DNA from: Paramecium tetraurelia
Taxonomy: Eukaryota
Assembly: GCA_000165425.1 (NCBI GenBank)
Contig: CT868006.1
Span: forward strand, 1 to 64,000
Length of the DNA stretch: 64,000 bases
Direction: 5' to 3'
Shown piece after piece: positions 1-64,000 of this stretch. How positions within the stretch are numbered: the first letter of the stretch is position 1; each line of letters starts with the position of its first letter. The notes beneath the pieces were generated by a model. It saw only the letters and a program-made list of their open reading frames with translations, was not told where the DNA came from and did not search any database. Both the position numbers and the translations under genes were made by a program.

Positions 1-60
1 CCAACCCCCAACCCCAACCCCAAACCCAAACCCAAACCCAAACCCAAACCCAAAGCCAAA
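1..60. repeat. Macronuclear telomere, mixed CCCCAA / CCCAAA repeats
   Basis: ccaaccccca accccaaccc caaacccaaa cccaaa... at window start; a G4T2/G3T3 mixture is characteristic of Paramecium. Confidence 0.95.
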
Positions 61-593
61 TGCAGTGCATCATCCAAAACGAAACCCTTCCGTGGTAAGC
101 TACATAAATTCTTTCTTAAAACCTGAATCTTTGTCATTTCCTTCATTCATTTTTTCAACCAAGAACAAAAATCCTCTTTGCGATTTAATTATATTTATAT
201 CTCAATTTATTTGTGGTTTTTTCTAGTAAAATTGAAAATTTTTATTAATGTCTCAACATTCCATAATTATTTTAATCCTTTAATATCTTACTCAAATCAC
301 AAACCCAGCTTCGTACTTTTAACACATTCTTCAATATCAATTCCTACTTCTAAATCCAACTTTTCAAACCTCTCAACCATATTAAACAAAATCTCTAATC
401 TATGAAAATGCTAATTGCTTTTTGATTAAATCCATTTATCAATTCTAAAAATCATAACATTTTAGTTCTAAATTATTTTAATGATTACTTTTGATTGCAT
501 CACAATAAACTCATCTAAAACTTGCAACCTAGAAAAGAGGCGATCTTTTTTCTAAACCTTAAAATGAATCCATTTTAAATGACTTCTAATATT

Positions 594-690
594 ACTCCAA
601 CATAAAATGTGGACTCAACCCATAACAAATACTTAACCCAAACCCTAAACCCACTCCCAACTAAAATGTGTAACTGTAACCCAAAACCCA
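594..690. repeat. Degenerate telomere-like / imperfect ~58-bp tandem repeat
   Basis: actccaacataaaatgtg (594) vs actcccaactaaaatgtg (653), interspersed with aacccaaaccctaaaccc and aacccaaaaccca. Confidence 0.4.
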
Positions 691-741
691 TTAGAAAAGT
701 CATTAATAAATTAAAAATTGAATAATTTAACATAACTCTTC

Positions 742-1253
742 ATGGATTCATGTTAGTCTATTTTTTCTTTTTTATCTTTTAATTGGAAGAGGGTTATTGG
801 AAAAGTTTCATAGAATATCTTTTAGGAAGTGGCTCCGAGCCTAAGAACTAACATCAGTATGATTTCTATCATTTGCAAACCATTCCTGCAATTGGTTGAC
901 TAGAGTTCTTTCCAAGAGGTTATATCCAAAAGTGAATAGGGAGTTAGTTAATTGCCATTTGCAGATAGAGATATGAACAATTTGATTAGTCTTTGGAATA
1001 GAAATCTTCGCCAGGAATTTGACATGTTTAGGGAAAAAAATTATAGCAAAACTTTGCCAAATGTACAAACATAGGAGAGAGTTTGAGATATCAATTTACA
1101 TTGACCATTGAGCAACCTAAATCTGTAAGCAAAATTTCTGATGGTATTGTATCTTGGCAATAAAATGACAGCAAAATAATAAAAAGTTTCCATCATCCAC
1201 TAGGTAATTGCTAGCGTTTTTATGTCTCTAATTAAATCATTCTGGTAGCTTGA
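742..1253 (+). pseudogene. Possible degraded coding region of unknown product
   Basis: Code-6 ORF 742-1086 (MDSCQSIFSFLSFNWKRVIGKV...) with further open stretches in a shifted frame; no recognisable domain. Confidence 0.25.
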
Positions 1254-2028
1254 AAATTTTTTAGATATGACTCATCAGTGGCTTAACCTGCTCTCATTAC
1301 TTCTTAAAAGGTTAATATTTAACGAAAAACGAAAACGTTAAATCATTACCAGCGGCTACAGCACATTCAATAGAGCCACAGTATTGAGTAGGATTCCTTA
1401 ATAATGTTTCGTCGCCAGTAATGCCAACCCTCAGAAATATTTAAGAGTTATTAAATTTTAGTTCCATCCAAAAACAATACCTTTGCTGGAATATAAGTGA
1501 TTTTTATTGAAAACCAGTAAATAATAAGGAGTTGTCTAAACTTTAGGACAAGTAAAAATAACAAGGAAAGTATGAAATTAAAATTGAATTCTCGAACAAT
1601 AATTATAGGATTGAGCAAAATAGATAAAGAGTTATTTAAATTAATGGATTACATTTTTATCCAAAATATAATTCATTATTAAATAGCAACAAAGATATCA
1701 TATATATGCACATTAAAACATAAATTATTACATATCTAAAGATAACTGAAAATTTAATAAACTTGGATTTTACTAGCTTACAATACTTGTAGCCAAAATA
1801 AATTGCGATCTGGTATTGCATTAATTTCCACTTACTATTAAATATCATATTTTAACTATTTACTTAACTATTATATTAATATCAATCGATATTGTGTGAA
1901 TTTTCTGTTAATAAAAGTTAAGTCTGTATTATCTTAATATTTGCTTTAAAATATCAAAAAACATGTTGTATTAATCTATCGCTTTTATTATTTTATTATT
2001 AAAGAAAAAAACTCATATAGGAGTTGCT

Positions 2029-2589
2029 NNNNNNNNNNNNNNNNNNNNNNNNNNNNNNNNNNNNNNNNNNNNNNNNNNNNNNNNNNNNNNNNNNNNNNNN
2101 NNNNNNNNNNNNNNNNNNNNNNNNNNNNNNNNNNNNNNNNNNNNNNNNNNNNNNNNNNNNNNNNNNNNNNNNNNNNNNNNNNNNNNNNNNNNNNNNNNNN
2201 NNNNNNNNNNNNNNNNNNNNNNNNNNNNNNNNNNNNNNNNNNNNNNNNNNNNNNNNNNNNNNNNNNNNNNNNNNNNNNNNNNNNNNNNNNNNNNNNNNNN
2301 NNNNNNNNNNNNNNNNNNNNNNNNNNNNNNNNNNNNNNNNNNNNNNNNNNNNNNNNNNNNNNNNNNNNNNNNNNNNNNNNNNNNNNNNNNNNNNNNNNNN
2401 NNNNNNNNNNNNNNNNNNNNNNNNNNNNNNNNNNNNNNNNNNNNNNNNNNNNNNNNNNNNNNNNNNNNNNNNNNNNNNNNNNNNNNNNNNNNNNNNNNNN
2501 NNNNNNNNNNNNNNNNNNNNNNNNNNNNNNNNNNNNNNNNNNNNNNNNNNNNNNNNNNNNNNNNNNNNNNNNNNNNNNNNNNNNNNNNN
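2029..2589. other. Assembly gap (N run)
   Basis: Run of N. Confidence 1.
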
Positions 2590-2877
2590 TGCAGAAAGGC
2601 AGATCTCTTGTTTTCTTATTGTAGTGGTACTCAAATAAATAATGAATTTATGATAATATCAAATGTATACAAAATATTTTGGTTTAAAATGTCATGAATA
2701 ATTGTAATCTCAGAATTCTGTTAGAACATTAGAGCTTCAAGTCTTTCCAAGATATTAGCTTACTCTATGTTAAGAATTAAGGTTTTTTAACAAATCTAAA
2801 AAATTCGCTGTTTAGTTGTATTCCATTAATGATATTATGCAAATCTTTAGCTTTTATCTTTCATTAATATTTATTTA

Positions 2878-5800
2878 ATGTTTATTGAGTTCCTCCTTAT
2901 TCAATTATTTAGATTAAATGTTGAAGCCTATTATCTTTAGAATTTTGCTTCTCCATCAAGCTCTAATGACGAAGGTAAATATAAAGTCATTATTTAGGGT
3001 GGTTAATCAAAAATCCTTATAATGGAGCTTCTGTCCATACATATGATTGTGGAGGAAACACAATTCTTGGAGGATATTAGATATTTGGATGCTACTTATC
3101 TACGAAAACATCATTAATGAAATATTTCCGCCTGCCACCTCATTACAAAGTTCGTGTTGATATCACCTTCTGGAAGTTTAATATTAAAATATCTTAAGAA
3201 TTGATGATTGGCAAGCAAACGTACAAAAATTTTACATAATTATTGATTAATGGACTCAGACTTGGCAATTTGCAAATAATGCAGGATCAGATTAATGCGG
3301 GGGCAGTGGTACAGACTTTAGCGCTCTGTAATATAATGATTTTTCTTTACATACTTTGAATTCAATAATTGTTGAGTTTTACTCAGACTGTGATAGCACT
3401 GTATTTTTTATTTTTAACACCTTAAGAACTTTTGGGGGTTAACTAATTTCTAAATAACTTTAAATGAATGCTACTTAGGATGTCTATTTTGTTTTGATTC
3501 AACAGTTGATTGCATCATGTGGAAATTGTGGCAATCATTCTTTTAACTATAATATCTTGATGATGGTTTAGAGGGATGGAATAAAAATAAATTTCCATCA
3601 TTTTCTGACACTATAAATGATAGTAAATTTTGTAACCTATTATAGTTTAATTGAAGATGCTTATCTTGCATTAAACGGATTCTGCAATAACTTATCTCAC
3701 CCTTCCAGATCACTCTTCTTTGATTATTCAATTTAGAGTTGAGTATTATACAGCCTTGCCAATAATTGTAAGAGTTTTCATAGATGATGTATACCAATAT
3801 GGGCTCATGAATTATAAAAAAGAGGTTGATTTTAGGACAACGACAATTTAGAATTCAAAAAATGCAATTAAATTAGAAATATACTGTGAGGATGGCACAG
3901 TAGGTATCCGTGAGGTATAAATAATTCTTCGTGGACCAATAAATTTAATCTCATGTCTCGATGACAATTTAGTCCCTTTTGATGGTTGCTTTTCTAAAAT
4001 AAGTATCTTGTTTAGAAGGTTGTGTATTTTGTGTCAAAGGAGAATGTTTGATGTGTGATACTAGATGGGATTATGATTCTGTAAACTAAACTTGTGAATC
4101 TTTATGTGGAGATAAATATATCACAACGAATGAATAATGTGATGATGGAAATGACATCCCATTTGATGGTTGTCATTAATGCAACTTTTCATGTCCTTTA
4201 AACTGTTAAAATTGTATCTTTGGTAAATGTCAGACTTGCAATTCTGGTTATTATTATTCTAATGGAATCTGTAACAGTAATTATGATAATTTGCTGACTT
4301 TATCGATATCTCAAGTTGACTAAAATTAATAACCAAATTATTTAGTCGAAATTGATGTTGCAGTATGTGGAGATGGGAAAGTCTAATAGGATGAAGAATG
4401 TGATGATGGTAATAACTTTTCTAATGATGGATGCTATAATTGTTATTTTTAATGCATTTCAAGTTGTTAGAAATGCATTTTTAATAAATGCTTATAATGT
4501 AGTCCAACATATGAATTAATAAACGGAAAATGCTATGAAAAGCAAACATAATTCAGATCAGTAAGTTGTAACAGATTAGATTCACTAGCTAGTGATAATT
4601 TAATATAAGAATTAAGCTAATTTACATGTTGTGACACTGCTGATACCTAATACTATAATATTTGTGACCTTGAAAGATCAAGAATCAAATATAATGATCA
4701 AATAATTGATCTTAGATGCCCCTTTAATTGTGAAATCTGTTAACTAGGGTAATGTAAACAATGTTTGGCTAACTATTTCCTATTAAAAAACTAATGCATC
4801 TCTTAAATTACCAAAGGAGTACTAGTAGAAGATGGAATTCATATAGGCCAAACCGAAATCGGATGCTACAAATGCAAAGATAGTTGTCAGGTTTAATGTC
4901 TTTAATGTATTGATTCCTATTGCTTGCTTTGTATTGATGGCTGGTCACTTGTGAATGGTATATGCAAATACATTTGTGGAGATAATTAAATAGCTATTTG
5001 GTCTGTAGAATAATGCGATACAAATTTAGATTATTGTATGGACTGTTAGTTCGTCTGTTCTGAAAACTGTTCATATTGTATTAATTTTTAAGATTGTTTG
5101 GTTTGTACATTACCTTACATTTTGGTTAATTAAGAATGTTAATTACCTTGTATAACAGGATGTAAGTAATGTAGTAATGGCATTTGTTATGATAACTGTC
5201 CAAATGGAGAGTTAAATATTGATGGCATTTGCTATTCAATTTGTGGCGATGGGATTGTATAATAAAAAGAGTAATGTGATGATGGGAATGACATATAATT
5301 TGACGGTTGTTTCAAATGCCAATATTCATGTTCTCGATATTGTGAAAATTGTTTTGAAGGAGTTTGTTATTAGTGTTAGCAATTCTTTAAACTGATACAA
5401 AATGAGTGTTATGATGACTGTGGCAGTGGAATAAAATCTTACGATGAATAATGTGACGATGGCAATCTTATTAATGTGGATGGGTGTTCTTCTAATTGTC
5501 AGATTGAAATTGATTATAAGTGTTAGGAGTAAGCTTATAGTTATTCTGATTGTCAATATGCTGAATCTCCTTATATGTTTGTCAAATTCTTAAACCAAAC
5601 ATACGATAAATATTTTTTTGAGATATCATTCTCATAAGCAATCTTTTTTAAGGATAATTATGATTTGGAATCTCTTTTTGAGTTTAGCATTGATGAAATA
5701 AGCGATGAGGATTATTAAATAAAGTTAGAGTCATACTTTGAACCTGTAATTAATAAAATTCTAAACTTTTAATTTCAGGTATAAATTGAACTATTTGTAT

Positions 5801-7116
5801 CTACTAATAGTAGTAGTCTCACTTTTTTTAATTTATTTCTGATAAATGAAGCATATAATTCAGATGAAATGGAAATACTCAATCCATCAGAGAAAGTATC
5901 ACTTAAAAAATATTCTAAATTGAGTCAATCTGACATAGAAAAGACTAAATAGCTCACTTAATATTAAGAAGCTATGATTATGGCTTAAGGGATAGGTAGT
6001 GTAATTGTACTAATTTCTGGAAATTTTTAAATTTTTGTCGAAATTCTAGACAATTTACAGTATCAATCATATTTAAAGTACATTAACGTTATTTATCCCG
6101 AAAATCTCTACCTTTTTTTTGAAGCCACTAATTTAATAAGTATTGTTCCAATTTTAGATTATTTATAATTTAATGGATTCTATTAAAGATTTCTATTTTA
6201 CGAATTTATTGAGTCTTATGCTAAATTATAGTTTTACAATTTAAATGCTCATTTAATTACTAATCTGCAATTCTTTTTCATCTAAGTAATATCTACCTTT
6301 ATATTTGTTATGATTCTGAGATTAATTTCAAAACTCACCTTTAGAATAGTCTACAGAATATAATCCTAACATTATCTAATTTTTAGGCTTAGAAGTTTAT
6401 AATCAAAATTGCTTATCTAAATATTCAATTGGATTTTTAATTTTTTTCATTACATTTTGACTTTTCTGGCAGAATTTTACTAAAATGGTGTATTAGATGT
6501 TTTGCTTGCAAACGCTTGGGATTTGCTATTTAAAATATTTTTAAGTTTAACATCCTCCTCAAAATAAGATATTATTTCTCGAATATAGAACATCATTTCT
6601 TATTTGGTCTTGGCAGCCTCAGGAGGCTTTATCACATCCTCATTAAAGCCTGTTTTTTCAAGAAAGAATTAGATGCTAATTAATAGATATCGGGCAGTTT
6701 ATTTACTTAAATAATTTTTGTTTTGTTATTTCTTGATATGTTTTCAAAATCATTAATTGATCTAAATATTGATGTTGACAACTACAAATATCATTTACTT
6801 AATTGTATTAATTTTCGCAAAACTTAACTTGTAGGCATTAGATAAATTGTAAATGATTATAATGGAAATTTCAATTATTACATTTACTTTTTCTACGATA
6901 TTTTATTTGAAAGATTACAGTGATTTAATAAGTGAGTAAGATAAGATAGTGTTGGGTTTTGCTTAAATATATTTGTTGATTTCAGGCTTATTAGGAATTT
7001 TCATTAAATAAGTCATTATGATGTATAAATAAATTAAAAAACGATGCTTTAAGATTAAATAGAGGAAAAAGATCTCCAAATAAGTTACACACCTGATATT
7101 TGAGGTTGTTTCATGA
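2878..7116 (+). CDS. Large Cys-rich surface/membrane protein with Myxococcus-type cysteine-rich (DUF4215-like) repeats and a C-terminal multi-TM region; apparent frameshift near 3997
   Basis: Signal-like start MFIEFLLIQLFRLNVEA; tiny introns (e.g. gtaaatataaagtcattatttag); repeated CGDxxxxxxEQCDDGNxxxxDGC motifs (4107, 4367, 5243, 5419); hydrophobic C-terminal segments; TGA at 7114-7116. Confidence 0.8.
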
Positions 7117-7622
7117 CTCTAAATACTTTTTATATATAAATTTATATTAGATAAATTTACATAAAAATAAATTTAGTTTTAAAAAATCATTTTCATTTGT
7201 AATAGATAATCATTTTCAATTTTATTTCATCTAATTTTTCAAAAAACCAAAATTAATTGCTCATTATGTATGCATTTTAATTAACTTAATATGGTTTAAA
7301 TTGATAGTTTTCATTTTCTCATGGGAGTAACAAATTGATCTGTCAATATTAATACTCAATTAAGTTCATAAATAAAAGATGATTTATTGAGAATTATGCT
7401 TTGATTTTCTGAATTACTAATCAAAATAACCTTGGATAATAAACTAAATTTAAAATCAACAATATACCAATTTCAGTCACAGTTATTTTTCTTATTTTGT
7501 TGCTTACAAAGATTAGAATTAAAATAAATGGAATTTCTTTCTATCATTCCCTATTTAATAGAAAAATTAGAGAGCAAAGTATTTACAATTTTAAATATAA
7601 TAGTATCAAATATTTAATGTTA

Positions 7623-8790
7623 TCAGTCAAAATACTTATACATTTTTATAGATTTTGAAAAATTGTCCCATGATACTAAGTAGGATCCATTTTCATTTAG
7701 AGCAACCTGAGCGGAAGAATCATGAAATTGTAATTAAAACTCTGTAACAAAATCAGGATTATCTTATATTTTCATAAAATTTATTGATATTCCATCTTTA
7801 TTTATGAGTATTTATTTATCTTTAATATACCTTTGATTGAATTTCCTTGAACCCCAGTTCCCATAACTTTAAATTTTGAGTTCTCTTTATCTAATAAACT
7901 CTTGGCCCTAATTCACAAATTTGTAATACCCTAAGGTTTTGAATGCTTCTTAAATTATAAATGAATCAATTCCAATAAAGCTTATTCCAGGTCCTAATTT
8001 ACCTAAATGGAAATTGTAAAGTTTAATCCAATCAGTTTCTCTCTTGACCAATGCAACTATACATTTATTGTAATCTGAGATTATTAATTTATCCCCTATT
8101 TCATTGAGACTTACAGCACATATCCTGATGTTATTGGTATAAGAGAATACAGATTACAATTAGCTTTATTTTATGAAAAACGATACTTTCCAATCATCAC
8201 ATGAAATTATAGAATCTGAATTTTTGTTTGATTGTAAGTTATAAATTGGTGATCTGTGATCTCTTAATTTTTAAATGTATTTTCCATTATTCATACCAAC
8301 ACTGCTTGATACTTATATTTATCCATTAAACATTGCAAATAAAAATAAATTACATTACTTCAAAGATTCTATGAAAGTGACTCTGGATTTAGTAATTTAA
8401 AATAGAGAGATAAATATTAATTCTTCTTTAATAAACAAGTAAGCCTTGAGAATTAATCCAAAACTAGCCAGAATCTTAGTTGAAGTATTATCAAATGCTA
8501 AGAAATTACATTATTAGCTCTAAATTAATTGTGCATATTCTAAAACGTCATAAGTAAACTATTATTTCTATTGTAAACCTAAATTGAATTCTTCTTACAG
8601 ACATGATATCTTATTTTGCATATTTATCGATGTATTTTTTATTGAAATCAATATTTAATTGACATTATAATTATAACAATATGATAATACTTATTATTTG
8701 CAACATCGATTTGATAATCTATTTACATATTCTTCTAATGATAAAATATATTGAAATTAGAGAATTTATTCATTAAATTGCATGTCTAAA
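7623..8790 (-). CDS. WD40-repeat-like protein (5' end unclear; linked by a tiny intron to upstream Cys-rich sequence)
   Basis: Code-6 translation includes QKLRDHRSPIYNLQSNKNSDSIISCDDWKVSF and ...VALNENGSYLVSWDNFSKSIKMYKYFD*. Confidence 0.55.
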
Positions 8791-8810
8791 TAGAATAACC
8801 AAAAATACCT

Positions 8811-9180
8811 TAACAATTATATGTGTACTAAACTTCTGTATACCCTGATTAACATATGCAAGCTTAGTTAATGTCTAGAACTCTATGAGTAAGATCCTCG
8901 TTCCCACAACTTTTGCACTTAGATGGATCATGAAGATCGCAATTCACACAATTTGAAGGGCATTCTAATTTCAGCTCAACAAATTACAAAAGCACTCCTA
9001 CCCTCCAATACCCACAAAATTTTTTTGCATACATATACGTTGACTCCTTTTTCATCAATGCTCAAATTTCTTGTAGCAAGAAAACTTGAACAAAATTCTT
9101 ATGAAGAATCGCAAATTTGACAACTATGTTTGCCTAATTATTCAAAAAGACAATTTACATGATAATATAAGTTCAACGCT
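8811..9180 (-). pseudogene. Degraded furin-like Cys-rich fragment
   Basis: ECPSNCVNCDLHDPSKCKSCGNEDLTHRVLDINQACICQSGYTE; the upstream segment HSCQICDSSQEFCSS is in a broken frame. Confidence 0.4.
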
Positions 9181-9345
9181 AACAAACAAAAGTACTAGCA
9201 TTTAATTTGAAAATTAATAATTAATCTTAAAAGAAGTTAATTTGGTTATATCATGCTTGATTAATTTTAAAATAGATCCTGATGATTTCACATATTGATG
9301 CTCGAATAATGTAATTATATATATATATATATTTAAAATGTCCAA

Positions 9346-12300
9346 TCAGGCAATAATTGAATCTTAAGATGGAAATTATGAAGGCAATATTTAGCTAAAT
9401 CGTATGTTCTTGTTTGATGATGTTGACATCTTTTTCAAGTGTAAGTTACTCCTTAATTGCATCATTCTTAATTTGTTCTTTATCCTCTTAAACTTATTGC
9501 TTTTCTCTATAATTGCTTGATTCATCCTATTGCGTCTTAATTTGAGATACTTGAGTATATAATTGAAAGGGAAAAACATGAATTTCTATAGCTTATCTAT
9601 GATATCCTTTTGCCATGAATGGATATTTTTATTTACAACGTCAATTATCTACTAAACATTATGATGACAATAAAAATAATCATAATTTTTTAGAACTTCA
9701 AAGTTATCTATAGTTTTTTGATTTAACTTCCAGAACAGAGGTTCAATTTGACTTAAGGCTTACCTGACTATAAGCTCATCCTAATCTTGCTTTATTAATT
9801 TATTATAGAGAAGTATTATATTTTCATTTTGAGAATTCTGAAATTCTATTGCCAATTATTTGTCTTCTACTTCTTCATCTTAAATATGTCTCACAGTAAA
9901 AGTAGTCGTAGTACTCTTTTTAATTTATTTGTTTTATGGATGAAGAGTCATTTTCCTAATTATTCTTCCTTAATTTAATTATTATCTCAATTCTCCTTTA
10001 AGATCAATGTCCGTTTCCCTAATTAAGTTTTTCTGAATTCTTATGCTGCTTAGTAAATCCGCACACGCCGCAGATTAAGGAGCAAGGCTAGCCTATTACA
10101 TCTGGGGAGTTAATTTAATATTATCATTTGAAGGTGGAGGTTCAACAGAATTAGATTCGAATAGATCAGATTCATGGTTAAGATAAATTTTGAGTTATTA
10201 ATTGATAATGAGTTAGTTGTCACTAGAAAACACCTTAGCAAACTCTGCCACTAATTCTTTTTCTGATAAGGCCAAAAATATATTTTTCTATCTTCTTCTT
10301 GAAAATGGTGCTCTCTATTAATTGGTTGAATGTTAATAACGTTTTATTACTACTTCTCTGTTAGACTTTAATTAAATATAAGGACAATGAGTTAATGAGT
10401 GTTCAAATTGTTAACAAGCAGGACAATAGACACTTTTTGTTAAAACTATTGAATCTAAATTTAGAATTATTGAGTCTTTCAATTAACAATATTTTTGAAA
10501 ATCGTCTGGAAAGTCTTTCAGTGTTTATAAGAATTCTTATTTGGATAAAACTAGGAGACTAACATATCCAACAGCTTTGAAAAGTTCCATTTCAGGATCT
10601 TCGATTATAAATTCTTTAACACAAAGAAATTCTCCTACAGTTATGATGGTATTCATTTTAGATCTCTATTTTGAATCTTTATGTTAATACAACAGATGTC
10701 CTTATTCAATAAAACAAAGATGATGTTAACCATTAAAATCAATTTAAAATGTATTTTCTGGTGGAATAACTTTATGTTTAAAATATGTATTTACTTTTCC
10801 TTTTGATGCTCTTGAACAGAGCATTTCTAAATTCATCACTAAAAAACTATTGCAATAAAATAGATTTCTCAATAAAGACTTTATGAGCTTATTTATCTAA
10901 TTCTTCTTTTAGTTCATCAGACAATTGATCCAATAATGCTTATTCTATTTCTAAATCCACCTCATCATCTTCTTTCCACCTATAAGGTTAAGTACTCCTT
11001 TATTCTATGAATAAAATGGCTATTAATACATAATGTTGCAAGGCAAAAGGGATAATTTCGTTTTTGTCGGATATAGCTGTATTAAGATAACAGCGTCTGC
11101 ATCTTCTAATTTCTTTCAACTTAATTTTGAGTTGATGTCTATTCATAATGCCTCCAATAACACAGTTCACACTATACGAAAACCAGTAAACATGCTCCAA
11201 GATATGATATATAGATTGTGATGAATTTTCTCAGTTGGGTTCTTAGGTACATTAATCTCCATAGCCAAATAGTCAACATTGTTACAATTGCAAAATATAA
11301 GGCTTCCAAATATTATAATTGCCAAGATTTATTAGTTAAATCCTTAAAATCAATCCAGGAATCCTCTATTTGCAAACTTGAGATCCAAAACCAAACACAA
11401 CTGAACAGATGCAAAATATAAAACAGTGTTGCTACAAACTTCAGTAAACCTAATATTCCTCTTTAAGGTCTAGTAAAATATGAGAGTTATTCACTTTTTG
11501 AAAGTATCTCATAAACATAAGAATATTATGTTAATGTAACTAATGTGAATAGGTTATAGTACTAATCTTATGGTTCAATAGATAAAAATACTATCATTAT
11601 TATTATTGATAAAAAATCAATAAGCATTGACTTTTTTGCCTAATATACAATAAGTCTCCATCTATCTCGTATAGCTTATCCATTTTAATATTATTAAGTA
11701 TTTATCCTAATCAAGAAATCCATTATAAGAATTATTATTATGATTATAGTCAGTGGAATATTGCTCTCAAACATTATTTGAGTTTTGAATGCTACTTCCA
11801 AAGGTATTAAAACCACTAATATAATCCGAAATAGCGACTGCAAACAAATCCCAATACATTTTGAATACTGATTCTGATGATATTAAAGGTATTTTATCAA
11901 TAAAATTTTATAATATTTTGATTGCCTGCTTTTTCATATTTTAGTAGTATTGCTTCATTGTTTCCATTCTTGTCTCTTCGATGGACGATTGCATCTTCAA
12001 TAACTTCTTCATTGCTTTTAAAGTAAACCCTGCTCTTTGAATCGACTTTGTATATTGCAACACTACATTACTATAATAAAACTCCATATTTACATGTCTG
12101 CAGCTTTATCTCCAATCAAATTCAAATGAGTAAAATTCAATGTCTCAATTATTCTTCTCTTTATTTACAGTTTCTCCAAAAATCGCTTTATCAAAAAGAA
12201 AGCCATCATGCTTGAACCAGTTGAATGCTATTTATTTGTAGGAGTATTTATCAATGTTCTATTCGTCTCTGGAGTATTCTACTGGATGCTTTTTAAAGTA

Positions 12301-12512
12301 ATGTTTTCCATCTTCTGACCATTTAAATCATTAAACGCTTCAATACTCTTGATACTCTAAGTTTAGCTATATAAATTTGGACAGTTAATCGATGTTTCTC
12401 TCTTTGTTGTGCGCAAGCAAAACCCTAAATATTATTACTCAAAATCTTCATGTTATTCAGCTTAAAGCTCTTAATCTAGATCCAAATTGAATCCGGGAGA
12501 TTCGAAATGCAT
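9346..12512 (-). CDS. Cyclic-nucleotide-binding-domain K+ / cation channel family protein; pore region frame-broken in this sequence
   Basis: Six-TM-like region; pore helix YLEALYFAIVTMLTI followed by a shifted GYGD (11255-11266); cNBD-like region (LCFIEQGHLLY, GEFLC, KAVGYVSL); TGA at 9346. Confidence 0.75.
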
Positions 12513-13512
12513 TATTATTATTTATTTTTAATAAGGCTAACTCAAACCTAATTATAATTTTATTCACAGAATTAATATAAAATACAACACAAAATTCAAT
12601 AATTATTGATTCTAGTTTGCGATAATTTATTTTATATATATATTTGAATCATTCTTTCTGTAAATTGCGTAATCTTATATCTAATACAAACTCATAATAT
12701 TTTATATAAAATTATCGAAAATTATTATTATAATCATTACCATTTATTTTATTTGGAATAATATAATTAGATACACACTACTTTAATAACAAAAAATTAA
12801 ATAAAGTTTCATTTATACGTGTTGATACCAACTAAATTTTATTAAAGTTATTTTTCAGCTCAAATTGATATAATCTAAATATTTTGAATAATTTAATTAG
12901 ATTAGAATATTTAAATTTGTCTAATGTTAAATATTCTTTATTATGCCCAATCCTACTTTTATCATTTACTTTTATTTACTTCTTAGAAATAATCAATTGT
13001 CATAGTTTGTATTCTAATTTTAGTGGTCAAAGTTTGACAGGATGTTTCAGATGAACAGTATTGCATTTAAGATTCAATTAAAGAAACTAAAAGAAAATAT
13101 GACAATACAATAAATTGTAATTCTTCAATTTTTTAAAGTAAATGTTGTATTATTTATAATAAATGGTTTTAATACATCAAATAGATTGTAAATTAAAGGA
13201 TAATCTAAAGATTTTGATAAAAGAAAAATGAAAATTCATTCAATCTTACTCTATCTTAAGAACAGAATGTTGATTAAATGATAACCTTTATTTTGTTATT
13301 CAGGTCTTGTTGAAGCATGATTATTCTTCTTTAGATTCATTCTTAATTAATAATCCTGAATTTGTATTATATCTGAATATTTAACTTTATTTATTATTGC
13401 TCTGTTTATATAGATATTCTCTTCAATACATATAAAATATTTGTGAAGTAAAATTAAGATAATTAAAATTATCAATTCATTTAGTATAATTTTTTATAGA
13501 AAAATTAATCAA

Positions 13513-14340
13513 ATGTTACAAACACTTCAAACTGAATTAAATAATATGCAGACCAAAAGTAAATAATAAGATCAGAGAGTAGAGAATTTGTATATTAGTT
13601 TTTAAGAAATCTATTAAATCAAAAATAATTTAAATAACCCATGTTCAACGAAGCATAATATGCTATATTAGGTAAGACCAGAAGTTTTCAATTAAATATT
13701 AATATTTTTAGATATTAAACAAATTTTACAATTTAGATTGGTAAGCAGAAGAGCCAAAGAAACTGTAAAATTACTGCTTCCGAAATAAATAAATAATTTA
13801 TAGTAATTAATAGATGAATAATAAAATGACATACAAATTAAGATATAAAGTGCATAGCAGGCAGGCAACGATCAAGATTAGCGATAAGGTTTGCAAGCAG
13901 CTTTGGATGGGATATCCTTACTTTCTAGAGCACATTTTGTTGAGTTAAGATGCTAAGCTAAACCTCATGAATTAATTGAGAAGATCATAAATCTAGTTTG
14001 CTTGGCTTTAGATCCAGCATTCAAAGTAGCAAAAGATAATTGGAAGGAATGCATAAAATATTTAGGTCAATAAAGTTTTATAGAACTAATTTTAAATTTC
14101 AATATTAGTAGCTTAAATAATAAACAGTTATAACAACTAGAATAGGTTAATAATATTACAGAACAATAAGTAGCTTCAAAGTCATTAGTTGCTAGTTCTT
14201 TACTAATTTTTTTGAAAGCTGTTGTTGAATTAAGGTAATCTAAGCTTTACATGACATAAAATGAGATAAAAGAATTAGAGAGCAAAATAAAAAAAGAGCA
14301 AAAATTAATTGACAAGATAGAAAAGATACATAATTAATGA
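13513..14340 (+). CDS. 275-aa F-box-like + dynein stalk microtubule-binding-like protein, copy 1
   Basis: Intronless 828-nt code-6 ORF; VRPEVFNQILIFLDIKQILQFRLVSRR (F-box-like); AALDGISLLSRAHFVELRCQAKPHELIEKIINLVCLAL...DNWKECIKYL (dynein MTBD-like). Confidence 0.8.
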
Positions 14341-14727
14341 GAATTAGTTGATTAAAAATATGACAAAATTATTTTACTTGGCATTCTTATTTTTGTTATA
14401 AAAAAATTATTTCTAACTCCTTCTAATTTAGTCATTCCCTAAATGTAAATACATTTTAACCAAATAGTTTTAATATTTTCTTATAATAAAACGAATGATG
14501 TATAAATATTTAAATTATACGAATAGTAATAACTGAATAATACAATTTAATAAGTATAAATAGTATTAACTCAATAAAAAAACAAATTATGTTTAGTTAT
14601 TCAAAATAAAATTATCGTGTAAACTGAATAAGACACATTTATTCAAAAAATATGAATAGTCTTAATACAATAATAAAACTATTTTCAAATTATATTTATA
14701 TAAATGATAAGTTAAATTGAATTGTAA

Positions 14728-14835
14728 AACTAAGTTTGTATATTTATTCAAATTATTTATCTTAGGATAAATATTATTAATAATTCAAATCTATAACTAA
14801 GTTCTATATATATTCAAATTATTTATTTTAGGATA
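14728..14835. repeat. Imperfect 41-42 bp direct repeat (2 copies) between the tandem paralogs
   Basis: aactaagtttgtatatttattcaaattatttatcttaggata (14728) vs aactaagttctatatatattcaaattatttattttaggata (14795). Confidence 0.7.
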
Positions 14836-14977
14836 TTCAATGAGCCTGATAATTTTTTTTAATATTATATTTTTCATTTTCATTTTCATTTGACTTATGA
14901 TTTCATTATATTTATTTATATTTTAAAGTCATTATTATTAATTCAATTATTATAATTTTAATTGAAAAATTAATCAA

Positions 14978-15805
14978 ATGTTACAAACACTTTAAACTGT
15001 TTTAAATAATATGCAGACCAAAAGTAAATAATCAGATCAGAGAATAGAGAATTTGTATGTTAGTTTTTAAGAAATCTATTAAATCAAAAATAATTTAAAT
15101 AATCCATGTTCAACTAAGCATAATATGCTATATTAGGTAAGACCAGAAGTTTTCAATTAAATATTAATATTTTTAGATATTAAACAAATTTTACAATTTA
15201 GATTGGTAAGCAGAAGAGCCAAAGAAACTGTAAAATTACTGCTTCCGAAATAAATACATAATTTATAGTAGTTAATAGATGAATAATAAAATGACATATA
15301 AATTAAGATATAAAGTGCATAGCAGGCAGGCAACGATCAAGATTAGCGATAAAGTTTGTAAGCAGCTTTGGATGGAATAGCAAGAATTAATAAAGCTCAT
15401 ATTGTTGAGCTGAAAAGCTTTGCCAGACCACCTGAATTAGTTGAAAAGATTATTAATTTAACTTGCTTTGCTTTAGATCCGACTTTTAAAATGTAAAAAG
15501 ATAATTGGAAGGAATGCATAAAGTACCTAAATTAATACAACGTTATAGAACTCCTTAAAACTCATGATATTAGTAGCATAAGCGAAAAACAGATATAATA
15601 GCTTGAATAGGTTAAGAGTATTTCAGAATAATAAGCAGCTGCAATTTCTCTAGTCGCAAGTTCTATCCTCATTTATTTGAAAGCTGTGTTAGAATTAAGA
15701 TAGTCTTAAGTTTACGTGAATTAACATGCAATAAAAGAATTAGAAAGCAAAGTAAAGAAAGAAAAACAATTGATTGATGAACTAGGAAAGATCATTAATA
15801 ATTGA
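14978..15805 (+). CDS. 275-aa F-box-like + dynein stalk microtubule-binding-like protein, copy 2
   Basis: Intronless 828-nt ORF, tandem paralog; ALDGIARINKAHIVELKSFARPPELVEKIINLTCFAL...WKECIKYL...AAAISLVASSILIYLKAVLEL. Confidence 0.8.
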
Positions 15806-16075
15806 GAATCAGTTTATTATACCAAAATTATAAACAATAAAACTAGAAGAAATAGAATTTCTAATTTTATCTTTCTTTAGTAAATTGACTTTTAAAGTAT
15901 GATCCATAATGCACTTTCAATTAAAATTCCTCTTCTTATGACACTAATTATTTTCTGGGTATTATTAGTGTTATTTCATTTCATCATAAATGTTACTTAA
16001 ATTTCAATTTTTTATTCTAAAATGAGAAAAGAATACAATAGCAGGTGACAAAGTTGTATGAAATCTTAGCAAATA

Positions 16076-18024
16076 AATGAAATATAAATTTAGAAATGTC
16101 AAATAGAGTAACCAAATAGATATGTATGTTCGGAGAATAATAAGTGAAAATGCAGTTTAGATGACTTCAGAATCTTAAAATTAGATGGAAGTAGATATGA
16201 CTGAAGGGAAGTTTAATGAATTATTTTATATTTATTGTTAGAAAAAGATAATTTTAACAAAACAAAATGTAAGATTATTAATCATAGAGGAGGTGGATAG
16301 ATAATTTAAGAGACTGAATAATTTGAGTAGAGCTTAGATTCAAAAATTAATATAGGAACTTAGGTATTATAAAAAGAGAAATAGAAATTATGAAATAAAA
16401 ATAAAAAAAAATAAAAATTTGATGTCAATAATGGTAGATTAATTTTACAATTTATATGATAATCAATAAAATTACGCTTTGAAAAAGCATCCTTATTAAT
16501 TATTATAATATTATTAGGAATTTTCGACATATTTACAATCTACAAAAAGCTTTATGATTATTAGAACATATTTAATATAATTAATTATTTATAGAATCAC
16601 TATTATTAACAGAAATGTAATAGGAAACACAAAACAAGAAAATCACCTTTAAATTTCTTAATGTATTGAGAATTTATATATTAGTAATTGAAACTTATGA
16701 TCAAGCCATCTTAATAAATAGTGTAGATCACTCATGCATTCGTAACAATATTAAGTGGAACAATAGCATCAATTCAAGGAAATTAAATAAAGTCTGAATG
16801 GTAGTCAATAAAACATTGTTTACGAAATACAAATGAGATTCTGGAAATTATTAATGATACACAAACATTTTAAAAAAGGGTACGTTTCGAAAATCTAGAG
16901 AAATCAATGTAGATTTTATAATCAATTCAATAATAAAGCGAAGATGAGTAAAGAGATGAGACATTTGACATAATACAAGAAGCTTTGAACTAGTTATTAA
17001 CTATTGCAAAGCCTTTGTTTAAAAATCTACTATTGTGTAAAAGAAGCAATTCAAGAAATAGATCATTAAGTTAATAAGGTTTTGAGAAAGCTAATTAACT
17101 TCAATAATCCTAGAAGTCATTCAGCAATAAGACCAATATCTCTTAATCTTAATTAAATCAAAGTAATAGCAAAATCAATAGACCCAAAAGTCAATAATCA
17201 AATCTTAGTTGTAGTCGTTCTTCATCAAAATCTAAAGACTATTAATAACGAGTGATAGAAGCTCAAATTAAAAAAGTAAATTTTACATTAAAGGTAGCAA
17301 TCAAGATTGGACAGGATATTAAAATTGCAGACCAATAAGCCGTCAGCAACTTCGTAGATAAAAAAAATGATTGAGGGTTAATAATCATTAAATAGATCAT
17401 ATAGATCAAATAGCAAGGAATCGTTAATGAAATAGGAAATTGAGAAAAACAAATCAATAATTAAGAAATTGAAATAATAAGAAAATTCAATCAANNNNNN
17501 NNNNNNNNNNNNNNNNNNNNNNNNNNNNNNNNNNNNNNNNNNNNNNNNNNNNNNNNNNNNNNNNNNNNNNNNNNNNNNNNNNNNNNNNNNNNNNNNNNNN
17601 NNNNNNNNNNNNNNNNNNNNNNNNNNNNNNNNNNNNNNNNNNNNTTTTTCCTTAATAATTGTGTCTCAACTGTGTGGGCCAGATGATCAAATGGGAAATA
17701 GAAAGAGAAAGTAAAAGAATTAGAGAAAATGAAAAAGTGAATTAAATTCAAGATGAAATTAATAGATATAAGATAAGTTGGTTAAAAGATTAAGAAATTA
17801 AATAGGAAAAAAGAAAAAGTAGTAAAAAATAAAAATGTTTTAACAAACAAAATAGTACAAATAACGGGAGTTGGAGAAATAATTCTATCAATTACGATGA
17901 AAATAAAGATAGCAGTTTGAAACAGGACCTTTTGTTATCTGAAAAAGTCAAAAATGAAAAGGAATAATCTTTAAGTAAAATATTAAAAACAATCAATAAT
18001 TCTAAATAGAAATAGTTGAAATGA
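16076..18024 (+). pseudogene. Coiled-coil / Q-K-rich hypothetical gene, interrupted by stops and an assembly gap
   Basis: Purine-rich coding-like composition with several in-frame TGAs; no clean model found. Confidence 0.3.
17495..17644. other. Assembly gap (N run)
   Basis: Run of N. Confidence 1.
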
Positions 18025-18053
18025 GGCATAATCTATTATTTTAATATTTTATT

Positions 18054-19350
18054 TCATTTTTCCTTTTTAACAATATTAAATAATTCTGTTTTTCTTATAT
18101 TATTAATTACTTCCTATGTAATTTAATCTAAGCTAATATTTGAGATCAAATATTTTAAATACGCACAGATAAAAATACCAGAATCGTTTGGTTAAGCTAA
18201 TTAAGGACATTCAGATATAATAATATCTTTTGACTTCCAAGAGATTGTCAAATTATATTGTTTGACGATTGGTTCAATCATATTCCATATATGCTTGCAA
18301 GTTGTAACATAAAATATTGCCTTTTTTTTAGAACAACTATCATAAACCTTCATTTTTATATCCTAACCTTCAAAAAGTAATTCTAGTAGAATCCAATGGC
18401 CATTTGAATTGACAATAACAAAGATTTGTTAATAAACTTACCAAAATTATCCTTTAAAATAAGAAAATTCAGCAAAATAATTAAGTATATCTATTTTTTG
18501 TTATTCAAATAAGAAATAAGGAATAATGAGAGTTCTTTTATATGCTTATATTTCAGCTAGTGACTTTAGATTAAAGAACTTTTCTGAATCAATATAATTT
18601 ATGTAGTTAAGATACGCTTCTATGATTGAATCATTTATGGCCTTTTCTGACAAAAGAGAAGAAAGATGATCTTTACTTAATTCAACATCGAACTTGGTCC
18701 ATTTGTCATTCTATTTAACTTACGGCTTTTATTATTAGGGTTAAGGTGGTGTTTATTTTACTCCTGATTTGATTCTAAATGTTTTATTGGTACTTCGATC
18801 TTCTTGAATAAAGGATTATTGCAACATTGATTATTGCAAATTTTGTTATTTAATCAGTATGCTCCCATCCTAATTATATTCTTAGAATTTTTCAATCAAG
18901 GAAAGCTTTTGGAAAACCCCATCTACTTTTTTATTATTTGTTTTTCCATAGTATTCTGTTCCCCTACCATCGATTTAATCATTTTAAAATTAACCCTCAT
19001 AAACAAAATAATTGTTATTGCAATAGGCATCATATTGCTTTATATAGATTTTACCATTTCCATGCATTTTATTATTTTGAATTTCTCCAATATAAACATA
19101 ATCTTTTTGGATTATCATTTATTCCTTAGTATTCTTTTTTTAGACAATTAACTTAAATTATTTTGAATCCTGATTATCAAACTATTATTATGAATTATTA
19201 TTGAAGAAGATGAATTCAAATTTGAATTCTTAAGTTGGCTATTCTTATTGTTATTCTTAAGGAGGCTTTGATTCTTTTTTCAGTTTCAAACCAAGACGCA
19301 TAAAAATAGATATAAATATTATTAAAATATTAATTCTCTGAAATACTTCC
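18054..19350 (-). CDS. Ulp1/SENP (peptidase C48)-like protein, catalytic Cys replaced by Ser; start uncertain
   Basis: LLSEKAINDSIIEAYLNYI; VIVNSNGHWILL...VYDS; CPQLAQPNDSGIFICAYL; TGA at 18054. Confidence 0.7.
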
Positions 19351-19650
19351 CAATTGATTTTATTTTTCATATATTATTTTAAATAAAATGTTCCGAGTAT
19401 TCCTAATGTCTCTCTCATTCTTTTGAGGATCATGATATTCCGAAAAATCCTCTATTTTTTAATTAAATTATTGAATTATCACTTCCCTCAAAATGTCATT
19501 CTAATTTTGCAATTCTTCTTTAAATAATAATTTTAGCTTGAAGCTTTTACATAAACACTTAGATGGCTTAAAAGTTTTTACTTCAGCTACAGAATGTAAT
19601 TAAGTATTTATTAATTATTTTTTAATTAATTGTTTAAAATAAAAAAAAGC

Positions 19651-19724
19651 CGCCCTCCAAGGGGGTCGAACCCTTGACATTTGGCTTAAAAGGCCAACGC
19701 TCTGACCAACTGAGCTAGGAGGGC
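19651..19724 (-). tRNA. trnK-UUU: tRNA-Lys (anticodon UUU)
   Basis: GCCCTCC acceptor stem, D arm AGCTCAGTTGGTCAGAGC, anticodon arm TTGGC-CTTTTAA-GCCAA, T loop GGTTCGA; followed by a T8 Pol III terminator. Confidence 0.97.
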
Positions 19725-19889
19725 TGGATTAATTATTTAATTGATTAAGATTATTAATATTTCTTGATTTGTAATTTGATTCCAATTAAAATTTAAAATA
19801 GTTGAATAAATAAAATACTACAAATTTATTAATGAAAAGACTTTATAATTTAAAAATAATAATATCTATAATTTATAAGCATTTATCAA

Positions 19890-20704
19890 ATGGGATCAAA
19901 ATATTTATAAAAATATCCAGTGTCTGAAGGTTTCCACTAAATTTTACATGATTTTGCCAGAGAAGTAAGTAGTATTTTAGATTAAAGGTATTAAGAGATT
20001 AACCAGAAAATATTATAAAATATGGAGTTGATTATTTTGAATGCATGGTTTAAGAAAAGGAATTTAAATTTGAAAGCAAATACAACATTGCTAAAGGAAG
20101 CAACAGGCGAAGTGCAGTAGGTAATTAAATTAATAGAATAACATAAACAGTATGTAAGAAAAATAAAATAATTTATTAACCAGGAGTATACACAAATCCA
20201 CCTAACCTTCAAATGTGACTGGAATAGCAAAAAATATATAGTAGAAAAAGACCTGAATATAAAAATGGGTAAAAACTAGGATCTGGAAACGGAAACAATG
20301 TTCTTATATCAGTACTTTAGGAAGTTAGCCAAAAGAGAAAATAGCAGCATAAGAAAATGTCAATGATTTTTTATGTAAGATTGCAAACGATATTGACAAA
20401 TTTGAAAATAAAAATTAGATGATGAGAATCTGAATGATATTGAGGAGGAATCACCAAAGTTAACCAGCTTTGTAATTAAATAATATTAATATATTTAGGA
20501 TGTTAAAGACATGCTAAATATTATTAAAATTTAAGCAGTATCTATCTGAAAAATAGTTTGTAGAAAAGGAATAAGAAAAATAGTAAAAAAATTAGAAGTA
20601 ATTTTGTTAAGAGAAGGAAGAATGATGAAATTTAAATAAAATCATAATAAATAATTAAATAGATTTTTTATTATATAAGTTTTGTTATTAAAATTAATAG
20701 ATGA
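19890..20704 (+). CDS. RIIa dimerization/docking-domain protein (Sp17/ropporin-like); 3' end uncertain
   Basis: After removing a 23-nt intron: YPVSEGFHQILHDFAREVLRDQPENIIKYGVDYFECM; later IIKIQA (IQ-like). Confidence 0.7.
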
Positions 20705-20747
20705 AAATTTGTAAAATAGTAAACTTAAACATTTAAAATTAATAATT

Positions 20748-21572
20748 ATGTATCAATAAAAAATGCTATTAAAAGAAAAAATAGGAGATGGCTATTCAAG
20801 CAATCTGCATCTATGTGATTATCAAGGCAAGTAAAGTGTAATAAAAATTTACAAGGAAGATTATCCAATTAAACTCAGAAATAAGGAAATCAAAATATTG
20901 AAAAGTTTAGATCATCCTCATATCTTAAAAATGATTGATCATCATCCTGAGAACGACTACATTATTTTTGAATAACTGACGACTGATTTTTTTACAATAG
21001 TTAAAAATTAGAATAGATTGGATGTTAGAGCAGTGAAGTAGATCCTTATAGAATTAGGGGAGGCTATCCAATACCTTCACAAATTTAACTATGTACATCG
21101 AGATATTAAATTACAAAATCTCATGCTGAACAACCACTTACAAATGATACTAATAGATTTTGGCTTTGCTGATCTTGTAGATGACTAAGAATAGAACATC
21201 AGAAGTTGTGGAACATAAAATTATATGTCACCAGAATTACTAATTTCCTAAAAATACATACGATCAAATCTGTTGAAAAGATCTGACATTTTTGCCTTGG
21301 CTGTCCTAATATTTATTCTCTATTTTGGATTTCCTCCATTCTCTGAAGCTACTGTAAAATGTCCTTATTGGAGGTTGATCTCTAAAAATAATTGGGTGAA
21401 ATTTTGGAAAATAGTAAATAGAAATTCTAAATTAAATGACATCATATTTTAAGAATTATTTGAAAATATGATATCACCCAATCTTGAGGATAGATATACT
21501 ATTGAATAAGTACTGAATCATCCCTGGATTGATGGAAACCACGATTTAGGCTATTTAATAAATATTATTTGA
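20748..21572 (+). CDS. Ser/Thr protein kinase (CAMK-like), 274 aa
   Basis: IGDGYSS, VIKIY, VHRDIKLQN, IDFGFA, SCGTQNYMSPE, DIFALAV; intronless. Confidence 0.92.
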
Positions 21573-21593
21573 ATATATATATAGAGTTTTATT

Positions 21594-24500
21594 TCATTAT
21601 TCATAATATCCCTTAAATTTTATTATCTTGAATATTCCTACCACTTCATCTATAAATAAGCTCTAATATAAGTATGTTAAAAATAAATCACAAAATATTG
21701 AATCTAAGATAAATTCTATTAAAACACCAACCAACAAATACATATCAAATTTAAATTCCAATCCGTACATTTACCAAATTCCAATTATCATATTCCCAAA
21801 AAATAAGATTACCCATAATATCCAATAAAAGCCTAACACTTTGCCTTTTCTTTTCTTTCTAAATGCTAATGCTAAGCCTCCATATAAATAATTGCATATC
21901 CAAGTTTATATGATTACTAACAAATAATATGCAGTAAGCATTCCAAATTTGAATGGCAATGATGATAAATATACAGATGTAAATGTCACATACATCTAAA
22001 TTTAGATTATATAGAGCGATAACTTTTATAAAGAGAATTCTAGAGAAGAGGCTGTAAAAATGGCATTTATAGGATAAACACTCCAAAAATTTCTTGATTT
22101 CTTCTTATTTTTGACTTAACTCATTGGATTCTAAACCAAATTATTTCCAGTTTGCACTGTCTCATAGATATCAGAGAATTTCTTTGACTTTTTTTTTTTG
22201 ATTGGTCTCTTGTATAAAATGCATAGCAAAGTAAGAAAAGATAAAAACAACCCAATTAAAGTCATTGAAATGGCAAAAGCACTATTTTAGACAGTTTTAA
22301 CAAATTTGAATCCTTATGGTATTTCGAAAATGCTTGACAAACCAGATGAATTGGTAGTTACATTTTTAACTATTTAAACATAAGTACCAAAATCCCCTAA
22401 AGTATTTACTTAACAAATTGTGTAATACTTACATTTTAATAACGTGGCCTTAGTATTTTCCCAGATTTATTTATCTTCATTCCATTGTACACAAACATTA
22501 TTCTCATTAAGATCTGCATAATATTAATCACTTTTTGGAACAACAATAACCATATTCATTCCAGTTACTGGCAATATTTTTCCAGATTTTATTATTTGTA
22601 TTCTAGAAATAGTTGAATTAATAGTTTAACCAGAAGATCTATGATTTTAATAGTAAAGATGCATTTAGTTGAAAATTAAAGGAGTTTGTGCATCTGATTA
22701 CAGAATTTTAATTTCTGCAAGGTTCTCCTCTGTCAAATAAATTTATGGACTTAATAATTTTTTATCATTATCACAAGTACCATATGATTTAACAAAATTA
22801 TATTTAAATGCAGAATATGAGTCATCACTAAATAAATCAAATTTTCCTATCACTTATTTATGAAAAGGTCCTGCAGTATTTTAAATTTCTGAAATCATAA
22901 TATCTTCAGATTATTTTAATATTGCATTAAATAATGAATTATCCAGATTAGTTAATTTCTGAGCTGCAATGTTTTCCTATTAATATAAGTTTTTAGAGAT
23001 AGCTCCAATAGCAGTAAAGTATTTTACATCAAAATTTAAGGCGATTTATTTATCAAGAGCTTATTAGAATTATTTAATATTGCTTTCTGTGACTGCATAA
23101 GTAGTATCTGATATCAATTGAATTATTTCGACATAGTTTGGATCAAATATAGTTTGGGTATTCAAATAAGTCAGTAATTCAGTTTGTAATTTAATGAAAT
23201 CAGATGTAGTTGTGAATTAACATCGACTTCCTGATATATTCTAAATACATTTACAAGATATCAATAGACATCTACCATACATATTGCATTATTTATCACT
23301 CTGACAGAAAAAGCCTTTGGAATTAAGAGTACCTATAAATGGATAAGGTCCAAGACTTGAGGTAGAAACAAGGATGTTGCCATAAGCCAATGCATCATTC
23401 GAATTAGTTGCAGATGTCAATTAAAACCCAGATGTCTCTGATGTGCATTAACCATTATATAGGATTAATGAACTTTGACATTTTGTACAAGTATTCAGGG
23501 CAGTACACTGAGTACAAGTAACTGGACACTAAAGACAATTCTATTCCTCTAAATAATAACCATCCTTGCATTATTTGCAAGTATATTGATTGGTTGTTGA
23601 AGTATCAGATTATAATTCGCATTTATAACAATTCTATAAATTAATAATAGATCCAGAGCAATCTAAACAATAATAGGTAGGATTTGACGAACCTAATGAA
23701 TTATCAGTCAATTTCAAGAACCCTGGCAAACAAGTGTTGCATTAAAAACTACTTCCTAAATTAATACAAGTATCACAGTTTTCAAATAAAGAACCACACT
23801 TCATACATTATTACGTGCTAGTTAATACATATCCAGCTTCACATTTTTAACATATTATATTATTAGTTGTTCCTGCTGACATTGTGTTTAAACAAGTTTA
23901 ACAGCCGATATTAAAACCAGAACATAAATAGCAATACTATTTACTATTATCATAATAATAATTATTTGTACAACTTGTACATTTATTTATAATGCATTAT
24001 TCACAACTTGCATATTTAGCAGAACAAGCAGTACATTTCCCTTAGGGATTAATGAAGTAGCCATCTGAACACTTTGTGCATGTTGAATTTGAACAAGTAA
24101 CACAATTTGTCATCAAAGCTGTTTAACTTTCGCATTAACCAACACAAGATAAAGCATTAGATCCTTTGACATAACCTGTTTGACATTGAGAACATATTTT
24201 CTTAAAGATTTATGAGTCTCCACAAGTACTACAATATTTGATTGGACAGTTTTCACATTTTTTACCAATTAATATGTAATCACTAATGCATTTTAAACAT
24301 ACTGTCAAATCTTAATTAAATAAGAGACAATTCTTATCATCTAATGAACATAATTTATTTTCAGTAGATTAATAACCATCATTGCATTTGCCGCAATATG
24401 TCTTTTATGTTTCATCTATATAAAAGGTTGATCCAACTTAACAGTTTAAAATTTCAGGGAAACAAAATGTAGAGTTTGTATGTTTTGCATATCCAGTAAT

Positions 24501-25007
24501 ACATGTTGAACATTTATCATCTTAATGTATCTCACATTACTTAATATCTTAGTAGCAAAGAGTTCCATTTACAGATACATGATAATTGTTCTCACATTTA
24601 TTACATTTTCCAGTTTAAAAATAATATTTGCAATTCTAAATCTCATTAGTGTTGATACAAATCTGAGTTTTATCATCTTAGTTTTTTAATATATATTTAT
24701 CTTAGCATTTAGAACATAAAGCATCCACTTAAATTGAACAATATAATATTTTCAACCAACATTTTCCATTTGACAACAAATAATTATCAACACATCCTTT
24801 ACAATCTCTCTATTATTATATTGTTTAATCACAAGTTGCTGCACTTGTACAGATGTCCTTTTCACCAACAATATAATTTCCACAATCTAAACAATTTAAA
24901 ATTGTCTAAAAACAATACAATCCATTTTCTAATCCATTGTCACATGAACAATAAGAATTCTCGCCGTTCGTAATCCATATTAGAATAAACAATCCAACTA
25001 TGAACAT
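21594..25007 (-). CDS. Cys-rich (furin/EGF-like repeat) membrane protein with a GPS-like motif and several TM segments, 1137 aa
   Basis: Signal MFIVGLFILIWITNG; many CxxC repeats; CVQWNEDKQIWE...CKYYTICQQNTLGDF before the TM region; span is a multiple of 3. Confidence 0.75.
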
Positions 25008-25234
25008 AAGTATTATTTAAATTTCCTATTTATATATATTTTAATATTAAAAAGTCTTATATATTTGTGTAAAATTCAAATTTTATTTCCTCTCTTGCTA
25101 CACATTTCATCATAAACTTTAATAAGGCATATTAATTTTTCATTGGAGGTCAAATTAGCATATTTCACAAAAATTATTCTAATTAATGCATTATATTATT
25201 AAAATATATTATATAAACAACAATAATTGTAAAT

Positions 25235-26286
25235 CAAATCTTTAGTATATGCTATTGGATATGACTTTTTAGATTCTATAGAGGATTGCCTTCTGCATTT
25301 TAATGATGTATTGGATGATTAAATTGAGAATATTTGAATGCTATTTCGCACCCTTTGTAATAGTCACGAACTCCTTTATCATTATTTGGCTTACAAAAGT
25401 TACAAATTGAAGGAATTTTCTCGATACCTTAAAAAAGGAAAGATGACAATATATTGCTTATATCATAATATTCTTCTTTTTAAGCACTAAACCATATACA
25501 ATGAACATTTATAATAGATTATTGAAAATCAACTTCAATAAATTAAAGATTCTTGTCGCTTTCGTATGTGAAATAGACACTTTCATATAACAATTCTATT
25601 TTAAAATTAATGGGTTAAAATTAAAATAAGAATTATTGATATTGTTGTTATACATATTTTTTAATCTCTTCTACTGAGCTATTCTTCATATGACTCTGAT
25701 CTAAAATGTAGGAAGGTAAAAATAATATATTTATTCTCTGAAAATCTTTTTATAAGAATTTGTCCCAATTATAATGATTTAAATACATAAGATATGCATT
25801 TAAAACACTTATGCTCCCATTTTTTAATTCTTATTAAGTGATTTTTTAATTATAAAAATATGTTTAGTTCTTATCCATCTAAATATTAGAAAAGTATATT
25901 AATTCTTTAGATTGACCTTAAGGTCGATATTCCTCATCAGAATATATATCGGAAATAGTAATTCTATTATCCTTCTCATGATATTTACAACATTTCCAAT
26001 TATTATTTTTATCAATTTAAAATTTATATACTAATTGCTCACTTTCGTCTTTTTAATATGATATATTATCCTTGATCAACTTCATGTATCCATAATTAGA
26101 ACTTTAACTTTTTTCTAAAGGAATGATTTATTCGTATAAATTTAAGCTGAATTTCCTATAAGAAATCCCATCATTTTGTTTATTCTCTATAAATTTAAAA
26201 AAGCTGTATAACTTCAAGCTCAATATTACAATAAATATGCCTATTAAGATTAGGAGCACTACCAATGCAATTTATTTATTTTCCAT
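25235..26286 (-). CDS. Hypothetical protein with N-terminal TM anchor; 3' end approximate
   Basis: MENKQIALVVLLILIGIFIVILSLKLYSFF... Confidence 0.45.
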
Positions 26287-26575
26287 TTATAAATAATGAA
26301 TATTTCAATTGGAAAGCATTTCTGAATCAATAAAAAAAATATTCTATTTAAAATTCTCACTTATATTTCAATTTTTTATTTGAAAAATGAAGAAATATGT
26401 CAAATCTCATGAATAGAAAAGTCAGGTAACAAAATTTTTTTCAATATTCAAAAACATATTTATGATTTAATGCAAAAAAATATTTTAATATTAGCAAGTT
26501 ATCAGAGTTTAACTCTGATTACTTCTGATTATTAAAATTATTTTATAATAGAACAATTATTATTTTAGAGAAAGC

Positions 26576-27565
26576 ATGTTTGTCGAAAGTACAATTCACA
26601 AAGTAGATGCAGAAATGGAAGATTTATCAGTTATAATTAAATAAAAAATTTTAAATGAAATCGAGGAGGCTTCAAAAGTTTATGAAATATCAAAAATTGA
26701 CTCTGATTTAAGAACTACATTGAAGTAATAAGAATACTTATGCAGATTAAGTGAAAACCTAGAAATATCTATGTAATCATTTATTCATAATTTTACTAGA
26801 TTATTCAATTATGATTATCCAAAAAGCAATCCTAAGTATTTTGTTTAGCAAAAATTTGAAAAAACCCCTTCAATTAATGAAGACACTTGGCAGATTAATA
26901 TATAAAATGAAAATACTGTATTGAATACTCTTTATGCAATTATTATTGAATTGTCACAGAACCCACTATGTCCTGACTTATAGATTTAGCAATAAATACA
27001 TGAATCAACTTAAGAATTTCCTACATCTATGGCCTAAATTTTGGATAGTTAGGAAATGAGTATTTTGAATAAAATATCAGATGAACATCATATGTATGGA
27101 AATCCATTATAAAATCTATTTGAAATAATGGAACAAAAGGCAAAGACAAATTTATCCTTATATAGTAATAATTTGATATAAAAAATATCTAGCAAAAGTT
27201 CAATAAATCTAGAGTGAAACTGAGGAACTCAAGAAGGATTTGAATATTATTTATAATAAATTTCAACAAGTCCAATAGGAAGCAAGAATATTAAATGCTT
27301 AATGTAATACTTTTCTGAATGTATATTGAAAACTATTCATTTTTAGAATTTTTCTTAATAAGAATTTAGAAGAATTTTGTCTGATAAATTGAGCAAATTG
27401 GATTTAATCAAGGAATAATTCTAGGAGTTACCAATGAAGGATACATTTGATGAAAAAGAGAAACTTTATAACCAATTTTTAAATAATAGAATAGAATTTC
27501 ATAAATGTAATTCTACGCTAATAATTTTGAAATAAAATATTAATGAATAGTCAAATATAATTTGA
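26576..27565 (+). CDS. Hypothetical protein, 329 aa
   Basis: 990-nt code-6 ORF MFVESTIHKVDAEMEDLS...; no recognised domain. Confidence 0.6.
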
Positions 27566-27663
27566 TTTTCCTTTAAAATAATTCCAATTTATGTTAAATC
27601 TATACATATAAATTAAAAAATGATATAAAATAATGAAAATATATATTAATTTATGTTATACAT

Positions 27664-28730
27664 TCATTATTATATTGATTATTGATTTTTCTCATATCTA
27701 ATTAATACCTTTCCTTCACTCATGTTTTTCTTATAATACTCTAAGCCCTCCTTAAATTCAGAAACATCAACTGTTTTAGCCACAATAGTTTTAAGATTAG
27801 TTTTTAGTAATCCTTTTAATTATTTCAACAATAAGGCCTAACTAATAATGTTTTTTGTTTTTAGATATGATGTTAACCAAAACCCAACTACTTTTTTGTC
27901 TTTGAAAATCAGATCCATAATGGAGACATTTCCAACAGGTTTCAAACTCAATCCTCCATAGACATAACAAGTTGAATGGTTGGGCATTGCTTCAAGAATC
28001 TAACCAGTTAATTCTCCTCCCAAGGCATCAAAGAAGACAGTTGCTCTAATTTCATAATGTAGAATGAATACCTTAAAGTCTAAGTAACATTTTTTAACTT
28101 TTCTATGAAATCAGCATCTGATTAATTTAATATGATATCTGCTCCTTCTTTTTTTAACATGTCTACTTAAGCATCTCTTCTGATGATATTAATAACTCTA
28201 ACACCATTAGCTTGAAAGTGTCTGATCATCATTCTTCCTAATTAAGAAGCAGCTGCTGTGTGAACAACAGCTTGAGTCTTATGTTCTTTTGCTACTTCTA
28301 ACATTGAAATCACAGTCAAAGGATTAACAAATGAGCAACAGGCCTCTTATAATGTGATATCATTATCTAATTCTAAGCAACCCAAAGCATCTGCCACACT
28401 ATATTCACCGTATGTTCCGAATTAAGATTGTGAATAGAAAGCCACTCTTTTTCCTACTAATCTCCATCCCATAATACCTCCACTAAATTATTGCATTCAA
28501 TTATACCCATTAGCAATAACAGTGCCAGAACCTTCGAATCCAGGAACACATGGAAATTATTTACCACTTGAATAAGCCCCATGCAAAAAGGCTATGTCTG
28601 AAGGATTGATTGGAGCAGAGTCTACCTTGATCAAAACTTAGCCTGATTAAGGTGTGGGAATTGGGATTTCCTTGACCACAGCTTCTTAACCTGGGCCTTC
28701 CAAAACAACTGCACGCATCTGAGTTTACAT
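27664..28730 (-). CDS. MDR-family (quinone oxidoreductase / enoyl reductase-like) dehydrogenase
   Basis: MRAVVLEGPG...VLIKVDSAPINPSD...VPGFEGSGTV; VNPLT; VHTAAASQLGRM; FFDALGG; tiny introns. Confidence 0.9.
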
Positions 28731-29028
28731 ATTGATATTAAAATATATATGGATTTTTAAACATAATTATTCCTCTTATATAATTTCTAAAATTCTTATT
28801 TCTGAGAAATATAATTATAATTAATACCCTATTTAGATTGAGATTTCATCATATTATCAATATATATATATAAGAATAAAATAATTTCATACAGGTTTGT
28901 AATGTTTTAATATAGTGTGTATATTGGATTAGTATGTTTTTTGTGTGATTTGGATTATTGTTTTTTGTATAAATATAATATATAATTTATGGAATTATGA
29001 TAAATATTATTTTATTTTTATTTTTTAT

Positions 29029-29178
29029 NNNNNNNNNNNNNNNNNNNNNNNNNNNNNNNNNNNNNNNNNNNNNNNNNNNNNNNNNNNNNNNNNNNNNNNN
29101 NNNNNNNNNNNNNNNNNNNNNNNNNNNNNNNNNNNNNNNNNNNNNNNNNNNNNNNNNNNNNNNNNNNNNNNNNNNNNN
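29029..29178. other. Assembly gap (N run)
   Basis: Run of N. Confidence 1.
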
Positions 29179-29199
29179 TCTTTTAATATGCTCTCTATG

Positions 29200-30796
29200 T
29201 TCCATTACTATCTTTGTTCTCTCATGTCCTTTAATCTTTTTTCTATAAATATAATATAGCATTGATACCATGAGACTCAATATTATTTTATTTTTATTGA
29301 TTCTACTATGTATCCTCTTTTTCCTTTTTAGCTTCTTTTTTCTCTTCAAATTTTTCTAATTTAGGAACTCTCTTTGCTTGATTACCAACTTACACAACCT
29401 CCATTTTGCCAGGATAACGAACTTAGCCTTTATGTTCTTGTAAGTATTATTTGGACAATCTAAATATTGTAGATATAAGATACTTATCTTTATAATTATT
29501 TCTTAATTAGGCATGTATTTCCTTTCTAAACAATTCAAACTATCCAACCTACTCTTCTTTTTTGGTATCTTCCTTTTTTGGTTCTTCTCTTTTAGGCTCT
29601 TATTTAAAGATTTATTGATTTTCATCAAGAATTTTATTATCAATTTCTTGTATTTGAAACTCTTTTTCTCCTTAATCTGTCATCAAAACATCGTATAATA
29701 AAAGTTAACCAGGAAGAAAGGTTTCAAATAACATTTTGTTTTATTTAAGAGAATCTAGAAACTTCTTGCCTTCAATCAAACCTAGTTCATCATTTTTAAT
29801 TTCAATCTGTTTATCCATTTTAATAGTAGCCCATGAAAACTTTCTCATAGCTCTTTTGAAAGCCAATTCATTTTATAATGCTTATGAATCACTAGTTATA
29901 AGAGAAGTTTCCCTTGTAAAATTCTTTTCTATTCTTTTAATCATTTATTGAATATCATCAATAGATAGACATCCATCTTCATCAACATCACTTAAATCAA
30001 ATATCAATTCCAATTTCTTCTCTAATTCCATTCTTGCTAATACTCCAAGAGATAGTACTAAATCTTAGATTTCAATTTTATCATCAAATTCCAATTAAAA
30101 TCCTGAAATAATTATTGATAGTACTTTCAAATAGCTTTTCAAACAATGTTTCGAATTTCTTTCCAACCCAAATTTCAAAATATGTTTTCTCCTACTAAGA
30201 TTTCTCTTATTATGCTTTTTCAAATATTGGTTAAACATTATTTGATCTAAACCATCTTTCAAACAAACTATCCAATGCAGAAATCTTCATCTTTTTTTTA
30301 TCTGAATTATAATTAGTTCCAAACCATTTAAGAAATTATTAATCATAATTCTACTTAAACCAATTTTCAAAGGCTTAATCTGGTGGTTGATGTTTTTCTG
30401 ATTAATTATCTCGTCTCTAAGCAGGTTCTCTAACCAATTGTGTATCTGGATCAAATCTATATGATTCTGCGCATGATCTCTCAACGATGGCTTCAAAATC
30501 ATTCTTCATTTTATTCTAATATCTTGTGAATTCTTCAGGAGCCAAAATCAAAAAGAATTAAGAGGATATATAACTGTATTCTCTACTTTTGACGTGTAAT
30601 TTCAGTTATTTTAACATTTCTTTAGTGAAGTTAGATTTGGTCATTTTACCTTCTGATAAGTTACCTGATTCTCTGAATTCCTAATTTTGTGTATTAATCA
30701 TACCTTCCATATCTTTTTGATGAATACGTCCGATAAGAGTTTTTAAAATACTTCGCAAACTGCTGGATTAAGTGGTTCCTTAACTTATTAATTCAT
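29200..30796 (-). CDS. Hypothetical protein (3' end near or inside the gap)
   Basis: MNQQVKEPLNPAVCEVFQKLLSDVFIKKIWK, intron gtatgattaatacacaaaattag, long coding-like region. Confidence 0.6.
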
Positions 30797-30807
30797 TATT
30801 TATTAAA

Positions 30808-32072
30808 ATGATTGCCAATTAAAGAGCCATTTAAAAAAAGAGAAATATCCATAATATTATTGATAATGATGATGAAATAGGAGAGGTAGCAGAGTGGGCT
30901 GGAGTTTCAGCTGCTTAGGCAAAAGATGATGATGATTTCGATTTTGACAATAAATAAGTCTTCTAATAATCAAACGACCATATCGAATAAGCCAGATAAA
31001 AAATCAATTAGAAATTAAATAAGAAAGGAACTAATGTAAATTAAAGAAATGGACCTTTAGTCAATAATCTCAAAGACAAGGCTAAAAGTTTAGCATTATA
31101 GAATAATCAAAGCAATGAAGCCCCAATTTAACAACAATGTTAGTCTAGTGATGATGAAAATGAGAAACCTAGGGTTGATAAAGGTGAAGAGAGTCCAGAT
31201 AAAAAGGTTTTTAGATTGTCAGAGAGAAGCATTGGCAAAATAGAAGAAGAATTCGAATAAGCCAATAAAGTGAGAATGATGGATTTAGAAAAGAAGAAAA
31301 ATGAAGTGAAACAAATAAGTTTCATTGAGGTTTGGGATTAAATGAAGGGTTCTTAAGATATCCGAGACCAGATTGAATTTATCTAAAAAAAGACATCATT
31401 TTTAGATAAACTATTTGGATGTTTCAGTATCCATTTGAAAAGTAGTAGACTAATTTAAGAAAAAAATCAAGTACTATAATTCTAAACAAGGTTTGCTTAA
31501 TGTCGTAATTGTAATTCGATGATAATAACGAGTCTCATTTTAGAATTCTTTACACAATCTATTGCCAACTCATGACTACTGACTATTGTCTTAGATATGG
31601 TTCTCATTGGGAAATGATTGGATTTTAAGGCACTGATCCAGCCACAGATCTTAGAGGAGCTGGTATCCTTGGATTGCTACAAATACTTGCGTTCATATCA
31701 GAATATAAAATATATTTCAAGTAAACTCTGAAGATCTTTCAAGATATCAACATCCCATTCAGCATTACTCTAATCAACATTACAACCTTTGTATTAGTTA
31801 GTCTCAAAGACAATAAATTAAATTAACTAATAAATTAAGAAGATTCTGTTATCAGTGTTATAAATAAACTCTACTTTGCTGGGTTCCATTTATTAACCAA
31901 AATTCTTAAGAAGTATGTATTATGATATAATTATTAAAGAGAATAAATAACGTTCCATACGATAGGTGTTCATTTGACACATATAAGAAAGTAAATACAT
32001 GAACAACCACAGAAACTGATCAGAGAATTTCATTCAGATATTCAAAGATTTTATAAAATTAATAACGTCTGA
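30808..32072 (+). CDS. ELMO/CED-12 domain protein (ELMOD-like Arf/Arl GAP family)
   Basis: [43 protein letters not shown]. Confidence 0.9.
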
Positions 32073-32130
32073 CTGATTTATCTATAATCATTCATTTTTA
32101 AAACACTATTGTTATATGTTCTATATTTAT

Positions 32131-34236
32131 TCATTTTCTAAAAGCAATACAATAAGCTTTGCTTGCAAGATCATAAAATTTCTAAGCATCTTCATCAATA
32201 GAGATTACTTTAAATCCTATTTGAATCTATAATCCAAATGGATGTTGATCTTGAAGTTTCTTTTTTTTCAAAATAAACTCCAAAATTGCAACCACTTAAT
32301 TATCTTAGATTATTGGACCTGCAAACACAGGTAATATTGAGGATATGTCAATATTCTCATCAAAATTTTAATGTTTTGTAATCGAAGTGAGAATCTAAGG
32401 TCTTTGTGATTTGTACACTTAGTATGCACATCCTGATCTTATATCATAATATTATCCCTTCTTCTTGAATTTATTATTCTCAACATGTATTAAATTAGTT
32501 TAAGCTATTTAGAATATGCTATAAGCAGAGTCTTAGATCCTCATCTCAAAATCATCAAAATTTGTAGACTGACATAACTTGATAAATGAAGAGTAAAATA
32601 GATCTTGATATTTTAATTCCTTATACAATGCATCATAACTAAGTATGCTTGTTATAACTGACTTGCTTAGCATATTTACTAATAATCCATAGTATTAAAT
32701 ATCTATTATCATGTCATCATTAATATTTTAAATCTATGATAAATAACAAATAATTATACTTCTAATAAACCACATGGTTTCTTTGTATTCATCATGATCG
32801 GTAATAACAAAAAATTTTTACCATAGATTTTCGATCCTTCAGTTATGTAGAGAAGCTATTATTCTTTGGAGGGACTCTTTATTCCAAAATTCTCAAAAAC
32901 AATTTTCTAGAATACACCTTCTGTCAACAATGCTACTTATTATTAACCATTGGGATCATGAGTGTAAGCCTTACATGTCATGCCATCTATAATCCATAGA
33001 CGAACAGTTTCGGTTTGAAATATCATTTTGAATCCTTTACTAACGTGTATTTAGAAATCTTTGATATTTCTATAACTTATTAAAGTAATGAATTCATTCA
33101 TAATCTAATTAATCTTTTCACTAAATTCTCTTTAACTTATAAATTAGTCTTTATAAATGAAATAATTACTTGCAATTAAATTGATTAAGTCTTTTCTTTA
33201 TTGCATATTCTCTAATTAAATAACTTAATTTGTGAATACATCAGCTCCATGTTCAATCAAATCTATCAAGAAATCATTTTATTCAGATGTCAATTAGCTT
33301 AATCTGAATTCTAAACTCTAGGGTAGTTAATTTGGATCAAAAACATAATTGTTCACAAAGTTATCCTCGATTACTATATTATCTGATTTAGCTCCTACTC
33401 GTTTAGTTTTTAAATTATCCAACTTTTTGGATAATCTGTTGTTTTGTTAAATCAACTTCTGGTTCAATTCTTTTAATCTCTCAATTTCCTTTTCTCTTTT
33501 AATTACATTACGCTTTAATTGTTCATTATCTTTAACTAATTCAGATAATGTCATTCTCAATTCATCCTGATGGGTAGATAAATTCTTTTCTAAAATCATC
33601 TCTATTCTCTTTTCCAGACTTCGAACCTTTTTATAGTATTCTTCACAAAGTTATTTCTAATAAAGATAATCTCTCTGTAACTTCTATTATTCGATTTAAG
33701 TCAAATGTAATTTCTTAGATTAATCTATATTATCTTATTTAAAATGATTCTAAACCATATGAAATTAATTGTACTTATTGTTCTTTGAGTTATTGAATGA
33801 TTTATTTTTATGAAATGGTTTCAAGAGTACTCTTTATTTAATATACTTATTTTTTTGGTTCAACTCAATTTCATTTTTGGAAGCTTATTGCAATGTTACT
33901 GCCATTTACTATAGACTTTGTAGTATTTTACCAACCTCAAAAGATTGATTAGATTTAAGAGATTCAGCCAATTAATCGATCCAATGCAGTCTTTATTCCA
34001 GAATCTATCTTTACTATGGACATTACCATATTTGTGTCTTAACTAGAGTCTAATCTTCTAGATAGATTGTTTGTGGTTGTTCTTTCATCTGGTTAGGTTT
34101 TGGTGAATTTTTAAACTGAAAAATCACACTACTTTTTTGGTGTACATTAGGGTTGGTTTATTTTGTTTAACTTAATTTTAGGTCCTTTGAATAATTTTAA
34201 CATCTTACTCTCTAGAAAATAGGTATTAGAACTCAT
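32131..34236 (-). CDS. Coiled-coil protein with possible C-terminal GAF-like region
   Basis: Long code-6 ORF with tiny introns; FQTETVRLWIID and NFDENID...LPVFAGPIIQDNQVVAILEF resemble GAF motifs. Confidence 0.6.
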
Positions 34237-34275
34237 TTATTATAATTATATATATATATATTGTTGTTATTATTA

Positions 34276-34563
34276 TCATTCTTCAACGATCTAGTTTTTC
34301 TGTTTTTCCATAGTTTCTAAATATTCTTTTCTTAAGTCGTAAAGCAAAGAGTTTGCTTATTGATAATGTTGAGTCACTTTGTTCTGTTCAATAAGATTTT
34401 ATTATGATTGTCTAATATCTGATTGATTATTACTATTGTTATTTTGCAATTAAACCTTTCTATGATTCCCATCTCTTAATGACATAATTTTAAACTAAGG
34501 AATTAAATTCTCTTCGTCATCCGATTATCTTAATTACAAATTTTGAGTTTCTTCTTCTTCCAT
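34276..34563 (-). CDS. Small hypothetical protein, 95 aa
   Basis: MEEEETQNLQLRQSDDEENLIPSLKLCHQEMGIIERFNC...IVEE*. Confidence 0.55.
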
Positions 34564-34625
34564 GATATTTTAATTTTATAAATAAATTAATCAAGTCGAA
34601 TTTTTGGCAACACACAAATAAAAAT

Positions 34626-36422
34626 ATGTTTTTGTTATTATTAATTGCTCAAATCAAAGCAATAATTCCAACCACATATTAATAAGCTTTAGCAGCTATA
34701 CAAGACGATCCAGATCATTTATCTTTGATGATGTTTATCAAACAAGACTCAGAAGATTCAAACAAAGCCTTGTAGATCTTAGAATAGCATTCCACTACTA
34801 TGTTGGATATATTAAATGTAAATATATCAATTTCAATAGATAAACAGATCTAAGTAATAGATTGTGATCAAATTACTAAAGAAGAATTAAATCACTTACC
34901 TGCTTGTTAATACAAGGAAAGTTTGCCTTTTGCTATGTATTTGATACCACCTGCTAATTCTGATCCAACCAAAGGTCCTATCTAACCGATCTAAAAATTA
35001 ATAACTAATTTCTCATTGTCAGCACTCAAGGAAGGATTCTTAGAAAATAGTCCCTAATTTTGGGAATTGATTAATGATGAACAATAATATGAACAATTCT
35101 TAAGTGATAAGAGATTAAACAAAGTGCTAACTAGAATAGCAACTAAACCTATTTGGTGGTATGGTATTACTTAAAAGTTCAGAGAGAGAATAGATGTAAA
35201 ACAAACCTACTTATTTAGTTTGCTATTGTAAATCCCAGATTGTTGAGTCATGATCTTGTGATTCTGAAATTAATTAATGGTTAGTATGTTGAATAAACTT
35301 ACAATGGTGCTAAATAATACGAAAGTTTAAGAGCGTATTTATCTGTCTTTGCAAGTGTATATTTTATTGGAATATTATAAGTCCTAAAGAATTATTAAGA
35401 GTTTGGATTCATCTAGAAATATTAATTCAACCTCAATAACAAATATCACTTCTGTCTAAAATATCAATTTTGATAATTAATGGGTCTTACTTTCCATCAA
35501 TAATCATTAAAGATTGAATAGTGTTATATAAGATATGAAGGGAATTTTTAGTGTTTACAATCTAATTGATAATTCTAATTCAAAGTAATTGTTAATTTAT
35601 CCTTTTTCATCCAAAAAGAATCCCATGTAGGTAGGTAATTAAAACACATTACAAATATGTGAAGAAATGATTGACTTTTTGAAATACAATGTCAATACTG
35701 ATTCCATACAATTGTTGTCTGATATTAATTCATTACTTACAACAAAACAAATTGTGAATGCTTGGTTTTTTAATAAAAATTATAATAAATGCCATTAATT
35801 ATGGGCATTGACATTTGCTAATAAATAAGAATACAAGAAAATTTTCACATTTCATATCATCTATGATCCAGATGATTAAATTAAAAAATAATTTAATATT
35901 CCTAAAATACCTTTCATAACAAGTTTAGAAATCACTGAGGGCTAGATTGCTTAAATAGATTATACTGAAAGCTTCAATTATTAAAATATTGAAGAATATA
36001 TTGATAAATTATACTAAAGATATTAAGTTAAGAATAAGTAAAGTCAATAATACCCATAAAATAATAAAGAGTTTGAATTTCTTTGTACTCAAGAATCAGT
36101 AAAATGTATCATAACCATAATCGACAGGAATAATCAAGTTGATGAAGATGTCTTTATTAAATCCATGAAGACCATCAATAATAACAAATAAATCTGGATT
36201 ATTCTATATGAAGATTGTCAATAACTGTTCATTTAGAAATATAAATTGTAAGTTCCATCCTTGATTTTATATGATGCCAACAATTATAAATATCAAATAA
36301 TGAAGGAATAATTTAATTTTGTTAATATAGATAAATTCATTAAATCAAAGAAAAGGAATTGGAAAGAGTTGGATTATCAATTTTAAATACAGAAATGTTA
36401 AATTAGAAAAGATGATTTATGA
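34626..36422 (+). CDS. ER-lumenal protein, probably thioredoxin-like folds, C-terminal KDDL
   Basis: Signal MFLLLLIAQIKA; tiny introns; ends ...CQIRKDDL*. Confidence 0.7.
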
Positions 36423-36509
36423 TACAATATTAATATAAATAAATAGTATTTTAATGTATTTAGTCTGATTATATTAACATTATATTAATTTTATTGAAAA
36501 ATAATTTAA

Positions 36510-37337
36510 ATGTTACAAACACTTTCGACTGAGTTAAATAATATGCAGGCCAAAAGTAAATAATAAGTTCAGAGAATAGAGAATTTATATATTGGTTTTT
36601 AAGAAATCTATCAACTATCAAATAATTTGAATAATCCAGGTTTAACTAAGCATGACATGCTAAGTTAGGTAAGACCAGAAGTTTTCAATTAAATATTAAT
36701 ATTTTTAGATATTAAACAAATTTTACAATTTAGATTGGTAAGCAGTAGGGCAAAAGAAACAGTAAAGTTAATTCTTCCAAAATATATAGATACTTTATAA
36801 TCGTTAATAGCTGAATAATAAAATGACATATAAATCAAGTTCTAAAGTATATAACAAGCAGACAACGATCAAAATTAATAATAAGCTATGTAAGCGGCGT
36901 TAGATGGATTAGCAAGAATTAATAAATCTCATATTGTTGAGCTGAAATCCTTTGCCAGACCACATGAATTAGTTGAAAAAGTTATTAATCTAATTTGTTA
37001 GTTACTAGATCCATCATTTAAGGTACAAAAAGATAATTGGAAGGAATGCCAAAAATTCCTTAATCAATCAAATTTTATATCTTAAATTATAAATTTAGAC
37101 ATTAGTATTTTAAGTGATAAGCAGTTATAATAACTCGAATAAGTGAATAGTATTTCAGAATAATAAGCAAGGGCAATATCTATAGTTGCAAATTCTATTC
37201 TTAATTATTTGAAAGCTGTATTAGAAGTAAGATAGACTAAAGTTTACATGACATAAAAAGCGATAAAAGAATTAAACAGCAAAATAAAGAAAGAGCAATA
37301 ATTGGTTGATTAGTTAGAAAAGATCATTAATAAATGA
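36510..37337 (+). CDS. 275-aa F-box-like + dynein stalk microtubule-binding-like protein, copy 3
   Basis: Intronless 828-nt paralog of 13513 and 14978; MLQTLSTELNNMQAKSK...VRPEVFNQILIFLDIKQILQFRLVSSR...HIVELKSFARPHELVEKVINLIC. Confidence 0.8.
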
Positions 37338-38237
37338 GAACCAGAAATTATAAAATAAAAAAAATTATTTTAACTTAGCATTAATTCAAGTCATTCCCAT
37401 CCTCAATTCACTCATTTTTAACAAAATAAATGCTATTATTATTATATTTGAATATTACTTGTAACTCTTTTTAATTTCTGTCGTTCCAATAATAACACTT
37501 CTCAACTTTTTTTTATAAATTGCAAGAGGTGATATTGAATTTCCTTCTCACTTCTTCAAACATGTGTCTTTCTACTTGAGCATCTGATAATTTCAAACTT
37601 TATTTAATTTCTTTTAACTTGATGCATCAGAATAATTTGGATTAAGATACTTATTATTGCTAATTCAGGATTTCAACTAATATATATCAAAGTACTTTCT
37701 CGTTATGTTATTAATTTTCCACAAATTCTCCTATTCTTTGATCTAGTTCAATTCAATTATAAGATTTGTAAAGTATAATTTGCTCAAGAAGGGGAAAATG
37801 TTTCCATATTTAGCACAATAAAATACTTAAGTTGATTTCTTATATCAGTGTATTTCTATATTCAGTATCTATTACCAAATTTTGGCATCTATATAATATT
37901 ATTAGTAGCATTGTTATTAGCAAGAATGCCAACGTTTTGTTAACCTTGATAAGGTTTAAGATATAAAAACACAAAATTTGATCATTTAATTAAATAATTA
38001 AAATGGCTTTAATCTTTATCATGATTTAAGTAGTTCTTTTTATTTATAAGAATTTAATAACTTTCTATCAATCTTAAACCAATATAAAAATTAGTAATAA
38101 TATAATTAAATGGTAGCAAAATTCTCCTATTTTATTATTATAATATGTAGATCGAAAAAATAATGCTATTAATTAAATAAAAGGGAAAGAAGAGCCTCAA
38201 AATGATGGATATTTTGATAATTTTCATGAAATCATAA

Positions 38238-39647
38238 TCAATAATCAAATGATTTAATTTGATCAACAATCACTTTTAGAGCCTTTGTTTAAGTTTCTGC
38301 AACTTCTTCTCTAATTTCTAAATATCCTGCTATTTCATCTATTAGCCCATTAAATTGTTTTTTGGTTATCAATCCTTAAATGTATTTTTGTAAAACTGGA
38401 ATCTCAATCAATAATTGCTTAGATAAATAATCCAACTTTATGGTTGAATAACACTTCACATATCTCAAAATCTTGACCTCAACAATAATCTATTACATAT
38501 AAGGTTTCAATAGTGCCAAAAAGGAATCCTTTTAGAATTACTAAGAAATAGAGAGTATTTTACTTCAGAGTTAATAATGCTGCTGAAAATCTGAACATTC
38601 TATTATTCATAAGATATTCTGAGGTCCTAGAATACTCTAACATTTAGATCTTAGTCATAGACTTTGCTCTTCATATCATCAAACAAGTTCATCTTAAAGT
38701 TTTCAAGAATGCTAACAACAGATGCATAAATAAGGGCCTATTTAGCTTCTGGTGAACTAGAATCTAAGAAATTATAGAAAGCTTCCATGAGTTTCTTTCT
38801 ACTCTACTCATATTGTCTTTCTAGAGCCTTTTATTAACCGATAGTAAGATTGATAACTCCAGATATCTTGAATATAGATGATTGATACATATGATTCAAG
38901 CAAATCTAAATTGCATTTTAATAATTATCGATAAAGTGGTTTAATTTGGTTTTGACGATTTGTGCTTTTGTACAATAGAACTCTGTAGGCCAATAATTCA
39001 GCCAGAAAAGCTTTTTTTCTATCTTCATCCTGTATTTGGCTATTTTCCAATACAGATTGTATGTTCTTGAGTATAAAATAGATGTAGTACTTAAATTATT
39101 TCTTCCAATTTATTAAAGCTCCCTTTTTGGTAATAATCTTTGCATAATTTCATACTAGCTCCACAATATATTCCTATTTGGTTCATAGATTTTAACTTTT
39201 CTAGTAGGTTTGGTAGAACTGTAGATATAAGATGAGAATTATTGGAATTCATCAATGAATCTACTACAATTTTTAGTGCTTTGTCTCCTTCAGTCTTGTA
39301 TTATTTGTCCAATAATTCTAGAAATCCTTGGATGTACTAGCACATTAGGTTATCATCAAATTTAGGTTTTTAAATTAATATCTAGATCAAATACTATGAA
39401 ATATGTTGAAATTTGATACCTGATAACTCTTGAAGCTTCGTTATCTGGAATTAATATCTTTGGACTTTTCTTTTTCGATTATTTCATTAAAAAGCTGGTA
39501 TGCTAAATCAGGATTAGTTTTCCATTCATCTTCTGCTGTATTATAATTATTCTCCAATTCTATTTCCTCCTAGTTGTCTTCTTAATCAATTTAGCCATCA
39601 TCAAATCCAGGCTCGTAATTATAATCATCATATTCTTAATCAGACAT
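38238..39647 (-). CDS. CSN2: COP9 signalosome subunit 2-like PCI-domain protein
   Basis: Acidic N-terminus then IELENNYNTAEDE; LMEAFYNFLDSSSPEAKQALIYASV; C-terminal PCI YVKCYSTIKLDYLSKQL...FNGLIDEIAGYLEI. Confidence 0.7.
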
Positions 39648-39667
39648 TATATTGAGGAATTTTATTA

Positions 39668-40831
<1,164 letters not shown>

Positions 40832-40877
40832 ATTAATCAATGCATAATAATTAATTATATTATGAATTATTAAATTG

Positions 40878-42888
<2,011 letters not shown>

Positions 42889-42977
42889 ATATATATACTT
42901 GGGTATCCACTCTAATGACACTTCTATATTAGATTATGTATAAATCATTATTATTTAATAAAATAAAAGTAATAATA

Positions 42978-44740
42978 TCATCTTAACTTTGATTTTAGCT
43001 TAGCCTAATATTCTAAGTTCTCCTTCTATACTTTTTCTAGCAATTAGGATTTTTCTAAGACTTTCTAGCGTAATCTTTCAATCTCCTTATCTTACAATTC
43101 ACATTTACTCTAAAATTCATTGATAGTGATACTATTCATCTTTACTTCTTCTGATTATTTCTACAATTATTTATGTTATTGCACTAAATTTCTGTAATTC
43201 TCAGCTTACCTTGATAAATCACCTATCAAACTGTCATTCTATTATTTTAGAATATTGATTTCTCCTTCTTTAATCTATAAATTCTCTAAGATTTATTCTT
43301 GAGATTAATTTTTTCCATTAAGATTCATCAGATCTTTTAATTAGACTTACAATCTAAAGACTTACTCATCTTTCTATTTGATGATATTATTGAGTCTAGT
43401 GCATTCATCTCCTAACATATTAGTCTTACATTCCAATTCTCTAAAGTGTTATTAATATGATTATTGATTCTCTTTATATTAGGTTTCCAACTTCTGATTC
43501 ATCAATTTCAACTGTTAATTCTATTCCTTGTAACCAAGTAATTCCTATTCTAAAAATTAGATCAGCATTTATTTTTATTTGTGAAGATCACTGATTTCAT
43601 TCTAATGATTCTTCTCTTAATTTTCCAAAGAAGTTTATAATTTCTTAATTTAATTCTGCTCTTTAGTTTATTGCTATTATAAGAGACAGATCTACTCCTA
43701 CGATTTTCCACACATAGAAGTCAATTCACTAATCTTTTATTATAATGAATCCTTATGTTCATTATAAGTTTAAGACAAATGCTCAAAATCACTTTCAATA
43801 AGCTTCAATTTGTTTTATAAAATGGATTCGCTTGCAGTCTTTGTTTCAGCTACATCCTTGAATTTACTCAATTCCTAAGATATTTCCTTATTCTATTCTC
43901 TTTACTAAGTCAATTTAGACTTCAATTCAACAACGTGTTGTTCCTATGAACCAATCACAGCTTATTGTTTTAATAAAGTGAATTCCTAATCCTTTGATTA
44001 AGAATCGAATTATTAAATAGCATATGACAACTTCTCCTCCAATATGTTATTATTTTTCTTTAGATTTATTAATTGAGTTTCCTAGAATTTAATTATAATA
44101 TTTACCAATGCTTAAACAAGACTCTAATTCTTGTTGTCTGAACTAGAAATTTATGATAGGTTCTATTAGAGTCTAGCAATCTCTTGCTTTGCCTATTATT
44201 ATTCTTATCTCAACGCTTGTCTGTGTTTTGATTCCTATTACTCCATCTGATATTTCAAATTGGCTATGTCTTATTTCCAGCTTAGGTCTATTTATCTTAC
44301 TGAGTCATTGTGACTCTTCTCCTACAATTCACATTTGTGTTTATGGAAATCCAATTAATCCTATAATATTTATTAAGAATTCGTACTTTGAGTTCCTGGT
44401 TTTCCAGTGCTAATTTTGGATCTTGTTGCACAACTACTTGAGGTTCTTGAGTCTTTTCTTTCAACTTTTGATTCTCTATTTGTAATCTGTCTATTTCTTT
44501 AATAAAAGTTTCCAAATCCTATATTGAACAACTGGGCTTTGATTATTTAGAAGTCTATTGTGGAATTGTTACTGGAGATTAAGGAGGTAATTATGAATTT
44601 GATGATGTCAATGGTTGATAATTTGATACACCTGGTTTTATGAATGAGAATGGTTTTGCATCCTGCTTAGTTTCAGGTCGATTTTCTCTCTTATCGATTG
44701 AGTTATGTAGTGATAGCGGTTATCTATTGATTGAATTCAT
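42978..44740 (-). CDS. Long coiled-coil protein
   Basis: MNSINRQPLSL...; E/Q/K/L heptad-rich; TGA at 42978. Confidence 0.75.
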
Positions 44741-44851
44741 GGGGTAAATTATTAACGGATAAATATATAAATAAAATTTCTTATTATTTATCTCTCCTTT
44801 TAATATTGATTTTATTGATAAATTCAATTAAAATTATTTATTAATTACACT

Positions 44852-46172
44852 TCATCTGATTAATTCAACTCTGAATTACTCTTTACTAGTCTTATATATT
44901 CAATATTCTTTGTTTTTAATATTCTAAAGTAGAATTATGAAATAATAATCAAAATAATTGAGTGATATCCCAAAGATAATGATAGTTTGATAATTGATTA
45001 AGAAGTTAATTTAATATACATAAAGATTTCATTTCCTTAATTATCTTCTTCTTAAGATGGCTCAAGTTTTGATTGATAGAACTCTCCTAAACTTATTCAT
45101 CTTTATCATTTTCTTCAATTTCTTTTTCTTCTATAGAATAAAATTTAGAAGCATATTTTTCTTTTCTAACTTACAGTTTCTTGATCTGAGGAATTTCCTT
45201 GTCAATCATTTCTTCTAAAGATGATGCATAAATAGTAATAAACAATGAAGTAAAGATACTTGCTATTTCATGCTTATTGGAGATTGACCTTTTAATATAT
45301 TAAACTTTGATATATCATCATCTTTAGTATTCAAAATTTCATTAATTCCTTAAAGCAATAGTAAAAGTGAATTCGAATCCTAGATGTCTTTATTTTGTTT
45401 TCACCTACTTTATTTTATGATTATTGAGTTTCATTCTGCTAGAAAACAAACTCTATTTCCTTCTTTATTCTTCTATTTATTTATTGGATAATCTGTTTTA
45501 CAATTCTAGGTTATCTTTAAAGTTCCTTAATCCTGTAGTTATTCTATCAATTTTTTAGCTTACTCATACACATTTTATTCTAGTTGATTCTGTATGATTT
45601 AATCCTTGAATTCTCCAAAAACTTATCTAAGCAATTTGATTTGTTTTTATTTGGACGTTCCTTAGATAGAATAATGAATAGGATTCATTTTATTGAATTG
45701 TTATCTATTCCCAATAACCTACTACTCTAATTGTTAAATAGTTAATTGAAGTTCTTGATTCTATTTTAATAATTAATCATTTTATTCTCTCTCTATCAAA
45801 TGTTGATGATTGATCAGATTCATAACAGTTTACTAATCAAACGACTACTTTCTTAATTTATCTTGTTCAGCTTACAAATTTTAATTTAAAATTCAATTCC
45901 TTTTGAATTTTCTAACTTTCCTATAATTCTTATTTTAATTATTGAAGAGTCTTCTCTAAATGATTCTTTTCACTACTCCATTTTTATTCTTAAATTTGAA
46001 ATTCATTTGAAAATTATGAGCATTATTCTTTTTTTATCACTTCTGATTCCTTCTTTAATTGATTAACTTAGACTTTTAACTTATTGTTCTCTAATTTCAA
46101 CTTAGCTAATTCCACTTCATATTCTTTAAGTTAGGTATCAAAATCAGAAAGATCTGCTTCTTTAATTGACAT
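44852..46172 (-). CDS. Coiled-coil protein
   Basis: MSIKEADLSDFDTQLKEYEVELAKLKLENNKLK...; ends ELIR*. Confidence 0.7.
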
Positions 46173-46239
46173 TTATTTTTGAAATATAATAATAAAATAA
46201 TGTAAATAGCTTTTGAATTCGTTTTTAATAATTTTATTA

Positions 46240-47448
46240 ATGAAAATCTTGGTGCTTTGCTTAATAGCCTTAGCTATTGCAGATAAGTTCGATCAATTCA
46301 GAGCATTTGATTAAGATGAATTTGGCAGAACATTGATAGATACTCTCTAAATGCAAATGAGTACAGGTGAACCTATTGCTCGTTTCATTGAAATTATGAG
46401 AAACCTAGAAACCTCAATTGAGAACGAACAAAAGGAAGATGATAAAGCCAACAATGAATATTAGAATCAATGCACTGAAGACATTAAAGTATTACAATAA
46501 GAGAGTGCAAACTTGGAAAGAAGAACAGTCGAAATCCAATCAATTTTGGATGAATTAGAGCCATTAAGATCATACAAATAAGGTTAAGCTGATGCCAAGA
46601 ATGCATGGAAGGTTGAAACGGAGAAGAAATTAGCTGATTTAGTAAAGAAGAGAGAAACAGAGAAGGCTGAGTTTGATAAAAAGGTAGAAGAACACGATTA
46701 TGCAACATTCGTTATTGAAACAGTTAGAAGAATGTTTTCAGATAAAAATTAGAGTTTCTTATAAATGAACAACGAAGCATAATGGTAAAAAGTTAGAGAT
46801 TACTTCATTAATGCTTCTGAATAAGCAAGTATTACAGATTGTTATATTTTTAGAGAAATTTGAAATCAAAAAGAGTTATTCCAAGATGTTCAATGTTTTT
46901 GCTGAAATTGCCAATGCTGCTTAAGCTGAAGACTTTTAGAATTCCCCAACTGTTAATAGAATTGTTAATTTATGTGATTTGATGCTTAAACAAATTGAAG
47001 ACAGCAAGGCTTTGGAAACTAAGGCAGAATAAAAGAGATTGAATATGTTTGTATTGGAGAAAGGAAACTTTGATAAAGATTTGACAAGTTTGAACAATGC
47101 TCTTGCCTAATTGACTGCTGCCATCTTAGGTTTGGATAACAGAATCTAAGATCAAAAAAGAGACTTAAGTGACTACAATGCTAGATTGGATGCCAAAAAC
47201 AAATAGAGTGAAGATAGAGGAGGTGAATGCAGAGAAAAGGCTTACAATTACTAATTAACCAGAGAGAAGAGGTACTTGCTATTTCATAACTCTATATTAG
47301 AGAATAGAAAAGACAATTGGTATCTCAAATCATTGGTGCCTTCTCAGCTAACTAAAGAGATTTCGCAGAGTACGTTAAACTTAGAGGATAGGCTGGAGAT
47401 TTCAGAGGAAAGAACTTTTAGGTCTTGGGCAACCCCACGGAAGATTGA
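46240..47448 (+). CDS. Trichocyst matrix protein precursor (TMP / granule lattice family)
   Basis: MKILVLCLIALAIADKFDQFRAFDQDEFGRTLIDTLQMQMSTGEPIARFIEIMRNLETSIENEQKEDD...QC; signal plus pro-region plus acidic coiled coils; two tiny introns. Confidence 0.85.
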
Positions 47449-47547
47449 ATATGAATAATATCATATTAAATTATTAGTAACTATGTTCTAGAATTTCTAT
47501 AACGATTAATTCAGAAGAATTGTTCTTTCAGATAATGATTAATAATT

Positions 47548-47938
47548 ATGAAGAATCACTACATCACCTTGGGAATAGAGAGGAATGCCCAGCAATAATA
47601 AATAAAGGAAGCATATCATAGATTAGCTTTAAAATGGCATCCAGTATGTTATATAATTAATCTATTATTAGGATAAGAATACAAACTGCAGAGCTTAGGC
47701 TATTACGCAATTCCAAGAGATTAACGAGGCCTATAACACACTATCTCAGTCAGAAAGCAAGAGGAAGTATGATAGTAAATTGGAACGACATGATCATTCA
47801 TAAAAACTGAAATATTTTCTGGAACAAATTGAAGAAAGGAGCGAAGAATTTACATATTTAAATAAAGATGATTAAGATATTTTGAATCGATTCATCAATA
47901 GGATTAACAATAAAAGCAAAAGAATAAGGAAGTATTGA
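47548..47938 (+). CDS. Small DnaJ-domain protein
   Basis: NHYITLGI...IKEAYHRLALKWHP|intron|DKN...FQEINEAYNTLS...RKYD. Confidence 0.9.
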
Positions 47939-48061
47939 TGAAAATATAAGTCTATTTATTTCTTTGATTCTTATAATTTAATGATTAAGTATGTGATAAA
48001 TTTATGGTCATTAATTTTTATAATTATTTTTTGTGTAAACTATAAAATAGTCATTAAACTA

Positions 48062-49771
48062 ATGAAAGTTAATCAAAGTGTTGAAACTAATGTAAATAAA
48101 AACACTGTTTATTCTGAGTAAGTTGCGGAAGAATAGGAAAATCAGTAAGAAAAGTCTTCTCTTAAATATATTGTGTTAATCTTAGCATGCCTCTTAATGT
48201 TTGGAAATAATTACTCTTTCGATAATCCCCAAGCTCTTCAGAGACAATTGACCCAGGACTTGGATATCAGCATCTCCAAATATAATCTTTTGTATACTGC
48301 TTTTTCATTTCCGAATATATTCCTAACTCTCATCGGTGGAATGATTATCGATGTTTTAGGTAAATTCAATATCTAATGCCCAAAGGTATAAGAGTCGCTA
48401 TAACGGGATTCAGTGCGATAGTAGTGATTGCTTAGACCATCATAGCATTCGGAGGTTTATTTAAGAGTTTCTGGATAATGTTGGCAGGTAGAGTACTTTT
48501 TGGTAGTGCTTCCGAGAGTCTACTAATAGCACAGACAGCCATGATTGGTAAATGGTTTAGAGGGAAGGAATTATCGACAGCCATTGGTTATATTATGACC
48601 ATGCCAGAAATAGCATCAGCAGCCAATTCCTTTGTCACACCCACAATCTACGATCATTTTAATGGCCTCACTTATCCATTATTCTTCAGTGTTTTTTTAT
48701 GCTTTCTGTCATTCATTTGTGGAGTAGTTCTGTGTATTTTGGATAGAAACAACGATAAAAAGTAGAAAGGTAAACTAATAATGTAAACCAAAAGGGTTAT
48801 AGTTCGTTTATAAAGATAATGCCAGTGAAAAGAGTGAATAGGTTGAAAAGGTATCCTTCAAAGATATCAAAAGTCTAAATGGTACCTTTTGGATCTTAAT
48901 TTTGATATGCACACTTGCAATGGGAGCATATGTACCCTTCTTAGATGATGCTAATGATTTCCTTCAAGAAAAGTTCGAATTCAGTTATGTGTAATCTGGG
49001 AGGATCCTAACTTTGACATATCTAGCCGCTGGTATTAATGTAATATATATAGCTATTACTAGTCCATTCTTAGGTCCATATGTGGATAAGGTGGGCAAGA
49101 GACGATTTTTCATCTTAATCACTTGTCTCTTTTTTTCTGCCACTCATTTCCTCTTTGGTTTTATGAAGTCAGGCTATCATGATAAGCCTAATTGGTTTTC
49201 AATTATTCCATTGATAACATTGGGAATGTCATATTCCCTATATTGTTGTGTTTTAATACCATCAGTGTAGTATGTAGTCCAATAAAGAGTCATAGGAACT
49301 GCATTTGGAATTTTGGGGATGTTTACTAGTACATCTATGGCCTTATTCCCAATTTTGGCTGGGTATATAGTTGAGGAAGCCACTTCTAAGGAGGAAGGAT
49401 ATTCAACTGTTGGATTCTTCTATTGTGGAGTGTCAATATTTGGGCTCATCTTTACAATCTCGCTTTACTTTTTTGACAAACAAAGTTCGATTATTTTAGA
49501 TTTTGTAAACCCTGAAAATCCGACTAAGGAGGAAAAAGAAATAATGAAAAGCATCAAATAAGCAAACAATGAGTAATTAGGGGTTTTCGAAGACATTGAT
49601 GATGATTTATTGAAAATTGAAGGGGAGGAAAATGATGATGATGAAAATGTTAAAAATGATGGGTTTTGGGAGAAAAATCAAAGGTATCTTGTATCAAGTA
49701 AGGGATTTTCGACCCCTAAGTTGGCAGCTAATAAAACAGTGCATGAAAGAACTGGGTCACTGTATTATTGA
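48062..49771 (+). CDS. MFS transporter, MFSD1-like
   Basis: LMFGNNYSFDNPQAL; YNLLYTAFSFPNIFLTLIGGMIIDVLG; GRVLFGSASESL...WFRGKELSTAIG; 12-TM pattern. Confidence 0.9.
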
Positions 49772-49794
49772 TAGTTAATTAATTATAATAAAAT

Positions 49795-50397
49795 ATGAAT
49801 AAGAATAAATTATTAAGAGTAAAAACTTTAGATCATCTATTTAATTATTCTCCTTAAATTAAGTCATAAGTTGTAGAGGATAGTTTGTCCACTAAAAAGT
49901 TTAGAGTATTCACCTTCTCTGACAAATTACCATATCAAGAGAATATAGGTAAAATATCAACACCCAAACTTATGGTAAGTTTGCAGTCCAATAAATCATT
50001 CCAAAGTTTGACCAAACTAGAAAAAGCAATCCATTTTCACAATAGAAAGAATAGTTTTTAGCATCATACACATCTTAATTAACTACTTCATGATGATTAG
50101 TATTAAAAGATTATATCAATCAAAATGGAAGATGTAGATCCATTTTTCAAAAAGGCTTCACCTTTAAAATAAGAAATCAAACCCAATGAGCAGAAATAGA
50201 AGAATAATCTCTTAAGAAAACTATAAGTGCAAAAATAATTAAGGGATGATGAGTTTTAACACCAAAATTAAGAAAAAATTAGATTACTCAATTAATAGAT
50301 TAATCACTCTCCAGGATCTCGATATTATAAAACATACATTCATAAACATGGTTATAGATAGCCAGAATTCTTAAATGATGTTGAAATTATTTAATGA
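49795..50397 (+). CDS. Hypothetical protein, 200 aa
   Basis: 603-nt code-6 ORF ending KHGYRQPEFLNDVEIIQ*. Confidence 0.65.
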
Positions 50398-50423
50398 TAA
50401 ATAGATCATTAAACAAAAATAAT

Positions 50424-52254
50424 TCATTAATCAAGTGATTAAAAGGATTCCTGAAATGAAGTATTCTGCTTTTCATTTACTCTTTTCTATTTCCATTTAT
50501 CAACTAAGTTATTAGATTATAGAAATTCTAATTTATTCTAAAATTATTATAATATTATTATACCATAGACAACTTTTATTCATTCTAAAAATACTCCATC
50601 GATGTTTATTGTGGAGTTTACCAAAAACCCTAAGCTTGCTACTATTACGGAGCAATATTTGGTGACAAATTCTCAGGATACGGACTCCTAATCAAAAGAG
50701 GTGATACACCCATATTATACGGATTATTACTATTATTATACAGATACATGGCTTAGGCAGGAGTGTATACCATAGGAGTTTGATTAATTTGCGGAAAAGG
50801 AGAAATTAGGTTATAATTTTAGTGATAATTCATTAAATATTATCCCATTAACATTTAAACAGGAGTTTATTAAATTTATGGTTACACTTCCTCTTAATAA
50901 TTTCTAAATCCTTAGTATAAGTATTAATTGGATTATTAGATTGGAGATTGTTAAACTTATTTAAATCCAAATTAATCGTTTTTTAATTCTTCTATTTTTT
51001 AAAAGGAAGGTTAAATATTATAATATAAAGTATTAGGAGTTGAGAGTTCTTTTTTATTATTTTCATTTATTAATTACTATTAGAAATGTTACTGAATTTT
51101 CTATTATTGTTCAAATGTATATTATTATTACTATTATGGTTCTACTTAAATATCTTGTCTATTTTCTTCTATTTTAATTTTATTGCCTTGCTATTTTGAT
51201 GTCATTTACAAATCCTTGGATGACTTAACTTTAATTTGCTGATCAATTTGTAAAACATCCTTAATAGCCTTTCTTTTCTTTGTTTAGACTTCGATTTGCT
51301 CGATTTTATTAGGTTCTTTTTGAGTAGTTTTAGATTTAACTTATCTCAAATAAGTCATTCTGATTTGGGACTCTTCTTTTTGTGGTTCTTAGATTTATTA
51401 TTCATCTTGTTTATTCAAATACTCCTTTATTGCTTCTAATTCTTCAATATCATCATCATCTTCATCTTTGTATATTTTTTGGATTAGACTCTTAAATCTA
51501 TTTTAAAGATGTAAATTATGACCTGTTTTTGACTTGATTTTCTGTTCTTCCATCCAAAAGACTAGAAATGAGTGACCATCTCTTCCCATTCTTAACGACC
51601 ATGTTCAATAATTGAAGATCTTCTTATTGGCTCCAATTAGTTCTATTGATTTGATTAATTTTTGATACTTCTTCAGTTTTGGGTTTAAATAATTCATCCA
51701 TCTCTCTCTAACCTATTTTGGGGTTCTGATGTATTATCCATTGTTTTAATTATACAATTCAAGAGCGATATGTGTCCAAATATGTTTTTCATCCTATTCA
51801 CTTTATTACGAATGAGAATATTGAATACTTCATAAGCGATCGTATGATTTCATCCTCTTCTGGATCCCAATTTATACTCTTAGAAACTGGGTTAATAAGA
51901 GTTATCCATCTTTATTTAAGAGTGACTTCATCTATTTTTAGAATATTTGACAATTATCCCCATTCATCTTGAGTAGGATTGATAGTCTTCTTATTTTTCA
52001 ATTAAAAGAATTTGCCCATAATCCAGATGAACATCATCTTGCATTATTTGTCCCATTTACGCTTGATGCTTGCTTTTTCTTCAGACAGTAATCTATAATG
52101 GTTTCATAATAAAATTATACTTTTGTGCAATTGAATCAAAATGTTTACTGTTAGGATTGATGAAGTTTTCTTTAATTTTGAATTAATTTCGAAATGGAAA
52201 GGAAAGCTCTGAATTTTTAAGAGAACCCAATTCTTGTAAAAATCCATTAAACAT
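50424..52254 (-). CDS. Three-repeat Myb-like transcription factor
   Basis: KRKWD...KQRWITLINP; INWDPEEDEII...WTHIA...RTPKQVRERWMNYLNP; NWSQQEDLQLL...GKRWSLISSLLDGRTENQVKNRF; Q/P-rich C-terminus. Confidence 0.9.
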
Positions 52255-52838
52255 TAATTAAGTATAATTTATACTATAAAAAAGATAAAAACATAATTAA
52301 ATCTAGGGAATGTGCAACTTATCATTTCAAAACATTATTAACACAACAATGTCCTATTCAATTTTACATTTTAAAAGCTATTAATCCTCAAAATGTATTA
52401 ATTATCTTCCATCTCAAAATAGGAGAGTCTCGTCCTTTAAATTGAATAGAGAATTAGAAATTAATGTCTGGATTGTTTATAATTTGATGAAGTGATTTTC
52501 AATGATAAAACAAAATATTGGATGACGAATAGAATAGAAAAAAATAATCAACTCTTTTGATGGAAAACCATAGTCAAAGATGTTGGTTTGCTAGTCTAAT
52601 TGAATTAAGTACAAAGATTTAGTATGATTTCTAAATTATTTAGCAGAGAACGACGATGTCAGTTAAAATTTTTTACCTTCATCACTATATCAATATTTGG
52701 CGTATTTGATCAGAAGAACGGAATATTCTTTCAGATAATCATAATGAAAATTGAGATGTAGATTATTAATTGATTTTAATGACTTTGATACTAATATAAA
52801 TGTGAATTGAAAAACCAAAATTATTAATTAATTTAAAC

Positions 52839-53459
52839 ATGCTTTATAAACCTATACAATATCCTGAGTCTAGAGCTCTGGATAGGATTACACTACAACA
52901 ACCGAAATCTCATTTATTGCCTGAAATCCAAATGAACTAACAATTTAAATCGCTCCAAAATATACCACATTCAAGTAGAGTGAATGATGGATTATTGTCT
53001 TACAGAAATAGTCTATTTGATCAAATATAAGAACCTCTGACGTAGAGATCAACTTACAATTCAATCATCAAGAATAAGAAATTCTCTTTGAACCAAGAAC
53101 AATAGAGTTAAAAAAAAGGACTATTAGTCAAATTTGAAGATATGGGAATCTAAAATAATTAACCAAAAAGTATTTTGAAAAGGAAAAATTCGAACAGTAG
53201 TCAACACTCAGATGTTTTAGATTTCTTCGAATTAGTGGAAGAATAAGCTTTACCTGTACGGAACAAGAAGCATATTATTCTTGAACCTTTACAATCTACT
53301 CCTTCTCCACAAATGGCGAATGCTATTTCACCTAAAAGAGTCTCCTTCAATAAATAAATCTAAATAAAATTGATCAGTGATGATTATACTGAATCTAATG
53401 AAAAAAGAGTTTAAAGTAGACACCATTTACGTAGATAGATGACAGACTTCATAAATTGA
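52839..53459 (+). CDS. Hypothetical low-complexity protein with KSILK and KRVSF motifs, 206 aa
   Basis: 621-nt code-6 ORF; KSILK at 53166, SPKRVSF at 53328-53348. Confidence 0.7.
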
Positions 53460-53501
53460 TAACATTCATATAAAAATTTATATTTAAATATATATATTAT
53501 A

Positions 53502-54548
53502 ATGTCAAACAATTAAATCATATACTAATAGTAAGAAGAACAAAGATCTCTCTTTTCTCGATTGTGTGCTTGTTTGCAAATATTTAATGGCAAAAAGAAA
53601 CGAGGAACGCAAAATCAATATCATGCAGAAATTGACACACCCAAATCATCCTTCATTGTATTAATAAACAATTAATTCTCAGTTTGGATAAAAGAAAACT
53701 ATTGTCTTGGATTTAGATGAAACATTAGTGCACAGTCAATTTCAGCCAATGGATAATTGCGATCTTTGCTTAGATGTACAATTCTCCTTTTACATAAGAT
53801 TGTCGTTTAATCATAAAATTTCAAAGTTTATGTGCTTGTACGACCTGGGGCTAAACAATTCATTGATGAACTAAGCAATTTTTATGACATTATCTTATGG
53901 ACTGCAAGTCTCAAGGAATATGCTTAGCCCGTGATGGACTTTGTTGATCCAAACAAGAAGGCCATCGATAGATTATTTAGAGAAAGCTGCACCATTATCA
54001 AAGGGGGATTGACTAAGGACCTGAGTATATTGGGCAGAGATTTGAAAGATATTATCATTGTTGATGTAAGTATAACTTAATTTCATATAAGAATTCAATC
54101 CTATCATTCACACTGAATCCAGACAATGGTTTCAAAGTCAGGGACTTCTTCTATGATAAATCAGATAGAGAACTTGAATAGATTCTCCCATTTTTGGTCT
54201 GGATCTCATAAGTAATCTAAATTAAAATTAAATAAGCTTCCTGATGTGAGACCAGTGGCTACATAATATCAGTAATTTATAAATTCATCTCCTGAATAGT
54301 TAAATGAACGAAGGAATGGCAGCATTGTGCCACTTGATCAACAAAAGTTTTCAAGTCTCTCCAGATCTTTCACTATTCAAAGGGAAAAAATCAAGAAAGC
54401 TTCCATAATTAGAACTTTAACACTATCTCAAAATGACGATGAGGAATTCGATGAAATTGTCATCAAAAAACAAATCAAATAAGGTGTCATCTCAAAATAG
54501 GATCAAGCCAATGATAGTGAAAAGGAGACATTTGAAATTGGTAATTGA
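53502..54548 (+). CDS. CTD small phosphatase / NLI-interacting factor (HAD, FCP1/SCP family)
   Basis: KKTIVLDLDETLVHS; VRPG; WTASLKEYA; RLFRESC; KDLSILGRDL...IIVD. Confidence 0.92.
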
Positions 54549-54612
54549 TTATTATAAATGTCTTATATTATTATATAATTATATTAATAATAATATAATA
54601 CAATTTGCAAAT

Positions 54613-57543
54613 ATGCATTAAATAACAACTCTTGAAACTGACACTCCCAAAAAATTGGTACAAAATCTCTTATATTTTGTAAGAATAAATTTTCTGTGAG
54701 ATCATTGGCATTGCCCAGAATAACCTTGGTTGGTTTTGAAAAATCGCCTTATCATAGTGGAATTCACGAACACTCTAGTAATGTCCCTAAACGTTATAAC
54801 AGATAGTATTATAAGATCCAGCAATCTGCCAAGGAACGAGATCTGATTAGCGATGTTAACTGAATTGGTTATTGTTTAGAAAGATGTATATGCCACGCTT
54901 TCAAATAATCATGAAGAACCTTACCTAGACCGTAAGCCTAAAGACCTTGTTGGAGACGACGCCTATAAATCTTACTATCACACTTTCAAAAATATCAAGC
55001 GAATTCTAGAATAGAATCAATTTGAGAATATCACAAGTAGTTCTTGCTAGAATGTATTTAGATTCCGTTTAAACCAATCTAATCCAAAGAGCAGAAAAGC
55101 TTAAAATATTACCTTGCAAAATGGGCCTCATCAAACTCAAAGGAGATAAGAATTCCATCGCAATTTAAAACCAGAAATTTGGTGACAAATATGTAGAGGT
55201 GTTGTCAGAAGGACTGAAAACATTGCCAACTATCCAAGATTTCAATTTCAATCGCAATAGAATCAAAGAACATGGAGCTTCGTAGTTGTTTCCATTAATC
55301 AGCAAACAAGCTAGAATTATTGAGTTTCAAACTAATTCCATCGGATAGAAAGGTCTTGAACCAATTCTATAATGTTTGCCATTGTAGACATGCAAGTATA
55401 TTTGAATTGCAATCTCAAGGATCTAGATTCTCAATTTAGAAGATAATTAATTAGGAGACACATTAATTTCAGACTTGTGTAAGGCCATGAGTAAGAATCC
55501 ATCTGTAGAGATGCTCAATATATCAAAGAATAATATTACAAATGCTGCATATTTATCGATAAAGTCAATGATTGAATAAAATGACACTCTTCTTGAATTA
55601 TATTTGAGATGGAATTCAATTAAAGGATCTGGAGGTCTTGAAATATTCAAGGTCCTTCAAACCAATAAAAATATTAAGGTTCTAGACTTCTCTTATAATT
55701 TACTTGGAGCTGGGAATGTCATTATTACAGCTCTCAAAGACTTTATAATTGAAAATAAAACAGTATAACATTTGGATTTGTCTGCAAATGGATTCTCATA
55801 CCAAGATTGCCTCTAAATTTCAGAAGCCTTAAAGTCAAATCACTCTATTTACGGATTCCACTTTAGAGGCAATTTTGGTTATGTGGATTCAAAAGGATTT
55901 CTAATTATAGACAACAATATGAAAAATTATAATTCTATCCATGTAGATCAAAGAATCAAAGGAGTATCTCCAAATCCAAAGCCATATGAACACTCTTCTC
56001 ATTTTGAGAAATTAAAAGATGTTTGCTGGATTTGTGATGAATGGTAAATGAGTACTTTTGAGTGGATTCCCAGTATTTTTAATTAATTATTTTATAGATC
56101 AAAGTGGAGCATGTTCTGAAGAACCCATATTTATACATTTTGATTATGAAGGTTTTGAGCCTATATTTTTAGGGAAACCTGATTCAAATGGTAATTTTAA
56201 GACTCATCGAATGATTCCAAATGGAGATATAGAGTATTTCTACACTGCTAATTCCATTTAAATAGCCAGTCAATCTGCCCCAACCAAATAACATATTGAG
56301 AAGTTCAGAACCAAGGTTACAATAGCAGATCAAGTGATTAATGTGTTGATAGATGAAACTAACCTCGAAAAGTTCTCTAAATCCAAACCAGTCATCGAAG
56401 ATTGGTATCCTACATATGATGTTTTACCAAGAACCTAGGATCCAATCTATATTCCAGCAAAAAGAAAGAAGCAAAAACGAATTTGGACTTATCCAATCTC
56501 AATTTGGGCTCCAAAGTATAAATTCGATACTGAAGAATTACTGAGGAAATGCTTTGAAAGAGATTGGGCTTGTTGTAAGATAGCGAAGTTTGTGAAGAAA
56601 TAGGAGGAGTAGGATCAAGTAAAGGAAATGTTATGGCAAGCCTATAAACCAATGAGAGAGACTTATCGATTTTATGCAAGTGTAAATCCTACTGGAGATG
56701 TGTTTTCAATGTCAGTGAATCCAACTTCTGATTTTGTGAACTAATGTTAGTTGATAGATGGTAAACAATTGAAATTGGCTGATGTGGATCTGAAATTTAT
56801 AGCAACTTGCAGTGCTTCATCTATAGATTGGAAGGGGAACTACAGAAACCCTGAAAGGTCTTTGGTGAGATATCAGATGATGGAATTCTTAGTTAGATTG
56901 TCAGATGATAAATATGTGAGATTCAATCCTTAGGTCAATATTGTTTAGGCAACTAGAATGATTTTGGATTAGTGTATGCCTCATTTGTCTTAATTTGATT
57001 GTCATAAATGGAGAGCTGAACGTTACTTTGTTGAGTAATGTGATGATGTTTGTAAGAAATACAAATGGGTTATCGATTATGTTTACATGAGGAATTCATA
57101 AAAGAAGGTTAAGCCAGGTTAACCGCCTTTTATGTGTTTGGATGAATTGAAAGACATTTGTAATAAAGCCAATTTGTATGATGAGAATTTTGTTGAAAGA
57201 GATGTAAATTTAGCTTTTAATTTATCCATGTTGACATAAGTTGATGAATTGGAAAGTGATAGATTGTTCTAAATGCAATGGATCGAGTTTATGGAGGCTG
57301 TTGCTAGGATTTCTGAAAAATATTCACCAATTGCAATTGGGAAGAAAGAGGAAGTAAATTTAAGTTTATAAAGTTTAGAAAGAGTGGAATTATGAATTAA
57401 GATTTTAATAGCCTTTATATTATAAACTCGAGGCCTTTATGGTTCATTTAATTAATACACTGGTTGATGATGAGACTAAAAAGAATTGGAAGTAGCCGAC
57501 CATTTCTATGTTTGACGAAGTTGAAGAAGATGAATATTATTGA
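54613..57543 (+). CDS. Leucine-rich repeat (RI-like) protein
   Basis: Repeated LxxLxLxxNxI units (LNLEDNQLGD, LNISKNNIT, LYLRWNSIKGSG, LDFSYNLLG, LDLSANGF); long C-terminal domain. Confidence 0.85.
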
Positions 57544-57629
57544 AATATGTAATGTTACATTTACGTGCGTATTATTTATAATAATTACATAATAAGTGCA
57601 TCATAAAAGAGTTAATTATAAAAAATACA

Positions 57630-59660
57630 ATGTTAGAAGCTGAAAGAAAATAGGGTCAATTCCCATTGTTGGAGATGTCACATTTACTTTATGGAGGCAA
57701 AGACCAATTTGATAGATTTCTTGAGAGATAAAGTTTCTTTGATGATCATCCAATGTTCAAAGTTAATCATGATTTCTACAATAAGTCAAGACAGGATCAA
57801 GTTTATATTTTAATATATAACTAAGATTCTTCTGAATGCTGAAAGAACAGTTGAAGCAATGAAGAAATTATCATTGGCTGATCCCAATTACTACACTCCA
57901 AATGTCTTATGTCCTTAGGGTATATTCATATCCACTGTCCATTATGCCATGGTTATACCTGCATTCTAGGTTTTGGCATCTGACGAATAGATTTCTAAAT
58001 GGATGACCTCATTAAAGAATTTTAGTGCATTTGGATGTTATGCCTAAACTGAATTGGGCCATGGATCTGACGTATAGAACTTAAAGACTGTAGCTGTATT
58101 CGATAAACAAACATCGGAATTTGTGATCCATACTCCAAATATAGAAGCCACTAAATGTATTTCTAAGTTATTATGACTTAGTTTGGCCAGGAGAATTGGG
58201 ATTGTACTGTGAGTTTGCCTTGGTATTTGCTCAATTGTAAGTCGACGGCAAAGGATATGGAGTACATCCCTTTTGGATCAGAATCAGAGATAAGGAGACT
58301 CACAAACCATTGTCAGGTATTGAAATTGGTGATATTGGTCCAAAAATGGGTTATGCAGTTAAGGATAATGGATTCATGAGTTTCGATCATTACAGAGCTC
58401 CTTTGGACAGTCTATTGAATAGGTACATAAAGGTGAGCAAAGACGGAAAAGTAGAGAGACAAGGAAATCCAAAAGTAGGATATGGAAGTATGATGTACAT
58501 GAGAAACATTCTTTGTGATTAATATACTAAGTTTGGTGGCAGAGCTTTGGCAATTGCTGTTCGTTATTCTTTATACAGAAAACAATTTAAAGATGATAAT
58601 AAATAGGAAATTAGAATCTTAGATTATTAATGCTAATAATAAAAGTTATTCCCATTATTGGCTGAATTCTATGCTTGTGTTTTTGGAAGTGTTAAAATAA
58701 AGGAATTAGTAAATGAGAATTTCAATAGAATTTCTTAAAAAAATGATTTCAGTTTACTTGGATTGACTCATGCTGTGTTAAGTGGAGCCAAGGCCAATTA
58801 TACATATTTCGTATCAAATTGTGCAGAATGGTGTAGATTGAGTTGTGGAGGACATGGATTTGCTCATTATTCAGGGTTGCCAATCATTTTCTTTGAAATG
58901 TCTCCAAATGTAATACATAATATTAATTTAATTTAGATTACTTTAGAAGGAGAAAACACTATCTTGAATTTATAATTAGCGAGATACTTACTTAAACAAT
59001 TGCAACATGTGGTCTAAAAACCAAGTGCAGTACCTGAATTTTTCAAGTTCTTGTCCTTAGAAACAGCCAAATTCGATGATGTCACAACAATTGAAAGTTT
59101 AATTACTCTTTTAGGTTTGAATTGTGCCAATCTTACAAAATATGCAGCCTAAAAGTTGATGTCTCATCCTGACATGAAAGAGAGTTGGGACACCAAATCT
59201 GGCATCGCCTTAGCCAAAGCTGCATCCACATTCATTCCTTACTTTAATATGCTTTGTTTCTTAGATACTATTAATAACAAAGCAAAAGAAACTAAGGAAA
59301 TTCTAACTGTTTTAGCTAGAATATATGGTATCACCATGTTATTGAATAACATGCAAGGATTATTATTAAGTAATATAATTTATCATAGAAATAGAAAATT
59401 AACTTAGCAGTCAATAAATAAAAGCACTCTAAGATACCAGGGAATCACTATACCCAATCATCAGAGTAAATGCTTTATGTTTAGTGGAAGCACAAGGATT
59501 GTCTGATAACTCATTGTAAAGTTTGATTGCTCCAAGAGAGGGCGATGTTTATATGAACATGTACAACTTCGCTTCAAAAGAAAATTCATTAAATAAATAA
59601 CAAGTGCACAATGGCATCAATTACATTCAAAAAATGAGAGAAGTAAATGCTAAATTATGA
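57630..59660 (+). CDS. ACOX: Peroxisomal acyl-CoA oxidase
   Basis: GCYAQTELGHGSDVQNLKT; KFWPGELG; GDIGPKMGY; CRLSCGGHGF; TLEGENTIL; C-terminal PTS1 AKL. Confidence 0.95.
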
Positions 59661-59672
59661 TTTCTAACATTA

Positions 59673-61006
59673 TCACAATTCATATTAAAAGAATATAACA
59701 ATTGCCGTAATGTCATCTATTCCTTCACTATGAGCTTTCCATCCAGCCACTGATTCTTGAACTATCTTCTAACATGCTCCCTAAGCATCATTCTTCTGAT
59801 AAAACGGATACACCATATCAGCTATCTAGATTATTTAGACTCATAATACACTCTAATTCTCCAAAAACTCCCATATTCCATCAGATCCTAAAACTATAAA
59901 TATATCCTCCTTATTGTCAATCTCTACTGATTTGATATCTGGAGTTTAAGACACTCCTATAGCTGCAGCAACAGTGTCTCCTAAACTTCTGCTCATTGCC
60001 AATCCAGGGAATTAGGCTCCTCTTGCCCATACTCTCGATGGTCCTATAGGTGCTCCATTAGGTAAATGATATGTATCGACTACTCCTCCATTCTACTCAA
60101 TTCTGATTCTTTCATTCTCCTAATGTGGTTTATGATCTATTGACAATTCAACTACATTTAAATTGTTGGTATTGCTGTTCCTTTTAACCAAGATTGCTCT
60201 GCTATCTCCTACCCATCCACAATGAATAGTATTTTCTCTTATTAATATTACTGTCAAAGTAGTCCCTGAAAATTAACAACCAAATTCTGTCTAAAATTTC
60301 ATCTTCTGATGCATCTCAAAGAATACCTTCTGAAAATCAAATACCTTATAAAATTTAGTTAAATTATCTACATACATAACATTATTATACATTTTAACAA
60401 CTCTTTAATAAACGAACTCACGTAATCTCCATCCATCCCATGTCCATCCATCACTGCAAAGCCATAATTATTATCATCCAATTATAAACATAACTCTCGA
60501 TCTTAATTCGTTTTCTCTTAAATCCCATCAAACCCTGCTCTAGATTAACTACAATGTGTAATCTTTATTTTATTCTTTCCTTATTATTAGATGGTCTAAT
60601 TCTCCTCTCTTTAACTCTTAATTGGGAGAGTCTGAGTTAATGAACTCTATTATCCTTGTAGCTGTTATTTAGTTTTAGAATCTAATATAAGTCTGTTTTT
60701 TAAAAGAGGTGGCTTTTTTGTTAAATCAGCCCCTGATGTTGATTTTTCCATTTACTTCTAATAGCCTTTTAAGTCTGGCAACTTGATGGTCAATCTTTGG
60801 GCAGGAACACTCTAGATCAAATTAGATTACGGTTTTAAGCTATTCTGATTTTAATCTTCAACTGTAGATTATTGTACTCTTGAATCACTTCTGTCTCTTT
60901 TCTGTGTAAAATGGTAATTAGGCTTAGTCACTGGCTATTCTTTCCTATTTTCTGAGGAAGATCGATTGATTATAGGTTTGAGTTGTTATCCAAATTTTTA
61001 GAACAT
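59673..61006 (-). CDS. Protein phosphatase 2C
   Basis: FAVMDGHG; SGTTL; VGDSRAIL; SIDHKP; GLAMSRSLGD; LGSDGIWEF; DDITAIVIFF. Confidence 0.93.
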
Positions 61007-61028
61007 GACAAATTAATTTATATAAAAT

Positions 61029-61841
61029 TCACTTTTAAAGTAAATGGAAACTATCTTCAATTTTGTATTTGGGCAACACATAATTAAAAGTATTTGCTTA
61101 AGGTATGAATCTACCTCCTATGGCATGTTATCCTTCAAATTCCTTTATGGCCTTCAAAGGCAATCCCAAGGAGATCACAAACTGTGGCACATACGCATTA
61201 TACAGATTTCCATTGTCAGTATGCCATCCAACTGGCAGATTGATAGCCAGCACTTTTTTGCTTACTTCTGAAAAGGCATGCATAAATTCTCTCACTGGCG
61301 TTTTGGGTTATTCAATTGAATTCAGTGTGATAGCATCCACAACTAGATCGTAATCGTTCAACCAATTTGCTAGAATATTCTTGGTCATTTAAACATTTAA
61401 TTGTTCTTATAGATTTTGAAGAATGTCAAAATGCAGTGTAGCTGAATGCGATTTACATTGCATTGCCAATCTACTTCTCAGGGGATCATTAGGGTATAAC
61501 AATACAACATCGACTTCTACTTTTCTCTATGCCAAATATCGAGCAGCTGCCAATCCAAAATATCCGTTTTGATACGAGGATCCTGAGAAATCCTATCCGA
61601 TAATAAAAATAACTCTCTTAAGAGGCACATCTATCCTTGATAAATACAGGATGTATTCTGCAACACTCTAACCTCCTATTTCTGCCAATTAAGCCTTAGT
61701 ATATCCGTATTCCTTTCCCATCAATGATCCCATTAAATTTTGAAACTCGCTACCTTTTAAATATGATAATGTAGGGGCAGGTAATGATGCTTGGTCTTGA
61801 GCCAAGAGAGGGTTAAACAAAGTTAGAAAAAATATTAACAT
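61029..61841 (-). CDS. YjeF N-terminal (NAD(P)HX epimerase/NAXE-like) protein with signal peptide and degenerate motifs, 270 aa
   Basis: MLIFFLTLFNPLLAQ; QLAEIGGQSVA; NGYFGLAAARYL; DLVVDAI; LAINLPVGW; ISLGLP; HAIGGRFIP. Confidence 0.75.
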
Positions 61842-62403
61842 TTGTTAATATTTAATTAATAAAAATTGAATAAAAGGTATGAATTGAAATATTTTAAATT
61901 CAGTGTTGGTGGATATAATAAGATTCATTTATAATAAAAGCGATCTTTGAATCTCTATGATTATATAGCCATATATGAGAAAATAGAAGTAAATAACAGA
62001 CTTAAATTTGAATTGATCGATTAATTGAATGATATTATAACTTTTTATGTTGAGACATAAAATATATATAAAAATATTATTGATATCATTAAAATAACCT
62101 TGTTATATTCAATTTATTTATCTTAATGGTATTAAAATATGATAATAATAAAAATAAATTGACTCATTACCTTATGAACTAATTACTTGGGAATCTTAAA
62201 AAAGTGAAATTATTCCATTAATCTAGTTTGTTCATTCTTTTTAAGATATAGATTCAATAATAAGGATTTTTAATGATTAATTATCTTTATCATAATAGCA
62301 CTTTGCTTACTTTAAGTTATCTTATTATCTAAAATTTGACATTATGAATTCTATACAATTATAAATAATCTAAAGTTAAAAAAGTGATTATTATTAAATA
62401 TTA

Positions 62404-63721
62404 ATGAATAATTACAAAGCAGTTCAAATTTAAATAATTGATTAATAATGTTAGCAATTACAAGACAGCATCTCTGATTTGGGATGCTATTACTCGTTAA
62501 TCAAAAAAGATGCTAAATTTATTGATGTTGCTTTATTTGCTGATTCGAATAATTGTGTAAAAATATCATTAAGTGATCCGGAATCATTAATCAGCATGAT
62601 CATTAAAAATTTAACAGATAAGTCTGTAAAGATATCTATTAATATCGTAGGTGTTAGGCAGATTGAAATTGTCAGTGAGAGAGATATTGGAATATAAATA
62701 AGAGTATACATAATGGTATGAATTTTAAAGTGAGTGTTCGACACAGATAAAGGTATAGTTCAAATTCATATTACTACAAAATGATGTAGCCTCCCCATCA
62801 CCAATTAAGAGTTCTTTAAACAATTCTCAACAATATTCGCTTTCATCAAATAGTTATTAAGAATAGAGTGCGAATAGTTCAGAAAAGAAATAAATGATTC
62901 ATCCTCATTATCTAACTGTAGGATAGGAACATGATTATCCTGTGATATCTCAATTTCCTACTTCTCCAACCTTTAAGAGAATGATAGATGCAGCCACTCA
63001 AGTAGAATGCGAAAATCAAGACCTCTTCACGTTGAAATTGGATAAGGAACAACTAATAGAATAATACTAATAGAGTTAGAATTAGCTAATGAAATTACAA
63101 TAAGAATACTTGCAATAAAACAGTCTATATAAGGAGTATGATTCATAGATTAAATTATAACTTGAAGAGATCTAAAAAATGAAGATTTAAATTCAAAATT
63201 ATCAAAAAGAAATATTGCTATTTAGATAAAATGAATAACAATAGTAATAACAAAAATCATAACCCCTAGATGATGCATTAATTGAATAAATCAAAAAGCT
63301 AAAAGTCACAATTAAATAATTGGAGGAATAAAATTAAAAACAGAAATTAGAACTAGCCAATCAATTGGAGATATCAACTAATCAATAAAATTAATTGAAT
63401 GCCATAACTGAAAAATTAGACAGGAATGATAGCATTCTTTAGTTAACAGAGGAGTAGAATGTATAATTATTTAATATGAATATAGAAATATATCTTAAGT
63501 CTGAATTAATAATTGGTTTAGCGAGAATAATAATAGAACATTATTATTCAAGAGCAACAGTTGAATGTCGATTAGTTAGAGAAACAATTGAAAGAATAAA
63601 ATAATCAAATAGATAAATTGAATTACACTATCAAAAAGGAGAATTTATTTAATTCTGTACTCTAAAGAGTTTAAGAATAGCAATTGTAATCTTACATGAA
63701 AATAATTGGTCCCCTAAATGA
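62404..63721 (+). CDS. Coiled-coil hypothetical protein
   Basis: Code-6 coding region with a Q/E/K-rich C-terminal half; intron positions unresolved. Confidence 0.6.
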
Positions 63722-63789
63722 GTATTTAGATCAATCTAAGGACAGATTACTTTATAATTGATTATTTAATACATATAAATAGCATTTCA

Positions 63790-64000
63790 TCATACTAGAG
63801 ATTGAATATATTCATCATTTTCATCTTCATCCCATAATTACTGTTGAATCTTCCAAATTTAGAGTATGTTTTTCTCTTATTCTACACTTGCCAATAGATG
63901 TTTATGATTGGCATTCCAAGATAAATCATTAACCTTAGATCTATGTCCTCCATGATAAAACTAATATGATTATACACATATCTACCAACAATTCAGATGG
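63790..64000 (-). CDS. RBBP4/RBAp48 (CAF-1 subunit C/MSI1)-like WD40 protein, 3' end only
   Basis: PSELL|intron|FYHGGHRSKVNDLSWNANHKHLLASVE...NILQIWK. Confidence 0.85.

What the first reader, a model, noticed from the sequence alone, without database searches (positions are those of the whole stretch)
13513..37337. Three-gene family fusing an F-box-like motif to a stand-alone dynein-stalk microtubule-binding-like domain
Seen: three intronless ORFs of identical length (828 nt, 275 aa) at 13513, 14978 and 36510. Each has an N-terminal coiled coil, then (L)xxVRPEVFNQILIFLDIKQILQFRLVSRR, a short coiled coil, then ALDGIARINKAHIVELKSFARPPELVEKIINLTCFAL...WKECIKYL...IELLKTHDISSISEKQIQQL...AISLVASSILIYLKAV, and a returning coiled coil. 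Knowledge: the first motif fits the F-box consensus (LPxE(I/V)xxxIxxFLxxxxLxxxxxVSR). The second follows the dynein heavy-chain MTBD pattern (ALxxLxKxxIxELKSxxxPPxxVxxVxxAVCxLL...WxxxKKxL...SxAAxxLxxWVxA) with its flanking antiparallel stalk coils. There is no AAA ring, so this is not a motor. Inference: these may be SCF substrate adaptors that bring a Skp1-Cul1 ligase to microtubules (axonemes or the cortex), or that recognise tubulin or MAPs for ubiquitination. I do not know of a characterised protein with this architecture.
Basis: partly seen in the sequence, partly recalled or inferred. Interest (0 to 1): 0.85.

Follow-up and report, generated by a model that had tools for sequence, protein, structure and literature searches.

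The report
F-box proteins with dynein microtubule-binding domain
Paramecium has a small gene family, at least two of its three copies here transcribed, whose proteins join an F-box (the plug for a ubiquitin ligase) to the microtubule-gripping tip of the dynein motor without the motor, an uncharacterised combination that may aim protein tagging at microtubules.

Summary
Three intronless 275-aa ORFs (ciliate code) lie at 13513, 14978 and 36510 in Paramecium tetraurelia DNA. They are 71-79% identical and under purifying selection (dN/dS about 0.3). RNA-Seq reads cover the tandem pair. Both domain calls pass tool tests. Pfam F-box is above its gathering score in 3 of 3. A family profile hits only dynein heavy-chain stalk/MTBD chains in the PDB (best E 4.7e-16). 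An AlphaFold model (pLDDT 83) matches the whole dynein stalk at Z 18 and isolated MTBDs at Z 13-16 (rmsd 1.9-3.8 A). Four of five mappable yeast-dynein tubulin salt-bridge residues are kept. There is no AAA ring. The family is larger than three genes: at least five deep clades across Paramecium species, plus one unnamed 300-aa relative. Databases name members only automatically, and seven literature searches found no description. The function (Skp1/SCF docking on microtubules) remains inference, because no Skp1 sequence was available and binding cannot be tested here. Deposited 223-aa models of two copies wrongly splice out part of the F-box. In passing: many protists encode non-motor proteins with 2-5 tandem dynein MTBDs.

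The parts
13513..14340 (+). Copy g1 (P0001), 275 aa plus TGA stop: F-box / dynein stalk-MTBD protein
   Evidence: ORF. Pfam F-box 23.8 bits against cut-off 20.5; no PF12777 hit even at E<=10. Family HMM E 4.7e-123. RNA-Seq depth only within 13484-14403.
14978..15805 (+). Copy g2 (P0002), 275 aa plus stop, in tandem 637 nt downstream of g1
   Evidence: ORF. Pfam F-box 24.8 bits; PF12777 20.7 bits, below cut-off 24. AlphaFold model pLDDT 83.2. RNA-Seq depth 15140-15875.
36510..37337 (+). Copy g3 (P0003), 275 aa plus stop, 20.7 kb downstream of g2
   Evidence: ORF. Pfam PF12777 26.0 bits (above cut-off 24) and F-box 21.1 bits.
14981..15100 (+). g2 residues 2-41: N-terminal amphipathic helix just before the F-box
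   Evidence: Helix 2-41 in the model. 9 of 12 heptad a/d positions are hydrophobic against 0.33-0.35 overall. Its role (pairing with CC1 or dimerisation) is not established.
15125..15247 (+). g2 residues 50-90: F-box
   Evidence: Pfam PF00646 matches residues 57-88 to profile positions 7-38 of 43. Helices at 50-53, 56-64 and 68-76. In the Foldseek search with the isolated model, 30 of 35 printed rows are Skp1/F-box or SCF entries at rmsd 1.4-3.3 A, but with E>=1.
15248..15382 (+). g2 residues 91-135: outgoing coiled-coil arm (CC1 of the dynein stalk)
   Evidence: Profile alignment of query 94-273 to residues 3258-3437 of cytoplasmic dynein-1 heavy chain. Helices 79-116 and 121-135.
15383..15700 (+). 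g2 residues 136-241: six-helix dynein-type microtubule-binding domain
   Evidence: VIA: 6l4p_B Z 15.7, rmsd 1.9 A over 122 of 138 residues; 6kio_M Z 13.3, rmsd 2.8 A over 125 of 130; 6rzb_C Z 13.7. P151, W177 and S224 are nearly invariant in the family.
15701..15802 (+). g2 residues 242-275: returning coiled-coil arm (CC2)
   Evidence: Helix 244-274. Model residues 49-275 align to the whole mouse dynein stalk (5ayh 3229-3444) at Z 18.1.
13668..13748 (+). 81-nt run (codons 52-78, F-box core) identical in all three copies; g1 instance
   Evidence: longest three-way identical run is 81 nt and 0 of 20000 codon shuffles reach it. Third positions are identical in 27 of 27 codons inside the run against 162 of 248 outside.
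15133..15213 (+). Same 81-nt identical run, g2 instance. It contains the 28-nt piece that the deposited 223-aa model splices out.
   Evidence: A contig of run X7 spans exactly 15133-15213 without a gap, and no RNA-Seq joint is seen.
36665..36745 (+). Same 81-nt identical run, g3 instance

Best explanation
These are three functional paralogs of a Paramecium family of small F-box proteins. [quoted passage not shown] Shown here: the genes are intact, under purifying selection, and (for the tandem pair) transcribed from the + strand without splicing. Residues 50-90 are an F-box by Pfam's own threshold. Residues about 91-275 are homologous in sequence and fold to the distal dynein stalk plus MTBD. 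There is no AAA motor. Inferred: the F-box binds Skp1 and so joins a Cul1-based SCF ubiquitin ligase. The MTBD docks on the tubulin lattice at dynein's own binding site using helices H1 and H3, where the residues equivalent to yeast K3117, E3122, R3124 and R3152 are kept. The coiled-coil rod of 45-57 residues (about 7-8 nm) holds the ligase end away from the lattice. This would let the ligase tag tubulin or proteins sitting on microtubules (axonemal, cortical or spindle). Without an ATPase to shift the stalk registry, binding would be constitutive rather than cyclic.
For: ORFs and paralogy. F-box: PF00646 scores 23.8, 24.8 and 21.1 bits against cut-off 20.5 in 3 of 3, and 16 of 18 family members match at E<=0.01. 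The nearly invariant columns I62, F65, F74, R75 and L76 lie in the F-box. The isolated model of residues 40-100 (pLDDT 72.5) gives 30 of 35 printed Foldseek rows from Skp1/F-box or SCF entries, and FBXO42 is the top VIA hit among 48161 chains (Z 5.5). Stalk/MTBD: PF12777 scores 26.0 bits (cut-off 24) in g3 and matches 13 of 18 family members. The three-sequence profile gives 32 PDB hits, all heavy-chain-length chains or MTBD/stalk constructs, one labelled otherwise by its depositor. The 18-sequence profile has best E 4.7e-16, and all 60 rows shown are heavy-chain-length chains or MTBD/stalk constructs, two of them labelled otherwise. AlphaFold gives pLDDT 83.2. Foldseek's top rows are all dynein. 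VIA gives Z 18.1 to the entire stalk and Z 13.3-15.7 to isolated MTBDs, against Z<=8.8 for unrelated coiled coils, apart from one poor row (7jtk_C, Z 11.2 at rmsd 27.7 A). Contact residues: the alignment to yeast MTBD 6kio_M, read against the mutationally validated salt bridges in PMC7042235 section 9, keeps 4 of 5 mappable positions in all three copies. Family-wide, position 139 is basic in 15 of 18, E144 is kept in 16 of 18, position 146 is basic in 16 of 18, and position 178 is basic in 11 of 18. Selection: dN/dS is 0.29-0.33 overall and 0-0.20 in the F-box. Expression: 57, 83 and 75 RNA-Seq reads lie only on the ORFs, with all first mates on the minus strand and no joints. Isolated MTBDs on a short coiled coil do decorate microtubules (PMC6629372 abstract; entries 3err and 6rzb).
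Against: Neither Skp1 binding nor microtubule binding was tested. The residue equivalent to yeast R3159 (H3) is N or G in the window copies and basic in only 2 of 18 family members. The position that holds K/R two residues before the H6 serine in two printed axonemal heavy chains is A or S, and basic in 1 of 17. PF12777 passes its cut-off in only 1 of 3 copies and gives no hit for g1. The proline at the CC1 stalk base, present in 5 of 5 printed heavy-chain alignments, is Q125 with S/G/A126 here. The MTBD half evolves faster than the F-box (dN 0.18-0.26 against 0-0.05) and has a net charge of only +2, so its ligand may have changed. The structural evidence for the F-box is not significant on its own (Foldseek E>=1, VIA Z 5.5). 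Read depth is low, about 1-12.
Confidence: 0.48

Rival explanations
1. The dynein MTBD fold is kept but has been repurposed. The protein is an ordinary SCF substrate receptor whose MTBD-like head recognises some non-tubulin protein, and the stalk is only a spacer.
For: One of five mapped tubulin salt-bridge residues and the H6 basic residue are lost. The R3152-equivalent lysine is kept only in the window's own clade plus one other member, 11 of 18. The MTBD half diverges fastest between paralogs (dN 0.18-0.26), as substrate-binding domains of expanding F-box families often do (general knowledge). Net charge is only +2.
Against: The three H1 contact positions are conserved in 15-16 of 18 members across about 30% identity. 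The fold superposes on microtubule-bound MTBDs at Z 13-14 (6rzb_C, 6kio_M). According to PMC7042235 (discussion passage), Dictyostelium dynein also lacks the two H3 arginines yet binds microtubules through other residues.
Confidence: 0.2
2. The protein binds Skp1 and microtubules but outside an SCF ligase. It would be a structural Skp1/F-box complex, like yeast Ctf13 in CBF3 or Rcy1, that tethers something to microtubules without ubiquitylation.
For: Non-SCF Skp1/F-box complexes are documented, one of them at the kinetochore (PMC1712225, passages read). Nothing here speaks to Cul1.
Against: Such complexes are a small minority of F-box proteins (general knowledge). No partner domain other than the MTBD is present in 275 residues.
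Confidence: 0.15
3. It is chiefly a small microtubule-binding protein that occupies dynein's site on the lattice as a competitor or marker. The F-box serves only to make the protein itself short-lived, or no longer binds Skp1.
For: Its MTBD would bind where dynein binds, by homology. Low RNA depth fits a tightly limited protein. Other protists have motor-less MTBD proteins with no F-box at all.
Against: The F-box is the most conserved part of the protein (dN 0-0.05; invariant F65 and nearly invariant I62, F74, R75, L76 across the family). This argues for a maintained binding function.
Confidence: 0.12
4. The ORFs are decaying duplicates or annotation artefacts with no function.
For: Deposited models of g1 and g2 are 223 aa and lack the F-box. 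Some relatives are truncated, at 107-210 aa.
Against: All three ORFs are intact at 275 aa, with dN/dS about 0.3. Orthologs of 274-276 aa exist in four other species. Stranded RNA-Seq coverage is confined to the ORFs of g1 and g2 and shows no splice. g3 lacks the alternative ATG used by the 223-aa models.
Confidence: 0.03

Closest known systems
Dynein heavy-chain stalk and microtubule-binding domain (Pfam PF12777; e.g. mouse cytoplasmic dynein stalk 5ayh/3wuq, human DNAH6 and DNAH2, yeast MTBD 6kio)
   Same: An antiparallel coiled coil ends in a six-helix head. Profile E is 4.7e-16. Z is 18.1 to the whole stalk and 13-16 to isolated MTBDs. The P151, W177 and S224 landmarks and 4 of 5 mapped tubulin salt-bridge residues are conserved.
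   Different: It is 275 aa, not about 4500: no AAA ring, linker or tail. Only the distal part of the stalk is present (query 94-273 aligns to 3258-3437). The CC1 stalk-base proline is absent, the H3 R3159 equivalent and the H6 basic residue are lost, and the H2-H3 loop is 4-5 residues longer than in four of the five printed heavy-chain alignments. It is therefore not a dynein heavy chain.
Canonical F-box proteins of SCF ligases (Skp2, Fbw7/Cdc4, beta-TrCP, FBXO class)
   Same: An N-terminal F-box above Pfam's cut-off. The isolated model superposes on Skp1-bound F-boxes at 1.4-2.2 A over 30-44 columns for most rows. A helix directly precedes the F-box, as the dimerisation domain does in Fbw7/beta-TrCP (recalled, not tested).
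   Different: The C-terminal module is a dynein stalk/MTBD rather than WD40, LRR or another known substrate-binding domain. Skp1 binding was not tested.
Engineered seryl-tRNA-synthetase / dynein MTBD chimeras (3err, 3j1t) and isolated MTBD constructs (6rzb, 6rza)
   Same: A motor-less MTBD is held on a short antiparallel coiled coil. Such constructs decorate microtubules (PMC6629372 abstract, listing). The model aligns to 3err_A at Z 17.3.
   Different: Those are laboratory constructs with a fixed registry. The Paramecium proteins are natural genes, and the base of the coiled coil is an F-box.
SCF-Fbxw5 acting on kinesin-13 microtubule depolymerases (PMC8441365; search listing and start of abstract only)
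   Same: An SCF ligase linked to microtubule and cilium regulation.
   Different: Fbxw5 recognises soluble substrates through WD40 repeats. No lattice-binding domain of motor origin is involved.
Non-motor proteins with tandem dynein MTBDs in other protists (found here: P0016, P0018, P0025, P0026 Picozoa, P0031 Diphylleia, P0047 Yihiella)
   Same: They use the dynein MTBD outside a motor (PF12777 86-217 bits in the multi-unit proteins scanned, no AAA domains).
   Different: They carry 2-5 MTBD units, mostly without a long stalk and with no F-box. The family HMM scores them no higher per domain (20-68 bits) than true heavy chains (57-68 bits), so no special kinship is shown.
Non-SCF Skp1/F-box complexes (yeast Ctf13 in CBF3, Rcy1, RAVE; PMC1712225 passages)
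   Same: An F-box protein used as a Skp1-dependent structural adaptor, one of them at the kinetochore.
   Different: There is no sequence relation beyond the F-box, and none of them carries a microtubule-binding domain of dynein type.

Membership tests
F-box domain proteins (Pfam PF00646) | Sequence match to the F-box profile at or above Pfam's gathering score | tested here: met
   23.8, 24.8 and 21.1 bits against cut-off 20.5 in 3 of 3 copies, residues 57-88. 16 of 18 family members match at E<=0.01.
F-box domain proteins (Pfam PF00646) | Three-helix F-box fold | tested here: inconclusive
   The isolated model has pLDDT 72.5 with helices at protein residues 50-53, 56-65, 68-73 and 79-99. 30 of 35 printed Foldseek rows are Skp1/F-box or SCF entries, but all have E>=1. 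The top VIA row is FBXO42 at Z 5.5 and 12 of 50 rows are F-box entries, but Z is within background. In the PDB profile search of the N-terminal part, 3 of 4 hits are F-box proteins at E 0.28-1.8.
F-box domain proteins (Pfam PF00646) | Binds Skp1 | not testable with these tools
SCF substrate receptors | Assembles with Cul1/Rbx1 and presents a substrate for ubiquitylation | not testable with these tools
   This needs biochemistry. Nothing here bears on it.
Dynein stalk / MTBD domain (Pfam PF12777) | Sequence homology to the heavy-chain stalk/MTBD | tested here: met
   PF12777 scores 26.0 bits (cut-off 24) in g3, 20.7 in g2 and none in g1. 13 of 18 family members match. The family profile against the PDB has best E 4.7e-16, and all 60 rows shown are heavy-chain-length chains or MTBD/stalk constructs, two with other depositor labels.
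Dynein stalk / MTBD domain (Pfam PF12777) | Six-helix head at the tip of an antiparallel coiled coil | tested here: met
   Model pLDDT 83.2. Z 18.1 to 5ayh, 15.7 to 6l4p_B (rmsd 1.9 A over 122 residues), 13.3 to 6kio_M and 13.7 to 6rzb_C. Unrelated rows score Z<=8.8 apart from one poor row at Z 11.2, rmsd 27.7 A.
Dynein stalk / MTBD domain (Pfam PF12777) | Tubulin-contact residues of H1, H3 and H6 | tested here: inconclusive
   The equivalents of K3117, E3122, R3124 and R3152 are kept in 3 of 3 copies. The R3159 equivalent is N or G. R3201 (H6) lies outside the printed yeast alignment, and the K/R seen at the matching place in two axonemal chains is A or S here.
Dynein stalk / MTBD domain (Pfam PF12777) | Binds microtubules | not testable with these tools
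   This needs co-sedimentation or imaging.
Dynein heavy chains (motor proteins) | Ring of six AAA+ modules, linker and tail | tested here: not met
   The protein is 275 aa and no AAA or dynein-motor Pfam family matches even at E<=10. It is not a dynein heavy chain.

The most novel reading that the evidence does not exclude
A natural, motor-less dynein stalk/MTBD serves as the targeting module of a cullin-RING ubiquitin ligase. That would give Paramecium a ligase that reads the microtubule lattice at dynein's own footprint, so it could both tag lattice-bound proteins or tubulin and compete with dynein. It would be one branch of a wider, undescribed habit of protists of reusing the dynein MTBD as a portable microtubule-binding module, seen also in tandem-MTBD proteins and in an NTPase/TPR protein of Cyanophora.
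Probability: 0.33. Interest if true: 0.8.

Novelty: new variant of a known kind. Interest (0 to 1): 0.62.

Why it matters
As far as my searches show, the dynein MTBD is described only as part of the 4000-residue motor or as a laboratory construct. A natural, selected and transcribed gene family that carries the stalk and MTBD alone shows the domain can work as a portable module. It also offers a small, tractable protein for asking what affinity state a stalk adopts without an ATPase.

Joined to an F-box, it suggests a way to aim ubiquitylation at the microtubule lattice. That matters in an organism whose cortex and thousands of cilia are built of microtubules, and where RNAi by feeding and GFP tagging are routine. 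The three copies share an 81-nt identical stretch, so one RNAi construct should silence all of them.

Practically, two deposited P. tetraurelia gene models are wrong in a way that hides the F-box. The side observation of tandem-MTBD proteins in many protist lineages widens the question beyond ciliates.

Tried and rejected
- **Own genome:** none is held for this window, so Skp1, Cul1 and further paralogs of this strain could not be sought.
- **ORF 16697-17374:** just downstream of the tandem pair, it looked by eye like MTBD helices H2-H4. This is rejected: hhalign probability 0.2, no PF12777 hit at E<=10, and no family-HMM hit at E<=10 with filters off.
- **Other 275-aa ORFs:** 60299-61126 (-) and 62894-63721 (+) are unrelated.
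- **Two 459-aa ORFs** (18054-19433 and 32709-34088, both -): suspected to mark a segmental duplication. Their translations differ and only the first has Pfam hits. I did not pursue this further.
- **Kinship with the tandem-MTBD class:** rejected. Per-domain scores to true heavy chains are as high or higher, and the better whole-protein E-values come from summed repeats.
- **Relatives of the unnamed 300-aa fusion protein P0051:** none found. The alignment search of the named collection added nothing beyond Paramecium and P0051.
- **Self-association** of the full-length protein (two copies): no verdict, score 0.00 against a mark of 0.32, controls not run. This is evidence neither for nor against dimerisation.
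- **Sequencing-run index:** no RNA holder was listed. The raw-read RNA runs added by species label were laid instead.
- **Earlier findings of this scan:** nothing by sequence or by words.
- **ESM Atlas:** the nearest feature cluster carries an F-box in 53% of members (score 0.93). This is a lead only.
- **Literature:** seven searches found no paper on an F-box/dynein-MTBD fusion or on PF12777 outside dynein. Subscription journals and bioRxiv supplements were not searchable.
- **Model geometry:** model coordinates are not exposed to scripts, so I could not check where the N-terminal helix packs.

Full report
**What is there.** Read with the ciliate code (table 6), the window holds three + strand ORFs of exactly 275 codons: 13513-14340 (g1), 14978-15805 (g2) and 36510-37337 (g3). 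Each has 23-27 in-frame TAA/TAG codons. They align without a gap; g2 and g3 are 79% and 71% identical to g1.

A family HMM run with filters off over all 1007 six-frame pieces of the window finds these three (E about 1e-121 to 1e-123) and nothing else; the next hit has E 0.094. Two further ORFs that happen to be 275 aa long (60299-61126 minus, 62894-63721 plus) are unrelated. DNA similarity between the copies stops about 25 nt upstream of the ATG and at the stop codon.

The window is Paramecium tetraurelia macronuclear DNA: deposited proteins named for that species are 100% and 74% identical to g2 over 76% of its length. G+C is 23-33%.

**Are they real genes?** Yes, on three counts.
- **Selection.** Nei-Gojobori dN/dS under code 6 is 0.29-0.33 for the three pairs, and 0-0.20 within the F-box.
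- **Conservation.** Full-length orthologs of 274-276 aa occur in P. octaurelia, P. pentaurelia and P. primaurelia. More distant full-length relatives (29-34% identity) occur in P. pentaurelia, P. primaurelia and P. sonneborni, and a 257-aa one in P. bursaria.
- **Transcription.** Three oligo-dT RNA-Seq runs (58-nt raw reads, about a third to two fifths of each run read) put 57, 83 and 75 reads on window 13300-16050 at 97% identity or better. Depth is confined to 13484-14403 and 15140-15875. It is zero in the intergenic bins 14404-14955 and in both flanks. Every first mate lies on the minus strand, which in most stranded libraries means + strand RNA. No joint (splice) was reported. Depth is low (about 1-12).

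**Gene models.** The deposited P. tetraurelia models for g1 and g2 are 223 aa. They begin at an out-of-frame ATG and remove a 28-nt GT..AG piece (CDS nt 172-199) that lies inside the F-box. Several things count against them. No RNA-Seq joint is seen. A contig of run X7 runs ungapped through 15133-15213. g3 has AGG where that alternative ATG would be. The other species' models are 274-276 aa. The 275-aa reading is the better one.

**The F-box.** Pfam PF00646 matches residues 57-88 (profile positions 7-38 of 43) at 23.8, 24.8 and 21.1 bits against a gathering score of 20.5, so it passes in 3 of 3. It matches 16 of 18 aligned family members at E<=0.01. The columns that stay invariant or nearly so across the whole family at about 30% identity include I62, F65, F74, R75 and L76.

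Whole-protein structure searches were filled by the stalk, so I folded residues 40-100 alone from a 16-row alignment (pLDDT 72.5; helices at protein residues 50-53, 56-65, 68-73 and 79-99). The results:
- **Foldseek:** no match at E<=0.001. Of the 35 printed rows, 30 are entries of Skp1/F-box or SCF complexes (FBXO3, cyclin F, Fbw7, FBXL5, FBXO22, Skp2, FBXO31, FBXL17, FBXL2, beta-TrCP, Fbs1, SLY1, KDM2A, FBG3, Fbl11), superposed at 1.4-3.3 A (most under 2.2 A). Two are cytoplasmic-lattice entries whose chain I did not identify, and three are unrelated.
- **VIA-align** against 48161 representative chains, independent of Foldseek: an FBXO42 entry ranks first (Z 5.5, 2.8 A, 52 residues), and 12 of 50 rows are F-box entries. 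Z values at this level are background for small helical models.
- **PDB profile search** of the N-terminal part: 3 of 4 hits are F-box proteins, at E 0.28-1.8.

So membership rests on the Pfam threshold. The structural evidence agrees but is not significant alone.

**The dynein part.** PF12777 (microtubule-binding stalk of dynein) scores 26.0 bits in g3 (cut-off 24), 20.7 in g2, and nothing in g1 even at E<=10. It matches 13 of 18 family members at E<=0.01. Profiles remove the doubt:
- A profile of only the three window proteins hits 32 distinct PDB sequences at E<=1. All are heavy-chain-length chains or MTBD/stalk constructs (one 4583-aa chain carries a different depositor label), best 7.7e-07.
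- The 18-sequence family profile reaches 4.7e-16 (DNAH6, query 105-240). All 60 rows shown are heavy-chain-length chains or MTBD/stalk constructs, two of them with other depositor labels.
- Against cytoplasmic dynein-1, query 94-273 aligns to residues 3258-3437, 180 residues on each side.

The AlphaFold model made from the family alignment has mean pLDDT 83.2 and pTM 0.61. Its helices are 2-41; 50-53, 56-64 and 68-76 (F-box); 79-116 and 121-135 (CC1); seven helices between 139 and 241; and 244-274 (CC2). Foldseek's 35 matches at E<=0.001 are headed only by dynein entries.

VIA-align gives:
- Z 18.1 to the entire mouse stalk (5ayh, model 49-275 on 3229-3444) and Z 17.9 to the human inner-arm dynein d stalk.
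- For isolated MTBDs: Z 15.7 (6l4p_B, 1.9 A over 122 of 138 residues), 14.8, 14.8, 14.6, 14.5, 13.7 (6rzb_C, microtubule-bound) and 13.3 (6kio_M, microtubule-bound, 2.8 A over 125 of 130).
- Unrelated coiled coils: Z 8.8 or less, apart from one poor row at Z 11.2 with rmsd 27.7 A.

No AAA or other motor family matches. The protein is therefore a homolog of the distal stalk plus MTBD, and not a dynein heavy chain.

**Is the tubulin-binding face kept?** Nishida et al. (PMC7042235, section 9 read in full) list six yeast MTBD residues in salt bridges with tubulin: K3117, E3122 and R3124 on H1, R3152 and R3159 on H3, and R3201 on H6. They report that mutating the positively charged ones lowers affinity more than two-fold.

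The printed HMMER alignment to the same yeast construct (6kio_M) can be numbered from those residues. With the first K of 'KK' as 3116, then K3117, E3122, R3124, V3133, R3152 and R3159 all fall on the right letters. This numbering is my inference. It gives:

| Yeast residue | Window position | In the three copies |
|---|---|---|
| K3117 | 139 | K, R, K |
| E3122 | 144 | E in all |
| R3124 | 146 | K, R, K |
| R3152 | 178 | K in all |
| R3159 | 185 | N, G, N |

So 4 of 5 mappable positions are conserved. R3201 lies beyond the printed alignment. In the two axonemal heavy chains whose alignment covers H6, a K or R sits two residues before the invariant serine, where the window proteins have A, S, A.

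Across the 18-member alignment, position 139 is basic in 15, E144 is kept in 16, position 146 is basic in 16, position 178 in 11, position 185 in 2, and position 222 in 1 of 17. The same paper notes that Dictyostelium dynein lacks both H3 arginines and uses neighbouring residues. K182, one helical turn before 185, is basic in 15 of 18. The proline at the CC1 stalk base, present in 5 of 5 printed heavy-chain alignments, is Q125 with S/G/A126 here. I read this as an H1/H3 interface largely kept, an H6 contact probably lost, and a stalk junction no longer built for registry switching.

**Most likely mechanism.**
- *Shown:* a 275-residue protein with, in order, an amphipathic helix (2-41; 9 of 12 a/d positions hydrophobic), an F-box, a 45-57-residue coiled-coil arm, a dynein-type MTBD and a 31-residue return arm.
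- *Inferred:* the F-box binds Skp1 and through it Cul1/Rbx1. The MTBD docks at dynein's site on the tubulin dimer. The rod keeps the two ends some 7-8 nm apart. With no ATPase, binding is constitutive.

The complex would then ubiquitylate tubulin or lattice-bound proteins. I put this at about 0.48. The rivals are:
- the MTBD fold repurposed for a non-tubulin substrate (0.20);
- a non-SCF Skp1 complex on microtubules, as with Ctf13/CBF3 or Rcy1 (PMC1712225 passages) (0.15);
- mainly a microtubule-binding competitor whose F-box only limits its own lifetime (0.12);
- non-functional remnants (0.03).

A single MTBD binds weakly (general knowledge), so avidity through dimerisation would help. The self-association job returned no verdict, and the question is open.

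**Family and evolution.** The exhaustive representative search (1.84 billion proteins) gave 82 hits at E<=0.001. Apart from g3 itself, nine hits match the query from at or before residue 59 or otherwise cover the F-box part: P0013, P0014, P0015, P0017, P0020, P0021, P0024, P0051 and P0075. Eight are named Paramecium proteins and one (P0051, 300 aa) is unnamed. P0051 scores F-box 19.4 bits (below cut-off) and PF12777 39.9 bits, has a K/P/S/T-rich tail, and has no relatives.

A maximum-likelihood tree of 21 rows gives a well-supported window clade of 10 rows (99/99). Besides it there are at least four other aurelia-complex lineages, with P. bursaria and P0051 on long branches.

Between g1 and g2, dS runs 0.14, 0, 0.20, 0.79 and 1.10 along the five segments. 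This indicates gene conversion of the 5' half.

An 81-nt run (codons 52-78) is identical in all three copies. None of 20000 codon shuffles gives so long a run, and third positions are identical in 27 of 27 codons inside it against 162 of 248 outside. I could not tell whether this is three-way conversion or nucleotide-level constraint.

**Surroundings.** As expected for a eukaryote, the neighbours are an unrelated mix: DUF4215 and VSP-like cysteine-rich surface proteins, two protein kinases, a MORN/Ulp1-peptidase protein, a kinesin, MFS transporter pieces, acyl-CoA oxidase and a YjeF_N protein. There is no Skp1 or cullin.

**What is known.** Sources name family members only automatically: 'F-box domain-containing protein', 'Dynein heavy chain coiled coil stalk domain-containing protein', or 'unnamed'. 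One has both Pfam families precomputed. Seven full-text searches found no paper on this fusion or on PF12777 outside dynein. The library lacks most subscription journals. I file it as a new variant of a known kind: an F-box protein with a new class of C-terminal module, and a natural motor-less dynein MTBD.

**Noticed on the way.** Using an MTBD HMM cut from the family alignment, 31 of the 81 new representative hits carry two or more MTBD units (up to five) and no motor (Pfam PF12777 86-217 bits in the multi-unit proteins scanned). Named ones come from Picozoa, Diphylleia rotans, the dinoflagellate Yihiella yeosuensis and an MMETSP transcriptome. A 1945-aa Cyanophora protein combines DUF4062, an AAA_16 NTPase and TPR repeats with MTBD units. 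Their per-domain scores to the family HMM (20-68 bits) are no higher than those of true heavy chains (57-68 bits), so the F-box family is not shown to derive from them.

Noticed in passing
proteins P0016, P0018, P0025, P0026, P0031, P0033, P0047 and others: 31 of the 81 new representative hits are non-motor proteins with 2-5 tandem dynein MTBD units. P0016, for example, has five units joined by K/R-rich linkers and no long stalk. Named sources are Picozoa, Diphylleia rotans, Yihiella yeosuensis and an MMETSP transcriptome. I found no paper on them.
   Followed up: partly
protein P0050, Cyanophora paradoxa, 1945 aa: A STAND-like architecture (DUF4062 + AAA_16 NTPase + TPR repeats) that ends in one or two dynein MTBD-like units.
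   Followed up: no
window 13668-13748, 15133-15213, 36665-36745: An 81-nt run covering the F-box core is identical in all three paralogs, although overall dS is 0.40-0.58. None of 20000 codon shuffles reaches it. Whether this is gene conversion or nucleotide-level constraint is unexplained.
   Followed up: partly
window 13513-14340 and 14978-15805; deposited proteins P0011 and P0005: The deposited 223-aa P. tetraurelia models start at an out-of-frame ATG and splice out 28 nt inside the F-box. RNA reads and contigs show no such joint, and g3 lacks that ATG. The models look wrong.
   Followed up: yes
window 13513-14340 versus 14978-15805: Mosaic divergence of the tandem pair: dS is 0-0.2 over codons 1-135 but 0.8-1.1 over codons 136-275. 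This indicates a gene-conversion tract over the 5' half.
   Followed up: partly
window 16697-17374 (+): This ORF just downstream of the tandem pair has a stretch that looks by eye like MTBD helices H2-H4. hhalign, Pfam at E<=10 and the family HMM all give nothing.
   Followed up: yes
window 18054-19433 (-): An ORF combining a MORN repeat with a Ulp1-type C48 peptidase domain (SUMO-protease family).
   Followed up: no
window 41086-42981 (-): A kinesin motor-domain protein (PF00225, 318.7 bits), followed on the same strand by a long coiled-coil ORF at 42978-44246.
   Followed up: no
window about 2080-2600 and about 17491-17650: Runs of N (masked or unassembled), seen as strings of X in the translations.
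   Followed up: no
PDB chain 9fqr_Xl, residues 1341-1490: A chain of the bovine sperm 96-nm repeat matches the MTBD at Z 11.3 (2.6 A over 124 residues), at a position unusually early for a heavy chain. I did not determine the chain's identity.
   Followed up: no
alignments; window residues 125-126 of each copy: The proline at the CC1 stalk base, present in 5 of 5 printed dynein heavy-chain alignments, is absent from the family (Q125 with S/G/A126).
   Followed up: partly
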